From positions 11,791,221 through 11,855,220 of the forward strand of contig NC_090373.1 in assembly GCF_036365525.1 (NCBI RefSeq): a stretch of 64,000 nucleotides of DNA, written 5' to 3'. Origin of the DNA: Heterodontus francisci (taxonomy: Eukaryota). Position 1 is the stretch's first letter, and every line of letters begins with the position of its first letter. Below the pieces are notes generated by a model. It was not told where the DNA came from. It did no database searches and worked only from the letters and a program-made list of their open reading frames with translations. Below are positions 1 through 64,000 of this stretch, one piece after another. The position numbers and the translations under genes were made by a program.

Positions 1-269
1 AATCTGAGTGAAAATGAATACAAGGAATTACAGATTTAATATGGGGTCAAAATTCTTATCTTTTGTCAGAAGTGCAGAATTGTCCATTTTTGTTGTTGAA
101 CTAAATGAACCACAAACTCCACAGTTGCACAAATATATATTTTTGAAACATTTGCTGACTCTGGGTGAAAAAAAATCAGTCATAATGCACAAGCATTAAG
201 GATTCTTCCACACTTCTCAATGAGCTACACACCAATGTAACTGTCGGGAAGTACTATGGTACTTCGAGC

Positions 270-1450
270 CATAAACAACTGCAACACAGAAGGAGGCCAT
301 TCAGCCCATTGTGTCTGTGTTGGTTCTTTACCAGATCTATCCAAAACTAATCCCATTGTATTGCTTTCTCACATAGTCCTATGCGTCCTTCTGTTTCAAA
401 TGCTTATTTACTCTTTCCTGAAAAGAGGCAGTGATCCGTGCCTCAGCTACTCGCTGTGGTTAATCATTCCACATTCCGACAACGCTATGTGCAAAGAAAT
501 GTCTCACTCTCTTATTGACTATTTTAAATTGATGACCCTTCATCATCGAAACCCCAGTCAGAGGAATCTGGCTTTTCCCAGTCACCCTATAAAACTGCTT
601 CATAATTTAAAAAAATCTCCATTAAATCTCCACTTAGTCTTCTGTACTAAAAATAATTGAAAGTCTCTCCCCATGACTATTATTGCCAATCCCTTGTATC
701 ATCACGATGAAATTATACTGTATGCCCCCTATGGCTTTGGTGTCCAATTAATGGTGGCTTGCTCAAAACAGTACTAGATTTTTATGGCCAACCATCGTCC
801 AATATAGATCTATCATAATCTCTTTGTTCCTTAACTCAAAATGTTTACACAATACCCAAAATGCTGTTGGCCTTTTTCAAAGGCTTTATTTATTTGCTTT
901 TGCTGTTTCAGGAAATCATATGTATTTGAACCTTAGGTTTCTATTCCTCTGCATCCTTCATTTCCATCATTCTTTTGAATAGATTCTCCCATTTTATGCT
1001 TTCCTCCAAACTGTATTATCTCTCACTTATCCACATCAAATTGCCAATTCTACATGTCTGCCCATTCTGCTAACCAGCCTGTGCCATCCTGAAGTATTTC
1101 ATCGTCCTCCTCACCTTTTGTCATCATCCATACTGTTGTGCCATAAGCAAATTTCAGATATTGTGCTCACTACACCAATGTCCAAATCATCTATACACAT
1201 CGTGAACAAAAGTGGGCCCAGCACTCACCACTGGAGTACATCAATTCCAACCCTTTCACCAATCCAAATAACACCCATTTACTGTAAGCTTTTATTTCTG
1301 TCTGCTAAACAACTTTCCCTCCATGCTCCACATTTTTTATTGCATCATAACTCTAATTGTTTGTACCAAGCCTTCTGTGAGACACCTTATCAAATGCCTT
1401 CTGATACTCATACAGACCACACCTACTGCATTGCCTTTATCTATTCAGTC
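270..1450 (-). mobile_element. Old, degraded CR1 fragment
   Basis: CR1-type tail (acagaaggaggccattcagccc) and RT remnants (accttatcaaatgccttctg). Confidence 0.65.
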
Positions 1451-1624
1451 ACTGCTTGTTCTGTAGCTAACTATATCTAATAGATACATGATGATACAGG
1501 GCTATAGTTACCTACTTCATGAAGTTGCACGTGGCAAAATGGCTGACTCCCATGATGTGCCTAAAAGATCCATGTAGCGTAAAAGTTGAGAGTGCTCGTG
1601 ACTTTCACGGCTATTCAATATATA

Positions 1625-2347
1625 GGGCTGAATTTTACCACCGCCATTCTCGGCAATGACCTTGAAAAAAGGCTCGCATCACATGTGACTTCTCCGTCGC
1701 TGAGACCCTGCCATATTACACCCGGGGGCTCATTTAAATGGAGGAGGTGGAACGGCCGCCCCTGGCAACGGCCTCCAGTGCCACTGTGCTGGCGCCGGTG
1801 CCATTTTGACAGTTGATGTCAAATTTTAAAGAGACCGGCACATTAACTTTCAATAAATACAGTAAAGTGAACATCAAAGCCCTTCTTCCACACCCCCAAT
1901 AATTAAACAATATATTTATTTCCCTCTCCTCCCCGAAAAACCATTTTTGCCGGTCCCGACCTTTCAACCCCAAACTTTGCATTCTTTGTCCTTTAACCTC
2001 TTCCAGCCATCCCCTCAGCCAATGGAATAAATTTTCTTCATTTCCCCCCCATCAACCTGAAAATTAAACTCCTTCCCCCTCCCCACTTGTGTCTCACCTT
2101 GAATCCCCAAATGGGGATCGGAAGCCATATTGGCGTGGGACAGCTGCCAATTTATTTGCATAAATTTTAGTAGGGAAATGAAGGCCCTGCCACTTGGTGA
2201 CAGGGGTGCCGCACCAAGGTCTCAACGCTGCTGGTAAGATGCGGTGGATCCTTCTTGGAGTTGTGGGTCGTGGCGGGCCTCTCCCGCAAGTATTTTAAGG
2301 GCCCCCCCCACGACCCACAGCACCGAGGGGCTGGTAAACTTCAATCT
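1625..2347. mobile_element. GC-rich MITE-like element
   Basis: Imperfect TIR gggctgaattttacca ... tggtaaacttcaatct; similar ends occur at about 36800-37469, 53008-53770 and 58077-58990. Confidence 0.55.
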
Positions 2348-2547
2348 TCCTGTCTGGACCCTACGCCTCCATATTAACATTAATGCTGTGTCCATGGTGG
2401 TTAGTGCTGCCTGGAGTGGTACCTGCTGCAAGATGTTAGCCTCCAATGCCCTATGTGTCCCCTCAGGTGTCTTCTCTTCCTCCTTCTGGTGATGTCGGTC
2501 AAAGAAACTGTTCCCAGTGACAGAAGGGTCGGTAACCACAGGACACA

Positions 2548-2916
2548 GGGAAGCGGTGGCATAGTGGTAATGTCACTGGACTGGTAATCCAGAAGCTTAG
2601 GCTAATGCTCTGGGGACATGGGTTAGAATCCCACCATGGCAGATGGTGAAATTTGAATTCAATTAATAAAAATCTGGAATTAAAACCTAATGGTGACCAT
2701 GAAATCATTGTCAATTGTTGTATAAACCCCTCTGGTGTGTTAATGTCCTTACCTGGTCTGGCCTACATGTGACTCCAGACCCACAGCAATGTGGTTGACT
2801 CTTAAAATGCCCTCTGAAATGGCCGAGCAAGCTACTCAGTTTCAAGGGCAATTAGGGATGGGCAATAAATGCTGACTTAGCCAGCGATGTCCACATCCCA
2901 TGAATGAATAATAAAA
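2548..2916 (+). mobile_element. tRNA-derived SINE sharing head, body and tail with the 20133-23376 LINE
   Basis: A box tggcatagtgg 2557-2567 and B-box-like ggttagaatcc 2621-2631; body matches 20220-20431; tail matches 23300-23376. Confidence 0.9.
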
Positions 2917-3116
2917 CCCCTCAGATTTAATGTAAGTGGCAAATGAACCAGAGGCGAGCTGAGGAAACCTTTATGCAGTGAGTTGTTATGATCTGAAATG
3001 CACTGAAAGAAGCAGAATAGAGTCACAGAGAGATATAGCACTGAAACAGTCCCTTCGGCCCACCGAGTCTGTACCGACCAACAACCACCCATTTATACTA
3101 ATCCTACATTAATCCC

Positions 3117-5891
3117 TGGGGGATAATGCTGGGGGACTTTAATGCCAGGGTTGGGGCCGACCATGACTCATGGCCCTCCTGCCTTGGGCGCTATGGCGTT
3201 GGAAGGATGAATGAGAACGGGCAGAGACTGCTTGAGTTGTGTACCTATCATAACCTCTGCATCACCAACTCGTTCTTTCACACTAAACCCTGTCACCAGG
3301 TTTCATGGAGGCACCCAAGATCACGTCGTTGGCACCAGCTAGACCTCATTGTCACAAGGCGAGCCGCCTTAAACAGTGTTCAAATCACACGCAGCTTCCA
3401 CAGTGCGGACTGCGACACCGACCACTCCCTGGTGTGCAGCAAGGTTAGACTCAGACCAAAGAAGTTGCATCATTCCAAGCAGAAGGGCCACCCGCGCATC
3501 AACACGAGCAGAATTTCTCACCCACAGCTGTTACAAAAATTTCTAAATTCACTTGTAACAGCCCTTCAAAACACTCCCACAGGGGATGCTGAGACCAAGT
3601 GGGCCCACATCAGAGACGCCATCTATGAGTCAGCTTTGACCACCTACGGCAAAAGTGTGAAGAGAAATGCAGACTGGTTTCAATCTCATAATGAAGAGCT
3701 GGAACCTGTCATAGCCGCTAAGCGCATTGCACTTTTGAACTACAAGAAAGCCCCCAGCGATTTAACATCCGCAGCACTTAAAGCAGCCAGAAGTACTGCA
3801 CAAAGAACAGTTAGGCGTTGCGCAAACGACTACTGGCAACACCTATGCAGTCATATTCAGCTGGCCTCAGACACCGGAAACATCAGAGGAATGTATGATG
3901 GCATGAAGAGAGCTCTTGGGCCAACCATCAAGAAGATCACCCCCCTCAAATCTAAATCGGGGGACATAATCACTGACCAACGCAAACAGATGGACCGCTG
4001 GGTTGAGCACTACCTAGAACTGTACTCCAGGGAGAATGCTGTCACTGAGACTGCCCTCAATGCAGCCCAGCCTCTACCAGTCATGGATGAGCTGGACATA
4101 CAGCCAACCAAATCGGAACTCAGTGATGCCATTGATTCCCTAGCCAGCGGAAAAGCCCCTGGGAAGGACAGCATTACCCCTGAAATAATCAAGAGTGCCA
4201 AGCCTGCTATACTCTCAGCACTACATGAACTGCTTTGCCTGTGCTGGGACGAGGGAGCAGTACCCCAGGACATGCGCGATGCCAACATCATCACCCTCTA
4301 TAAAAACAAAGGTGACCGCGGTGACTGCAACAACTACCGTGGAATCTCCCTGCTCAGCATAGTGGGGAAAGTCTTTGCTCGAGTCGCTCTGAACAGGCTC
4401 CAGAAGCTGGCCGAGCGCGTCTACCCTGAGGCACAGTGTGGCTTTCGTGCAGAGAGATCGACTATTGACATGCTGTTCTCCCTTCGTCAGATACAGGAGA
4501 AATGCCGTGAACAACAGATGCCCCTCTACATTGCTTTCATTGATCTCACCAAAGCCTTTGACCTCGTCAGCAGACGTGGTCTCTTCAGACTACTAGAAAA
4601 GATCGGATGTCCACCAAAGCTACTAAGTATCATCACCTCATTCCATGACAATATGAAAGGCACAATTCAACATGGTGGCTCCTCATCAGAGCCCTTTCCT
4701 ATCCTGAGTGGTGTGAAACAGGGCTGTGTTCTCGCACCCACACTTTTTGGGATTTTCTTCTCCCTGCTGCTTTCACATGCGTTCAAATCCTCTGAAGAAG
4801 GAATTTTCCTCCACACAAGATCAGGGGGCAGGTTGTTCAACCTTGCCCGTCTAAGAGCGAAGTCCAAAGTACGGAAAGTCCTCATCAGAGAACTCCTCTT
4901 TGCTGACGATGCTGCTTTAACATCTCACACTGAAGAATGCCTGCAGAGTCTCATCGACAGGTTTGCGTCTGCCTGCAATGAATTTGGCCTAACCATCAGC
5001 CTCAAGAAAACGAACATCATGGGGCAGGATGTCAGAAATGCTCCATCCATCAATATTGGCGACCACGCTCTGGAAGTGGTTCAAGAGTTCACCTACCTAG
5101 GCTCAACTATCACCAGTAACCTGTCTCTAGATACAGAAATCAACAAGCGCATGGGTAAGGCTTCCACTGCTATGTTCAGACTGGCCAAGAGAGTGTGGGA
5201 AAATGGCGCACTGACACGGAACACAAAAGTCCGAGTGTATCAGGCCTGTGTCCTCAGTACCTTGCTCTACGGCAGCGAGGCCTGGACAACGTATGCCAGC
5301 CAAGAGCGACGTCTCAATTCATTCCATCTTCGCTGCCTTCGGAGAATACTTGGCATCAGGTGGCAGGACTATATCTCCAACACAGAAGTCCTTGAAGCGG
5401 CCAACATCCCCAGCTTATACACACTACTGAGTCAGCGGCGCTTGAGATGGCTTGGCCATGTGAGCCGCATGGAAGATGGCAGGATCCCCAAAGACACATT
5501 GTACAGCGAGCTCGCCACTGGTATCAGACCCACCGGCCGTCCATGTCTCCGTTATAAAGACGTCTGCAAACGCGACATGAAATCGTGTGACATTGATCAC
5601 AAGTCGTGGGAGTCAGTTGCCAGCATTCGCCAGAGCTGGCGGGCAGCCATAAAGACAGGGCTAAATTGTGGCGAGTCGAAGAGACTTAGTAGTTGGCAGG
5701 AAAAAAGACAGAGGCGCAAGGGGAGAGCCAACTGTGCAACAGCCCCAACAAACAAATTTCTCTGCAGCACCTGTGGAAGAGCCTGTCACTCCAGAATTGG
5801 CCTTTATAGCCACTCCAGGCGCTGCTTCACAAACCACTGACCACCTCCAGGCGCGTATCCATTGTCTCTCGAGATAAGGAGGCCCAAAAGA
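3117..5891 (+). mobile_element. RTE-clade LINE, 5'-truncated, young
   Basis: Perfect 11-bp TSD acattaatccc (3106-3116 and 5892-5902); short 3' UTR ending aaaagaa; inserted inside a V-SINE. Confidence 0.95.
3126..5840 (+). CDS. RTE LINE ORF: C-terminal half of the AP endonuclease, reverse transcriptase and C-terminal Cys/His finger
   Basis: 904 aa uninterrupted; motifs GDFNA, LDLIV, DTDH (APE); YRGISLLS, FIDLTKAFD, GVKQG, LFADD (RT); CSTC...HSRIGLYSH. Confidence 0.93.
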   Translation: MLGDFNARVGADHDSWPSCLGRYGVGRMNENGQRLLELCTYHNLCITNSFFHTKPCHQVSWRHPRSRRWHQLDLIVTRRAALNSVQITRSFHSADCDTDHSLVCSKVRLRPKKLHHSKQKGHPRINTSRISHPQLLQKFLNSLVTALQNTPTGDAETKWAHIRDAIYESALTTYGKSVKRNADWFQSHNEELEPVIAAKRIALLNYKKAPSDLTSAALKAARSTAQRTVRRCANDYWQHLCSHIQLASDTGNIRGMYDGMKRALGPTIKKITPLKSKSGDIITDQRKQMDRWVEHYLELYSRENAVTETALNAAQPLPVMDELDIQPTKSELSDAIDSLASGKAPGKDSITPEIIKSAKPAILSALHELLCLCWDEGAVPQDMRDANIITLYKNKGDRGDCNNYRGISLLSIVGKVFARVALNRLQKLAERVYPEAQCGFRAERSTIDMLFSLRQIQEKCREQQMPLYIAFIDLTKAFDLVSRRGLFRLLEKIGCPPKLLSIITSFHDNMKGTIQHGGSSSEPFPILSGVKQGCVLAPTLFGIFFSLLLSHAFKSSEEGIFLHTRSGGRLFNLARLRAKSKVRKVLIRELLFADDAALTSHTEECLQSLIDRFASACNEFGLTISLKKTNIMGQDVRNAPSINIGDHALEVVQEFTYLGSTITSNLSLDTEINKRMGKASTAMFRLAKRVWENGALTRNTKVRVYQACVLSTLLYGSEAWTTYASQERRLNSFHLRCLRRILGIRWQDYISNTEVLEAANIPSLYTLLSQRRLRWLGHVSRMEDGRIPKDTLYSELATGIRPTGRPCLRYKDVCKRDMKSCDIDHKSWESVASIRQSWRAAIKTGLNCGESKRLSSWQEKRQRRKGRANCATAPTNKFLCSTCGRACHSRIGLYSHSRRCFTNH

Positions 5892-7517
5892 ACATTAATC
5901 CCATATTCCCTACCACATCCCCACTATTCTCCTTCCGCCTACCTACACTAGGGGCAATTTACAATGGCCAATTTACCTATCAATCTGCAAGTCTTTGGCT
6001 GTGGGAGGAAACCGGAGCATCTGGTGGAAACCCATGCGGTCACAGGGAGATCTTGCAAACTCTGCACAGGCAGTACCCAGAACTGAACCCAGGTCGCTGG
6101 AGCTGTGAGGCTGCGGTGCTAACCACTGCACCACTGTGCCATGAAGAGGAAAGATTTGGAGGGCTATGGGGAAAGAGTGGGAGAATGGGACTAATTGGAT
6201 AATAACTCTTTCAAAGTACCAGTGAAGGCACTCCTTCTGTTCTGTTTCATTCAATGATTCTCTCATTGTTCTGCGAGAAACACGGAAATGAGGGTTGCAT
6301 TCATGCTCTTAGCTGGAAAATTCCTCTGTACTATTCACCTCTGTTACTGTTGTAGTGATACTTTGAAATCATCCCCTTCATCAGCTCATCAACTAAAGGT
6401 CAAACCTGGACTGCATGCCACAAAATATTATGCATCAACCTGCTTCACATTTACTACAAGCCCATTCTAAGCTCTCATGCGCAACTTTATATCATCTCAT
6501 ACATGCCTGTACTTCAGAAAGCTGCAACTTACAACTGAAAGTCTTGCCTCACTCACATCTTCCAATGGCTCTCTCAAATCAAATGTTGTAACACAAACAT
6601 GGTCATTTACTGTCACCTAGGATGGCCTTCAGGTTAGGCATAGATGTCACAAATAGTACCCATGTGGCTTCTTGTATTAGTCCAGTGGCCTACATTAACG
6701 GAAGGATTTGCGATCAATTAACACTGACATGATATTAATGAGGAAACATAATTTTGAACTGCAATGGCCATAATCCAAGAAAGAGCCATAAAGTCTTCAT
6801 TCTGTGATAGCCTAAGGTATCAACATTTTATGAAGGAGAAGAAACACTGGGGAAAGGTGATGAGGGAGAGGGCATGTTCGGAAGACCAGGACTTACCTCT
6901 GGATTTATGGCAGCGTACTTCATTGAGAAACCCTTCTAGCACCTTGTGTTGGAAACCTAAGCAGTTGTTTTCCACTGCTGTGCTACCATCTCCAAGGACA
7001 AAGATATACCTGTAGAGGGGCCTCCAGCTCTACAGCTGTGCCTGCTATATCACTGTGAACAATAAGTTCACTTTCTTCCTTTGCCTGCACCATAACTTGC
7101 CCTTTAACTTTGACCTGCAACCCTTTAAGAGCTGCTCACTCGCCATATTTTGTGCTCTCCAGTCGAACGTGCAACATGCCAAGGTCCTCAGGTAAGATTT
7201 TCTTGTGTCCAGAGTCAATTCAAATTAAGGGGAAGAGGCTACAACTTCAAAAAAATGTGGCTTGAGCAGGTTCCAGCTCATTTCCCTGATTGCTGCAGTA
7301 TCAGAGCTAAGCTGTCCTGGGAGCCTTATTCATTTGTCCACATTTCTATCTGTGTATCTAAAGCTTTCTACTTGTCTGTTTATAGGTCTGACTGCATATT
7401 GTCTGTCAGTCTAGCTATTACTTTCATAAAAAGTTAAATGTTAAAAAAGGGACATTTAACTTCCCAATGTTGAAAATCCATTTAATTTACTTATATATTT
7501 TATATGTTTGTTTACAG

Positions 7518-7553
7518 GGTTCTGTAGGCCTGCCTGGAACTAAAGGTGAACAA
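7518..7553 (+). CDS. COL9A1: Collagen IX alpha-1(-like) coding exon, 36 bp (GSVGLPGTKGEQ)
   Basis: tttacag acceptor and gtaagt donor; Gly-X-Y frame; corresponds to recalled human COL9A1 GVVGEPGPKGEQ. Confidence 0.9.
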
Positions 7554-7659
7554 GTAAGTTCTTAATTGGTTAAAATGATGATGCGGTACCTTAAATATTT
7601 ATGGAAAAAGATTTCACACTATTCTGATTTTAAATGTGTGTTAAAACAATTTTCTTTAG

Positions 7660-7704
7660 GGTTCCCCTGGTGGAGAAGGTATTGATGGCCGCAAGGGTAA
7701 GATG
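7660..7704 (+). CDS. COL9A1: COL9A1(-like) coding exon, 45 bp (GSPGGEGIDGRKGKM)
   Basis: tttctttag acceptor and gtaaga donor; five Gly-X-Y triplets; corresponds to recalled human GASGEEGEAGERGEL. Confidence 0.88.
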
Positions 7705-8547
7705 GTAAGAGATAATTATATTTCTAATTAAATATACTTTTTGTCGAAATAACTTAGCACATCTGCAGCAGTCCATTCTTAGTTATGGGACTGCAAGGGC
7801 TTCCTGTTATGGCAGTAAGCGATACCCAGCCAATATACCTTCCTATTATAAAGTACATTAATTGTATGCATGTCTGTATTCTAAGAGTTGCTTGTTGTGT
7901 GTCTGAAATTCGGATCGATTTTAGCCAAGTGAATAGAGAGTAAAAGTGTGTAGTGTGTAAACCTTTAGGTTTAGTCAAGAGATGCTGCTGTGCTGAGCTA
8001 TAGCTTAACAGCACCACTGATGGGAAAAGAGTGGTACTGAAGTTGTTTGAAATGTCATAAATTAGTCTGCAAAATTGCAGTGTTCGCAGTATGTGGCTAT
8101 CCATTCCTGGAGCTCCATGGTGCCAATGTAGTCAGTCTCCTGTAAGGGCTGTCACAAAATTCTCCAGTGACTTTGCAAAATTACAATCTGCAAAATAAAA
8201 AATAAACATAATCATATCCAATGACAAGCAAATTAATTTTATATCCTTAATCATTTTCTGCACAAAATTATATGGAACATACAGCTCAGAAACAGGCTGT
8301 TCAGCCCAGCTGGTCTGTGCAGTTGTTTATGCTCCACACAAACCTCCTCCTACCCTACTTCCATTAGCATATACTTCTATTTCTTTGTCCCAATCCAATA
8401 GGGAATTCAGGAGAAATTTCTTTACCCAGCGAGTGGTTGGAATGGGGAACTCACTACCACAAGGCGTAGTTGAGGAGAATAGCATAGATGCATTTAAGCA
8501 GAAGTTAGATATGTACATGAAGGAAAAAGGAACAGTAGGGTATTGGG

Positions 8548-8888
8548 GGTGGCACAGTGGCACAGTGGTTAGCACCACAGCCTCACAGCTCCAGTGACCT
8601 GGGTTCGATTCTTGGTACTGCCTGTGTGGAGTTTGCAAGTTCTCCCTGTGACTGTGTGGGTTTCCGTCGGGTGCTCTCGTTTCCTCCTACAGCCAAAGAC
8701 TTGCAGGTTGATAGGTAAATTGGCCATTATAAATTTCCCCTAGTGTAGGTTGGTGGTAGGACAATGGTGGGGATGTGGTAGGGAATATGGGATTAATGTA
8801 GGATTAGTATAAATGGGTGGTTGTTGGTTGGCACAGACTCAGTGGGCCAAAAGGCCTGTTTCAGTGCTGTATCTCTTAAAAAAAAAGA
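8548..8888 (+). mobile_element. HE1/V-SINE-like SINE
   Basis: A and B boxes (ggttcgattc), same body and tail as the other copies, A-tail. Confidence 0.88.
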
Positions 8889-8912
8889 TATGCTGATGAT
8901 ATGGGAGGGTAA

Positions 8913-9083
8913 TTTTTTTTATTTGTTTATGGGATGTGGGCATCGCTGGCCAGGCCAGAATTATTGTCCATCCCTAATTGCCCTTGAGAAGGTGGTGGTG
9001 AGCTGCCTTCTTGAACCGCTGCAGTCCATGTGGGGTAGGTACGCCAACAGTGCTGTTAGGAAGGGAGTTCCAGGATTTTGACC
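8913..9083 (-). mobile_element. 3' fragment of the same LINE family
   Basis: Reverse complement of the tail from gggtcaaaatcctggaac to cacatcccat plus A-run. Confidence 0.85.
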
Positions 9084-9244
9084 CATACACACCAGAGGAG
9101 ACAAGTTAGGCCAAATGGCCTGTTTCTGTGTAAGATAGGTAAATGAATTATAATGTACGTTTTGCATCCAGTGTATAGTTTTCTCCTTTACAGGTTGGTA
9201 TGTCACTGGACTAGTAATCCAGAAACCCAAGCTAATACGCTGTG

Positions 9245-11072
9245 AAATGAAAGCAATATACTGCAGATGCCGGAAATCTGAAATAAAAATAAAAAGTGCT
9301 GGAAATACTCAGCAGGTCTGGCAACATCTGTGGAGAGAGAAGCAAAGTTAACGTTTCAGGCCTGTGACCTTTCATCGGAACTGGCAAAGGTTAGAAAAGA
9401 ATTAGGTTTTAAGCAAGTCAAGGGGAGAGGGGTGGGGAAGGGGAAGGTGTTTGATAGGGCAGAGGGCAGGAGAGATTAAATAACAAAGCTGTCATGGGAC
9501 AAAGGCAAGGAGTGTGTTAAAGCTTGTGGTGAAAGACAAAGTATTAATTCAAAGAGAGTTTTAATGGCAGAATAATGAACAGCTCTGACTCAACGAAAAG
9601 CAGGCACATGGTTAAAATATAAAATATTAAAGAAAAAGGCCTGAAGTTATTAAACTCAATGTTCCATCCGTAAGGCTGTAGAGTGCCTAATTGAAAGATC
9701 AGGTGCTGTTCCTCGAGCTTGCATTGATGTTCACTGGAACACTGGAGCAGGCCAAGGACAGAAATGTTGGCATGAGAGCAGGGGTGTGTGTTGAAATGGC
9801 AAGCAACTGGAAGATCGGGGTCCTGCTTTCGGACTGAGCGGAGGTGTTCCACAAAGCTGTCACCCAATCTGCGTTTGGTCTCCCCAATGTAGAGGAGACC
9901 GCACTGTGAGCAGCGAATACAGTATACTAAATTGAAAGAAGTACAAGTAAATCACTGCTTCACCTGAAAGGAGTGTTTGGCACCTTGGGTAGTGAGGAGA
10001 GAGGAGGTAAAAGGGCAGGTATTACACCTCCTGCAGTTGCATGGGAAGGTGCCATGGGAAAGGGACGAGGTGTTGGGGGTAATGGAGGAGTGGACCGGAG
10101 TGTTATGGAGGGAAAGATCCCTTCAGAATGCTGACAGGGGAGGGGAAGATGCATTTGTTGGTGGCATCAGGCTGGAGATGGCAGAAATGGCGGAGGATGA
10201 TCCTCTGGATGTGGAGGCTGGTGGGATGGGGTGGAAAGTGAGGACAAGGGGAACCCTGTCATAGTTCTGGGAGGGAGGGGAATGGGTGAGGGCAGAAGTG
10301 TGGGAAATGGGCTGGACACGGTTGAGGGCCCTGTCAATCACAGTGGGGGGAAATACTCAGTTGAGGAAAAAGGAAGACATATCAGAAGTGCTATTGTGGA
10401 AGGTAGCATCATCAGAGCAGATGCTTCGGAGTAAGAGAAACTGGGAGAATGGAATAGAGTCCTTACAGGAAGCAGGGTGTGAGGAAGTGTAATCAAGGTA
10501 GCCATGGGAGTTGGTGGGCTTATAATGAATATTAGTGGATAGCCTATCCCTAGAGATGGAGACAGAGAAGTCGAGGAAGGGATGGGAAGTGTCGGAGATG
10601 GACCATAAAGGTGAGAGAAGGGTGGAAATTGGAAGCAAAGTTGATAAAGTTTTCCAGTTCAGGGCGGGAGCAGGAAACTGCGGACTGAACATTGAGTTCA
10701 ATAACTTCAGAGCATGACTGGCCTTTTTAAAAATATTTTATTTTTTAACCATGTCTGCTTTTCATGTAGTCAGAGCTGCTCATTATTCTGCTATTAACAC
10801 TCTCTGGATGAATGCTTTGTCTTTCACCACAAGCATTAACACACTCTTTGCCTTTGTCCCAGGACAGCTTTGTTATTTAATCTCTCCTGCCCTCTGCCTT
10901 ATCAAACATCTTCCCCTTCCCCACCACCCTCCCCTTCACTTGCTTAAAATCTAATTCTTTTCTAACCTTTGCTAGTTCTGAAGAAGGGTCACAGACCTGA
11001 AAAGTTAACTTTGCTTCTCTCTCCACAGATGCTGCCAGACCTGCTGAGCATTTCCAACACTTTTTGTTTTTA
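9245..11072 (-). mobile_element. Penelope-like retroelement, 5'-truncated, with inverted pseudo-LTRs
   Basis: Minus-strand frames encode a PLE RT C-terminus (YKPTNSHGYLDYTSSHP..KDSIPFSQF) and a GIY-YIG region (FVEHLRSV..PVACHFN); about 9285-9670 is the inverted copy of 10681-11072; 11-bp TSD with one mismatch (9234-9244 and 11073-11083). Confidence 0.88.
10970..11015 (+). ncRNA. Minimal hammerhead ribozyme-like motif in the Penelope pseudo-LTR
   Basis: CTGAAGA, then stem ggtc/aca/gacc, then GAAA; a second copy lies on - at about 9345-9385 (ccgatga aaggtc aca ggcct gaaac gtt). Both copies deviate from the ideal core. Confidence 0.6.
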
Positions 11073-11683
11073 AATACTCTGTGGACATGGGTTTAAATCC
11101 CACCATGGCAGCTGGTGGAATTCAAATTTAATTCATAAATTCAATTATTTAATTGTTAAAAATCTGGAATTGAAAGCTAGTCTCAGTAAGGGTGACCACG
11201 AAACTACCGCCAATTGTTGTAAAAACTCATCTGGTTCACAAATGTCCTTTAGGGAAGGAAATCTGCCGTCCTTACCTGGTCTGGCCTACATGTGACTCCA
11301 GACCTAGAGCAATGTAGTTGACTTTTAACTGCCCTCTGAATTCAGTTGCCAAGGGCAATTAGGCATGGACAACAAATGCTTCCTTGCCAGCGATGCTCAC
11401 ATCCCATGAAACAAATAAAAAAAACAAAAATGCACTTTCTATGTTGGTGCAGCATGTTTATTATAAAATAGACACTCATTATTTTGCATTTTCCATGATC
11501 TTTACTGGAGCTAGTTATTTTCATGACTGCTGTTAGGTTCTGTGTTTACATTGCCACACTTTGCATTAAGGAATCACAGTTTGTAAATTTGGCAGTTGAT
11601 GTGCTCAGCATTGCTTTTGGCTAAAATGTGACTCACTTGTCCTTCCTTGTTTCATCCCGCTTTCCCTCATGTTTTTTGTTTAG

Positions 11684-11716
11684 GGTGATAGAGGAAAACT
11701 TGGTCCCAAGGGTGCT
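11684..11716 (+). CDS. COL9A1: COL9A1(-like) coding exon, 33 bp (GDRGKLGPKGA)
   Basis: Long pyrimidine tract plus tag acceptor, gtaagt donor; corresponds to recalled human GDIGLPGPKGS; the split triplet continues into the next exon. Confidence 0.9.
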
Positions 11717-12064
11717 GTAAGTATTGTACAAATTTCTGCTTCACTCCTTTTACGTTTTCACTTAGTGAACTGGGTCTTCTTAAGCTACAGAAGTGTAGAC
11801 TTTGAGGCGATTTGATTGATCTTTAAAACAATGGAAGGATTGGATTCAGTCCAAGTGCATAAACTAATTCATTTAGCTAGATTAGGCTGCTGGTGGTTGG
11901 GAGGACAGCACAATGCTGTTACTTTTGCACCATGACCAGATGGGACTATTGATGGACCAGCTGGCCTTTTCCTCTCTGTTATTTTCATACGTTCTCAGAC
12001 AACATGTTTGCAGGACACAGTGGCTCCTGTGTAGTTGCAAATCATGCAATGTGTTTAGAGACAT

Positions 12065-12940
12065 AGAGAGTCATAGAGTTATACAGTGCAGAAATAGGCC
12101 CTTCTGCCCAATGCATCAGTGCCAGCCATCAAGCACCCATCCAATCTAATCCTATTTTCCAGCACTTGGCCCGTAGCCTTGTATGCTGTGGCATTTCAAG
12201 TGCTCATCTAAATAATTCTTAAATGTTGTGAAGGTTCCTGCCTCAACCACCCCTTCAGGCAGTGCGTTCCAGATTCCAACCACCCACTGGGTGAAAAATA
12301 TTTTCCTCAAATCCCCTCTAAACCTTAAATCTATGCCCCCTAGTTATTGACCCCTCTACTAAGGGAAAAAGTTTCTTCCTGTTTTTCCTATTAATGCCCC
12401 TCATAATTTTGTATACCTCAATCAGGTCCCCCCTCAGCCTTCTCTGCTCCAAGGAAAACAACCCTAGCCTATCCAGTCTCTCTTCATAGCTGAAATGCTC
12501 CAGCCCAGGCAACATCCTGGTGAATCTCCTCTGCACCCTCTCCAATGCAATCACGCCCTTCCGATAGTGTGGCGACCAGAACTGTACACAGTACTCCAGC
12601 TGTGGCCTAACTAGCATTTTATACAGCTCCATCATAACCTCCCTGCTGCTATATTCTGTGCCTTGGCTAATAAAGGCAAGTATCCCTTATGCCTTCGTAA
12701 CCACCTTATCTACCTGTGCTGCTGCCTTCAGTGATCTATGGACAAGTACACCAAGTCCCTCTGACCCTCTGTACTTCCTGGGGTCCTACCATCCATTGTA
12801 TATTCCCTTGCCTTGTTACACCTCCCAAAATGCATCACCTCACACTTCTCAGGATTAAATTCCACTTACCACAGCTCCGCCCATTTTACCAGCCCATCGA
12901 TATCATCCTGTAATGTAAAGCTTTCCTCCTCACTGACTAG
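12065..12940 (-). mobile_element. Classical CR1 LINE 3' fragment
   Basis: LYKMLVRPQLEYCVQFWSP...LEQRRLRGDLIEVYKI..TRGH. Confidence 0.9.
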
Positions 12941-13504
12941 TCGAGGCAATTTTCATCATCTGCTAATTCTCACCAACTATATTTCTCTTTTTTTAAATCT
13001 GTTTGGTTTATATATTACATTTATGTAACCATATAGATGCTGTCTTATACATATTAGGTTAAATATTAAATGTTTGCTAAATGGAAAAAAAATCCATATA
13101 TACACAATTTACACAGCTAGGCTTTACAGACTTGATATGAATCGAATGTCTTTCCATAATATACAAATTTCAATGGATTTCAGAGTTAAATCACAGGGTG
13201 ATGTGAAGATGGATGAATATTCTGGATTTGGCAATGATTTGGCAATGATTAGAAAGCAGGAAGTATTTATGCAGATACTTTCTCTCAGAGTAGACAATTG
13301 GTGAGGTAACTCCATGAGAAGAGTGGTTGGAAGCAGTTTGAGGAAAGTGTGGGAATGATGACCTGAATGGCATTTTCTCATTCATTTTGTTTTCTGTTCT
13401 TACTTAGATTTAAAAAATCACTGACGGGTGGACAAGGCATATTTGCTCATATAGACATCTTAATAATTCCTGAAAAACACAAGACTTATTTACCACAACT
13501 ATAA

Positions 13505-13830
13505 AAGCAAAATACTGCAGATGCTGGCAATCTGAAATAAAAACAGAAAATGCTGCAAATACTCAGCAGGTCTGAGAGCATCATGTAGAGAGAGAAAGAG
13601 AGTTAATGTTTCAGGTCATCAGAACTAGAAGAAGTTAACGATGTAATAGGTTTTAAGCAAGTACAGAGGCAGGGAGAGGAGAGGGGAGGAAAGTATAAAA
13701 GGGGAAGGTCTGTGATAGGGTGGAGGTCAGGAGAGTTTAAATGACAGTAATGATGGTGGAAGACAAAAGGAGATGGTAATGGGACAAGTAATGGTTACAG
13801 CAGAATCATCACCAACAGTTGAAAAAATGA
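13505..13830 (-). mobile_element. Penelope-like pseudo-LTR / 3' end fragment
   Basis: Matches 9250-9600 (aaatactgcagatgctgg...cagcaggtctg). Confidence 0.75.
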
Positions 13831-13914
13831 GAGTACAAGATTAGGCTTCTGTAGAAGGCCATTAAAAAAAATTGCCATGGGAAACAGTTTCTCTTTGTGC
13901 ACTCTATCTAAACC

Positions 13915-14275
13915 GTTTCTGATTTCCTTGTTTTCAAATCCCTTCATTTCCTCGCCCATCCCTTTCTCTGTAATCTCCTCCGGCCCCACAATTCTCCAAG
14001 ATCTCTGTGCTCCGCTAATTCTGGACTCTTGAGCAAGCCCGATTTTAATCATTCCACCATTGCTGGCTGCTCTGGAATTTCCTCCCTAAACCTCTCCACC
14101 CCTCTATCTTCTCTTTCCTCCGTTAAGACACTCCTTAAAACTTACCTCTTTGACCAAGCTTTTGACCATCTGCCCTAATATCTCTTTATGTGGCTTGGTG
14201 CCAAATACTCTTGCGATGCGCCTTGGGATGCTTTGTTACATTAAAGGTGCTATATAAATATAAGTTGTTGTTGTT
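13915..14275 (+). mobile_element. L2-like LINE 3' end
   Basis: ctccttaaaacttacctctttgaccaagctttt...aaaggtgctatataaat plus (gtt)n tail. Confidence 0.65.
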
Positions 14276-15612
14276 TAAACACATCTATCAAATCTCCTCC
14301 TTACCCTTCTTTGTTCTGAGGAGAACAACCCCAGTTTCTTCAGTCTATCCATGTAACGGTAATCCCTCATCCCTGGAACCATTCTGGTCAGTCTCTTCTG
14401 TACCCTCTCCAAAGCGTTCACCACCTTCCTAAAGTGTGGTGCCTAGAAACAGCCACAGTTCTCTAGATGGGGCTGAACTAATGCTTTATAATGGTTTAGT
14501 ATAACTTTGTAGGCTCAACACGAGTTACATATTGTAGCATTTTAGCAGCACAATAATACCTTGTGCGCTCCATGATATCACTCATTAATCTGCTGCTGTT
14601 CTTATAGAATACAGTCTAGTATGAGCAGCACCATGAGATATCAGCTGTAGGTAGTGGAACTGGTGCAACACAAACTTGAGAAGCTCTCACTGGAACCTCA
14701 GTCGCACCAGTCATATGATTGACATTTGGATGCGGGTGAACTTAGAGGAAACTCTGACCCATGCAAAGAATTTCAGTGTGAAGCAGCATCAAATACTGTT
14801 GGAGTGCTGTTGGACCACGTAATCACACATGTGCAGAACCTTGCTGGGCTGAGCAGAGAGTGCTGTAAAGTTGGCAGCATAATTCAACACTGCCAACTCT
14901 GCTTTGTCTGACTGGCACCTGTGATATAACAATTCCATTTTTTACATTGAGCCAGGATCAGAAACTCCATGCAATGGAAGTAAATGGGATATTCCTTGCA
15001 ATACTAGGAGCTCTTGGCAAGGATTAACGTTTTGAGTTTGCTCCTCCTAATCTTCAAATATACCACAAATGCCTCCTTTCCTACTGCCTCGCTGCTTTGC
15101 AGTTATGACCCATGGCATTGTCTCCCCTTCTAACTCTGCCAACCGGATCACGACCATGACAAGAAAGGATGCAATTTTCAAGCATCAAATGTGGAGAGAT
15201 AGCGCTCAATAACTTATCACATCATGGTTCAATCTGCAGCCTGTTGAGATGAGTCAGTGGTGGCCCTTCGAGGATTTCAAACAGAGCAAGTACCTTCCCT
15301 GAAGTTATGTGACATTGTGGTTCCCAATCTTAAAGGGGGGAAGAGAAAAGGCAAATTGAGTGCTGTGATTTGATAATGCCAAACTCTGGTTTTAAAAGCG
15401 TTAAGATTGCAGACAGAAGAAAAAAATACTAAGAGTGATATGTAGTCCCACACTCTGGAGGTCCTGGGATGGGTGGATGACAGTAAAGTGAGCCTTGATT
15501 TCAACACTGAGAAGATACAGAGACAAGAAGCTCGCGATTGCAGATAAGAGGCTGAAATTTGTACTTGCTTAAAGCTCCACCGATTCTGAGATTTTGCTTT
15601 TCAATTTTCCAG

Positions 15613-15759
15613 CTTGGTAAACCTGGTGAGGTTGGACTTCGTGGCAAGGATGGGATTCGTGGTCTGCCGGGTGTACAGGGCCCCCTCGGCGCTATCGGAC
15701 CACGAGGTTTACAAGGAGATCGTGGGCTTACCGGCCTACCTGGGAACCAGGGACCCCCT
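15613..15759 (+). CDS. COL9A1: COL9A1(-like) coding exon, 147 bp, end of COL2 helix ([11 protein letters not shown]...GNQGPP)
   Basis: ttttccag acceptor and gtaatt donor; 49 codons of Gly-X-Y; visible in ORF 15559..15924. Confidence 0.93.
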
Positions 15760-15881
15760 GTAATTATGAGTACAATTTTATGTTTGTTCATGCTCCACAG
15801 CATTCATTACATTTGCTTTACAAGTTCTGAGTTTTGCTTAGTCATTTGCTTTAATTCTTCTTTTAAAATGACTGTTCCTAG

Positions 15882-15936
15882 GGTAACGAGCCTACAGACC
15901 AACACATTAGACAAGTATGCATGAGAGTAATGCAAG
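15882..15936 (+). CDS. COL9A1: COL9A1(-like) coding exon, 55 bp, NC2 domain ([18 protein letters not shown])
   Basis: cctag acceptor and gtgagt donor; nearly identical to recalled human GRAPTDQHIKQVCMRVIQ, which is diagnostic for the alpha-1(IX) chain. Confidence 0.95.
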
Positions 15937-16074
15937 GTGAGTACCACTGTCTCAGGCTAAAATGCGTTTAAATAATCTACTATTTTGCAACAAAACACAG
16001 ACCTCTTATAGCACAAAGTAACAAAAGTTCAGTTAAAACCACCACAGCTCCTCACTAAAACACTTTAATACATC

Positions 16075-16795
16075 ATTACCCACCTGTATTATAGACAGAT
16101 TGATACTACATAATCCACCTGTGATATACACAGACTGATACACCATAATCTGCCTGTAATATACTCAGACTGATATACCAGTATCCACCTGTAGTATACA
16201 CAGACTGATACACCATAATCCACCTGTAAAATACACATACTGATATATCATTACTCACCTGTAATATACACAGACAAATATACCATAACCAACCGGAATA
16301 TACACAGACTGATATACCATAATCCACTTGTAGTATACACAGACTGATACACGATAACCCACCTGTAATATACACAGACTAATATACCATTACGCACCTG
16401 TAATATACACTGAATGATATACCATAATGCACAAGCAATATACATAGACTGATACACCATAATGCACCTGTAATATACACAGACTATATACTATAATCCA
16501 TCTGTAATATACACAGACTGATATACCATTACCAACCTGTAGTATACAAACTGATGCACCATAACCCTCCTGTAATATACAGACTGATATACCATAATCT
16601 GCTGTATTATACACAGACTGATATAACATAATCCGCTTGAAATATACACTGACTCTACACCATAATCCACCTGTACTATACACAGACTGATGTACCATAA
16701 CCCACCTACAATATACATAGACTGATACACCCCAATGCACCTGTAATATACAAAGACTATATTACTAATCAACTGTACATTCAGTGGATGCACCA
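16075..16795. repeat. Minisatellite, unit about 35-37 bp (ccacctgtaatatacacagactgatataccataat), roughly 19-20 diverged copies
   Basis: Directly visible tandem units without unique spacers. Confidence 0.92.
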
Positions 16796-16869
16796 TTTTT
16801 AGAAACTTAACTTCTCATCACCAGGCAAGCTGGAGAAAAATTGTTTAATTCATTGACTCCAGCACATTA

Positions 16870-17072
16870 ATTATTTGTCTCAGGTTTTTATCCCTCAATC
16901 AACATCACTAAAACAGATGATCTGGTCATTAATACATTCCTGTTTGTGTGCAAATTGCCTGCGACATTTCCTACATTACAACAGTGAATAATACCCTTCA
17001 AAAAAAATATTTAATTGGCTGTAAAGCACATTGAGATGCCCTGAAGTTATGAAAGGTGCTATATAAATGTAG
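16870..17072 (+). mobile_element. DeuSINE-like (AmnSINE1/SacSINE1-type) 3' fragment
   Basis: aaaacagatgatctggtcatt...tttcctacattacaacagtga...aaaggtgctatataaatg resembles the Deu core as I recall it; related minus-strand pieces lie at about 27672-27775 and 28615-29100. Confidence 0.6.
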
Positions 17073-18251
17073 GAGAAAGGCAGGAGACATTAAATGACAA
17101 AAGGGATGAAGGTGCAAGGCAAAATGTGATGGTAATGGGACAAGAAACAAAAGGGTCAAGAGGATCTGTAAATGGGAAGAGTGAAATCATCATTAGCATC
17201 CGATGTCCAAAAGAAACAGGAGCAGTGGTTATGGTGTGAAATTGCTGAACTCTCTGTTGATGCTGGAAGGTCACAAAGTGCCTAATGGATCGATGAGGCT
17301 CTGTCCCTTACGCTGCCACTGAGCTTCATTAACTTTAAATTAAGAGGAGTAAGAGCTTGGTGAGGCAAGGTCTTTATTGCAAAATCACCCCCAAGCTGCA
17401 CACAATTTTACACTTATTAGAACCAGTGAATGGCCTTGCCTGGCGCGAAAGAGGAAAATCTGCCCAATTGTTTTCATAAATCCAAGTGTGGCTCCTGAAT
17501 GAGTTTTAGCACAAGCAGAGGTGGAATTAAGACCGAAGGATTGGTGTAGAGGGGAGAGTCCACATTTGGCCAACTTGGCACAGCATGGCCAGAGTGAGGT
17601 CCTTCAATGCTATTGACGCCAGACTCCAAATTGACACTGCAAGCATGATTGGGAATTTAGAAGTTAAACGAGTAAATTATTTGTGGCCAGTTTTGACTGG
17701 GTCGTGCCATAAAAATGGACCAACCTCAAACTGATTGGAGGGGTGCAGGGTCATTCCCCCCTTCCCCCCAACCCCTCTCTGTCTCTGCCACTGAAGACAA
17801 GGGCCATAAAATTTGGTTGCGTAGCTCGCTTATTTGTGGCACTACAGGTACTATTGGAGTTCCGTGCCATGTGGTGCACCTCTTGTGGGCCCAGCTAGAT
17901 GCCATGTTGGGTAGATTGTTAGAGCGGGCACTGGGAGCGTTCACTGGAAGTATGCAGAGCAGACTGATCGGGATGTTAGTGAGTGTGTAACATTGATTTG
18001 ATTGCAGTGTTGCCATTTTCAACCTCAGTGTTCCAGCTAATGCCTCTCTTAACCTTGCACAGCTGACCATGTGTTCAGCAGTAGGAAGGACTCCCCAGCA
18101 GTGCTATTTAAAGGTGTCATCAGCCAGTTTCAGGTTAGTTGCTGATTGATTTCTACTGGTTGTAGCTGAGTTAGTAGAAATGTTTGGAGGTTTGTACTCT
18201 TTAAAGTTGGTGAAGTCTACAGGGAGTGGGTGTGGCACATAGTGAAGGGTT

Positions 18252-19785
18252 TGGTTCAATGAAGAGTGCAGGAGAGCATGCCAGGAGCAGCACCAGGCGT
18301 ACCTAAAAATAGGGTGCCAACCTGGCGAAGCTGCAACACAGGACTAGATACATGTGAAACAGCCGAAGCAGCATGCTATAGACAGAGCTAAGCGATCCCA
18401 CAACCAACGGATCAGATCAAAGCTCTGCAGTCCTGCCATATCCAGTCGTGAATGTTGGCGGACAATTAAACAACTAAACAAAGGAGGAGACTCCACAAAT
18501 ATCCCCTTCTTCGATGATGGGGGAGCCCAGCACATCAGTGCAAAAGACAAGGCTGAAGCATTTGCATCATTGTCGGCCAGAAGCGCCAAGAGGATGATCC
18601 ATCTCGGCCTCTTCCTGAGGTCTCCAGCATCACAGATGCCAATCTTCAGCCAATCCGATTCACTCTACATTGATATCAAGAAATGGCTGAAGGCACGGGA
18701 TACAGGAAAGGCTATGGGCCCTGACAACTTGCCAGCTGTAGTACTGAAGACTTGTTCTCCAGTATTAGCTGCACCTATAGCCAAGCTGTTCCAGTACAGC
18801 TACAACACTGGCATCTACCCAACAATGTGGAAAACTGTCCAGGTATATCCTGTCCTCAAAAATCAGGAAAAATCCAACCCGGCCAATTGCCACCCCATCA
18901 GTCTACTGTCAAACATCAGCAAAGTGATGGAAGGTGGCACTGACAGTGCTATCAACCGGCACTTACTCCGCAATATCCTGCTCACTGATGCTCAATTTGT
19001 GTTCTGCCAGGGCCACTCAGCTCCATAGCTCATTACAGCCTTAGGACAAACATGGACAAAAGAGCTGAATTCCAAAAGTGAGGTGAGACTGACTGCCCTT
19101 GACATCAAGGAAGCATTTGACCGAGTATGGCATCAAGGAGCCCTAGCAAAACTGAAGTCAATGGGAATCAGGGGGAAAACTCTTCACTGGCTGGAGTCAT
19201 ACCTAGCACAAAGGAAGATGGTTGTGGTTGTTGGAGGTCAATCATCTTAGCTCCAGGACATCACTGCAGGAGTTCTTCAGGGTAGTGTCCTAGGCCCAAC
19301 CATCTTCAGCTGCTTCATCAATGACCTTCCTTCAATCATAAGGTCAGAAGTGGGGATGTTCGCTGATGATTGCACAATGTTCAGCACCATTTTCAACTCC
19401 TCAGATACTGAAGACGCCCATGTCCAGATGCAGCAAGACCTGGACAGCTTTCAGGCTTGGGCTGATAAGTTGCAAGTAACATTCACGCCACGCAAGTGGC
19501 AATGACCATCTCCAGCAAGAGAGAATAAAACCTTCCCTTGACATTTAATGGCCTTCCCATCACTGAATCCCCACTATTAACATCCTAGGGGTTACCATTG
19601 ACCAGAAACTGAACTGGAGTAGCCATATAAATACCGTGGCTACAAAAGCAGGTCAGAGACTGGGAATTCTGAGGCGAGCAACTCACCTCCTGTCTCCCCA
19701 AAACCTGTCCACCATCTACAAGGCACAAATCAGGAGTGTGATGGAATACTCTCCACTTGCCTGGATGAGTGCAGCCCCAACAATA
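18252..19785 (+). mobile_element. Internal fragment of the same CR1-group LINE family (RT region)
   Basis: Colinear with about 21388-22910; MFADD region present; stops and frameshifts. Confidence 0.9.
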
Positions 19786-20140
19786 CCCAATACCGGGCTA
19801 GGCAGAAGCGGGTTTGCCACCAACTTTTATGTCGGTGGCGAATTCCCATCCGCCTAAGGAAAAATCCAGCCCAATAGATTAATAGATTAAGTGTATGGGC
19901 AAAACTGTGGCAAATGGATTTCAATGTAGGCCTTTGTAGGGTCATCCACTTTGGATCTAAAAAGGATAGAACTGGGTACTTTCTAAATGGCGAAATGCTA
20001 GAAATTCTGGAGTCCAAAGAGACTTGAGGGTCCAGGTACACAGACCATTAAAATACTATGAACAAGTACAGAATATAATCAAAAAGGCTAATGGAATGAT
20101 GGCCTTTGTATATAGAGGACTGGAATACTAGAATAGGTGG

Positions 20141-20215
20141 TGGCGTAGTGGTATTGTCACTGGACTACTAACCCAGAGACCCTGGGTATTGGTCTGGGGA
20201 CATGGGTTCGAATCC
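20141..20215 (+). promoter_or_regulatory. Type 2 RNA polymerase III internal promoter (A box TGGCGTAGTGG, B box GGTTCGAATCC)
   Basis: Direct match to the canonical tRNA A-box and B-box consensus. Confidence 0.85.
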
Positions 20216-20435
20216 CACCACAGCAATTAATAAATCTGGAATTAAAAAGCTAGTCTAATGATGGCAATGAAACCATTGTCGATTGTTGTAAAAACCATCT
20301 GGTTCACTAATGTCCTTTAGGGAAGGAAATCTGCTGTCCTTACCTGGTCTGGCCGACTTGTGACTCCAGACCCACAGCAATGTGGTTGACTCTTACATGC
20401 CCTCTGAAATGGCCTAGCAAGCCACTCAGTTGTAA

Positions 20436-23313
20436 CTAACTGCTACGAAGTCAATAAAAAGGAATGAAACCGGACGGACCACCCGGCATCGACCTAGGAA
20501 CCGGAAACGACAATGGCAAACCCAGCCCTGTCGACCCTGCAAAGTCCTCCTTACTAACATCTGGGGGCTTGTGCAAAAGTTGGGAGAGCTGTCCCACAGA
20601 CTAATCAAGCAACAGCCTGACATAGTCATACTCACAGAATCATACCTTACAGACAATATCCCAGACACTGCCATCACCATCCCCGGGTATGTCCTGTCCC
20701 ACCGACAGGACAGACCCAGCAGAGGTGGTGGCACAGTGGTATACAGTAGGGTGGGAGTTGCCCTGGGAGTCCTCAACATTGACTCTGGACCCCATGAAGT
20801 CTCATGGCATCAGGTCAAACATGGACAAGGAAACCTCTTGCTGATTACCACCTACTGCCCTCCCTCAGCTGATGAGTCAGTACTCCTCCATATTGAACAG
20901 CACTTGGAGGAAGCACTGAGGGTGGCAAGGGCACAGAATGTACTCTGGGTGGGGGACTTCAATGTCCATCACCAAGAGTGGCTCGGTAGCACCGCTACTG
21001 ACCGAGCTGGCCAAGTACTAAAAGACAATATATGCCAGAAAGGGTATGTGGCAGGTGGTGAGGGAACCAACAAGAGGGGAAAACATACTTGACCTCGTCC
21101 TCACCAGATGCATCTGTACATGACAATAGTGGTAGGAGTGACCACTGCACAGTCCTTGTGGAGACAAAGTCCCACCTTCACATTGGCGATACCCGCCTTC
21201 ATGTTGTGTGGTACTACCACCGTGCTAAATGGGATAGATTTCGAACAGATCTAGCAATGCAAAACTGGGCATCCATGAGGCGCTGTGGGCCATCAGCAGC
21301 AGCAGAATTGTACTCAACCACAAACTGTAACCTCATGGCCCAGCATATCCCCACTCTACCATTACCATCAAGCCAGGAGACCAACCCTGGTTCAATGAAG
21401 AGTGCAGGAGAGCATGCCAGGAGCAGCACCAGGCATACCTCAAAATGAGTTGAAACCTGGTGAAGCTACAATACAGGACTATCTGCATGCCAAACTGCAT
21501 AAGCAGCATGCAATAGACAGAGCTAAGCGATCCCATAACCAACGGATCAGATCTAAGCTCTGCAGTCCAGCCACATCCAGTCGTGAATGGACAATTAAAC
21601 AACTAACTGGAGGAGGTGGCTCCACAAATATCCCCATCCTCAATGATGGGGGAGCCCAGCACATCAGTGTGAAAGATAAGGCTGAAGCATTTGCAACAAT
21701 CTTCAGCCAGAAGTGCCGAGTTGATGATCCATCTCGGACTCCTTCTGCAGACCCAGCTTCACAGGTGCCAGACTTCAGCCAATTCAATTCACTCCGCATG
21801 ATATCAAGAAACGACTGAAAGCACTGGATACTGCAAAGGCTATGGGCCCTGACAATATTCTGGCAATAGTACTGAAGACCTGTGCTTCAGAACTTGCCGC
21901 GCCCATAGCCAAGCTGTTGCAGTACAGCTACAACACTGGCATCTACCCTGCAATGTGGAAAATTGGCAAGGTATGTCCTGTACACAAAAAGCAGGACAAG
22001 TCCAACCCGGCCCATTACAGCCCCATCAGCCTACTCTCAATCATCAGTAAAGTGATGCAAGGTGTCATCAACAGTGCCATCAAGCGGCACTTGCTTAGCA
22101 ATAACCTGCTCAGTGACGCTCAGTTTGGGTTCCGCCAGAGCCACTCAGCTCCATATCTCATTACAGCCTTGGTTCAAACATGGACAAAAGAGCTGAATTC
22201 AAAAGGTGAGGTGAGAGTGACATCAAGGCAGCATTTTACCGAATATGGCATCAAGGAGCCCGAGCAAAACTGGAGTCAATGGGAATCAGGGGAAAAACCC
22301 TCCGCTGGCTGGAGTCATACCTAGCGCAAAGGAAGATGGTTGTGGTTGTTGGAGGTCAATCATCTGAGCTCCAGGACATCACTGCAGGAGTTCCTCAGGG
22401 TAGTGTCCGAGGCCCAACCATCTTCAGCTGCTTCATCAATGACCTTCCTTCAATCATAAGGTCAGAAGTGGGGATGTTCGCTGATGATTGCACAATGTTC
22501 AGCACCATTCGTGACTCCTCAGATACTAAAGCAGTCCGTGTAGAAATGCAGCAATACTTGAACAGTATCCAAGCCTGGGCTGATAAGTTGCAAGTAACAT
22601 TCACGCCACACAAGTGCCAGGCAATGACTATCTCCAACAAGAGAGAATCTAGCCATCTCCCCTTGACATTCAATGGCATTACCATCGCTGAATCCACCAC
22701 TATCAACATCCTAGGGGCTACCATTGATCAGAAACTGAACTGGAGTAGCCATATAAATACCATGGCTACAAGAGCAGGTAAGAGGCTGAGAATCCTGCGG
22801 CAAGTAATTCACCTCCTGACTCCCCAAAGCCTGTCTACCATCTACAAGGCACAAGTTAGGAGTGTGATGGAATACTCTCCACTTGCCTGGATGGGTGCAG
22901 CTCCAACAGCACTCAAGAAGCTCAACACCATCCAGGACAAAGCAGCCCGCTTGATTGACACCCCATCTACAAACATTTACTCCCTCCACCACTGACGCAC
23001 AGTGGCAGCAGTGTGTACCATCTACAAGATGCCCTGCAGAAACGCACCAAGGCTCCTTAGTCAGCACCTTCCAAACCCGCGACCTTTACTAACTAGAAGG
23101 ACAAGGGCAGCAAATGCATGGGAACATCACCACCTGCAAATTCCCCTCCTAGTCACACACCATCCTGACTTGGAACTATATCGCCGTTCCTTCACTGTCG
23201 CTGGGTCAAAATCCTGGAACTCCCTTCCTAACAGCACTGTGGGTGTACCTGCCCCACATGGACTGCAGCGGTTCAAGAAAGCGGCTCACCATCACCTTCT
23301 CAAGGGCAATTAG
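20436..23313 (+). pseudogene. Frameshifted APE-RT ORF of the tRNA-headed LINE
   Basis: ORF pieces 20571..21092, 21089..21448, 21402..21818, 21842..22324, 22279..22995 and 23002..23313 join into one endonuclease plus RT protein. Confidence 0.88.
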
Positions 23314-23879
23314 TGCTGGGCAATAAATGCTGGCATAGCCAGCGACGCTCACATCCCATGCATGAATAAAAAAAAACAATTGAGTAGAAATCGTGCTTCA
23401 GCTTAACAAAGCCCTGGTTAGACCACACCTGGAGCACTGTGAGCAGTTCTGGGCACTGCACCTTAGGAGGAATATATTGGTCTTGGAGGGAATGCAGTGT
23501 AGATTTACCAGGATGTTGCATGGATTCCAAAGGTTAAATTATGAGAACAGATCACACAAACTAGGGTTGTATTCTGTGATATTAAGGGGAACAAATAGAG
23601 TAGATAAGAGAGAATCTATTTCTGCTGCTTGGGGACTCTAAGACCAGGTGTCATAGTCTAAAAATTAGAACCAGAACTTTCAGGAGTGAAATTAGGAAAC
23701 ACTTCTACACATAAAGGATGATAGAAGTTTGGAACTCTCTTCTGCAAACAGCAGTTGATGCTAGACCAATTGTTAATTTTAAATTGGAGATTGATAGATT
23801 TTTGTTAAGCAAAGGTATTAAGGGATATGGGGCAAGGGAGGGTATATGGAGTTATGGAATGTGAAAAGTTGGATTAGGT

Positions 23880-24640
23880 ATGAGCATACAGTCATCTTTG
23901 ATGCTTTCAGCCCTGCGGCCTCGGTCATGGCCCCTTCAATGATGGCCAGCACCGTCTCCTCCATTAGGATGAGGACATGCAGCTGTACCTGTCCCCTGCC
24001 AGTTAAATGCTGTTCCCTGTGGTCGTGTCTGTCGTGCAATAGGGAGGAAGTTGTGTCAGTGAGTGTGGTGCAATGGTTTTGGGTGATGTGGTTGTCATGG
24101 CTGAATAGCTGGCAGTATGTGTAAGCTGTGAGATGTAGGTGTGAGGTTGCAGTCATACTAAGTCTGTGATTGATAGAGAGTGTTGGTGAGTGATAGGATG
24201 CAGTGAACTGAGCAGTGTCTGAGGCTAGTGGTGCAGTTGGTGGAATATGACATTTCACTGACCTTGACCACTTGCATGAGGTCATTAGCTACACTTTTAG
24301 GATTGATCGCCACAGCTACTTGCTCCCACTGCCTTCTGAGAGTTTGTCTGGAGGACCTGCTGGCCCTCTGTAATAGAGGACATCGCTCTTCCTCTGCACC
24401 TCCTCGACCATGGCTTCCAGCACATCTTGGAGCCCATTCCCTGCCGTGTTGTTCTTCCAGCTCACACTCACTTCTGCAACCAGTTCCAGCACCTGCTGCA
24501 GCCACGCAACAGTAGGCTTAGCACTGCATGCAGAAATCATTTAAATTAGCAGGCGGCATGAAGTTAAATCATGCATGGTTTAATCACACATCGCCATCCC
24601 TGGTCCAGTTTTCCAGCCTTAACGAATTTCACGGCCAGGG
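23880..24640 (-). mobile_element. PIF/Harbinger-like remnant encoding a degraded Myb/SANT-like protein
   Basis: Minus frames: REWAPR.., LEAMVEEVQRKSDVLY, RRQWEQVAVAINPKS, the trihelix/Myb-SANT pattern typical of Harbinger second ORFs; frameshifted. Confidence 0.55.
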
Positions 24641-24906
24641 CATTCTTTGTGGCTCCAGTAGATTCTTTTGCAGCTCGCAGAAAATTCTTAAGAGAAATAA
24701 AATCAGGATTTTTCTTTTGTGATGTTTTCAGTGTAAGTAGATATGGGATGCTGCCATTCGGAAGGTGGCAGTAATTCGATTTTCACAGGCCGACAGGAGG
24801 ATAGGCATGGACAGGCAATAGGCATCTTGAGGCATTTGTCAGACATTGTGGCACCAGTGTTTGTTCACTGGTTCTTTCTCACTTGCAAAGAGACATATGT
24901 ACTGAC

Positions 24907-25371
24907 TTTTTAAAATTCATTCTTTGGATGTGAGTGTCACTGGCAAGGCCAGCATTTAACGCCCTTCCCTAATTGCCCATGAAAAGGTGGTGGTGAACTA
25001 CCTTTATGGACCATTGCAGTCCATTTGGTATTGGTACACCCACAGTGCTTTTTTCTGTAGTGGTTTGATACAACTGAGTGGCTTGCTAGGCCATTTCAGA
25101 GGGCAGTTAAAAGTTGTGGGTCTGGAGTCACATGTAGGCCAGACCAGATAAGGACGGCAGATTTCATTCCCTGAAGGACATTGGTGAACCAGTTGGGTAT
25201 TTACAGCAATCTGGTAGTTTCATGAGTCTTCATGAGACTAGCATTTTATTCCAGATTTATTTATTAATTGAATTTAAATTACCCGAGCTGCCGTGATGGG
25301 ATTTGAACTCATGCCTCTGGAGCATTAGTCCAGGCCTCTGGATTACAAGTCCAGTAACATTACCACTATGT
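24907..25371 (-). mobile_element. Longer variant of the same SINE, keeping extra LINE-derived sequence
   Basis: Reverse complement reads ...gccactcagttgtatcaaaccactacagaaaaa|agcactgtgggtgtacc...gggcaattaggg. Confidence 0.82.
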
Positions 25372-25577
25372 GAAGGAAAGCTGAAAGTATTTGAGCAAAT
25401 GTTGGAAGAGGTTAAGAAAAGCTTTGGGAGTTTATGAAACTGTATTTTTGATTTCTACCTGTTGGATGGGAAGTAAACTGCTCACATTTAGAGTGATCAA
25501 TCAGTTTACCCTTGAAACCTCCCCAACCCCTTCAATTTCCTTTGGCCCTCTCTTGAAAGAACTGTGTCACACTGGGG

Positions 25578-25898
25578 TAAAGGCCAGCTCGGGTCTGCAA
25601 ATGAAACCCGAGCCGAGTCCGACAGAACCACATCTGACCTGAGCCCGAACTGGCCCGAGTCCTTTCATTTTTTTCCCGTGCCCGACCCAACCCGACCCGA
25701 CCTGACCATCAGTTAGCCTACTTTCTGTTTTTCACTTTGTTACTTATCTGCACATGCTTAAAAAAACTGTAACTAAACAACCTTTCTAGTCCAAATTGTA
25801 CATTAACATTGGAGCCACTTACCGGAGGTGGTGATAGAGTGTGTCTGACCCAGCCCAACTTGACCCGAGCCGGGTTCGGGTCGAGTAGCTATGCTCTA
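25578..25898. mobile_element. hAT-type non-autonomous DNA transposon (MITE)
   Basis: 8-bp TSD cactgggg (25570-25577 and 25899-25906); imperfect TIR taaagg.../...gctcta; subterminal cccga/tcggg repeats. Confidence 0.72.
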
Positions 25899-25902
25899 CA
25901 CT

Positions 25903-26226
25903 GGGGCGCAGTGGTTAGCACCGCAGCCTCACAGCTCCAGGGACCCGGGTTCAATTCTGGGTACTGCCTGTGCGGAGTTTGCAAGTTCTCCCTGAGACCG
26001 CGTGGGTTTTCGCCGGGTACTCCGGTTTCCTCCAACTGCCAAAGACTTGCAGGTGATAGGTAAATTGGCTATTGTAAATTGCTCCTAGTGTAGGTAGGGG
26101 GTAGGGAGTATGGGATTACTGTAGGGTTAGTATAAATGGGTGGTTGATGGTCGGCACAGACTCGGTGGGCCTAAGGGCCTGTTTCAGTGCTGTATCTCTA
26201 AATAAAATAAATAAAAATAAAATAAA
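25903..26226 (+). mobile_element. HE1/V-SINE-like SINE
   Basis: Same family; (taaaa)n tail. Confidence 0.88.
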
Positions 26227-27325
26227 ACATCTGCGACCTGTCCACATCACCTACATGACCATTCTTGTGTAGGGCTCATCAGTATATATCAAGCATCTAT
26301 TGGACCTCAGAATGCATCGCAGGTTCTTCCCTGCCATCCACAATGGTGATTAGATAAAACCCTATCTGACTTGCCTCCTCTCCCTGAGACCAGTTGTAAC
26401 ACCCCAGCTCCTATGATATCAGCTAACTTGTTGGCTGCGTTTTGTCCCAACTTTGCCTAGAGGTTTCAATTAAAATTAGTTGCAAAATGAAATTTAGTTC
26501 TGTAACTGCATATTAAAGAATTGGAATAACAGTGTGTCCTATTGTGATTATTAGATAATGTAAATTAGAAGGTTGGTAACATACTTCATTTGCTGTGCGC
26601 GTCCTCAATTTATCCTGATATCTTGCAGTGTAATCATGAATGTTTGAAGTAATTACGATGCCGTATAGTGTTTTAGAAAGGTTTTAACAAGCTGTTTAGT
26701 AAGACTTTTTGGATTACAGCCACTTGTTCCAATTCCCCACAAACATATGTACTGACCAAGTGAGACCAGGGCTGAATCTTCATCAGTGAGGGCAGGATTT
26801 ACAGTTATATATTATCAAGCTCATCAAGGTTAGGGATGTAGATGCTGAGGAATGGAAAGTTATTACAATTTCAACAACTAATATTCGGATCAAATGTTTG
26901 CAGAGTAGCCAGATATAGAGTCAGGATTCCTGTGATGTGCCCTGATGAGGGGGAGATTTTTGCTGTTTATTATTCATGGAATCATAGATTCCTACATCTC
27001 AGAAGACCATTCGGCCCATCGTGACGGTGCCAGCTCTTTCAAAGAGCTATCCAGTTCGTCCCACTCTTTGCTTTATCCCCATGTGCCTGCATGTTTCCTT
27101 TTCAAGTATTTATTCAATTTCCTTTTGAGAGCTATTATTGAATGACAGTACATTAGAGATCACAACAAAATTTATTTACAGCAATAATGTAAACTGGTGC
27201 ATAAAGAATACATGTATGCTTTTTTGCTGTATGTAGCAAAGGATGGAGATGCTCTCCCAACTTAATCAGATGAGCACTTGTACTATATTTTATCCAGACC
27301 CCACAACAGCCATCTTTATAATCTT

Positions 27326-27503
27326 AAAAGCTAAATACTGCGGATGTTGGAAATCTGATATAAAAACAAGAAATGCTGGAAATACTCAGCAGGTCTGGCA
27401 GCATCTGTGGAGAGAAAGCAGAGTTAACATTTCAGGTCGATGACCCTTCTTCTCTCCACAGATGCTGCCAGACCTGCTGAGTATTTCCAGCATTTCTTAT
27501 CTT
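27326..27503. repeat. Penelope terminus folded into a perfect 49-bp inverted repeat
   Basis: 27368-27416 is the exact reverse complement of 27450-27498. Confidence 0.9.
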
Positions 27504-28668
27504 TATAATCTTTCTCAGCCAGGTGGGCAACTTAGTGTCATGTTTTGCTGAAATAGAGGCTGCTTTGTCAAATAGATCTATTTCTGGTGGGAATTGGTTT
27601 GATAATGGTCCTTTTAATTTTATCTGACTCATGCCCCACAGAAAGAAACTTTCACCCCATTGCTTTGAGATAAGAAAGAAAGAACTTGCATTTCTATAGC
27701 ACCTTTCACTGTGCTAGGATGTCGCAAAGTGCTCGACAGCCAATGAAGTACCTTTGACTGGTCACTGGTGCAATTGAAACTTTAGGATTAAAATTAAAAC
27801 CCTACATTTGAAAAGTGCAGGTGACACCCCAACATGTCACTAGTTTACTGAGACATAACTTTTGAGGTATTTTGCCAGCTTATTAAATATCATGTGCTCA
27901 TGTGGAAATGTTTCTATGTTTCATGTTGCTTCTTAATGCGATTGAATGTTGTCCAGTACAAAACTAATTGAGACCCGAATAGTCATCACATAAGGCTGCT
28001 GTAATATCGCACATCTTCTCACTGTGGAATAGAAAGCACAAGCTATCTAGTTGTTAAAATATAAGAATTTAAAATGCTCACGATCAAAGTTGATGTGGTT
28101 AGTTCTGAAAGATGGTGTGGCATCCAATTCTGTTCACTTGCTGAAATTGTTAATTCTATGGACAAAAGAATCTAGAAGCACTTCGTGCTAGTACATGTCA
28201 CTAGAATGTTTTTAAGTTGCATATATATATATCATATATACGCACATGTATCTACAACAAAAAAGCACGTGTAATTTCAAGACTTTGGAAATGTAAATTG
28301 CTGAGCTTACCATCAACATTACTATAATATTGATGCTGCCTCCCTGATCTCAATAGACTTTACAGTGATGGACATCAACCACAATCTTCTGTTTGAGTAG
28401 CTAATTGATTAACAGACTGCCCAATGCAAAAATAGGGAAGCAAAACAGTTGAGGCAAGATAATTAAAGGTGTAGATTTGCAATCGCAGTCTCGATAAAGA
28501 AGCATTATAGAAAGCATGCTGTTAGGGATGGGATTTGCTTTCCAGGTTTTCTAGAGCATGCATTAGGCTATGGGAAACTTTTGACTTGGCTGTAGACATC
28601 CCAATACAATTACAAGAAAGAAATAGCTTGCATTTATATAAAAACTTTCATATCCTCAGTACAAAGCC

Positions 28669-28952
28669 TGTTTCAGCCTGATCCTGCCCCACTGAACTGA
28701 TTTCTTCCTATCGTGACTCTATTTTTACTCCCCTTGTCCAGAATCCAGAACTGTCACTGACCTCATCTCCTTTGGACATCTCCACTCCAAGGCCTCCAAC
28801 CTCACAGTTTCCCAATTCCATTCAGCCTGCTTCTACCTCCTTGCCAAAATCCACAAACAAGACTACCCTGGTAGACCCATTGTTTCAACATGTTCCTGCC
28901 CCACTGAACAGATTTCTTCTATCTCAACTCTGCTTTTACTCCCCTTGTCCAG
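28669..28952 (+). mobile_element. Short internal Penelope RT fragment with a direct duplication of about 70 bp
   Basis: Matches 43160-43340; 28669-28741 is repeated at about 28881-28952. Confidence 0.7.
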
Positions 28953-29109
28953 TAATTCTCAGTATAAATTGTTTCACAGCAAATGAAGTACCCTTGAATG
29001 TAGTCACTGTTGTAGGGAATCACAGCAGTCAACTTGCACACAGGAATGTCACATAAATGTGATAAATGACTAGATAATCTATTCTGGTGGTGTTGGTTAC
29101 AAGGTATTA

Positions 29110-29995
29110 TAAGACATTTACAGCACAGAATTTCAGGCCATTTGGCCCAACTGATCCATGTTGCTGTTTATGCTCCACTTGTGCCTCCTCCCACCCCTTT
29201 TCATCATACTCTACCAGCATATTCAGCACTTCCCTCTATTCCTTTCTCCCTCGAGCTTTCCTTTAAATGCCTCAATACTTTTTATCTCAACCACACTCCG
29301 TGGTACTTAGTTCCACTCTCTGGGTAAATAAGTTTCTCCTGAATTCCCTTTTAAATTTATTAGTAATTTTCTCATATTCCTGGCCCTTACCCTGACAAAC
29401 CAAAATATAATCTTAAAGACCTCGATCAGGTCACCCCTCAGTGTTTTCTTTCTTTAGAGAAAAGAACCCCAGCCTGTTCAATCTCTCCTGATAGGTAGAA
29501 CCTCTCAGTTTTGGTATCCTTCTAGTAAATCTTTTTTGCATCTTCTCCAGTGTCTCTATATCCTTTCTATAATATGGACACTAGAGCTGTTCACAATATA
29601 CCAAGTGTGGTCTAATCAAAGTTCTCTTCAAGTTTAACATAATGTCTCTGCTTTTCAATTCTATCCCTCTAGAAATGACTCCTACTGCTTTTTATGTCCT
29701 GCATCTCTACTTTTAGTGATCTGTCTATTTGTACCCCGAGATCCCTCTGTTCCTTTATGCCATTTAGACATTTATTTTCCAAGGGGTTTGTGGCCTCCTT
29801 ATTCTTCCTGCCAATATGTCCCACCTCACACTTACCTATATTGAAGTTCATTTGCCAATTTACACTTATTTACATTTATTCTTCGACCTTATTGATAACT
29901 TTCTGTAATTTGTTCCAGTCCTCCTCGATATTAATGACACCACCAAACCCCGCGCCCCCCCCCAACACACAATTTGGTGGCATCCACAAATTTTA
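29110..29995 (-). mobile_element. Classical CR1 3' fragment
   Basis: MNFNIGKCEVGHIGRKN..QRDLGVQI. Confidence 0.82.
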
Positions 29996-30619
29996 AAATT
30001 GAGCTTCCACTGTCCAAGTTCATAACATTTATTTTATACCACTTTAAATGAAAATACACTTCACAGGCTAACCTAATATCTGATGGCTTTATCTTATGTA
30101 ATTAGATTGCTGATATCAGATAAGCAACAAATTCAATAAATCACAGCTCAGCAAAACATTTTCATAATTAACTTACTTTGCTATCATGAATGTTTCATTA
30201 TCAGAAAAGGTTCACTATATTGAGAACAATGATCCAAATGCTTTGGGATTTTGAAAGTTCACAATAAAGGAAATTATATGCATTCATTCCAACAGAAAGT
30301 GGAAAGCGACACCAGAAGGAGTAGTTGGAGTGAATAGCATTTCATTTAAGGTGATGTTAGCTGAGGGAGAAAGGAACAGAAGGATATATTTGATGGGGTT
30401 AGCTGAAGAGGCTGGGATGAAGCTTGTGTGGAGAATGAACACTGACATGTATCAGTTGAGCTGAATGGCCTGTTTTGATGTATTCTATGTAATTACAATA
30501 GTGTTACACTATACTATCAAGCAATGCACTCCAAAAATACAACATACGTTTCATTATTGTTGTTGGTATTGTGTACTTTGTTGACTTTGAGAGACTTAAA
30601 CATTTGTATTCTTTTATAG

Positions 30620-30808
30620 AACACTTGGCTCATTTAGCTGCCAGTCTGAGGCGACCGGAATCTGGTATCATGGGATTGCCAGGGCGTCCTGGACCACCTG
30701 GTCCCCCAGGCCAAGCTGGAGGAAATGGCTTCCCTGGACAACCAGGACCTCGTGGTCTTACTGGCCTCAAAGGTCCATCTGGTATAATCGGTTACAAAGG
30801 ACAAAAAG
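30620..30808 (+). CDS. COL9A1: COL9A1(-like) coding exon, 189 bp, NC2/COL1 ([28 protein letters not shown]...)
   Basis: ttttatag acceptor (phase 1, matching the previous exon) and gtaaga donor; matches recalled human [28 protein letters not shown]. Confidence 0.95.
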
Positions 30809-31321
30809 GTAAGATCAAGCAAACATATTTCTTTAAGGTAGACTTATGACTATTGCATTTCCATTAAAATACAAGGTTTTTGACTCAGAAAGAGCTAGAC
30901 CTTGAATCATCTGGTGTATATTGCTGTCTCCAAGGCTGCTCCAATGTCTGTTGTCTTGAGGTGGTTGTCAAACCTTTTTTTCCCACTTTCTTTGACCTGA
31001 AACCTGTCTAATTCTTTATCGCTTGACTTCCCTTCATAACGCAATCTACAGATTTTGAAAACCGAATCTTGATGTCATTGATTGATTAATCTTGCCATAC
31101 ATCATACTTTTTGCAAACGTGGTAGTTTTCCCAATTTAAAGAAAGCGAATGGAGATCATCATCGCTACATGTTATTAGTGCACCATGTAGCAATAGAACT
31201 GCAGTAACAAAGTATAGTTATGCTAAGATTTCAGATCATTTTTTTAAGCTCATACATTATTTCTGTAATAGCGGTTTCCTCACTAGCTCCATATTCTTAT
31301 CTACCATGAATTTCTATACAG

Positions 31322-31399
31322 GTGAACAAGGTGAGAGGGGTGCTCGAGGGCTCCTAGGAAGAGGACCCAGGGGGTTACCAGGACAACAAGGCCTACCAG
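31322..31399 (+). CDS. COL9A1: COL9A1(-like) coding exon, 78 bp (GEQGERGARGLLGRGPRGLPGQQGLP)
   Basis: tatacag acceptor and gtatga donor; keeps the GRG helix imperfection seen in human GPPGRGPNG. Confidence 0.92.
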
Positions 31400-32029
31400 G
31401 TATGAGCAAACAATGTTAATCTCAGGTGGCTTCATCTTGCTGGTTTCTCTTTGGTTATAAGGTTTTGAAGACAGCTTTTATCCTTGACTATTGTACTCTT
31501 GTGTTGTGGCATAAGATAATCTAAGAATTTATCCTTCATATTCTTTATGCGCAAGTAAGAATGTTGAATAATTCTGCGGAATCTTTTTCTAAAATGCCTC
31601 GACTAGGTAATTCTCTTGTTACCGGATTCACCTTGTGAGGTGGTATCAAAAGGTCAACTGTTGTAACCTTAGTATAAAGGAGTTGTCTGAGATAGATTTT
31701 TGTTGCTGATCTGAAAGGTGGTATTTGTTGGGTGTGCGTATTATATTCATAAATCTTTCTTGTGTTTATTAAAAGGAGCTGGTAGCTGCCTGTGTAACGT
31801 TTTGACAGATGTAACAACAGAATAAATTGTATAATGTAGTTTACTGAACATGGTGCAATGGCGGATAAGATTGGTGAGATTATAGCACAATCTGATTTGA
31901 CTAGGATCAGCTGTTATTTTCCTTTTCTTCCCTCGCTTCTAAAGGTGCTGGTTCATGTATGAAGTACAGTAGCATGGGAACTGAGCAATAGCTCAGTTTC
32001 TCCTTTCAATTAGTAATGGATTATCACCA

Positions 32030-33090
32030 ATAATAGATTTGTTAACAAAATTGAAGCCCATGAGATTAAAGGGACTGTGACAGCGTTGGTACAAAATTGG
32101 ATAAGGGACAGAAAGCAGAAAGTGGGGGTGAATAGTTGTTTTTCAAACTGGAGGGAAATATAGAGTACTGTTCCCCAGGGTACTGGGACCAATAATCTCT
32201 TTGATATATATTAACAGCCTGAACTTGGGTAAACAGGCTATCATTTCAAAATTTGCAGATGACACAAAACTCGGAAATGTAGTAACCAGTGAGGAGAATA
32301 GAATCAGAATTCAGGAAGACATAGACATACTGGTGAAATGGGCAGATACATAGTAGATGAAATTTAACTTTGGGAGGAAGAATGCGGAATATATGCTAAA
32401 TGGTACAATTTTAAAGGGAGTGCAGGAAGGGAGACACCTGAGGGTGGCTGTAGATAAATCATTGAAAGTGGCAGGACAAATTGAGAAGGCTGTTTAAATA
32501 AAAAGCATATGGGATCCTGTACTTTATTAATAGTGGCTAAGCAGTTCCAAATTATCAGTTCGGCAACAGCTAGAGTACTGAGCTTAATTTTGGGCAGCAC
32601 AGTTTAGGAAAGATGTCAAAGCCTTAGAGAGGATGCAGCAGAGATTTACCAGAATGCCAGCACAGATGAGAGACTTCAGTTATGTGAAAGCTGGGATTGT
32701 TCTCCTTAGAGCAGGGAAGGTTAATAGAGACGTTCAAAATTATGATAAGTTGTGAAAGGACAAATAAAGAGACAGTGTTTCCACTGGCAGGAGAGTTGCT
32801 AACCAGAGGACCCAGATTTAAGATCTTTGGCAAAATAATCAGAGGCAACATGAGGAACCATTTTTTACGTAGTGAGTTTCTATGATCTGGATTGCATTTC
32901 TTGAAAGGATGGTGTATGCAGAATCAATAATAACTTTCAAAAGGGAGTTGGATGTATAGGAAACATTTGCAGGGCTGTGAGAAAGGTGCAGGGGAGTGGG
33001 ACTAAATGTGGATAGCTCTTTCAAACAGCTAGAACAGCCGCAATGGGCCAAATGGACTCCTTCTGTGCTGTAGCACTGTATGATGCTATG
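32030..33090 (+). mobile_element. Classical CR1 3' fragment
   Basis: aaatttgcagatgacacaaaa (KFADDTK); FSLEQGRLIETFKI; CR1 tail. Confidence 0.82.
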
Positions 33091-34311
33091 GCAGGCATAT
33101 ATCCTGCTGCACTATGTGTAATTTACATATCATAGGTCTATATTCAGGTTTATCAGCTTTTTCGAACTGTTGGTCAGATTTTGCCAGCATCTTTTAGATC
33201 ACATTTGGTCGTCTGACTTTTGGCTACTATGCATATTCACCCAGCCACTTCATCATTGATGGCAGAGTCTTCAGCGATCCTGGAACAGTGCTCTGGAATT
33301 CTCTTTCCAAATCCCACTCATCTTGTCTTATCGCTCATTCCCACCACCACCACCCACCTACCCCACCCCACCCCCACATTTGAAAGCCAACTCAAAAATA
33401 CCATTAAAGTAACAAGTAAAATATTGTAGATGCCAGATGTCTGAAACAAAATCAAAAAATGATAGGAGCAGCCTATAAGTCCATGAGTGCCTGTGGAAAG
33501 AACAGATATCAATATTATGGGTGTGACTTCTTCAAAAGGAGAGGCATGTTACTAGAGGGTCTTTATATGGATTTTTATATGTATTCCTTCTCCCCTTTTA
33601 CTGATTGAATCTGTGTACACAGATTATCTGTATCATATCTGAAGGCCCTATCATTTCTGATATTTCATGTGTCTTTTGATCTTCATCCAGTTCTGGGATG
33701 TTGCTGGAATTGGGGTCAATTGTTGCCTATTGGGATTGTGGTGAGGAAGCCCTGGTCTAGATGAGTAACTCTGACCACGTGCGACCAGTCACCTTAGGGA
33801 ACTACTGGATGGCTGCTGGCTTTGCAGGACTGTACCCATCATGAACCTTTGCAAGAAGATGGGTGAACATAGGAACAGGAGTAGGCCGTTTAGTCTCTCA
33901 AACCCGCTCCGCTATTCAATTAGACCATGCCTGATCACTACCACAACTCCATTAGCTCCATATCCCTTGATACCCTTGCCCAACCAAACTCTACCGATCT
34001 CAGTCTTGGAAGCTCCAGTTGTCCCCCAGCATCCACAGCCTTTTGGGGGAGTGGGGGGGAAGGATTCGAGATTTCCACAATCCTTTGTGTGAAAAATGGT
34101 CTCCCTGATTTTACTTCTGAATGGCCTAGTTCTAATTTTAAGATTATGGCCCCTCGTTCTTGATTTCCCCATCAGAGGAAATAATGAAGGAGCATTTAAG
34201 AAGGAAACAAATCAGAATGGGATTCTAAACATAAATAGGATAAAAGGGCAACATTTATCTGTTTGTACAGGGCATTGGTATTAATTTCATCGTTGTTTTC
34301 CTGTGTTACAG

Positions 34312-34496
34312 GGGAGCCTGGTAAGCACAGCTTTGGCAGGGATGGCCGTGATGGTCTGAGAGGTCCGGCTGGAAAGAGTGGCCAGCCTGGAATTCCTGGT
34401 TCTCCTGGCCGTCCAGGTCTTCCCGGTTACTGTGAGTCCTCCGCCTGCACACAAGCTTTAAGGGCACCACCACCAGAAAACGTAAAAGGACCATAA
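34312..34496 (+). CDS. COL9A1: COL9A1(-like) terminal coding exon: end of COL1 and NC1 (...[26 protein letters not shown])
   Basis: ttacag acceptor; FACIT C-x4-C motif; TAA at 34494-34496; parallels recalled human GLPGFCEPASCT...KGPDP. Confidence 0.93.
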
Positions 34497-35390
34497 ACTA
34501 GGAGTGTTAGAATGTGCAGCAGGTTGCAGGGAAAAGGAAGAGAACTGAAACCCACATAGCTTTAATCTGGGAAGTGGACGTTAATATTTTATTTTTAACA
34601 CTGTTTTGTTATGACAAAGAAATTGTACTTGATGACCTAATTCCAACTGATGGTGCTCTAATGATATCAATCTCCATTGGAAGTGCAATGAGATTAAAAG
34701 ATGACCAAAAGAAAATGTGCGTTTGATAAATTCCTCATACCTCCCTCCCCTGGTGTGTTACATGGTACTTAAGTCTCCTTTTTTTTCCAATAAATAACCA
34801 AAAAGAGAAGATTGTGTTAATTATTACCTCAGAAACGATATCTTCCATTTCACGTTGTAAAATTAAAAAAAAAAAATCACACAACTTAAGAAGCCAACTG
34901 ATGACTAGTAAGTTGTTTCTGCTAGTTTTGCTGGGTGTTTGTACTATATTGTATACTAAACCTGTTAACAGGAAACCATAAGGTTTCATTTTGTACAGAA
35001 GTGATTGTCAGCGACCGTTCATGTTAAAACGTGCCACACGGAGTACCTTGTGTGCTATAAATCTCTGTAAATGTCTGCTTCTTGAATAATTCAAGAGGAA
35101 ACGTTATTATTTTTCTTGGTAAATGAGTTTAATAAGTATGAGTGATGGATATTTCATTCCAGCAACTTTGGTGTATTGTGCATGAAAAATATTGACTATT
35201 AACTTGTGCCCCTCTGTTTGTCATCCTTGGTTAAGTTGGTCTTTAGCCACTGTTTTAAGCAACCTCAATTATGGAAACCAGAAACAAATACATTTGGAAA
35301 GAAAAAAATCATTATTTATTTTAACACACTCGAGTGACATCCTTTGTTGTACCAGAAGAATATAATAAATTAAAAATTTATAAATTTGTG
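34497..35390 (+). other. Probable COL9A1 3' UTR with candidate polyadenylation signals
   Basis: AT-rich sequence with no recognisable repeat after the stop; AATAAA at 34789-34794 and 35364-35369. The true end is unknown. Confidence 0.55.
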
Positions 35391-37955
35391 CATGTTTTTC
35401 CATGAATGGTCAGTTTAAAGCATTGAATATCTACTAACCCAATAAGATAGCAAAGCCATAACCCATGTTGCTGTTTGTTTCCAGATTATTTTCCAGACAA
35501 GAGATTTGCAGTGTACATGTCTTTGTGTTCTTTGTAAAAAAAAAATGGATTAAAAGTATCACACCATTTATTTGCAACAAGTGACTAATTTAACTAGTTA
35601 TTTTTTTGAATGTTTAACTTATTTGAAGATTTTTGTATTCTGATTTGTTTCCACTTCCTATCAGATAGAAAATAGTGCTGGCTTTAGAACAAAATAATAT
35701 TTATCAGCGGATCATCTCCGTGTTCACACAATGGTGCACACTGCAGAAAATAAATACAGAAATTCTGAACGCTGGAGATCTGGAAATAAAAACAGACCTT
35801 GACTGAAATGTATGGCAGGTCAGTCAGTCAGAAATTGAAAAGAGGATTAAAAAGAAGGCTGGGTCCCATTGCTGCCTGAAATCACCTATTCTTCTCTTCC
35901 AGAGGTTGATGGACCTATGTATTTCTTGTGGGTTGTGCTTTTTCTTTTGAATACGATAGTTTTGATGCATTCTGTTCTCACCGTAGGTTGTTGGTAGATT
36001 TTATTTCAGTCACAGGATGTGACATATCAATATACAAAAATGACAGACAGCGAAAGACTTGCTGGTCATCGAGCCTGGCCCGCATTCATGATGCCTAAAG
36101 CATCATGACTAGACACTTCCGACCACAACCCCACTTACAACCCAATCCCCCGCAGCCATGCAATCTCCTGGGAGAGGCAAAAAAAAAACAAAAGTAAACC
36201 CAGGGCCAATGAGGGGGGAAAAGCTCTACCACCTCCTCAGGTGATCGAAACCAGTCCATGAGGTCACATGAACCATGCATACATAACTTGGTAATGTTCT
36301 TGCCACCATGCTTTAGAATGGATGTGTGAGTCCTTGAGAGGGTCCAGAGGAGATTTGCCAGAATGGTTCTAGGGATGGGGGATTTTAGTTACAAGGTTAG
36401 GTTGAGCAAGTTGGGGTTGTTCTTCTTACAGCAAAGGAGATTGAGGGGATATTTAATAGAGGTGTATAAGATTATGAAATAGATAAGTTAGACAAGGAAA
36501 AACTGTTCCCACTAATTGATGGTACAAGCATTAGGGGACAAAGATTGACGGTTTTGGGCAAAAGATGCAGGGGAATGGGCAGAAGAACATTTTTACACAG
36601 CGATTGGTAATGACCTGGACTGCCCACGAGGGAGGTGGAAGTGGAGGCAATGATTTCAAAAAGAAATTGGATGGGCACTTGAAGGAAATAAACGTGCAGG
36701 GCTATGGGGATTGAGCAGGACTGACTGGGTTGCTCCGTGGAGAGCCAGCATGAACTTGATGGGCTGAATGGCTTCCTACAGTACCGTAAAGGACTCAATG
36801 GGGGAAATTTATGTTCTCCCCCACTTGGCTTTGGAGGCAGGGAGAGCATAAAATCAGGTGGGATGGTGGAAGGTGGGAGGCCACCACCTTCCTGCCTTGC
36901 TGAAATTAAGTCTGGGCAGGAAAGGCCTGTGAACGGCCTTCCCGCCGCACCACCAATTGAGGCCCTTAAGTGGGCAATTAATGCTACAATTAGCCGAGCG
37001 GCGGGTGGACCTGTCGCCACATGGGAAGCACAGCTTTGGGGGCGGGGGGAACCTCGTCAAAGGCACTTAGTGCCTGAACGGTAGGGGGATGCCTGCTGAG
37101 AGCCATCCTCTGCCTTTGATGCCGATCCCCCCCTACACTCCCCCATCTCCCATGACCCCCATCCCGTGAGACTCCTACTGCCCTGTCCTACCTGTTGTCT
37201 GGGACCAGCACCACTCCCATGCCTCGGGTGGGTGCTCCACTGGCAGTAGTCACCGCCTTCACAGTGACACTTCTAAGTTAAAGAGGCTCTGGCCTCTGAT
37301 TGGCTGGCAGCTCTCAGAGGCCGGGGTCCTTGATCCCATGGAAGGCCCGCTGCTGTCCATTTAAGTGCCTAATTGGCACTTGATTCGGTGGGCCTCCCAC
37401 AGAAAGGAGTTCTTGGCATCGCCTTTGCCGGAGGATGAGACCCCCATTGCCTGGATAAATTCCCGGCCCATGACTCAATGAATCAAATCAGCTTACCTTC
37501 TATATGATGTATTCCTTCCCCCAGTCAGGAACCAGTGCAGTTCCCTCTTGAAGGCGTACAGAGTCATGACCCACCACACCAGTCGGCGACGCATTCCACT
37601 ACTCTGAGAAAATAAGAACCGCCAATTGTCTAGTCTATTCCTAGTCTTATATAGTTAAACCCGTGTTCCCAATTTGTTAAACTGGAATAATCTATCAATA
37701 GGGATGCTATCCAGCCCTTTCGTTATTTTATAAACCTCTGTTAGATCACCTCTAAACTCTATGCTGCTCTAGAGTAGATAGAACTAGTAAAGCCTATCTG
37801 AATACCTAATATTCTTTAACATTGGAATCTTTCTTATAGATTCTAATCCAGCTGTAGAGTGTTGGTAGAATCAATTCCAGCCATGGGATATCGGTTAGTT
37901 ATACTCCAGTTGTAGGGTGTTGTTGGATTCAGTTCCAGTCGCAGCCTGTTGGTAG

Positions 37956-38871
37956 TGTTACGAAAGTGATTCTGTTTTTGTTAAAATATTTTAAAAAGGA
38001 ATTTATAGTTAAACTGAGTAAATGGTGGACCAGTTTTTTTTAAGAAAACAGAGTCATCAAGAGGGCACTGAGGGAACCGGATTGGCAACAATGTTACTGG
38101 TTATCACAAGACTCAAGTTAAAGATAGAACTGAAACCCTGGTAATAGGGGAAGAGAAGTGAGAAGTGCCTCTTTGACTAGACAAGCCCAGCAGCAGTAGA
38201 GCACCTGGGATGGGCAGAAAACTCACAAACTTTCTTGTTGTGTGTCAGTGTGTATTTTACCTTCTGGAGTGAGATAAAGTCAAGTCTGTTGCTGAAGTGT
38301 CAAGGAAGGACAGAAGACCACAACCCAGCTCACTTTCTAGAAACTCCCAAGGAAGGACAGAAGACCACAACCCAGCTCACTTTCTAGAAACTCCCAAGGA
38401 AGGACCCTGAGAAGTCCACAGTGTCAATTCATCTTGTTTCCTGTCTTTGAAGAAAGCCAGTTTTGCAACAACATATCTCATCTGCTGTTTTCTTCAAAAA
38501 TGAGCATGTCATCTGCCCAAGTTTCTTTTGGCTGTAACAGAACTCTGAATTTATAAAAGTCCCTTTTATCTTTTTTCGGTGAACCGGTATATATGCATGT
38601 GTGTGATTGTGAAGGGGCTAAAGTAAAAAACGGACTTTAAAATTTAAAATCCGTGTGTTTCTGCTTTACTTCATTACTAGTTAAGACTTGTTTTATAATA
38701 AACTGATAATGTTGTTGTTCAGTAAAGAAAACTGGTTAGTGTGTTCTAATCTGGGAAGAATAGAGTCTATGATTGTATCGATAAGTGGGAAAATTTAAAA
38801 ATAATATGTTGTGACCTGTGGAGAAGTGGGACTAGAATAAACAATGCACTCCTCCCGCCTTGGTCGTAACA
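37956..38871 (+). mobile_element. Solo LTR (Gypsy-like)
   Basis: TGTTACGA...TCGTAACA termini; perfect 4-bp TSD GTAG; internal 47-bp tandem duplication at 38301-38405. Confidence 0.88.
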
Positions 38872-39899
38872 GTAGATTCTGTTCTACCCGGAATGTATTC
38901 GTAGATTCAAATCCAGCCATAAGATGCTGATAGAATCTGTTCCAGCCTCAATGATATGTTAGCTGTAGGGTGTTGTTAGATTCAGTGTTATCCATGAGGT
39001 GTTGGTAGATTCTCATCTAATTGGTAGATTATTTCTAGTTGCACTGTATTTCTAGATTCTTGCCACAAGATGTTGGTGGGATCCGTTCTAATCAGAGGGT
39101 ATTGGTAGATTCTGTGGAAACCACAGGATCCAGCCATAGTGTCCATAGAATTACTTGGAATGTGCCACACAGAAACAGGCCATTAGGCCCAACTGGTCTT
39201 TGCCAGTGTTTCTACTCCCACCCATCTCCATCTAACCCTATCAGTACGTCCTTCGGTCCCTTCTTTCCTAGTGTTTATTTAGCTTCCCCTTAAAGCCATC
39301 CATGCTCTTCACCCCAACTGTTCCATGTGGTAGCAAGTTCCACAGTCTAACTGGGAAAAGAGCTTTCTCCTGAATTTCCTATTGGATATATTGGCAAGTA
39401 TCGTATATTTATAGTCCCCCAATGGAAACATTTTTATCTCATTCTGATGTTGCAGTTTGTGGGACCTCGAAATGTGCAAAATGGTTTCCTCCATAACCAC
39501 CATGACTTGTCTTTTGAAAAGTTATTGATCAGATATGAAGCATTTGACAATGTTACTGAAGGATGTGACAAGGTGCTATATGAATAAAAGTACTCTCTCT
39601 AACTATTCTTTAAGTGGTTACAGGTTTTGTAGACTTAGCAATATTGTAGAGAAATGTAAAATGAACTTTTTTAAAATCTAAAATTGTTAATCTTACTTCT
39701 GGGAAAGCAAAGGAAAGAGTTACTGAATAGTTCCATATTTTAATGCTATCAGACAATCTAATGGTATGTTCTAAAGTTCTATTTGACTCTGCAATTGCTA
39801 TCAAATATAACAAGTGTTTGCCTACATCACAGTGGTTACTGAACTTCAGAAGTATTGTATTGGAGTGAAGCATTTTGTGATGTCCATATGATGTATATT

Positions 39900-40310
39900 T
39901 TTTAAAGTTAATTCTCAGGATGTGGGCATCGCTGGTAAGGCAGGCATTTATTGACCACCCTTAGTTGCCCTGTGAAGGTGATAAATTCTTCAACGACAGC
40001 AGTCTGAGACAACTGAAGGGTCATCTCAGAGGGTAGTTAAGCATCAACTAGTTTGGCATGGGACTGGAGTCACATATAAACCAGTCCAGGTGAGCTCAGC
40101 AGGTTTCCTTCCCATTAGCAAAGCAGGTCAAACAGATGGGTCTTGCTGACAATCTGACAGCTTCCTGGTCAGTTTTACTGAAGCCGGTTTATTTATTTTT
40201 GCAACTGAATTCAAATTCTTATAGTTCATGGTAGGGTTTGAATTCACATTCTCCTGCCCTATTAATCGAGATCTCTGGGTTATTAGTTCAATAACATAAC
40301 CACTGTTAAG
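39900..40310 (-). mobile_element. Diverged copy of the same SINE family
   Basis: ggatgtgggcatcgctgg tail and ctggagtcacatat body, on the reverse complement. Confidence 0.7.
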
Positions 40311-43300
40311 ATGATATATAAATTTAATTTTTTATCTTTCTTATACAATGTGTTGACACTGAATCATTTACCAACTCACCCACCCAAATATTAGACTGCT
40401 TGCTTTTTTTCAGGCACTGACCCCCATTCTCTGTATATTTACTGTTTTAACACTAATAATAGACATGAATTCACATTGATGGTTAAAGTTTATTGGGCTT
40501 TTTTGAATTACAGGGATAATTACATGGTGCTCAAGCTCCCAGTGGAGAGCTGTGCTCATCGGGAGCACAGGTCAGAAATAACACTGTGCACAGTTCTAAG
40601 GCTGAATTTGTAGAACAGGATCAGGAACCCAACGCCTGGATGATTTCCAGGTCCCGACCCCCCCCCCCCCCCCCCCACCCCACCTCAGCTGTGTCGTTAA
40701 TGCACTGTGATCTTCAAATGTTAATGCCCTAATTGGGTAGAAGGAGAGCTCGGTGCCCAATTAGTGATGTCAAGTGTCCACAGGCGATGGGAACTACCTG
40801 CAGAGTGTGAGCAGCAAAGACAGGCTGCAGCCGTGATGGGGCCTGCTGCTACCTTGCCGATGAGAGCAGGCAGCTCCATGGAGAACCATCAGAATAATGA
40901 GGTGAGGCAGCGCTTCCAAAATAAAAAAGGTCCTGCACTTGGCCCAGTGCGAGATCCCCCTGAACCCAAAACATTTCATCTTCCAACACTAAAATTTGTT
41001 CTCTGCCCACTGTGAGCTTGACAATTGTTCACTATTGTGCACCAGACTAGGCCGGCTTGCCAGAATCACCATTGAAAATTACAGTGCGGAGCCCCCGATC
41101 CCGGGCTCCTTAACGAGCTCCTCCATGAGCTTATTGGGCCATTAGTTGGAAGAGAGCAGCTTCTCTATTCCCTCCCCCCATCCTCACATTGAAAATGGCC
41201 AACATACCCGAAGGTGTCAGATTCTAGAGACAACCTCCGGCACTGCGATTTTCAAATTGCATCTGTACAACTTAAGGAGCTGTTCCAGCCTCTGGGCCTA
41301 ACCTTCTTACCCAGCCTGACCTGAAGACAGTACTTTGCTCTTCACTTGCCATGTGCAACATCATGGAAGATCAATTATAACTCATAAATTTTCATAAAAG
41401 ATGAAAGAAATTACTTCATCAAACTACCAACTTGTTACAGTTAGAATAGAATCTGCCAACATCTTGTGATTGGTTCAGAATAGACCAATAATGGACTCAT
41501 GACTATGGTCAGAACATATGGATTCAGGGGACAAGTAGCAGAATGGATAGCAAGCTGGATACAGAACAAAAAACTGAGAACAGGGGTTAAAGGCAGCTAC
41601 CCAGACTGACAGGAATCAGTGCTGGGACCACTGTTGTTCATCATTTATATAAACGATTTGGAGTTGGGAATCAGAAGTACAATTCCATAATTTGCAACAG
41701 GAGAAGAAACTGGGTGGCTTTACTCCTGGAAAATCAAAACTTGAAAGGAATCATTCTTATTTTGAAAAGTTAGGGGGTAAGTGTTTATCTGGGCACTGAA
41801 AAGAGGGAAAGAAAACTTGCTCCACAGCATCACCCAGTGGCTGAAATCTGCGACAAACTGGCACTCTGCCTTTAACAGGGGAATGATACTGTATCGCTCT
41901 GTGATGGAGGAGTACTAAGGTGGAAAAGATCTATTGCAGCACTAACTGCAACCATTACAGGCAACTGAAGACATTACAAGTAGGCATGGTCACAGTTAAC
42001 CATGAAAACTTCACAGGACATGCTGATTTTAATGACACATTACTGATCGATTTGCAGTGATTTTGGAATGGGGCAAGTTCAAATTCAGCAGGCTCAGAAA
42101 GTGGGGTTGGGTAGGGGACTGCAATAACTGGACCCAGACAGGGGAGGAGATGATTGAGGGGATTGTGGATGGAGGAGTAGGAGGGGTGGGGGGGGGGGTG
42201 GGGGTGGGGGTGGTGGTTGCCTGGTCAAGGATAATGGGGAAAGACAGAGGAGGAGGATCAGGGAGGTGCAAAGGTACAAGGAGAGGCGAGGTTTCACCCA
42301 TCATGTTTTGAATCCACCCAGGATTACAGGTATCTCTGAGATGTACTACGTTCCTCGGACTGCTGCTCTCGCTGCATCCTGAGATCCACACTAAGTGCCC
42401 TGCGCCGCCATATGTAAACACTGGACCTCTCTCTCCTGAAGCACCGACCCATCTTATCTCAAAGCTGTTCTGCTGCACAGTTTCATTTCATCCTTTGTCT
42501 TATCCAAGGCATTAACAAAAAGCTTTTTCTCTTCCTTTCAGATGTTAAGGAACACAAGCTCCAGCAGCTCATGGGTACCAACGCCCCTCCAGATCCTTCT
42601 TCCCTTTCACTTCCCTCTGACTTCATCCCTTCGCCTAATCTGACTCCTTGACATGCATTCACAATACCCTCTGACCTTCCCATTTTTGACAATGAATGAT
42701 CTGTAATTAACGAAGGACTATGTTTTATCCCCTTACTCCTCCACCTCAATGAATTTCGCGCTCAGCATGACATTGAGCTCTTCTTCCATCGTCTATGCCT
42801 CTGGGCTCACTTCTTTGACCAGGAGTCCTCCCCTCAACCAGCGGACCCTTTCACTCACCTCCAGTATTCTCCCTCCACCTGGACCCCTTCCTCTGGCCTC
42901 TTACCCACTCTTGATCTTTTCATTGAGAACTGTTGGTGTGTCCGCTCCCCTCATTCATTCTAACCTGTCCCCCTCCAAACTTGCTGCACTCTGCTCTATC
43001 ATGTCCAACCCTGACATTGTGATCAAACCTGCTGACAAGGGTGGTGCTGTTGTTGTCTGGCGTAGCGACCTCTACTTTGCAGACACTGAGCGCCAACTCT
43101 CAGACACTTCTTCCTACTTCCCCTTGGACCATGACCCCACCACTGAACATCAAGTTACTGTCTCCAGGACTGTTACTGACCTCATCTCCTCCAGCGATCT
43201 TCCCTCTACAGCTTCCAAACTAATAGTCCCACAACCCCGGACAGCCCGCTTCTACGTCCTCCCCCATATCCACAAACAGGATTGTCCTGCTGGACCCATC

Positions 43301-43341
43301 TTTTCAGCCTGTTCCTGCCCCACTGAACTTATTTCTTCTAT

Positions 43342-44331
43342 TGTTATGAAAGTGCCTATGTGTTTTGTTAAATATAATTTTTGAGGATTCATTTTTGAAA
43401 GATTGAAGAAATGTTAAACTTTGGGGTTTTCAAAGGGGGTCATATAAAGGTCACTACTTTGAAAACCAGTCCCTGGAAATGTTTTGAAAAGGGTCACTGA
43501 GAGGTCTTGTGAGGAAAACAAGCCTTTCTGGGAAAGCACCTGACTTCCAGCTCAATAAACAACAGAGAACTTTGGACACCTGGAGAAGTTGTTTACAAAG
43601 AAGTGACAGGTCAAGATTGATGAAGGCCAAAAAGTTGATCACCTATTGGTTTCGCTTTTGAATTGTTTCGAGTTGGGGTTGAACTGTATAAAAAAGGAGA
43701 GAACTTCCAAGGAGAGAGAGAACTTCAAAGGAGAGAATAGAATTCCCAAAGAAGGAGAGAAGATCATAACCCAGGTCAGCTTTCCAGCACCTCTCTAACA
43801 GACCCTGAGAAATCCACTGTGTCAACTCATCTCATCTCCTATCTTCGAAGAAAAACCTGTTAAATTACTTCTCAATACTTCCTGACAAGAACTGTTCTAA
43901 AAGATCCCAGTGACCTGTCTACGTGCACTCGGAGGCCAAACTATACGCTAGTTTTGGAACACAACATATCTCATCTGCTGTTTCTTCAAGAGTGAGCAAG
44001 TATTCAGCCCAAGTGTTTTTCTGTCTGTAATAGAGCTCCAGAAACAAAATTCCCTTTATTTTTCCAGTTAGCCGGTGTAAGTGTGTATGAGTGTGAGGAG
44101 CTAAGGTAAAACGGGAACTTTAATATTTCAATCTGTGTGTTTATGGTTTACTTCATTACTGGTTAAGATTTGTTTTATAGTAAACTAATAATTTTGTTGT
44201 TTAATAAACCTGGTTAGTGTGTTTTATTCTGGGAAAAGTATCAGTAAGTGGGAAAATTTAAATATGTGTTGTGACCTGTGGAGAAGTGGGACTAGAATGA
44301 ACAGTGCACCTCTCCTGCATCAGTCGTAACA
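43342..44331 (+). mobile_element. Solo LTR related to 37956-38871
   Basis: TGTTATGA...TCGTAACA; TSD ctat/ccat; the 3' half is clearly similar to the 38 kb LTR. Confidence 0.85.
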
Positions 44332-44335
44332 CCAT

Positions 44336-44653
44336 CTTATTTTATTTTAAGATACAGCACTGAAACAGGCCCTTCGGCCCACCGAGTCTGTTCCGACCAA
44401 GAACCACCCATTTGTACTAACCCTACAGTAATCCCATATTCCCTACCACCTACCTACACTAGGGGCAATTTACAATAGCCAATTTACCTATCACCTGCAA
44501 GTCTTTGGCGTTGGGAGGAAACCGGAGCACCTGCGAAAACCCACGTGGTCACAGGGAGAACTTGCAAACTCTGCACAGGCAGTACCCAGAATTGAACCCC
44601 GGTCCCTGGACCTGTGAGGCTGCAGTGATAACCACTGCGCCACTGTGCCGCCC
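44336..44653 (-). mobile_element. HE1/V-SINE-like SINE
   Basis: Same family on the reverse strand; lies within a Penelope RT fragment. Confidence 0.88.
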
Positions 44654-44829
44654 ACTATCTTTTCTTCCCTGGTCCTGTCGCTTTCCATCTACATCCGTGA
44701 CTCTTCTGATGCCCTACGTCATTTCGACAATTTCCAGTTTCCTGGCCCTAACTGCCTCCTCTTCACTATGGATGTCAAATGTCTCTACACCTCCATCTCC
44801 CACCAGGACAGTCTGAGGGCTCTCTGCTT

Positions 44830-47505
44830 ATGAACATACGATCGTATGAATTAGGAGCAGAAGTAGGCCATTCGGCCCCTCAAGCCTGCTCCGCCATTCA
44901 ATAAGAACATGGCTGATCTGTTTGTGTCTCGAACTCCACTCTCCCATCTACCCCCAATAACCTTTGATTCCCTTGCTTAACAAGAATCTATCTACCTCCA
45001 CCTTAAAAATATTCAATGACCCCATTCAATGACCCCGCCTCCATCACCTCCTGAGGCACAGAGTTCCAAAGTTGCTCAACTGTCTGAGAAAAAAAATTCT
45101 CCTCATCTCTGTCCTAAAAAGGCGACCACTAATTTTAAAACAGTGCCCCCTAGTTCTGGACTCACCCACAAGAGGAAACATCCCCTCCACATTCACCTTG
45201 TCAAGACTGTTCAGGATCTTATATACTTCAATCAAGTCTCCTCTCACTCTTCTAAACTCCAGTGAAAACAAACCCAGTCTGTCCAACCTTTCCTCCAAAG
45301 ACAACCCGCTCATTCCAGGTATCAATTTAGTAAACCTCCCCTGAACTGTCTCCAACGCATTTACATCCTTCCTTAAATAGGGAGATCAAAACTGCACACA
45401 GTATTCAAGATGTGGTCTCACCAATGCCCTGTATAACTGAAGCATAACATCCTTACTTTTATTTTCAATTCCTCTTGTAATAAAGGATAGCATTCCATTA
45501 GCTTTCTTTATTACTTGCTGTACCTGCATACTAACTTATTGTGACTCACTCACTAGAACACCTAGATCCCTCTGCACCCCGGAATTCTGCAGTCATTCTC
45601 CGTTTAAGTAATACACTGCTTTTTTATTCTTCCTGCTAAAGTGAACAACTTCACATTTACTCACATTATACTTTGTGCAATAACCCTTTATGTTGAACCT
45701 TGTCAAATGTCTTCTGGAAATCCAAGTACAGTATGCCAACAGGCTCCCCTTTATCCACTGTGTATGTTACTCAAAGAACAAAAGAACAAAGAACAGTACA
45801 GCATAGGAACAGGCCATTTGGCCCTCCAAGCCTGCGCCGATCTTGATGCCTTAAAACCTTCTGCACTTCCGGGGGGAAAAAATTCAATAAATTGGTTAAA
45901 CATGATTTCCCTTTCACAAAACTGACTATTCCCGACTACCTAGAAATTTTTTAAGTGCTCAGCTATAACCTCCTTAATGATCGATTCTAACACTTTCCCC
46001 ACGACAGGCATCAATCTAACTGGTCTATAGTTACCTGTTTTCTGCCTCTCACCCTTCTTGAATAGAGGGGTTATATTTGCTACTTTCCAGTCTGATGGAA
46101 CCTTTCCAAAATTAACACCAATGCATCTACCACCTCATTAGCCACCTCTTTTAAGACCCTCGGGTGTTATCCATCAGGACCCAGGGACTTGTCCGTCTGC
46201 AGCTCCATCAGTTTGCTCAGTACTGCTTCCCTGGTGATTGTAATTTCACCAAGTTCCTCTTTTCCTTCCACCTCCTGATTTACAGCTATTACTGGAATGT
46301 TTTTTGTATCCTCGATAGTGAAGACAAAAGCAAAATATTTGTTCCTTTTATCCACCATTTCCTTATTATCGACTGTTAACTCACCATTCACACTCTCTGG
46401 AGGACCAACACTCACTTTACTTACTCGTTTCCTTTTTAAATACCCATAATCCTTAGACAGCACCTTCCAAACCCGTGACATCTACCACCTCGAAGGACAA
46501 GAGCAGCAGATGCATGGGAACATCACCACCTGCAAGTTCCCGTCCAAGCCACACACCATCCTGACTTGGAACTATATCACCGTTCTTTCACTGTCGCTGG
46601 GTCAAAATCCTGGAACTCCCTTCCTAACAGCACTGTGGGTGTACCTACCTCACATGGACTGCAGCGGTTCAAGAAGGCAGCTCACCACCACCTTCTCAAG
46701 GGCAATTAGGGATGGGCAATAAATGCTGGCCTTGCCAGTGATGCCCACATCCCATGAATGAATAAAAAAAAAGAAACTCTTGCTAACCATTTTTACATTT
46801 CTAGCTAGCTTCCTCGCAGACATTAATTTATTTCTCCTAATTAACGCTTTAGTCATTCTCTGTCGTTCTTTATATTCTGACCAATCATCTGACCTGCAAC
46901 TCACCTTTGCGCAATTATGTGCTTTTTCCTTAAGTTTGATGCTTTCCTTAACTTCTTTAGTTAACCACAGATGGTGGGTCCTCTCCTTAGAAATTTTCTT
47001 TACAGTAGGAATATACCTATTCTGAGTATTCTGAAATATCCCCTTGAATGTCTGCCATTGCTTCTCTATTGATCTATCTCCTAGCCTCGTAACCCAGTAC
47101 ACTTCAGCTAGCTCAGATTTCATGCCCACATAGTTGCCCTTATTTAAGTATAAAATACTAGTCTTAGACCCACTCTTCTCTCTTTCAAACTGGATGTAAA
47201 ATGCAATCATATTGTGGTCGCTGCTACCTAGAGGTGCCTTTTCTGTGAGGTCATTAATTAATCCTATCACATTACACAATACCAAGTCTAATATAACGTG
47301 CTCTCTGGTTGGTTCCAGAATGTGCTGCTCTAAGAAACTATCTAGAAAGCATTCTATGAATTCCTCATCCAGGCGACTATTGCCAGTCTGATTTTTCCAG
47401 TTTATATGGAGATTAAAATTATCCATGATTATTGTCATCCCTTTATCACAAGCACCCAATATTTCTTCTTGTATACTTTGTCCTACATTGTGATTACTGT
47501 TAGGG
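44830..47505 (-). mobile_element. Large classical CR1 ORF2 fragment (APE to 3' end) with deletions and nested inserts
   Basis: IIMDNFNLHINW..PTREHVILDLVL..LGSSDHN (APE); FSLEFRRVRGDLIEVYKI (3' part). Confidence 0.88.
46449..46772 (+). mobile_element. 3' fragment of the same LINE family inserted into a classical CR1
   Basis: Tail plus A-run; the host CR1 reads KSF|YGYLK across the insertion with no TSD. Confidence 0.88.
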
Positions 47506-48033
47506 GGAAATGGTGGATAAAAGGAACAAATAATTTGCTTTTGTCTTCACTATCGAGGATACAAAAAACATTCCAGTAATAGCTGTAAATCAGGAGGTGG
47601 AAGGAAAAGAGGAACTTGGTGAAATTACAATCACCAGGGAAGCAGTACTGAGCAAACTGATGGAGCTGCGGACTGACAACTCCCTGGGTCCTGGACTACA
47701 CCCTAGGGTCTTAAAAGAGGTGGCTAATGAGGTGGTAGATGCATTGGTGTTAATTTTTCACAGAGCTGTTAGGAAGGGAGTTCCAAGATTTTGACCCAGT
47801 GACAGTGAAAGAACGTCGTATATAGTTCCAAGTCAGGGTGGTGTGTGACTTGGATGGGAACTTGCAGGGGTGATGTTCCCATGCATCTGCTGCTCTTGTC
47901 CTTCGAGGTGGTAGAGGTCACGGGTTTGGAAGGTGCTGTCTAAGGAGTATGGGTATTTAAAAAGGAAAAGAGTAAGTAAAGTGAGTGTTGGTTCTCCAGA
48001 GAGTGTGAATGGTTAGTTAACAGTCGATAATAA
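47506..48033 (-). repeat. Inverted, circularly permuted copy of 46108-46637
   Basis: 47506-47758 is the reverse complement of 46108-46362; 47759-48033 is the reverse complement of 46363-46637. Confidence 0.88.
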
Positions 48034-49060
48034 TAGCGCAGAAGGAAGATGCAGGGTTGTGTTGTTGGAGGCCAATCATCACAGCCCCAGGACATCACTG
48101 CAGGAGTTCCTCAGGGTGGTGTCCTAGGCCCAACCATCTTCAGCTGCTTCATTAATGACCTTCCCTTCATCATAAGGTCAGAAGGGGATGTTCGCTGCTG
48201 ATTGCACAATGTTCAGCACCATTTGCAACTCCTCAGATAATGAAGCAGTTCGTGCCTGCATGCTGCAAGACTTGAACAACATCCAGGCTTGGGCTGATAA
48301 GTGGCAAGTAACATTTGTGCCACACAAGTGCCAGGTAATGACCATCTCCAACAAGAGAGAATCTAACCATCTCCCCTTCATGTTCAACAGCATTACCATC
48401 GCTGAATCCCACACCACCAACATCCTGGGGGTTACCATTGATCAGAAACTTAAATGGACCAGCCACATAAATACTGTGGCTACAAAAGCAGGCCAGAGGC
48501 TGGAATTCTGCAGTGAGTAACTCACCTCCTGACTTCCCAATCTCTGTCCACCATCTGCAAGGCACAAGTCAAGAGTGTGATGGAATATTTTCCACTCGCC
48601 TGGATGGGTGCAGCTCCAACAACTCAAGAAGCTCAACACCATCCAGGACAAAGCAGCCCGTATGACTGGCATCCCATTCACCACCTTAAACATTCATTCC
48701 CTTCACCACTGGCATACAGTGGCAGCAGTGTGTACCATCTACAAGATGCACTGCAGCAACTTGCCATGGATCCTTTGACAGCATCTTCCAAATCTGCGAC
48801 CTCTACCAACTAGAAGGACAAGGGGAGCAGATGCTTGGGAACACCACCACCTGCAAGTTCCCCTCCAAGTTACACACCATCCTGACTTGGAACTATATCA
48901 CCATTCCTTCACTGTCGCTGGGTCAAAATCCTGGAACTTACTTCCTAACAGCACTGTGGGTGAACCTACCCAACATGGACTGCAGCTGTTCAAGAAGGCA
49001 GCTCACCACCACCTTCTCTAGGGTAATTAGGGATGGGCAATAAATGCCAGCGACACTTTT
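48034..49060 (+). mobile_element. 5'-truncated copy of the same CR1-group LINE family
   Basis: Colinear with about 22322-23350, including the gggcaataaatgc tail. Confidence 0.9.
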
Positions 49061-50384
49061 ATGAACAAATGGAGAAAAAGCTTCTCTCATCTCTCCACAG
49101 ACCTGAAGTCTTTTACCCCTGGTACCATCAGTAAGTTAAGCTACAAAATCCGGCATGAGGTCTGAAGATTTCTATGAAAGATGTTTTGGGTGAGGATGTA
49201 AAAGATTGGCACTTGGAAGAAGGGAGACATTTGTTGTGGCAAATAGATAAGCAATAAGACCCTTGGAAAGTATAATGTGGGATCTTTGACCATGAAGGAT
49301 TCCAAACATTGGACTTCAGATTGTAAGAATGGGATTTGTGCTGAGGTGAACTGGGACTAGGCAGGGATACAGTCCCAGTACCTTTTCATGAGGTCTTGCT
49401 AAACTATTTTACAACACCCTGAGGAAGCAGCATGGTCACGTCAGTTGCCTTCTTTGCAGGTGAGTGTGTTGACAGTTTTTGCTTGAGGTGCCATGCAGTG
49501 GTCATATGAACACTTGCACGTACTTGGGGCAGCCGGGATGGAGGTACAAATTGAGTGTTGGCATGTGAATTTAGATGATTTATTGTTGCAATCCCTGAGA
49601 ACAGCACCAAATACCCACATAACAGGTGCTGCACGGCATATTGCAACCCACAGAGAATTTTCCATACATCTATTAATTATTACATTCGATGTGGATTTCA
49701 TTTTCAATTCATTGGCCTCGAAATTTGTTGGCGGCGTGCTGGTTTTACCAGCTGTGAAACAGGGGTCTCAGCGTCCAGTCTTGTGGGTGGTGCGTGCAGC
49801 CTGCCCTGTCCTGTGCTGCTTGTGTGCCAGCTGCCATATTGGACTGGACTCATCCATCGGCATCCAGGATGCACACTGGAAGCTGTGTTTAGTGTTTAAA
49901 TGAGGGCCCTCTTGTGCGATTGTGCTGCTGCAGAACCTGGCTCACCACATGATGAACTCGTTCAGAAATTCATGCTGCTAACAGGCAGCAAGACCCCTTC
50001 AGCAGCACTACTTAAAGGGCTCATCTCTTCCAAGCATGCCATTTGTTCGTTTGCCCTTTTAGGCTGCAGGTTAACTTCTGGCTATTTTGTGGCCAGATTT
50101 CTGACTCCTACAACTTAATTTTGGTTTCTGTTAAGATGTTTTCTGTGGCGCAGGGCTGCATTTTGTCTGGCATTAAAAGTTTTACTTATTCACGGATGGT
50201 CTGGTGGGACTGCCTTTGGGAGAGGGAGCAGTGAGGAGAGAGCAGGATCAGCTGGGAGAAGGGGAGCAGGAGGAAGAGGAGGATGAGGGCTCTGCACAGG
50301 AGACCGTACCCATAACGGATGTTCAAGGAGCACTTCTCCAACCTGAACTCTTACAGATGATATTTTCAGCATTGAAGTTGTGAC

Positions 50385-50647
50385 TGTTGTATGATTGCCG
50401 TTAAGAGTGATGTCCCTTTAAGATCTTAGTATGCTAATGTGCTAACTGCCAGGATGTGGGCATGCGACTCGGAGCCAGAGTCACTCTGTTACTGTAACAC
50501 CTAGAGGCAGGTCCTGTAAATAGTAGTTCTATACTGTTTATAATATTTAGCTGTTTAATAAACCTGTTTTGAGATCTTCAACCAACTAACTGGACTCCAC
50601 GCATCTCATTTATGTTGCATGAGACAATTTAAAAAGAGCTCATTGCA
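50385..50647 (+). mobile_element. Short solo LTR
   Basis: TG...CA termini; 5-bp TSD GTGAC; internal AATAAA near 50557. Confidence 0.7.
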
Positions 50648-51597
50648 GTGACATACAATAGCTGCTCATTGACAGTGAGAGTGTATTGGCAGAGATTCTG
50701 TCATCTGGTCATTGGGTTTCTGCAGCTTGTTCAGAATGCATTTTGAAATTTTTTTTCAACCACTGTTTTAATTAGCAACTGAAATTTACAATATGCAAAA
50801 TCATGGAATCCTAGATTGATGCAGCACAGAAGGAGGCCATTTGGCCCATCGTGCCTGTGCTGGATGATGGGTGTGAGCACGTGCAGTGTACAGGAAATGT
50901 TGCAGGGATTTGCATCAGGACTATTTTGTAAACTGGCTTGACAGGATATCTCTCTACAACTTCTAACACTTTCCACTTTCTACCTTGTTGCTTTGCTACA
51001 AATAACTTTGAAAGGCAAGAGGACAAATTTGAAACGTTTGACTGAGGTAAATTTTATTGCTGTCTTTTAAAAAAAGGAAGCTCTGTGTGTGTGAGAGAGA
51101 GGAGAAATAGTCGTGTTCTAATTATACAGTGGTTATAGCTTTTGCTTTGTATTTTCTTAACTTTAAATTATGTATTAAACTGAGGTAGGGAGAAGAGTTG
51201 GAGAGTGGGGTCAGAGAAAAAAGGGGAAAGTGTACTTTTTTCATTTACTTCAATTTTTAAAAATAAAATGAATTTTGAAGCTATGTTTTATCTGCAATTA
51301 ATTACCTCCAGAGGACAGAAAAGTTCAAAGTTAATGGTTTATTGCTGTGAGATTGAAATTTGAATTTCTTATAACCATCAGAGATTGTGAAAATAAAAAT
51401 CGAGATGTTATTTTGCTGCCAATTCTCTATCGCCCATTTATACTGTCACACAAAGTCAAGATCTACCCCAGAGAGGAGAGAGAGTTTTCATTAAACATTC
51501 TAGTTTAATTAATATTTTCACCAAAGAAAAGTTACACTTTGAAAGCAAACAAAGTGCCTCTGAAGGAAATGGTTAGGAAAAGAAGAGAAAAGGGAAA

Positions 51598-51930
51598 CCT
51601 TTTTATTCATTCATGGGATGCGGGCATCACTGGTTAGTCCTGCATTTATTGCCCATCCCTAACTGCCCATGAGAAGGTGGTGATGAGCTGCCTTCTTGAA
51701 CCGCTGCAGTCCGTGTGCTGTAGGGACACCCACAGTGCTGTTCGGAAGTTCCAGGATTTTGACCCAGCGACAGTGAAGGAACAGCGATATAGTTCCAAGT
51801 CAGGATGGTGTAATGCTTGGAGGGAACTTGCAGGTGGTGGTGTTCCCATGCATTTGCTGCCCTTGTCCTTCGAGGTGGTAGAGGTCACAGGTTTGGAAGG
51901 TGCTGTTGAATGAGCCTTGGTGTGTTGCTG
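51598..51930 (-). mobile_element. 3' fragment of the same LINE family
   Basis: Reverse complement matches about 23040-23376. Confidence 0.85.
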
Positions 51931-53007
51931 CACTGCTTGAGGTGAGAGGACCTCTGGCCGCTCGGGTGGTAGTGAGGGGGAGTGTTGGGCAGAGGCTGAT
52001 GGAAGGTGAGTGACAGCAACAGTAGTTGAGTGGGAAGTAGAAAGGGAGAGAGGTAGGGGTAGTGATGGGGGTGAGGGATGATAGAGAGGGGGAGGGGTAG
52101 TTAGTGGGAAGATGGGGAAGGGGATATGACGGGAGTGAGGGGATGTATGAGTGTTTTGGCGGGTGATGAGGAGATGGGAAAGGAGCAGCTGAGGGTCAGA
52201 GTTTCCCCGCAGCCCCCACTCTGAAAGGAAGGTTGTAGCCATTGGTGACCACTCTCTCCACTAGCCCTCTCCAAGACACCAACTACCTCCTACCCAGACA
52301 GAAAAACAGGATAAGGAGCAGAAAGGACGGAAAAAGAAGCAAAGGATGAAGAAGAATTGCAGGTAGGGAAGAAGTAGCAAAGGGAAAGAGTGAGCTAGGT
52401 GAAAAGACACAGCGAGAAACAAGATCTGGGGGTGTACATTGTACATCAAAAACATCTAAATACTGACATATTAATTCACTAGCTATATCTCTAAACTAGA
52501 TTCACTAATGGCTCTGCTCTCCAGTGCTGTCCTTCCTCTCCAACCCTGGAAGTGCTGACCCCACTCTCAATCCTCGCACTTTCCTACTTAGCCTCTGCCA
52601 TGTGCTGCTCGCCTCCCCAGTATGTTAAACTAAATACACCAAACTGTGCCAAGGGCAATGATAGGCAGCTCTCCAGAACACAGAAGTTTAAATATCCTGC
52701 TGTTTGAAGGTAGAGATGATTCCACCAACAAAAATTGCAAAGAAAAATCACAAACAACAGCAAATCAAATTTCTCTAGCGCTGCTCGGACCTGCACACTT
52801 TACATTCAGGATGTGTTTGTTGACAAAGGCAACCACTAGATGGTGCACTACTTGCACATGCTCAAATGCAGAGTCATTGACTGAAACAACACTGTCAGCA
52901 ATGTCTCAGGGAGGTGCCTGTAATAAAGATGGCGCTGCTCAATCTTACACAGAAGAGTGAATAAACTCTGCATTGGCAAGTTCCATTTGGTGTGTTTTGG
53001 AGTCTGA

Positions 53008-53770
53008 GGTCTGAATTTTACAGCCCCCCCCAATGAGCAGGCAGGTGGTGGGGGAGGGGCGTAAAACTGAGTGGGAGGCTTGGGGGATGTCTCCGAGCCC
53101 CTCTCCCCCACCACCTCGCTGCAATTTTACGCGGGGCGGCGGCGAGAAACAGCCCGCCAGTCCCAGGCCAACCAAGGCCCTTAAGTGGCCAATTAACTGG
53201 CACTTAAGGGCCTCCACCCACCACCACGGGTATTTTAACCCCGGCAGTCAAGGCGGCAGAAGCCTCAAGAACCCTGCCTGGTAAAAGCAGGCGGCAATAT
53301 TGCGGGCTGTGGGGTGTGGGGGCTCCTCATCAGGAACCCTGTTTCCCAGGGAGGGTTGCATCCAAAGCCCCAACTGCCTCCAATGCACAACACTCCCCCA
53401 CCCCCCTAACCGACACCCCCACCCCCCCTTGCCTCGCTGGGGTCCGGCTGATTGACCCGGCAAAGCCCTAAAAACATACCTGTCTTTTGGGACGACTTCA
53501 CCTTGCCTCTGATGATTGGATGTAGTCCCTGCAGTGGCCACTGCTCCCGGTGGCGCTGCTGGGACTAAGAACTGCCGGCCCGCTGATTGGCCAGCAGCTT
53601 CATTAGGCGGGGCTTCCTGCCTCAAGGAGGTAGAAGTCCTGCTCAAAACCAATTAAGGACCTGGAGAATGAAAAATCCAGGCCTGGCTTGCCAGGCCTGG
53701 CAGAGGTGGGTTCGCCACCGACTTTTCGGCTGGTGGGCAGGGCCTCCTGCCCAATGATAAATTCCAGCCT
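53008..53770. mobile_element. GC-rich MITE-like element, related to 36800-37469
   Basis: ggtctgaattttac ... gataaattccagcc ends; shared internal motifs ggcccttaagtgg..aattaa and ctgattgg. Confidence 0.6.
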
Positions 53771-55471
53771 GAAAGTCAGTCGTAAAGGTGCAAACACCCG
53801 CTCCTCCCCTCAATGCTGCTTCTACCACTGCTTGCTCCCACCCGTCTGCCCGCTCACCACTTCAATTGCCGCTTGTCCTCGCCGCACCTTCACCGCTTGT
53901 CCCCCTCCCACTCCCCTTCGCCGCCTGTCCCTCCTGACCACTTCAGCACCTGTCCCTCCTCGCTGCTTGCCCCCCCACTCCCTTCGCTCGTCCCCTCACC
54001 CTCCTTGCCGCTTGTTCCCCCCACCACCCTCGCCGCCTGGCCCCCCCACCCCCTTTCACTGCGTGTTCCCCCCCACCCTCCTTGCTCCTTGTGCCCTCCA
54101 CCCCCCCTTGCTGTTTGTCCCCCTTCTACACCCCTCGCCACTTGTTGCCCCACCATTCGGCGTCCACCCCCCACAACCATCCTCCCTCACTGCTCGTTCC
54201 CCCTCACCCATTGTCCATTCCCTCACCACTTGTCCCCCTGCTCCCACACCCTCTGCTCACCCAGTTGGTTGGTTGCTCACTCCCTTGCTCCCGGCTGGAC
54301 TCTGCGCATGTGAGAACATCATGGTGTGTGCTGAAGCCAACATGCGCGAGCGCGAGTTGTTCCTGGCAACCTGGCAAATTTGAAGACGCGCTAAGATGAC
54401 ATCGGAGTTTGCATATGCGCTAGCTGCATTGGCAGCATTGGCAAGAGATCCTCCGTTACATTGAAAAGGAAAACAGCGGAGAGGAAATTCAAAAATGGAA
54501 AGGGGTTAGGTGGGAAATGAAGTGCATCATGAAGAGAAGAGTTTTGAGGGGGATTTTTCTTACTTGAGCATCTCCCAATCAAAAACCATGGCCAAGGCGC
54601 TTTCTAGATCTGAGCACAGCTTCCCTCTGTTTCAGTGTAAGTTGTAAGTTTTCCTTCTTACATGAGATATACATCCTCTATCTTTCTGATGAGTGAGAAG
54701 GCACTATCTTACAATTAAGCTAGGCCATTTAGGAGTGAATGCAGGGAACAAAGGGGAGTGGGAATCTGGAATTCTCTCCCACAAAAGACTGTGGATGTTG
54801 TGTCAATTTAAATTTTAAAGATTGAAATAGATTTTTGTTAGCTTAGGGTATTAAAGAATATGGAGCAAAGGCAGGTAAATGGAGTTGAGGTATTGATCAG
54901 CCATATGAACAGAGCAGGAGTAGGCCACTCGGCCCTTCGAGCCTGCTCCGCCATTCAATAAGTTCATGGCTGAACTGATTACTCCACATTTCCACCTACC
55001 CCTGATAACCTTTCACCCCCTTGCTTATCAAGAATCTATCTAACTCTGCCTTCAAAATATTCAAAGACTCTGCTTCCACTGTCTTTTGAGGAAGAGAATT
55101 CCAATGACTCACGACCCTCTGTCCTAAATGGGCGACACCTTATTTTTAAACAGTGACCCCTAATTCTAGATTCTCCCACAAGGAGAAACATCCTTTCCAC
55201 ATCCACCCTGTCAAGATCCCTCAGGATCTTATATGTTTCAATCAAATTGCCTCTTACTCTTCTAAATTCCAGCAGATACAAGCCTAGCCTGTTCAATCTT
55301 CCTTCAGAAGACAACCCGCCCATTCCAGGTATTAGTCTAGTAAGCCTTCTCTGTACTGCCTCCAATCCATTTACATCCTTCCCTAAATAAGGTGAGCAGT
55401 ATTGTACACAGCGCTCCTGATGTGGTCTCACCAATGCCCTGTATAGCTGTATAACCTCCCTACATTTGTAT

Positions 55472-56702
55472 TGTTATGATCCTTTAGTTTTTTTTTCTGG
55501 GAAGAATGTGGTGTGCCTTTAAGGATGGAAAAAGAGCCGGACTTAAGGCAATAAGCTCTAAAGACTGAGTCAAAGCATTCTCGTTACCTTGTATACAGCC
55601 ACTCGGACTGACCATCAGGGCGGCACAGTGGCACAGTGGTTAGCACCGCAGCCTCACAGCTCCAGCGACCCAGGTTCAATTCTGGGTACTGCCTGTGTGG
55701 AGTTTGCAGGTTCTCCCTGTGTCTGCGTGGGTTTCCTCCCACATGCCAAAGACTTGCAGGTTGATAGGTTAATTGGCCATTATAAATTGCCCCTAGTATA
55801 GGTAGGTGGTAGGGAAATATAGGGACAGGTGGGGATGTGGTAGGAATATGGGATTAGTGTAGGATTAGTATAAATGGGTGGTTGATGGTCAGCACAGACT
55901 CAGTGGGCCGAAGGGCCTGTTTCAGTGCTGTATCACTAAACTAAACTAAAACATTTGTTACAATTTAATTTTGAACTGGCTTATAGTGCAAACAGCCTGT
56001 TCTAACAGAGGAGACAGACAGCTGTGTGTTTGCACCTGAAAGAAGAGCTCTCAGCCCATTTAAATTGAAGGAAGAGAATTTAGTCCATTTATTTATTATT
56101 CTCTCTCAAAATTCTAAAAAGGTCAAGCCAAAACAGACATCTCTGATAATTTAAACTGAATGAAAGGAAGTTAGACTGTGACAATCTTTTATCCCTCAAA
56201 AATTCTAAAGCCAGATTGATTCTATTGAAAGTGGTTGCAAGTTGTTGATCTACTGTGGTCATTGCTGGAGAAGGAAAGCATCACTTACTGCTGGATGTAG
56301 ACAATGGACTGTTCTACTGTTGAAGATCCTTTTGTCTCCCCATTGCACGACTGTGAGGACTTAAAGCAACTTGGACTTTTTTACCTCCGGCAGGAATGTA
56401 AATTTGCAAGGACTCAATTTTTCTATTTTAAATGTTGTTTATATCTTTGTAGTGTTTAAGAATTTAGTTTTTCTAATTAAACAGTTAATTTGTTGATTGG
56501 AAGACACCTGGTTTGGCTAGCCTCATTCGGGGGTTAATAGATGGTACAATTTGGCTGGGTCTTTCTTTAATTTGGAAAGTTTAAGATGATATGTTAGGCA
56601 ATCTGTGGAGGGACGGGATTGAATTAACAGTGCATTTCTCCCAGCACAATCACAATCGCATATTTTGATTGGGGGCTTTGACTGGAGCAATCGGTCGTAA
56701 CA
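55472..56702 (+). mobile_element. Solo LTR containing a V-SINE, inserted in a CR1
   Basis: TGTTATGA...TCGTAACA; perfect TSD GTAT; the host CR1 resumes at 56703. Confidence 0.88.
55618..55950 (+). mobile_element. HE1/V-SINE-like SINE inserted in a solo LTR
   Basis: Same family; (ctaaa)n tail. Confidence 0.88.
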
Positions 56703-57499
56703 GTATTCAATTCCCCTCGCGATAAACGATAACATTCTATTAGCTTTCCTAATTACGTGCTGTGCCTGCATACTAACCTTTTGCGATTCATGCACTAGGA
56801 CACCCAGATCCCTCTGCATCTCAGAGCTCTGCAATCTCTCACCATTTAGATAATATGCTTCTTTTTTATTCTTCCTGCCAAAGTGGACAATTTCCCACTT
56901 TCCCACATTATACTCCATTTGCCAGATCTTTGCCTACTCACTTAACCGATCTATATCCCTTTTTAGCTTCCTTATGTCCTCTTCACAAGTTACTGGTAAA
57001 ATCCAGCCCAAAGTCTCTTAGCTTATTACACTGTTACTCTTTTGCTCTTCAAAATCAAATGGAAGTGGAGTCACCCTAAGCTGAGAACCAGGTAAAAAAA
57101 AACATAAAAAGACATGCACAAATTCACACATTTTCAGAAGAAGCACAATCTAACATATGTCCTTGTATCTGTGTTAAAAACATAAGCTCTCAGTAAATAT
57201 TTGCGTTCATTTGCAATTTATCATGGTTTCTTTCTTAAATAGACATCCCTATTTCCAGTGGTCAGATTGTGATCAAACCTGCTGCCTTGCAATAATGGGG
57301 TTGCTAAGACTTCACTCTCTCCACTACCTCAGTGTTAGAAAACTATATTGTGATTAGATTATGCTGGCATCATATTGTGCAGTGTAAAGGGGATGAGGTT
57401 CTACCCGTAAGTGCCAAACATTTTAGATTGCTCCAGGGTTAGAAATGTTTTTGAAAACTGGGAAAAATATCTAAATCTGCTGACAACAGCAAAGTGCTA

Positions 57500-59310
57500 C
57501 ACCAAGATATAGTTCACACTGAGGAAGACTCCGATCAAATGCGAGATGGCATTAACACACTTGCAGAGTGGCTGTGCAAACAACAAATTAATTTGCATAT
57601 AGATGGGTATGAGGTGATGCATTTTAGTGGAAAGAATAAGAAGACCACATACACCTTGGAAAATAAATGTTAATTGGGTTGAAAAGCAAAGGGACCTAAT
57701 GGCACAGGTACACAAATCATTAAAAATAACAACACAGGGCAAAGCACCCATAACAAGGCAAACAAAGCACTGCGGTCGATTTTTAGAGGTATATAGTTCA
57801 AAAGTACAGAAATTATCTTGAGCTTGTGTCAAACCTTGGTTAGACCACACTTGAGTGCTGTGCTCAGTTCTGGTCCCCATATTATAAAATGGACAGAGCA
57901 GCACTGGAGAAGGTGCATAAAATATTCACAAAGGTGATAACAGAACTGACGGGTTGTAACCATCAGTAAATACTGAACAGGGTGGGTTCTTTTCTCCAGA
58001 AAAGAGAAGTCTGAGAGGTGACAGGGTGGAGGTGTTTAAGATCATGAAATGGTTGCATGGAGCTCATGTAGAAAAGGTGGGCTGACCTTTTGCTTACTTG
58101 ACCTGCCTGGAGCAGGGTCGAAGGTTAGTAAGTGATGGGGACCCTGGAAGTCGGGTTCCCCTGTACACTGTGGAGTTAACTTCACAGTGTCCAGGTCACA
58201 TCACTGATTGCTCCCCCGTTGAAAGGCAAGCCTGATGGACAGGTATGGTCTCCAGTTGGGCGGGGAAGGCTGCACTGGGGAGGTGGGGGTCAATCCCTGG
58301 GTGGTGGTGGGGGGGTTTATCCCACGATTGGGGGTGGTGGGAGGGGGGAGGGGGCAGGTTGATCTTGGGGGGGGGGGGGAGGGGTTTAATCCTGGAAGAG
58401 AACAGGGTTGGTGCGGGAGTGGGGGGGCTGTCTATCCCAGAGAGGGGGAGGGGACTGGAGGCCTCAGTGGGGCTGGGGTACCGAAGGCCCAAGGTTGGGA
58501 AGGTGAAAGGCCCTGGGTAGGGCATGGGGGGGGGGGGGGGTGGTGTGGTTGGTGGGAGGCTTGGTGATGGGATTGGAGGCCTGATTTGGGGATCTGGGGG
58601 AATCAGAGGCCTCAGGGTGGGAGAGTAGGCACTGGAGACCAGAAGCTTTGCGGGGAATGTTGTGGGGTGGGGGAGTGGAGGTGTGTCTAATTGCAGGGGT
58701 TCCTCAGACAGCCACACTGGATCCAGGAGAGAGGTGTGAAGGTGCTCACCTCCTGCATCTGCCAGGTCCTTGCTTCAGTGTCGCTGCTGCATTCTCGGAG
58801 GCTCGGGAAAGCTGGTCACCAGAGTTAAAGTTGAAAAGCTGAATGACAACGAGGCACACAGCCTTGGAGGGGGTTGGAAGTAAAGCTGGAAGTAAACAGC
58901 TTTGGGTCGGGAATCAGATTTTTAAGACTTTAACCCCAGCCCCCACCCGACTGAAACCCACCCTTTTTTTAGGTTAAAATTTTCCCCCACAGATGTTTCC
59001 ACTTGTAGAAGAGTGCAAAACTTAGGATCATAAATATAAGATAATCATTAATAAACCCAATAGGGAATTCAGGAGAAACCTTTTTACCCAAATAGTGGTG
59101 AGAATGTGGAACTCACTACCACAGGGAGTTGTTGTGACAAGTAGCATAGATGCATTTAAGGGGAAGCTGAGTAAGCATATAAAGGAGGGAGGAGTAGAAG
59201 CATATGTTGATAGGATGCAATGAAGTAAGGTGTGAGGAGGTTCATGTGGAGCATAAACACCAGCACAGACCCGTTCGGCTAAATGGCCTGTTTCTGTGTG
59301 TTAAAATCTA
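57500..59310 (+). mobile_element. Classical CR1 3' fragment interrupted by a GC-rich insert (about 58077-58990)
   Basis: ccttggttagaccacac motif; CR1 tail; host reads gtagaaaag|atgtttcc across the insert. Confidence 0.78.
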
Positions 59311-59339
59311 CATAATTCGATCAGACCAAAACCCAGGCT

Positions 59340-62300
59340 CTAAAGCAGTTGACAATTTATTTAAGTGGACAGGCAATACACAGTACAATACAATGAATCA
59401 TCCCCCTCATAAAACAATAAAGATATCACTCACTTTCTCCCAATATGTCAACAAACACAAGTTCACTTCATATGCCATGAAAGCAGTTTCAAACTGGCTT
59501 AGCTTCTTTGCTGGCTGGCGCAAGCATAAACACAGAAGTTTTTCTGCTGACTGAAATGCAGCTGCACATGAAACCATCTGCAGCTAGAAGAATCTCAAGC
59601 AGCAGAACAGGGTACACCATTCGATATCCTTTGAAGACCTATTGAAACAAACGTCTGCATTTCCCTTATCGAAAGGAAACTGAGAGCCATTTATGGCATA
59701 TGATGCAGTATGAAATATTGGGACCATTTAACTCAATTAGCACCTCAGATTCCCCTCTGCTGTCGATTATGGTCAGCGTGTCTTATCTCTGAGGCATATT
59801 TTACTCTTGAGAAATATTCTGTGCGACTGTGACTTTTTTTAACCCTTCACTTGCTTCTTCCAGCTTTAAGAAATTCAAATCAAAAGTGTAATATAAAAAA
59901 TACATTTTGCCACAATCCTTTTTTTTACTCTATGCTCTTATGTTCTTTAAGATTATTATATATAAAATACAGAAATCCTTTACTCAGGAATGAGCACAAG
60001 TGCATCTTAATACATATTTCATTAGAACATTATACAGAACTTAATATGGTTCAAAAAATGCATAATTGATTGAAAATCAGAAGATAGAAATAAGATTAGT
60101 GAAAACTTCCATCAAGTTGCATTTAAAAAAGTAAAAACTGAATTAAACAAGGTAAAGAAAATGAGTCAATAACTGGTTTACATCAGAGGCTCAACATATA
60201 CTGCATGAAGCTCCAGTAGATGTAAAAGCACCACCTGCTCCAACATCCCTACCTGTTCACAACATTCAAATTGAAGTATGATGTTACTCTGTCGCACTGC
60301 CTGATGTCCGAAACACAGAAACCTGAAGGTTCACTAGTTTGATTCCCTGGTCAGTTACTGAGTTGGTTGATCTTATGCAGGGTGGTAGTTGGGGCTGTAC
60401 AACTGGCTTCATTTCCCCAATGCTAAGGTGGAGCAAAATCAGTTTGGATTCCCTACTGCTGGTTGCTATGAAGCGACCCTAGGTTGAATATGTCCAGCCA
60501 TGCATGTATATGGGTTAAGGACAGAGTTAGGCTCAGCTATGCTCTCTTTGTGAACAGCATCTTGTCTCAATATAGTGTGGCCACCTGTACAAGATAGTGG
60601 AGGGTCCCGAGGAACTGTGGTTCTGGACCCCAGCTCCTTCAGCAGAGGAGTGGAGAAAATTGGAAAAGAAACTAAAGAAAATAAGGGACTTTCTTAAAGA
60701 TGGTGAGCTCTCACTAAATGAGACAACAATATGGGAATTGTTCAGATTATTTCATGTAAGACTAGAGAATAAGTAGTCAGAATAATAGGAAAATTATATC
60801 AGTTAATTAATGCCACAAATAAATAATATATTTGATAAAGACGTATTAACACTAGCCCTCAAATGAGGTAGGACATTGTGTTCTGAGTTGCAAATCCGGC
60901 TGGTTTCAGCACTTTTATCTGTAGAAATGTAAATGTCTTGTTGACAAGATCAAACACAAACAAATCGAACAATGTCTCGTTATGCAGGATTTCAAATAGC
61001 ATCAACCAATCCGACGGTCCTTTATACCATCTCTAGACCCGAGTTTTAAACACTATTTCCTCATTGCAGTCATGCATTTAAATAACATACATAACATACC
61101 AACATATGTTCTTTGAAATGAAAAACAAATCCACAAGTTTAACATAACTTTTGCTCATTAAGTGTCTATCTTCACAATAACCAGTGACTGAGATGTAGTC
61201 AAATTCATGACTGCAACAAAATAAAGTATAATTAAACAACATTAATAGCAAATATTCTAGAGTATTTCCGCATGCTTTTACAAGAGCATTTACCAGCCTT
61301 AATCTTGAAATCAGCATTTTGCAGCAATTAGTGCGTTAAGGAATAATTCGAAATGACAGCCTTTCTGTTTGTCTCCAGTAATCTCATGAAGAGGCGCTCT
61401 CGACCACAGCACCATCTTGCAACAAATGGGTGTAGTTTTAAAACAATGTTGGAGAAGCATTCTATTAGATCCGGAGAGCATCAATTCCAGAATGGAGAGG
61501 GAGGAAGAAGGGCATGAATTAAAGCAAGCTCATGAACATTAAATTATTCGTGATTCCCAGTTGTTTAAACTTTTGAATACAGGAATCTGAGCAAATCCAA
61601 AAAAAGAGAAAAAAAACACATATTGGAAATCGGAACTAAAAATTGCAGAATGCTCATATTCCCACTCGGCTACTTTCCCTTTCATTTTGGAGTCAGATTG
61701 AGTGAACCATTTTTGTCTTTCTAATTGAAGAAACATGCAGGACAAAAAGAGGCTATTCAGCCAATCGTTTCTGTGGCGGGTTTTTTAAAAAGAGCAATCC
61801 AACACCTGACTGATAAACCATTGCAGAGCACACAGCACTATACATCGCTTTCGGGCATGTTAAATAGAAGCCACGAGCCTCCACTTTGCAAAAGTAGTTA
61901 ACACGTTTGCATTTTTGACCTATAGTTACTTCTCTCTAAAGGAACTTCTCAATCATGGTAGATCCAACCTTAAGTATGAACTTATATTCAGTTGCCATCT
62001 GACCCGCCGTGTATTGTTTTTATTCCCCCCAAAATTTTAGAGACAGAGTCAGGATGGAATGCTCTTTTCGTGAGGTACTTCTGCTAACAATACATATTAA
62101 ATATATTCCTATATCTTTAATCAAAATACTGGCACCAGTGCGCAGCAGCAGATGAATGTCACTCCTTAACTAACATACAAGAAATGACAGCATATACATC
62201 TCATTCAAATGAGCTGATAATATAAAAACAAACCAATATTTAAAGGGGAGAAAAATATCCAACATAGTCAACAAATTTGAAGCAATAATCACTGTACAAT

Positions 62301-63910
62301 CTATGTTCTGCAGCAACTCAATCCAGCACTCAGATAGAAAATAACATTTATCACACGAGTATGAAAATAAAATCATAGCAATTTTACAATTTATAAAAAA
62401 TAAGATCTACCAGTTTTAATCACATTTGAATTAAATTGACATCCGTATTTAAAAGCTGACAGCAGAGGTTCCTGGTAGTGAGCTAGTTACATTTTGCTAT
62501 GGGTAACTTTAAAACTCAAAATATACACATAGCGCTGTTTGGAATAGTCTTTGTGCCACACAGTCCATATTGAAGGTTACCAAACACTGGCCTTATCAGT
62601 GCTTGTGCATTACAAATGTATATGAGTAAACAACAATATTGTTAAGCTCGCATATCTTTTAAAAATAAAGGTTCTTGCTTTTCTTCTGTTTAAATGATTT
62701 TCTGCCATTTGAAGCATATATTAAAACCGAGAGGAAAGAAAATACATAAGTACATGGCCACACAATTTCATTATCGAATTCTTTCCAAGCTCTTTGTGAC
62801 TGGCAAACTTTTAAAACAAAGGTCATGAGATGGAGCTATTCAATAGCCATGCAATATACCCGACCAGCAGTAAAATCACATCGGTCATTGTGTAATGGGT
62901 GTTGACAACAACAACAGCAACAAAAATCCATTGACTGGTTCACAGATATAAATCGTTACAAAACATCACCCATGGAAAAATGAATCAGAAAGTTCAGCAG
63001 ATCATTCGTCCTTAATATTACCTAATGATGAATTAATAAACTACAGGCACAGTAACTGCAAATAAAGGTTATTGATAATCGATAATCATATCTCTGATGT
63101 TATGATGACTTCATTTTGTCAATGTAAACTGCAGAACTGTAGCCATTAGTAACAGGGTTATTGATACAATTCAATAATCAATAATAAGGATAATTAATAT
63201 TTTAAAGGTGCTGGAAGCAGATTCAATAATAACTTTCAAAATGCATTTGATAAATACTTGAAGGGGAAAGATTTGTAGGGCAATGGAGAAAGGACAGGGG
63301 AACGGGACTAATTGGATAGCTCTTTCAAAGCGCCAGTACAAGCACAATGGGCCAAATGGCCTCCTTCTGTGCTGTATTATTCAATAACCCTTTAAGTGTA
63401 GTAGTAATGTATGGAATGAGTCAAGGGGAAGATGTTTTTTGTAAACAGCTATCACCCAGTTGAAATGGATATATTTCTTGTTAAAACATACTGAATGGAG
63501 ATGAAATATTTTCAAAACTTATTTACCAAAGATTCCCAAATTAGATGGGAAATACAGTCAGTATATTCAAGGACAAGTAACTGAATCACCGAACAAGTCC
63601 ATCAGCCAGATTTGTAAATGCAAAAATCTACTGTAACTGCTGTGTCCCATGCTCAACACAACAGTTTTTCAATTAAATTGTAAATGAAACATCAGCAGTC
63701 AGATTGGGAGCACAGCAAGACCTTATTTAGAATGTGGCTTGATTTGCACTTGCCTTGCATACAGGGAATTACCCAGACGGTTTTGCAAATTACAAAGAAA
63801 AGGTCTGGGTACCTGTGCTGGTGAGGCATTGACTAAGCTATAAAGTGTGTTAAATAAAGCAGTTCAAAAACTGCCACACCTGAAATAGTTTGTGGTTAAA
63901 AATTGGACTT
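59340..63910 (-). other. Candidate long 3' UTR of the COL19A1-like gene
   Basis: About 4.5 kb of AT-rich, transposon-poor sequence downstream of the minus-strand stop; minus-strand AATAAA (tttatt) at 62019-62024 and 59356-59361. Confidence 0.45.
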
Positions 63911-64000
63911 TCATCCTTGTGCGGACGGTTGTGGAAAACCTGCAGGAAAGAGACAGTCTGCAGGGTCACATTGTCCATCTTGTCCTGGAGGGCCTATGAT
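63911..64000 (-). CDS. COL19A1: 3' end of a FACIT collagen terminal exon, probably COL19A1 (IIGPPGQDGQCDPADCLFPAGFPQPSAQG*); runs off the window edge
   Basis: The reverse complement gives Gly-X-Y, then C-x4-C and a short NC1 ending in TGA; resembles recalled human COL19A1 GPSGRCNPEDCLYP; it converges on COL9A1 as in mammals. Only 29 codons are visible. Confidence 0.75.
   Translation of the reverse strand: MIGPPGQDGQCDPADCLFPAGFPQPSAQG

Follow-up and report, generated by a model that had tools for sequence, protein, structure and literature searches.

A tRNA-headed CR1-Zenon-like LINE in a shark genome and four SINEs probably derived from such an element by internal deletion

Closest described elements

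In the standard account, Pol II serves LINEs and Pol III serves SINEs (PMC10886601), and SINEs are modeled as being built from parts of separate origin (PMC5786205). Related elements have been described. The Persaeus elements, which are SIDEs from lepidopteran Zenon, are 260 to 390 bases long and consist of the 5' UTR, ORF end, and 3' UTR of the LINE, and deletion derivatives of insect Zenon reportedly arose at least four times (PMC6740152). The bipartite SINEs Bov-tA, AfroSINE, and SINE2-1_EBu combine a tRNA head with a LINE 5' UTR body and a LINE tail, with the head joined to the deleted element and an RTE or Vingi LINE as the partner (PMC5786205, PMC7245038). RTE-1_DAn is a LINE for which a tRNA-like sequence has been mentioned (PMC5786205); a headed LINE therefore has a precedent, with no role described for it there. 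The known shark tRNA-headed SINEs include SacSINE1/DeuSINEs and the V-SINE HE1 (PMC5499810, PMC4824008), the latter paired with HER1 (PMC4824008, PMC5499810). Elasmobranch CR1-Zenon was named in the whale shark (10.1101/443036) and is described in a preprint as having high copy number and high identity across sharks and as absent from repeat libraries (bioRxiv 10.64898/2026.01.13.699120).

We analyzed a window of 64 kb, the whole stretch of DNA presented here, and all coordinates are positions within it. The window contains a full-length but decayed LINE with a tRNA-like head and four SINEs, S1 to S4, similar in size to the shark SINEs named above (Table 1). Like Persaeus, S1 to S4 have both LINE ends, short repeats at breakpoints, and, probably, several origins; unlike Persaeus, which has neither tRNA homology nor a Pol III promoter (PMC6740152), both the LINE and its derivatives have such a promoter here. 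The derivatives are SINEs by definition because they carry a Pol III-type head; they work like SIDEs, yet they are not SIDEs as defined in PMC6740152, where no small-RNA head is present. Unlike in the bipartite SINEs, the coding element carries the head as well, and the partner LINE belongs to the CR1 group. The deletion route is thus already known from SIDEs and bipartite LINEs, and what is unusual is the Pol III-type head on an autonomous element, since a tRNA-derived start is normally found only on short noncoding repeats (SINEs). Neither a shark Zenon with a tRNA head, nor these SINEs, nor this shortcut to a SINE is described in the open-access papers searched here.

Table 1. Positions of the LINE, its parts, and related elements in the window
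Feature	Position	Strand	Basis or remark
LINE, full-length but decayed, single-ORF APE-RT, CR1-Zenon-like	20136..23379	+	tRNA-like head and poly-A tail
tRNA-like head, long variable arm	20136..20226	+	ARAGORN; Rfam; box scan
5' UTR stretch corresponding to SINE body	20227..20447	+	alignment
Endonuclease-RT frame, broken	20436..23313	+	stop 23311-23313; Pfam
Tail common to all SINEs	23300..23379	+	last ORF codons, 3' UTR stem-loop, poly-A
Target-site duplication, degraded, left copy	20124..20137	+	in older CR1; right copy ~23372-23387
SINE S1	2548..2916	+	join 20431/23300; nearest LINE at both ends
SINE S2, detached head	9194..9244	+	profile match E 7e-7; 11-base end repeat
SINE S2, body and tail	11073..11428	+	LINE match ends 20408, resumes 23301
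SINE S3, longest form	24907..25371	-	join 20446/23230
SINE S4, most diverged	39898..40304	-	join at ACTGC (~20439-20443 / 23262-23266)
LINE 3' fragment T1	8913..9085	-	89%
LINE fragment, internal	18252..19790	+	86% to 21388-22916
LINE 3' fragment T2	46450..46775	+	91%
LINE 3' fragment, within inverted duplication	47759..47947	-	90%
LINE copy, 5'-truncated	48034..49047	+	86%
LINE 3' fragment T3	51600..51932	-	86%

The headed LINE and its family

The LINE is about 3.2 kb long, with about 300 bases ahead of the frame and no ORF1. Pfam matches to an endonuclease and an RT lie in a frame that has frameshifts and stops and that no in-frame ATG opens in this copy; the poly-A tail (23370-23379) is also found on the 3' LINE fragments. 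The single APE-RT ORF, the lack of ORF1, and the poly-A end fit the description of elasmobranch CR1-Zenon; in the main text of the CR1-Zenon preprint the words "tRNA," "promoter," and "non-autonomous" never occur, and its consensus may carry the head unannotated (10.64898/2026.01.13.699120). Relatives of the LINE have single frames of 940 to 1060 amino acids, and an RT tree of 33 rows, with no labeled Zenon among them, placed the LINE with L001 and P0010 (support, 95/90).

The LINE head scored 24.8 bits (E 0.009) against the Rfam tRNA clan, under the gathering threshold; in Rfam tRNA matches, S3 scored 30.5 bits, above gathering, and S1 scored 26.7 bits. Against the Pol III box consensus, the LINE shows zero mismatches in both boxes (A, 20141-20151; B, 20205-20215), S1 shows 0 or 1, and S3 shows 1 or 2, whereas the boxes of S4 and S2 are decayed. 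Folding signals were weak for the tail stem-loop (z, -1.0 to -2.0) and likewise for the head.

We considered whether a SINE simply landed before a headless LINE at this single locus. The window holds only one headed LINE copy, and an exact search for target-site duplications gave nothing convincing for the LINE, S1, or S3 and only weak words for S2 and S4. However, a single set of 13 positions in a CR1 copy near 45.4 to 45.5 kb is matched by both LINE flanks, and by this alignment the LINE inserted as one unit into an older CR1 that is continuous around it; moreover, no SINE tail follows the head. A chance juxtaposition is also contradicted by independent copies, namely, diverged contigs that bridge 5' UTR and endonuclease sequence and gene models from the whale shark, and we regard it as highly improbable.

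Among these copies, there are two contigs from another organism (X7; 2 of the 32 pieces listed), one covering 20363-20640 with 35 differences and the other 20364-20701 with 55. Contig depth, which is not copy number, formed a plateau across 20142-23408 in all four contig sets compared, and in X1, which may be the window's own source rather than an independent one, it was alike past the join (691k at 20437) and inside the ORF (695k at 20499). A 5'-UTR-derived peptide preceded endonuclease sequence in 4 of the 150 best phmmer matches, all labeled Rhincodon typus; these gene models read a 5' extension like that of S3, and P0003 carries QATQLYQ in a copy continuing into the endonuclease. The contig and protein alignments and the insertion into the CR1 show that the headed LINE is a multicopy, multispecies family of autonomous type, and that it has retroposed as one unit of head, ORF, and tail. 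A 22-base body motif had no match in contigs from genomes, viruses, or metagenomes, the outcome to be expected of a shark sequence; the viral contigs searched held no LINE relative, and a protein atlas search returned generic RT clusters only.

SINEs S1 to S4 and their joins

By structure, S1 to S4 classify as tRNA-derived SINEs (SINE2), with an A/B-box head, a tail shared with a LINE, and, for the S1 and S2 forms, many dispersed copies. All four run co-linear with both LINE ends, from the head through the 5' UTR to the tail; no two share a join, and the two ends of one LINE explain their whole length. Their tails end in an A-rich stretch and are 73 to 92% identical to LINE tails.

The sequence-only reading of this DNA had described S1 as the LINE 5' part up to 20431 joined to 23300 onward, and the alignment confirmed this (20139-20431, then 23300-23374, with zero bases between and an overlap of only 1 to 2 bases). 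It had described the S2 join as similar; in fact the join differs, as about 17 more bases are missing before the tail resumes. The S2 head had gone unlisted and is separated from its body by a 1.8-kb insertion (9245-11072) whose ends carry an 11-base repeat, 10/11 alike. The extra LINE sequence that the reading saw on both sides of S3, which aligns to 20146-20446 and 23230-23375, was borne out: of the first 15 bases at the 5' side, 11 agree with the LINE sequence that follows 20431 (anchored binomial P = 2e-4), and 69 to 71 bases at the 3' side match the ORF end (score, 58 to 75; top of 1000 shuffles, 24), for 90 extra bases in total. S4, a fourth copy that the reading had missed, was matched by a leave-one-out profile (E 1e-35) and is 62 to 65% identical to the other elements. 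S4 joins at the 5-base word ACTGC, which the LINE has at either edge of the gap, and support for the 3' extension of S4 is weak (scores as high came from 20 and 28 of 2000 shuffles). Both S3 and S4 carry 5' sequence past the S1 join, and they retain about 80 and 50 bases, respectively, of ORF coding sequence up to the stop.

Joints 20429-20431 to 23297-23300 were present in all four contig sets, and the S2-type joint (20408 to 23301) was present in two of the four, with 5 contigs in one other organism and 10 in a second. At 20431, the loose end seen most often was the tail start (800 records in X5 and 603 in X7). The S3 and S4 joins were absent among the 15 joints listed of 16,499. We set aside joints from 20395 or to 23317; these lie where the window copy has private changes and probably represent a single join miscut in alignment.

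The Deu core (PMC7245038 supplement) does not match S1 to S4 or the LINE body. Domain motif tests gave 5 to 8 mismatches in 16 to 18 bases overall. We ruled out the SacSINE1/Deu label for the body, since two Deu motifs had 5 to 8 mismatches in all five elements and no match at ≤3 in the window, and with it we dropped the idea that the ancient Deu domain came from the LINE 5' UTR; a Meta or UCON3 domain was ruled out by 6 to 8 mismatches in 17 to 18 bases. To our knowledge, the bodies have no likeness to the CORE or V domain, and the HE1 sequence differs from S1 to S4.

Origin of the SINEs and transcription of the LINE

We think it fairly probable that internal deletion of a tRNA-headed LINE gave rise to S1 to S4, a route like that of Persaeus except that these SINEs had a Pol III promoter from the start. 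A shark CR1-Zenon-like lineage would have gained a tRNA-derived head before its 5' UTR, by template switch or recombination, a step that we infer because the relatives have no head. Internal deletion, most likely through an RT jump within the RNA or DNA repair at short repeats, would then have removed the ORF and left the internal Pol III promoter and the RT-recognized tail, and since both remain, the product would be a complete SINE in one step. Such a SINE would be copied in trans by the LINE protein; trans mobilization of SINEs by LINE proteins is established SINE biology. The window LINE is not the literal parent because it lacks about 20 to 30 bases behind the head that S1 to S4 retain. 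If this origin is correct, a high-copy LINE already carrying a SINE promoter reduces SINE birth to one deletion, the LINE and SINEs form a natural series in many shark genomes in which the sources of head and body and the direction of module movement can be tested, and shark repeat libraries would need to handle them as a single family.

The reading had proposed this one-master origin, and the part that stands is that a multicopy LINE contains, in order, the head, body, and tail of each of the four SINEs. An S3 extension that did not align or a LINE head standing apart from SINE heads had been named as evidence against it; instead, the extension aligns and the LINE head groups with S1. The direction is less firm, since the head had to join the LINE at some point. 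In a SINE-first origin, a tRNA head was added to a headless bipartite LINE derivative (the Okada-Kojima route, a published model; PMC5786205) or to an unrelated body, and after the SINE spread, the LINE took its 5' part by recombination or template switch. This would account for all 17 related loci, the nearest (L001) included, having neither the tRNA head nor the body ahead of the ORF, although these outgroups are distant (protein identity, 26 to 44%) and no fewer than 4 of them are without their 5' part; the 5' ends of L001 and L002 have a short likeness to the first bases of the head, with no tRNA call. It would also fit S3 and S4 looking older than the LINE copies (78% and 64% identity to the LINE versus 84 to 91% between LINE copies); we saw no LINE copy of S3/S4 age in a contig comparison whose 80% identity floor is blind to such copies. 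The LINE head nests among the SINE heads, as capture would also predict. However, the LINE groups with S1 by sequence yet has the extension seen only in S3 and S4, which would require a donor outside the forms sampled, and the S1 tail is as near the LINE tails as these are to one another. We judge a SINE-first origin rather unlikely.

Comparison of five heads and eight tails, with few informative sites, also bears on how many deletions occurred under the preferred deletion origin. Head/body identity to the LINE is 83.4% for S1 and 80.2, 77.8, and 63.6% for the other SINEs, and the S1 tail is 91.7% identical to T2, against 85.9, 83.3, and 80.0% for the others. The quartet LINE,S1/S3,S4 was favored by 10 head sites versus 5 and 1 and by 4 tail sites versus 2 and 1, small counts that are mostly transitions (head transversions, 1:1:0); the quartet of LINE, S2, S3, and S4 favors another split (3, 2, 6). 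At least the S1 form thus probably arose after the S3/S4 forms split off, and on that order there were probably two or more SINE births. The earlier claim of deletion more than once is accordingly likely to hold, whereas an independent origin of each join does not follow: the S1, S2, and S4 deletions all contain that of S3, and therefore one event with secondary deletions explains the breakpoints equally well. An S3-like SINE would in that case have been born once from the headed LINE, with the shorter forms later homogenized with it by tail or head exchange, and an S3-type template would offer the ACTGC word and the S1 join just as readily. S1 is nearer to the LINE (head, 83.4%; tail, 87.5 to 91.7%) than to S3 (79.8 and 77.8%) at both ends, however, which would need two extra exchanges, and we consider a single birth unlikely.

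Tentatively, the autonomous LINE may itself be a Pol III unit, that is, a 3.2-kb coding RNA whose internal promoter is of the tRNA type and from which T runs have been purged. It would be translated without a cap or in-frame AUG, and each internal deletion of it would give an instantly working SINE, repeatedly in shark evolution. If so, Pol III would be making an RNA that codes for protein, raising the question of its translation. The LINE sense strand has one run of at least four T's in 3235 bases, private to the window copy (expected, 2.6 to 3.4; P, 0.11 to 0.21), and two other LINE copies have one each, likewise private; TTTT depletion is not significant by itself. TTT occurs 6 times versus 14.0 expected (P = 0.0015), a poverty that possibly hints at Pol III transcription of the LINE. 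TTT depletion was also seen in 2 of 10 outgroup frames, a near-identical pair, each of which still has 26 TTTT runs.

A single-frame LINE with a tRNA-like head

The 3.2-kb LINE has a single broken frame with endonuclease and reverse transcriptase (RT) matches, about 300 bases ahead of the frame that leave no space for an ORF1, and a poly-A end. The top phmmer matches to its protein were whale-shark gene models, and full-length relatives were 35 to 43% identical. A 2026 preprint describes elasmobranch Zenon elements as lacking ORF1, poly-A-tailed, and absent from repeat libraries (bioRxiv 10.64898/2026.01.13.699120). The single-frame, ORF1-less, and poly-A features agree with those of our element, and on these described features the name Zenon is a good fit. 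The head resembles a tRNA that has a long variable arm, and its A box (20141) and B box (20205) have 0 mismatches to the Pol III consensus. A short upstream ATG frame extends into the beginning of the endonuclease frame, and some whale-shark gene models fuse the two.

We aligned contigs from 4 of 24 listed sequencing runs to the window with an 80% floor; run X1 may be the window's own source and was not counted as independent. Depth in the three large runs rose from 22 to 77 thousand in the left flank to 0.3 to 31 million over 20142-23408. Of the 32 pieces listed, two belong to organism D and cover 20363-20640 (35 differences) and 20364-20701 (55 differences); since they cross the join point, where the 5' part meets the tail in the short elements, other copies bridge the 5' UTR and the ORF. 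A 5'-UTR-derived peptide precedes endonuclease sequence in 4 of the best 150 protein matches (P0002, P0003, P0032, and P0044, all labelled Rhincodon typus). The window LINE interrupts an older CR1. Its left and right flanks match one and the same stretch of 13 positions in this host element, which marks a decayed target duplication enclosing head and tail together. The head and ORF are a family. The letter at 20437 varies by organism (other letter in 10% of depth in X1, 15% in X15, and 98 to 99% in X5 and X7), possibly as a subfamily marker.

Short elements sharing both LINE ends

Self-comparison of the window located the LINE and showed that its two ends are repeated in four short elements, S1 to S4.

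Features of the window, with matching LINE positions or content
Feature	Position	Strand	Match or content
LINE	20136-23379	+	frame 20436-23313
Upstream ATG frame	20464-20604	+	46 codons
S1	2548-2916		LINE 20139-20431, then straight into 23300-23374
S2, detached head	9194-9244		1.8 kb upstream of body; body match stops at LINE 20408
S2 insertion	9245-11072		1.8 kb; inverted arms 9284-9670 and 10681-11072, 87%
S3	24907-25371	-	LINE 20146-20446 and 23230-23375
S4	39898-40304	-	62-65% like other short elements
RTE-like LINE	3102-5840	+	unbroken 912-aa frame; RT match, E 6e-33
Collagen-like exon	15616-15760	+	16 Gly-X-Y triplets
Tandem array	16066-16777		period ~35 or 70 bases, ~80% alike
Inverted duplication	46108-46637, 47506-48033		95-96%; CR1 stretch including part of a LINE 3' fragment
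Another LINE copy	48034		directly follows the inverted duplication

The sequence-only reading had described S1 as the LINE 5' part running directly into the tail, which self-comparison confirmed. It had also taken the extra sequence of S3 as LINE-derived, and the 90 bases beyond the S1 form are LINE-like on either side (11 of 15 bases agree on the 5' side; on the 3' side, about 70 bases from the ORF end score 58 to 75, versus 24 for the best shuffle). The join of S2, thought similar to that of S1, proved different, with an earlier end to the match and a head split from the body by an insertion. That insertion has frames resembling Penelope GIY-YIG and RT pieces, as judged by eye, and an 11-base end repeat. 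The S4 join sits at a 5-base word present at both edges of the LINE gap; the short repeat is 1 to 2 bases at the main join, and none is clear in S3. The shared ends are genuine and well past chance.

The main join (20429-20431 to 23297-23300) was present in all four runs, and in two of them the tail start was the most frequent loose end at 20431. Among the joints listed, that of S2 occurred in 5 contigs of organism B and 10 of organism D; the S3 and S4 joins were not among the 15 listed of 16,499. Joints that leave at 20395 or arrive at 23317 coincide with private changes of the window LINE copy and probably represent the main join cut at the wrong place.

We dropped the Deu domain of SacSINE1 (PMC5499810) as a label for the SINE body, since the Deu motifs printed in the PMC7245038 supplement did not match; neither did the Meta and UCON3 motifs there.

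Direction and number of the proposed deletions

Of the four, S1 lies closest to the LINE in its head (83.4%) as well as in its tail (91.7% to T2, a 3' LINE fragment at 46450-46775 [+]); S2, S3, and S4 follow in that order. Quartet-site counts, which are small and chiefly transitions, favoured LINE,S1|S3,S4 (head, 10:5:1; tail, 4:2:1), and the 5' extension of the LINE is absent from S1 and kept in S3. In the simplest history, a headed LINE lineage gave off elements of the S3/S4 type at an early stage and those of the S1 type afterwards. The proposal of repeated internal deletion from one master is consistent with S1 being nearest at both ends; its claim of more than one birth is less secure, since the deletions are nested and the quartet LINE,S2,S3,S4 conflicts (3, 2, 6). 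A single deletion followed by secondary trimming is conceivable but improbable, and a chance landing of a SINE in front of a headless LINE is very improbable. Against certainty on direction, S3 and S4 look older than every LINE copy seen, as they might had the head joined a deleted derivative before the LINE, a course that we rate as unlikely and only slightly ahead of trimming. On balance, we favour repeated deletion from a headed LINE as the probable origin of the SINEs.

The head was not found in any of 17 related loci (metagenomes and one MAG) by a head/body profile or ARAGORN, nor by Rfam in the 11 scanned. The same profile with S4 left out recovered S4 at E 1e-35, and the head was therefore gained on the shark side of a long branch. 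In L001 (450-480) and L002 (365-390), the nearest invertebrate-type relatives, the 5' end begins with a word like the shark head's first bases (in L002, 12 of 15 bases agree by eye) and has no tRNA call.

Deletion would leave both cis needs of a SINE, which PMC5786205 gives as an internal Pol III promoter and a tail recognised by the RT. Template jumping at short repeats, proposed for Persaeus in PMC6740152, would give the joins. LINE deletion derivatives are already known (RIME, Bov-A, Vingi, R2, and Persaeus from Zenon), as are tRNA-headed bipartite SINEs with RTE and Vingi partners; in the literature searched, the one LINE mentioned with tRNA-like sequence is RTE-1_DAn. In the literature searched, outside subscription journals, Repbase, and Dfam, we found no description of tRNA-headed shark Zenons or S1-S4-like SINEs, and the consensus files of the Zenon preprint may contain the head.

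T runs and other window features

As a control of equal T content we used the RTE-like LINE in the window, which may be a young copy. On the sense strand, TTT runs number 7 over 3235 bases of the headed LINE versus 25 over 2779 of the control (P 2e-4). Within the coding segments of the LINE there are 6, against the 14.0 that synonymous shuffles predict (P 0.0015). There was no depletion in the control (25 versus 24.3) or L001 (31 versus 35.1), and TTT was also low in 2 of 10 outgroup frames, the two near-identical. The sole TTTT is private (other letter in 89 to 99% of depth at 22237), as are the single TTTT runs of two other LINE copies; the TTTT shortage by itself was not significant (P 0.11 to 0.21). 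These patterns hint, tentatively, that the LINE itself might be transcribed by Pol III. Phe codons are few in the LINE frame (16 of 876 versus 28 of 906 in the control), which would fit either avoidance of T runs or composition.

The inverted duplication, the LINE copy that follows it, and the tandem array are listed in the table. The repeats probably lie in collagen-gene introns, given the Gly-X-Y exon.

Follow-up and report, generated by a model that had tools for sequence, protein, structure and literature searches.

The window, by which we mean the whole 64-kb stretch of Heterodontus francisci DNA analysed in this work, contains at 20133-23376 a 3.25-kb element that is a decayed member of a multi-copy family and lies within an older CR1 retrotransposon (Table 1). 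The preliminary description of this locus had proposed an autonomous retrotransposon in which a tRNA-like head and a non-coding body run directly into a coding region, and its anatomy is largely borne out. The A box (TGGCGTAGTGG, 20141-20151) and the B box (GGTTCGAATCC, 20205-20215) are found where they had been placed, the single tRNA-like gene called by ARAGORN in the 64 kb (20136-20226) coincides with the supposed head, the claimed endonuclease and reverse transcriptase match the corresponding Pfam models (PF03372, E 3e-11; PF00078, E 5e-23), the stop announced at 23313 is a TAG occupying 23311-23313, and the A-tail is an A-run at 23368-23376. Rfam returned for the head only a weak match to the tmRNA/tRNA clan (14.9 bits, the gathering score being 47), and the solved structures related to the ORF protein were those of L1 ORF2p and R2 only. 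Between the body and the endonuclease there are ~36 codons of an open, arginine-rich frame that lacks an AUG. As for the 3' stem-loop, the hairpin exists, but its stability is no better than that of shuffled sequences (z -1.41, 17 of 200 equal). Autonomy does not hold for the window copy itself, which is dead: its ORF is scattered over several frames, comparison with 43 relatives revealed 8 internal deletions besides small insertions, its head starts a few bases short of the 5' end seen in most copies, and 20 nt have been deleted after 20225.

Table 1. Features of the window discussed in the text (positions are those of the window).
Feature	Position	Strand	Evidence
Short SINE copy (~380 bp), head and body fused with the final ~75 bases of the element	2548..2916	+	
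Older host CR1, left part	19878..20128	+	CR1 relatives
tRNA-derived head with type-2 Pol III promoter boxes	20133..20226	+	box positions, ARAGORN, copy alignment
Conserved non-coding body, common to the SINE derivatives	20227..20446	+	
A-rich stretch, then AUG-less arginine-rich N-terminal extension in the main frame	20447..20543	+	
Short ORF of 46 codons led by an AUG, overlapping the main ORF in a different frame	20464..20604	+	
Single ORF for APE endonuclease and reverse transcriptase, Zenon type, broken in this copy	20544..23313	+	
3' UTR with AATAAA (23322-23327), small hairpin (23329-23343) and A-tail	23314..23376	+	
Older host CR1, right part (continuation of the left part)	23377..23820	+	CR1 relatives
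Long SINE copy (~470 bp), first ~340 and last ~140 bases of the element	24907..25370	-	

The CR1 sequences on both sides are contiguous in most of 19 CR1 relatives, which confirms that the element interrupts its host and indicates that it was inserted as one piece. At the 5' joint with CR1 there are ~5 extra bases, and the insertion occurred without target-site duplication. Family-wide, no target-site duplications above the control were found, a score of at least 8 being reached by 4 of 50 copies versus 3.5% of 2450 mismatched pairs.

The family was explored in the 6.0-Gb genome of the same species, where the numbers of first-look candidates given here are not copy numbers. A query made of head, body and the start of the APE retrieved 7656 candidates. 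The best 40 were scored, and 38 of their 39 non-self matches cover the query beginning with the head, at 89-93% identity. Fifty out of the 73 loci examined run from head to tail over ~3.27 kb; 45 of these full-length copies share a sharp 5' end at a G-run, and their flanks are unrelated, one duplicated pair excepted. Uniqueness of the head-ORF junction to this locus, which the preliminary description had recognized as fatal to its proposal, is therefore contradicted by dozens of independent loci carrying the junction. The abundance in the window of SINEs with the same head and body could have suggested a one-off chimera, or a LINE nested in a SINE, but the recurrence of the junction among unrelated flanks, and also in the consensus sequences published for other species as far as their first 400 nt, refutes this idea, whose probability we consider negligible.

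An endonuclease-only query was used to avoid selecting for the head. It yielded 5875 candidates, and the 39 non-self copies among the best 40 scored comprised 20 headed ones and 19 truncated inside the head or the body, with 8 of these 19 truncations clustering near the body-ORF joint. Among the pairs compared, the DNA upstream of these 39 copies had nothing in common except in one tandem-repeat pair on one contig. The APE of an older subfamily retrieved 17 headed and 3 truncated copies (best 20 of 39). An alternative 5' UTR or an ORF1, the other observation held to speak decisively against the initial proposal, was seen in none of the 39 plus 20 copies picked by their endonuclease. From the opposite end, a head-only query led to copies that continue into the ORF in 26 of 29 cases examined (of 39), the best head matches being LINEs and not SINEs. 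Besides, the body-ORF joint occupies one fixed position, whether the subfamily is young or older, and does so in five species. Three sites in the head are linked to sites in the ORF (Fisher P down to 5e-6), this linkage fading towards the 3' end, so that the copies are partly mosaic.

These results bear directly on the idea that the head is a mere passenger, re-acquired again and again through LINE-to-SINE RNA template switching from an unheaded master. Mosaicism, the accumulation of truncations near the joint and the interleaving of short-SINE heads with LINE heads in the head tree (see below) are what such a process might leave behind, but a joint fixed across subfamilies and species, the linkage of head variants to ORF variants, best head matches that are LINEs and the failure to find an unheaded 5' UTR in any of the 59 APE-selected copies largely refute it, and we regard it as very improbable. 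What retrotransposes is a single 3.27-kb unit of head, body, ORF and tail, and the earlier suggestion that head and ORF move together is thus upheld by many loci, unrelated flanks and linked variants.

Judged by its sequence, the element belongs, as a dead copy, to the elasmobranch Zenon LINEs described by Stuart et al. 2026 (PMC13343379), in the parts of that work considered here. These authors reported Zenon elements over 84% alike in five elasmobranchs, formally annotated in no repeat repository according to the same paper; they also stated that the lack of an ORF1 and the poly-A tail are universal in Zenon elements, the latter being unique to them within the CR1 group. Our family likewise has a single ORF with APE and reverse transcriptase domains, no ORF1 and a poly-A tail. 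In the supplement of PMC13343379, inspected by eye over the first 400 nt, all 7 elasmobranch Zenon consensus rows (white shark, whale shark, catshark, three of dogfish and stingray; CarCar_, RhiTyp_, ScyCan_, SquAca_ and HypSab_Zenon) begin with the head and the body, whereas none of the 3 rows from hagfish (two) and coelacanth (one) is headed, T-runs being visible in their 400 nt. The elasmobranch consensus also agrees by eye, over these 400 nt, in the TAG at the end of the body and in the basic N-terminus, two motifs of the window match it exactly, and its main lengths (3244-3314) are similar to that of the element, again without ORF1 and with a poly-A tail. As far as can be judged by eye from the same rows, the A and B boxes are kept in the five species and the sequence between them differs. 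Since headed Zenons occur in both sharks and rays, we infer that the head predates the shark-ray split.

With this identification, the tRNA head stands as an oddity with respect to CR1-group LINEs, as the preliminary description had it, whereas the missing ORF1 and the poly-A tail are ordinary for a Zenon and do not count as such. In the passages of PMC13343379 covered here, the head, the avoidance of T-runs, the AUG-less start and the SINE derivatives are not mentioned; the term 'tRNA' is absent from its main text and supplement, and 'polymerase III' from its main text. The family has already been named and its sequence published; what appears undescribed is the head, the T-run constraint and the link to SINEs. 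A tRNA-headed coding LINE was not found described in the literature searched, Repbase, Dfam and most subscription journals lying outside that search. BovB elements with SINE-derived ends, reportedly the subject of work by Nishihara in 2006 and Walsh in 2013, are a possible precedent.

At the protein level, gene-model fragments from sevengill shark and manta ray match at 82-83%, and the full-length relatives, which carry no clade labels, reach at most 36% identity. A single-protein query of metagenome and viral contigs confirmed no close relative; an alignment-based one returned 80 distant loci, none of which matches the head or body profiles, the 4 relaxed ARAGORN calls among them lying inside ORFs or on the opposite strand. 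A word resembling a B box precedes the nearest relative, L248, but does not belong to a head.

The coding capacity of the family was assessed by aligning 44 of the 50 full-length copies (the other 6 were left out for length; mean pairwise identity 93.4%). The intact family ORF that the preliminary description had proposed to look for is recovered: the frame bounded by the TAGs at 20415 and 23311 contains no stop present in at least 30% of copies, being open from 20418 to 23310, about 975 codons, and one natural copy has 937 open codons. Non-CpG variants of the ORF present in at least 5 copies are 32 nonsynonymous and 35 synonymous, whereas singletons amount to 1131 and 397, respectively, which reveals purifying selection in the source copies, where the ORF has been kept functional. 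How translation would begin is less evident, because no in-frame AUG before the endonuclease is common to the aligned copies and most of them lack one in the ORF. The TAG at 20415 reads GAG in 8 of 44 copies, which would bring two AUGs of the body into frame; the AUG at 20464 is present in 41 of 44, and its short ORF is 46 codons long in 31 of 44. Subfamilies show few differences in the N-terminal extension, and these favour no coding frame. Many upstream AUGs precede the ORF in the family RNA sequence.

RNA polymerase III terminates at T4 or TCTTT (PMC10572872, in the parts covered). Along the 3270 nt of the sense strand there is no shared TTTT, versus 21 AAAA, 15 CCCC and 13 GGGG positions, and neither TCTTT nor 5-of-6 T motifs are shared on this strand, compared with 2 and 11, respectively, on the antisense strand; shared TTT in the ORF number only 4. 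In four copies we counted 4-7 TTT versus 15-17 in shuffles keeping both the protein and the codon usage (P <= 0.0005), a deficit of about 3-4-fold, and runs of AAA, CCC and GGG were normal in the same synonymous shuffles. The resulting TTT ratio, 0.25-0.41 of expectation, falls below that of 48 unheaded relatives (minimum 0.67, median 1.0; 4 of 48 depleted at P <= 0.01, none free of TTTT), in a comparison where the family represents one evolutionary sample and the controls are ORFs of at least 600 codons from distant relatives (25-40% identity) in other organisms, with no close unheaded sister. The absence of TTTT taken alone is weak under the shuffle (P(0) 0.05-0.09, or 0.03-0.05 when TCTTT is added), and a laxer neutral-codon null was unspecific to T, as it flagged A-runs too. 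In copies from the own genome the frequency of T4 climbs as they decay, going from 0.10 up to 0.39 of expectation, and the older ones have no site in common; one recurrent TTTT site, found in 11 of 44 copies, lies in a CpG-decay context. Phenylalanine makes up 2.0% of the protein, the minimum in 39 relatives being 2.5%. Depletion of T-runs is what transcription by Pol III predicts. The CR1 sequence, also used as a T-run control, is decayed and richer in T. At least half of the query words were present in 15 of the 24 sequencing runs listed, which bear several organism codes, and no listed contig piece spans the body-ORF joint in the 4 runs examined, contigs only, a result with no bearing on expression.

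The most likely reading of these sequence features, and one that we hold to be fairly probable, is that of a Zenon LINE transcribed by Pol III and translated non-canonically. The tRNA-derived head with its 220-bp body would be the normal 5' end of elasmobranch Zenon since before sharks and rays diverged. RNA polymerase III would start at the 5' G-run, directed by the internal A and B boxes, and would proceed along the whole 3.3 kb, something made possible by the purging of T-run terminators from the sense strand. The transcript could then pass the A-tail and reach the first flanking T-run, or else be polyadenylated through the AATAAA. The uncapped RNA would be translated in a non-standard way, whether from a non-AUG start, by re-initiation or through a -1 shift out of the short overlapping ORF, and the protein would bind the 3' hairpin and insert the copy by target-primed reverse transcription. 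Binding of a 3' hairpin by the LINE protein and target-primed reverse transcription are established LINE biology. Several observations go against this reading. No fixed 3' terminator was found: between the AATAAA and the A-tail, T-runs of at least 4 are found in 11 of 38 tails and a single T in 19 of 38, possibly as a consequence of A-tail slippage. An uncapped 3.3-kb RNA with so many upstream AUGs and none in frame also needs a translation route that is unexplained, and the T-run data come from one lineage set against distant controls, with the lack of TTTT saying little by itself. Moreover, selection against Pol II processing signals could also generate a T-poor sense strand.

This last possibility is part of the main alternative, in which the same unit would be made by Pol II, either from an internal promoter in the head or body or by read-through from host genes. 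The head would then serve as an RNA module, e.g. for an RNase P cut freeing a precise 5' end, or for RNA protection or localisation, and the scarcity of T would reflect the avoidance of U-rich polyadenylation or splicing signals. A capped Pol II RNA would be easier to translate, and, to our knowledge, all LINEs use Pol II or Pol I co-transcripts. The head and body together fold better than their shuffles (z -2.25, 0 of 100 equal), the AATAAA of the 3' UTR is conserved in 40 of 44 copies, and the butterfly Zenon, as judged from its derivative in the portions of PMC6740152 covered, has neither tRNA homology nor a Pol III promoter. However, the first 350 nt contain two further AATAAA common to the family (present in 33 and 31 of 44 copies), which is awkward for Pol II, and the depletion is specific to T clusters and far beyond that seen in the 48 relatives, presumably made by Pol II. 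Neither the maintenance of both boxes in five species amid differing sequence, as seen by eye in the published rows, nor an ORF devoid of the in-frame AUG that a capped mRNA would normally use fits easily with it. We consider Pol II synthesis unlikely, albeit the most serious competitor of transcription by Pol III.

Internal deletions turn the element into SINE-sized copies. Two copies, L227 and L231, have head-to-tail joints at private breakpoints with both sides 94-97% identical to a young LINE copy, and it is from them that internal deletion can be recognized as the process at work; a third deletion copy, L233, uses the joint of the common short SINE, where base ~326 is connected to the last ~75. 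In the long SINE, of which 21 copies differing by ~11% from the majority were examined, a short A-rich filler separates the two ends. In an unrooted head tree with weak support (4 of 53 branches starred), the heads of the short SINE interleave with those of the LINE and the heads of the long SINE make up their own clade. As these SINEs hold almost nothing that is absent from the LINE, descent of the SINE families from the LINE seems the more likely direction at the family level.

Precedents exist for parts of this picture, as far as the passages covered of the papers concerned go. The lepidopteran Zenon (Wang et al. 2019, PMC6740152) likewise has a single ORF and gives rise to short elements that combine its 5' end with its poly-A 3' end. 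One of these deletion derivatives, the butterfly Persaeus, is without tRNA homology or Pol III promoter (PMC6740152), whereas the same kind of deletion would here yield a tRNA-headed SINE directly. In the bipartite-LINE model (Kojima 2018, PMC5786205) the body and tail of a SINE come from the two ends of a LINE, as they probably do here; only RTE and Vingi 5' parts were reported in SINEs, and the small-RNA head was added later by template switch, unlike our case, in which the coding LINE itself carries the head.

With respect to the known tRNA-derived SINEs (SINE2), the element has the tRNA-related head with A and B boxes that defines the class, but with its 3.27 kb and a selected frame of 975 codons it departs from their short (<~600 bp) and non-coding nature, to which its deletion derivatives do conform. 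SacSINE1 and other DeuSINEs (Luchetti et al. 2017, PMC5499810, in part) similarly combine a tRNA head, a body and a LINE-type tail in cartilaginous fish, the length of SacSINE1 being similar to that of our long SINE. The identification of the body with the Deu domain of SacSINE1 was considered and rejected: the Deu alignment seen in the supplement of Kojima 2020 (PMC7245038) is unlike the body by eye, and a search for two Deu motifs gave chance-level matches only, none within the body. Nor does the body resemble Meta or UCON3 by eye. As it could not be matched to the Deu alignment, it was left unclassified, and the SINE described here is probably a different family from SacSINE1, a comparison made with the Deu alignment instead of the SacSINE1 sequence itself. 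The T+ class SINEs (Borodulina et al. 2023, PMC10572872) have, like the element, an A/B-box promoter, an AATAAA near the 3' end and an A-tail; in the parts covered they are described as short, non-coding, restricted to placentals and provided with a fixed T-run terminator before the tail, whereas the element has a 2.9-kb ORF and no evident fixed terminator.

Taken at its widest, our interpretation is that sharks and rays have harboured since their common ancestor an autonomous and fully Pol III-dependent retrotransposon, whose 3.3-kb coding RNA would be made from a tRNA promoter, recoded against terminators at the expense of Phe codons and translated with neither cap nor in-frame AUG, and which would be the direct parent of SINE families by internal deletion; for this whole proposition we judge the balance to be even. 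The distinction between LINEs, coding and transcribed by Pol II, and SINEs, non-coding and transcribed by Pol III, is a basic split in the classification of retrotransposons. If the proposition is true, tRNA-headed SINEs can originate without the separate capture of a head, and a coding element that constitutively carries a tRNA head and whose sense strand is free of terminators would provide a natural case of a long, translated Pol III RNA, so that one construct could address both the translation of uncapped RNA and the origin of SINEs. In annotation, repeat maskers would report each copy as two elements, one SINE and one LINE, and the T-run constraint skews codon-based analyses of the elasmobranch Zenon family.

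Among the 19 non-self copies of the Zenon LINE retrieved with an endonuclease-only query and truncated inside the tRNA-derived head or the body, truncation points cluster at element positions 92-113 (6/19) and again at 300-340 (8/19), both clusters falling in A-rich stretches; this clustering suggests either microhomology joining or stalling of the reverse transcriptase at the structured body. At the element's own 5' joint (window:20120-20135) about 5 extra bases separate the host CR1 from the Zenon head; they appear to repeat, in tandem, the 8 host bases that end at the joint, and the 3' side of the element shows no duplication. In many tails of own-genome copies (L092, L096, L115, L120, L132, L142 and others) the A-run is preceded by a T-run of variable length (up to 13), which could be read as slippage or as a terminator remnant.

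Pieces of the Zenon ORF also occur as exons in public gene models of a sevengill shark, where the model is aldo-keto reductase-like, and of a manta ray (P0005, P0043), these exons being probably annotation artefacts. Two distant single-ORF relatives (P0006, P0009) carry a PHD finger (PF00628) fused N-terminal to the endonuclease.

The window holds further family members and copies of the short SINE.

Other Zenon copies and truncated short SINEs
Feature	Window position	Location	Identity
3' fragment of Zenon family	8913-9085		
Short SINE, 5'-truncated (body joined to last ~75 bases)	11156-11425		
Partial Zenon copy, older	18252-19790	same strand as element, just upstream	86%
Short SINE, 5'-truncated (body joined to last ~75 bases)	39918-40113		
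3' fragment of Zenon family	46450-46772		
3' fragment of Zenon family	47759-47947		
3' fragment of Zenon family	48034-49047		
3' fragment of Zenon family	51600-51932		

Compared by eye, the head of the long SINE (window:24907-25370) is closer to that of the dogfish SquAca_Zenon-1, as given in the PMC13343379 supplement, than to the young LINE head of its own genome, as if the long SINE had preserved an older head state.

Follow-up and report, generated by a model that had tools for sequence, protein, structure and literature searches.

The genome of Heterodontus francisci harbours a Zenon LINE that begins with a tRNA-derived head and whose sense strand lacks the T-tracts at which human RNA polymerase III (Pol III) stops. 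The purge of these tracts is real, family-wide and strand-specific. Its best explanation, and a likely one, is that this LINE is transcribed end to end by Pol III and has been selected for read-through. The window referred to below is the whole stretch of 64,000 nt that was analysed (assembly GCF_036365525.1, contig NC_090373.1, forward-strand positions 11,791,221 to 11,855,220), and all coordinates are positions in it.

The element under study is a decayed full-length copy on the plus strand (20131..23376), 4.5% diverged from the column majority of its family, and its 5' start lies about 2 nt earlier than the position 20133 originally given. Structurally, it encodes an APE endonuclease (EN; Pfam PF03372/PF14529) and a reverse transcriptase (RT; PF00078) in a single frame (20436..23313, plus strand), which is broken by frameshifts and stops in the window copy and which, in the column majority, forms one open frame of 2928 nt and 975 codons from stop to stop. 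ORF1 is absent at the family level, just 307 nt being found upstream of the EN-RT frame. The 3' end is of the poly-A type, consisting of a short tail and then an A tract (23297..23376, plus strand), and is common to the LINE and a SINE family. The column majority spans 3298 columns, the published elasmobranch Zenon consensuses span 2886-3314, and the first 400 nt of seven of the latter match our element by eye. By sequence, the element is the elasmobranch Zenon of Stuart et al. 2026 (PMC13343379), who report such LINEs from CarCar, HypSab, RhiTyp, ScyCan and SquAca and likewise describe a single APE and RT frame, no ORF1, poly-A and about 3.3 kb.

Copies were collected with a genome search using the 5' 768 nt as query, which gave 9342 first-look candidates, 40 of which were scored; across the genome searches there were 9342-12023 such candidates, and by this count the family is very abundant. 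Loci were fetched in sets of 39, 20, 20 and 20. Uninterrupted full-length copies (22 of the 39 and 15 of a set of 20), together with the window copy, make up the 38 copies used for column counts, and later counts were made on 50 and 70 copies, partial ones included. The copies diverge by 3-5% from the column majority. With an internal-frame query, 12 of 20 copies extend to the same 5' start, seven are 5'-truncated and one is rearranged, and the flanks shown reveal no alternative 5' end in common among the 20. Further plus-strand copies in the window include one of the same LINE that is older, truncated and 88% identical (18252..19783), and one of a young RTE LINE, truncated at its 5' end (3117..5891), which serves as a composition-matched control. 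Flank matches of at least 5 nt, as expected of target-site duplications, occur in just 8 of 38 copies and are mostly chance-like. A PDB search with the Zenon protein returned distant L1, R2 and intron RTs only, and searches for older subfamilies gave, among the matches fetched, the same Zenon family throughout. In a quick RT tree built without labelled Zenon references, many metagenomic relatives fall in few clades and the element takes no firm position. The family is also present in contigs of public sequencing runs from several organisms.

The head occupies 20136..20226 (plus strand), where ARAGORN calls a tRNA-Ser and Rfam gives a weak match to tRNA-Sec (E 0.016, under the gathering score); in the window copy, a 20-nt deletion lies immediately 3' of it. 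A Pol III A-box-like motif (20141..20151, plus strand) starts at base 11 of the family and a B-box-like motif (20205..20215, plus strand) lies at about +75, so that both sit, as in a type-2 Pol III transcription unit, at a tRNA-like distance from a 5' end that is sharp across copies. The general box patterns are matched exactly in 28 of 38 copies for the A box, at +11, and in 33 of 38 for the B box. The head is fused to the EN-RT frame at the family level. All seven published shark and ray consensuses begin, by eye, with the same head, the A box being kept in seven, the B box in six, and the intervening sequence being variable. In the first 400 nt of two hagfish and one coelacanth Zenon consensuses the head is not apparent. 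Run on 55 of the 80 metagenomic relatives, ARAGORN found no tRNA, which is a weak negative, as many of them are without their 5' ends and the same tool also missed the SINE heads of the window itself.

Next to the head lies a 5' UTR body (20227..20431, plus strand), common to the short SINE family. The promoter of a LINE must lie within its own transcript, and the sole 5' sequence of this element is the head and the body, both also found in the SINE. Together they contain nine upstream AUGs. No Met lies in frame before EN, and the earliest one, at codon 285, is downstream of the endonuclease. An out-of-frame AUG frame of 46 codons overlaps the endonuclease start (20464..20604, plus strand); its AUG is kept in 36 of 38 copies and was seen by eye in six of the seven published consensuses.

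The initial annotation of the window copy reported one run of four or more T and about seven of three or more T between 20133 and 23376, and proposed that the coding region is selected for Pol III read-through. Recounting recovered every figure: one T>=4 run (22234-22237), seven T>=3 runs and 16 A>=4 runs. The T>=4 runs claimed for the RTE at 3117-5891 are likewise there, four in number (3733, 4744, 4753 and 4804); its T>=3 runs total 25, and T makes up 21% of it as of the Zenon copy. The sole T4 run (22234..22237, plus strand), in an AFD motif, had been taken for a post-insertion change, and it is indeed private, being seen in 0 of 22 other full-length copies (20 read TTTG and two TTG). A separate TTTT is found in each of the window's two older copies (19390 and 48588). 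For T>=3 runs, the window copy has 7 against 23.7 in mononucleotide shuffles (0/1000) and 13.5 in dinucleotide shuffles (P 0.008); for T>=4 runs, it has 1 against 4.9 (P 0.035) and 2.1 (P 0.35), respectively. The contrast between A-runs and T-runs, also put forward as evidence, was rejected as a signal and is base composition only, with 16 A>=4 runs against 17.1 expected.

At the family level, the column majority of the 38 copies contains no T4, no TVT3 and no T3VT on the sense strand, against 14, 10 and 15 on the antisense strand. T4 runs in this consensus would have counted against the original proposal, and it has none. Taken together, the three motifs number 0 against 14.3 in mononucleotide and 6.8 in dinucleotide shuffles (0/1000 each), and T4 plus TVT3 number 0 against 4.3 expected with dinucleotides fixed (P 0.016); several motif classes were examined, and the terminator set was drawn from Orioli 2011 and Vassetzky 2021. 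The column majority has seven T3 runs, as against 15 A4, 13 C4 and 8 G4. Internal T4 is absent from 47 of 70 natural copies, and the one recurrent T4 site, shared by nine of the 70, seems to have arisen where a CpG following a Phe codon decayed. Only two T2VT2 motifs exist in the family (20283..20287, plus strand, and 22346-22350), both of them T2GT2.

Within the open reading frame, T3 runs number 4 against 12.9 in synonymous shuffles and 10.6 in CpG-aware ones (P<=0.0005). Each of the four consists of a single TTT codon, and none crosses a codon junction, against 7.2-10.0 expected to do so. At synonymous pyrimidine sites without a following G, T is used at 81/250, 26/121 and 1/35 sites where it would create a run of one, two, and three or more (32%, 21% and 3%). 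The single T seen in the last class compares with 6.6 of 35 under first-order TT avoidance (P 0.006). By ratio, TTT is the most depleted of the 64 trimers (0.33; next 0.68). The Zenon sample represents one lineage and hence one evolutionary sample.

No such fall of T use with run length is seen in the RTE and CR1 LINEs of the same genome. For would-be runs of one, two, and three or more, T is used at 68/249, 31/141 and 19/68 sites in the intact RTE frame, and at 109/167, 42/66 and 39/68 in CR1 ORF2 (the majority of 15 copies). Terminator-class motifs number 13 against 14.8 expected in RTE and 39 against 32.4 in CR1. The depletion proposed at the outset is stronger than in codon-preserving shuffles, and stronger than in RTE or CR1. 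Of 80 metagenomic relatives, 59 with a frame of 350 or more codons were kept and 21 dropped, giving with the Zenon element, RTE and CR1 a comparison set of 62 LINEs. The observed/expected ratio for T3 is 0.23 in the Zenon element, the lowest of the 62 (other 61: minimum 0.59, median 1.14), and for windows with four T in five it is 0.06 (other 61: minimum 0.64); these 61 are non-independent, with many in few clades, and mostly T-richer, six matching the T content. One relative is free of T4 over its 466 codons, which is at chance level, and does contain TVT3 and T3VT. Host mutation does not explain the 16-fold fall in odds, because its spectrum in the copies is strand-symmetric, and among rare C>T changes, most of them later than insertion, those that produce runs of three or more occur at 0.0114 per site per copy against a base rate of 0.0153 (0.75x).

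The statistics have their limits. T4 alone is not significantly depleted (0 against 1.5-2.1, P 0.09-0.19, codon and dinucleotide shuffles), and the signal is carried by T3 runs and the interrupted tracts TVT3 and T3VT. Whole-element T3 against dinucleotide shuffles gives P 0.06. The TT count is 76 against 90 expected, and regression on it predicts 5.4 T3 runs where 4 are seen (z -0.75), leaving no residual, in a regression that extrapolates by 4 SD and in which the lost runs themselves reduce TT. Part of the depletion cannot be separated from this general TT deficit. The analogous C motifs are mildly depleted too (26 against 41.5 and 43 against 57.8, or 26-37%), and a single natural copy gives a weaker signal (T3 6 against 9.5, P 0.06). 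Two third-position resampling nulls (B and C) were set aside, as they misfit A and G runs too. The suggested comparison of Phe codons gives TTC:TTT at 14:4 against 119:70 for the other two-fold pyrimidine codons, counts that are too few to decide. Avoidance of Phe at the amino-acid level was rejected as weak: Phe content is 1.8%, the lowest of the 62, yet the nearest three proteins have 2.4-2.9%, and conserved Phe columns are kept at 9 of 14, similar to other residues. The T-run preceding the A tail varies in length, but the idea that it records where Pol III terminated was rejected as well. The tails have the form T(n)A(m) with n+m about 10-12, a near-constant length that fits post-insertion T elongation, and they are like the A-tails of B2, Dip and Ves, in which Vassetzky 2021 describes T elongation with age.

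Selection for Pol III read-through is favoured because the purge is strand-specific, run-length-dependent, beyond codon and dinucleotide nulls, and absent from the control LINEs. We regard it as the probable cause of the purge. The original proposal is partly supported: it stands as the best explanation, while the T4 count offered as its statistic does not carry it. TFIIIC and Pol III would use the A and B boxes and initiate at the 5' GGG. A source copy gaining a terminator would yield a short RNA that lacks the 3' tail on which priming depends, and would leave no progeny. Pol III would pass the A tract and stop at a flanking T-run, which for the window copy would be at 23777. According to Orioli 2011, human Pol III partly stops at TVT3, T3VT and T2VT2 and hardly at T3 or T2GT2, so that both surviving T2VT2 motifs are the variant nearly inactive in human extracts. 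In B2 assays, the shortest working terminators were TTTT and TVTTT (Vassetzky 2021); such terminator rules were established in humans and rodents, not in sharks.

From these features we infer a protein-coding Pol III transcript of 3.2 kb. Translation of Pol III transcripts is possible in reporter systems. The chance that the same Pol III RNA is translated here we put at even or slightly better. The uncapped RNA would be translated by a non-scanning route, which is proposed because of the nine upstream AUGs and the lack of an in-frame AUG before EN. ORF2p would then act in cis on its own RNA without ORF1. Kroutter 2009 states that Alu RNA made by Pol III needs no ORF1p and that made by Pol II does. 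Pol III would suit an ORF1-less LINE, since Pol III-made RNA retrotransposes without ORF1p; the absence of ORF1 is nevertheless independent of Pol III, being clade-wide in Zenon, lepidopteran elements included.

Three other explanations must be weighed. The Pol III RNA could be a template only, with the protein made from capped Pol II read-through transcripts of copies. This accounts for all of the T-tract data equally and spares the translation of an uncapped RNA, and a family with 9342-12023 first-look candidates makes such read-through transcripts plausible. Yet a capped RNA would still meet the nine upstream AUGs and find no in-frame AUG before EN, and an intact frame of 975 codons can be maintained more readily when the RNA that is copied codes for its own protein. 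Cis preference is established for L1. We judge the template-only arrangement quite unlikely. Transcription by Pol II is also conceivable, with the head being a captured SINE end and U-tracts being avoided at the RNA level, for instance because of cryptic splice acceptors, decay of U-rich RNA or innate sensing. Every coding LINE that has been well studied is, to our knowledge, transcribed by Pol II or Pol I. The lepidopteran Zenon and its short deletion derivative function without a Pol III promoter, and the general TT depletion (76 against 90) points the same way. Against this stand the RTE, the CR1 and 59 related frames without such a purge, the boxes that by eye are kept across sharks and a ray around a variable intervening sequence, and the surviving motifs, which are those inactive for Pol III. 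Transcription by Pol II is, on balance, unlikely.

Selection might also be dispensed with altogether, if TT were removed by a codon-pair preference or by a bias, specific to this lineage, in mutation or in reverse-transcriptase errors. T3 is near expectation after the TT regression, C-tracts are mildly depleted too, and ACA, TGC and CAC match the depletion of TTT by z-score. Such a bias would have to contend with a run-length effect greater than first-order TT avoidance (1 against 6.6), terminator motifs at 0 against 6.8 with dinucleotides fixed, TTT as the most depleted trimer by ratio, and a strand-symmetric host mutation that makes T-runs freely. We hold it to be very unlikely.

The LINE has given rise to a short, non-coding SINE-type derivative of about 370 nt. 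In all 30 loci fetched with the SINE query, LINE bases ~1-320 are joined to ~3218-end. Four SINE copies lie inside the window, and their junctions differ: they include one with this join (2553..2916, plus strand), one of the same head-body-tail build (11077..11424, plus strand), and one with an older-type head, a longer tail and a different junction (24907..25368, minus strand). The main join is also present in contigs from three of four public runs. Identity with DeuSINEs found no support, as the printed Deu alignment (PMC7245038 supplement) matches the SINE body over about 10 nt at most by eye. The element uc_338, which overlaps the 3' end of LF-SINE, has no match in the window or in 11 loci, nor in a further search in which the control also matched nowhere. 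Identity of the SINE with LF-SINE is likewise unsupported.

Among known systems, R2 has a single frame, an uncapped non-Pol II RNA and no reliance on an AUG, in all of which the Zenon element would be like it. R2 differs in its co-transcription by Pol I, in the ribozyme that cuts its RNA, in its site specificity and in its type of endonuclease. The tRNA-derived SINEs (SINE2; T+ SINEs such as B2) share with the Zenon element an A/B-box head, the lack of any internal terminator and a tail rich in A, but SINE2 elements are short and non-coding, whereas the Zenon element is 3.3 kb long with an EN-RT frame of 975 codons. Bipartite SINEs (Bov-tA/BovB, RTE- and Vingi-derived, Persaeus/Zenon) are likewise short and built from LINE 5' and 3' ends; in them either the short element has had a tRNA head added or there is none, whereas here the autonomous LINE bears the head. 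RTE-1_DAn and related elements (Repbase) are LINEs said to carry tRNA-like sequence, and RTE-1_DAn, unlike the Zenon element, is of the RTE clade and from an insect (Kojima 2018). The Zenon family is itself already published. Its tRNA head and T-tract purge are unremarked in the main text of PMC13343379, where tRNA, promoter and polymerase III have 0 occurrences; subscription journals and Repbase reports lay outside the scope of this comparison.

The products commonly ascribed to Pol III are short non-coding RNAs, and the line between LINE and SINE is that between Pol II coding and Pol III non-coding elements. A coding LINE on Pol III would, if true, break this line. We give an even chance to the full picture, that of a coding retrotransposon on Pol III since before the shark/ray split, with a 3.3-kb uncapped mRNA, 975 codons written around terminators, no need for an in-frame AUG (perhaps through a -1 shift from a short, conserved upstream frame), and deletion products that are SINEs. 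Such an element would offer a natural test of Pol III read length and of uncapped-RNA translation, a way for deletion to turn a LINE directly into a SINE, and an in vivo list of tolerated and forbidden Pol III terminator motifs.

In the window, the Zenon LINE and its relatives share their ground with several other repeats and probably with a host gene. The truncated RTE at 3117-5891 and loci L090-L094 belong to a very young RTE family, which shows 39 other matches at 98-100% identity and has intact frames of 1069-1070 codons. A tandem array of ~35-bp units lies at 16007-16760, and at 46175-49047 Zenon and CR1 pieces form a rearranged nest that contains near-perfect inverted arms (46175-46527 versus 47506-48033, 97-98%). 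The fragments at 9544-10737 (-) and 42707-43384 (+) resemble Penelope-type RT/GIY-YIG elements. A collagen-like Gly-X-Y reading stretch at 15556-15924 probably represents a host-gene exon, and the elements described here would then sit in an intron of that gene. Pieces of the Zenon LINE protein also occur, at 70-86% identity, within four predicted shark host proteins (P0010, P0046, P0048 and P0052), and these are probably gene-model artefacts.

Within the Zenon 5' UTR, the body that follows the tRNA-derived head (20290-20431) is, by eye, near-identical among the shark and ray consensuses, and the head is less alike than this body. This body may fold into a translation-entry or RNP element. A 46-codon frame with a conserved AUG, out of frame with the endonuclease, spans the endonuclease start at 20464-20604. 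Among four of the published consensuses, compared by eye, third positions of this AUG frame hold 8 of the 13 differences in 20464-20604, and downstream the differences sit at third positions of the endonuclease frame. This shift is a lead, at the sequence level, for a putative -1 frameshift from the AUG frame into the endonuclease frame.

At their 3' ends, LINE and SINE copies carry tails of the form T(n)A(m), with n of 1-9 and n+m of about 10-12. At least four T are found at 14 of 69 LINE-set ends and 5 of 22 SINE-set ends; such a run in the tail would represent a terminator at the extreme end of the element.
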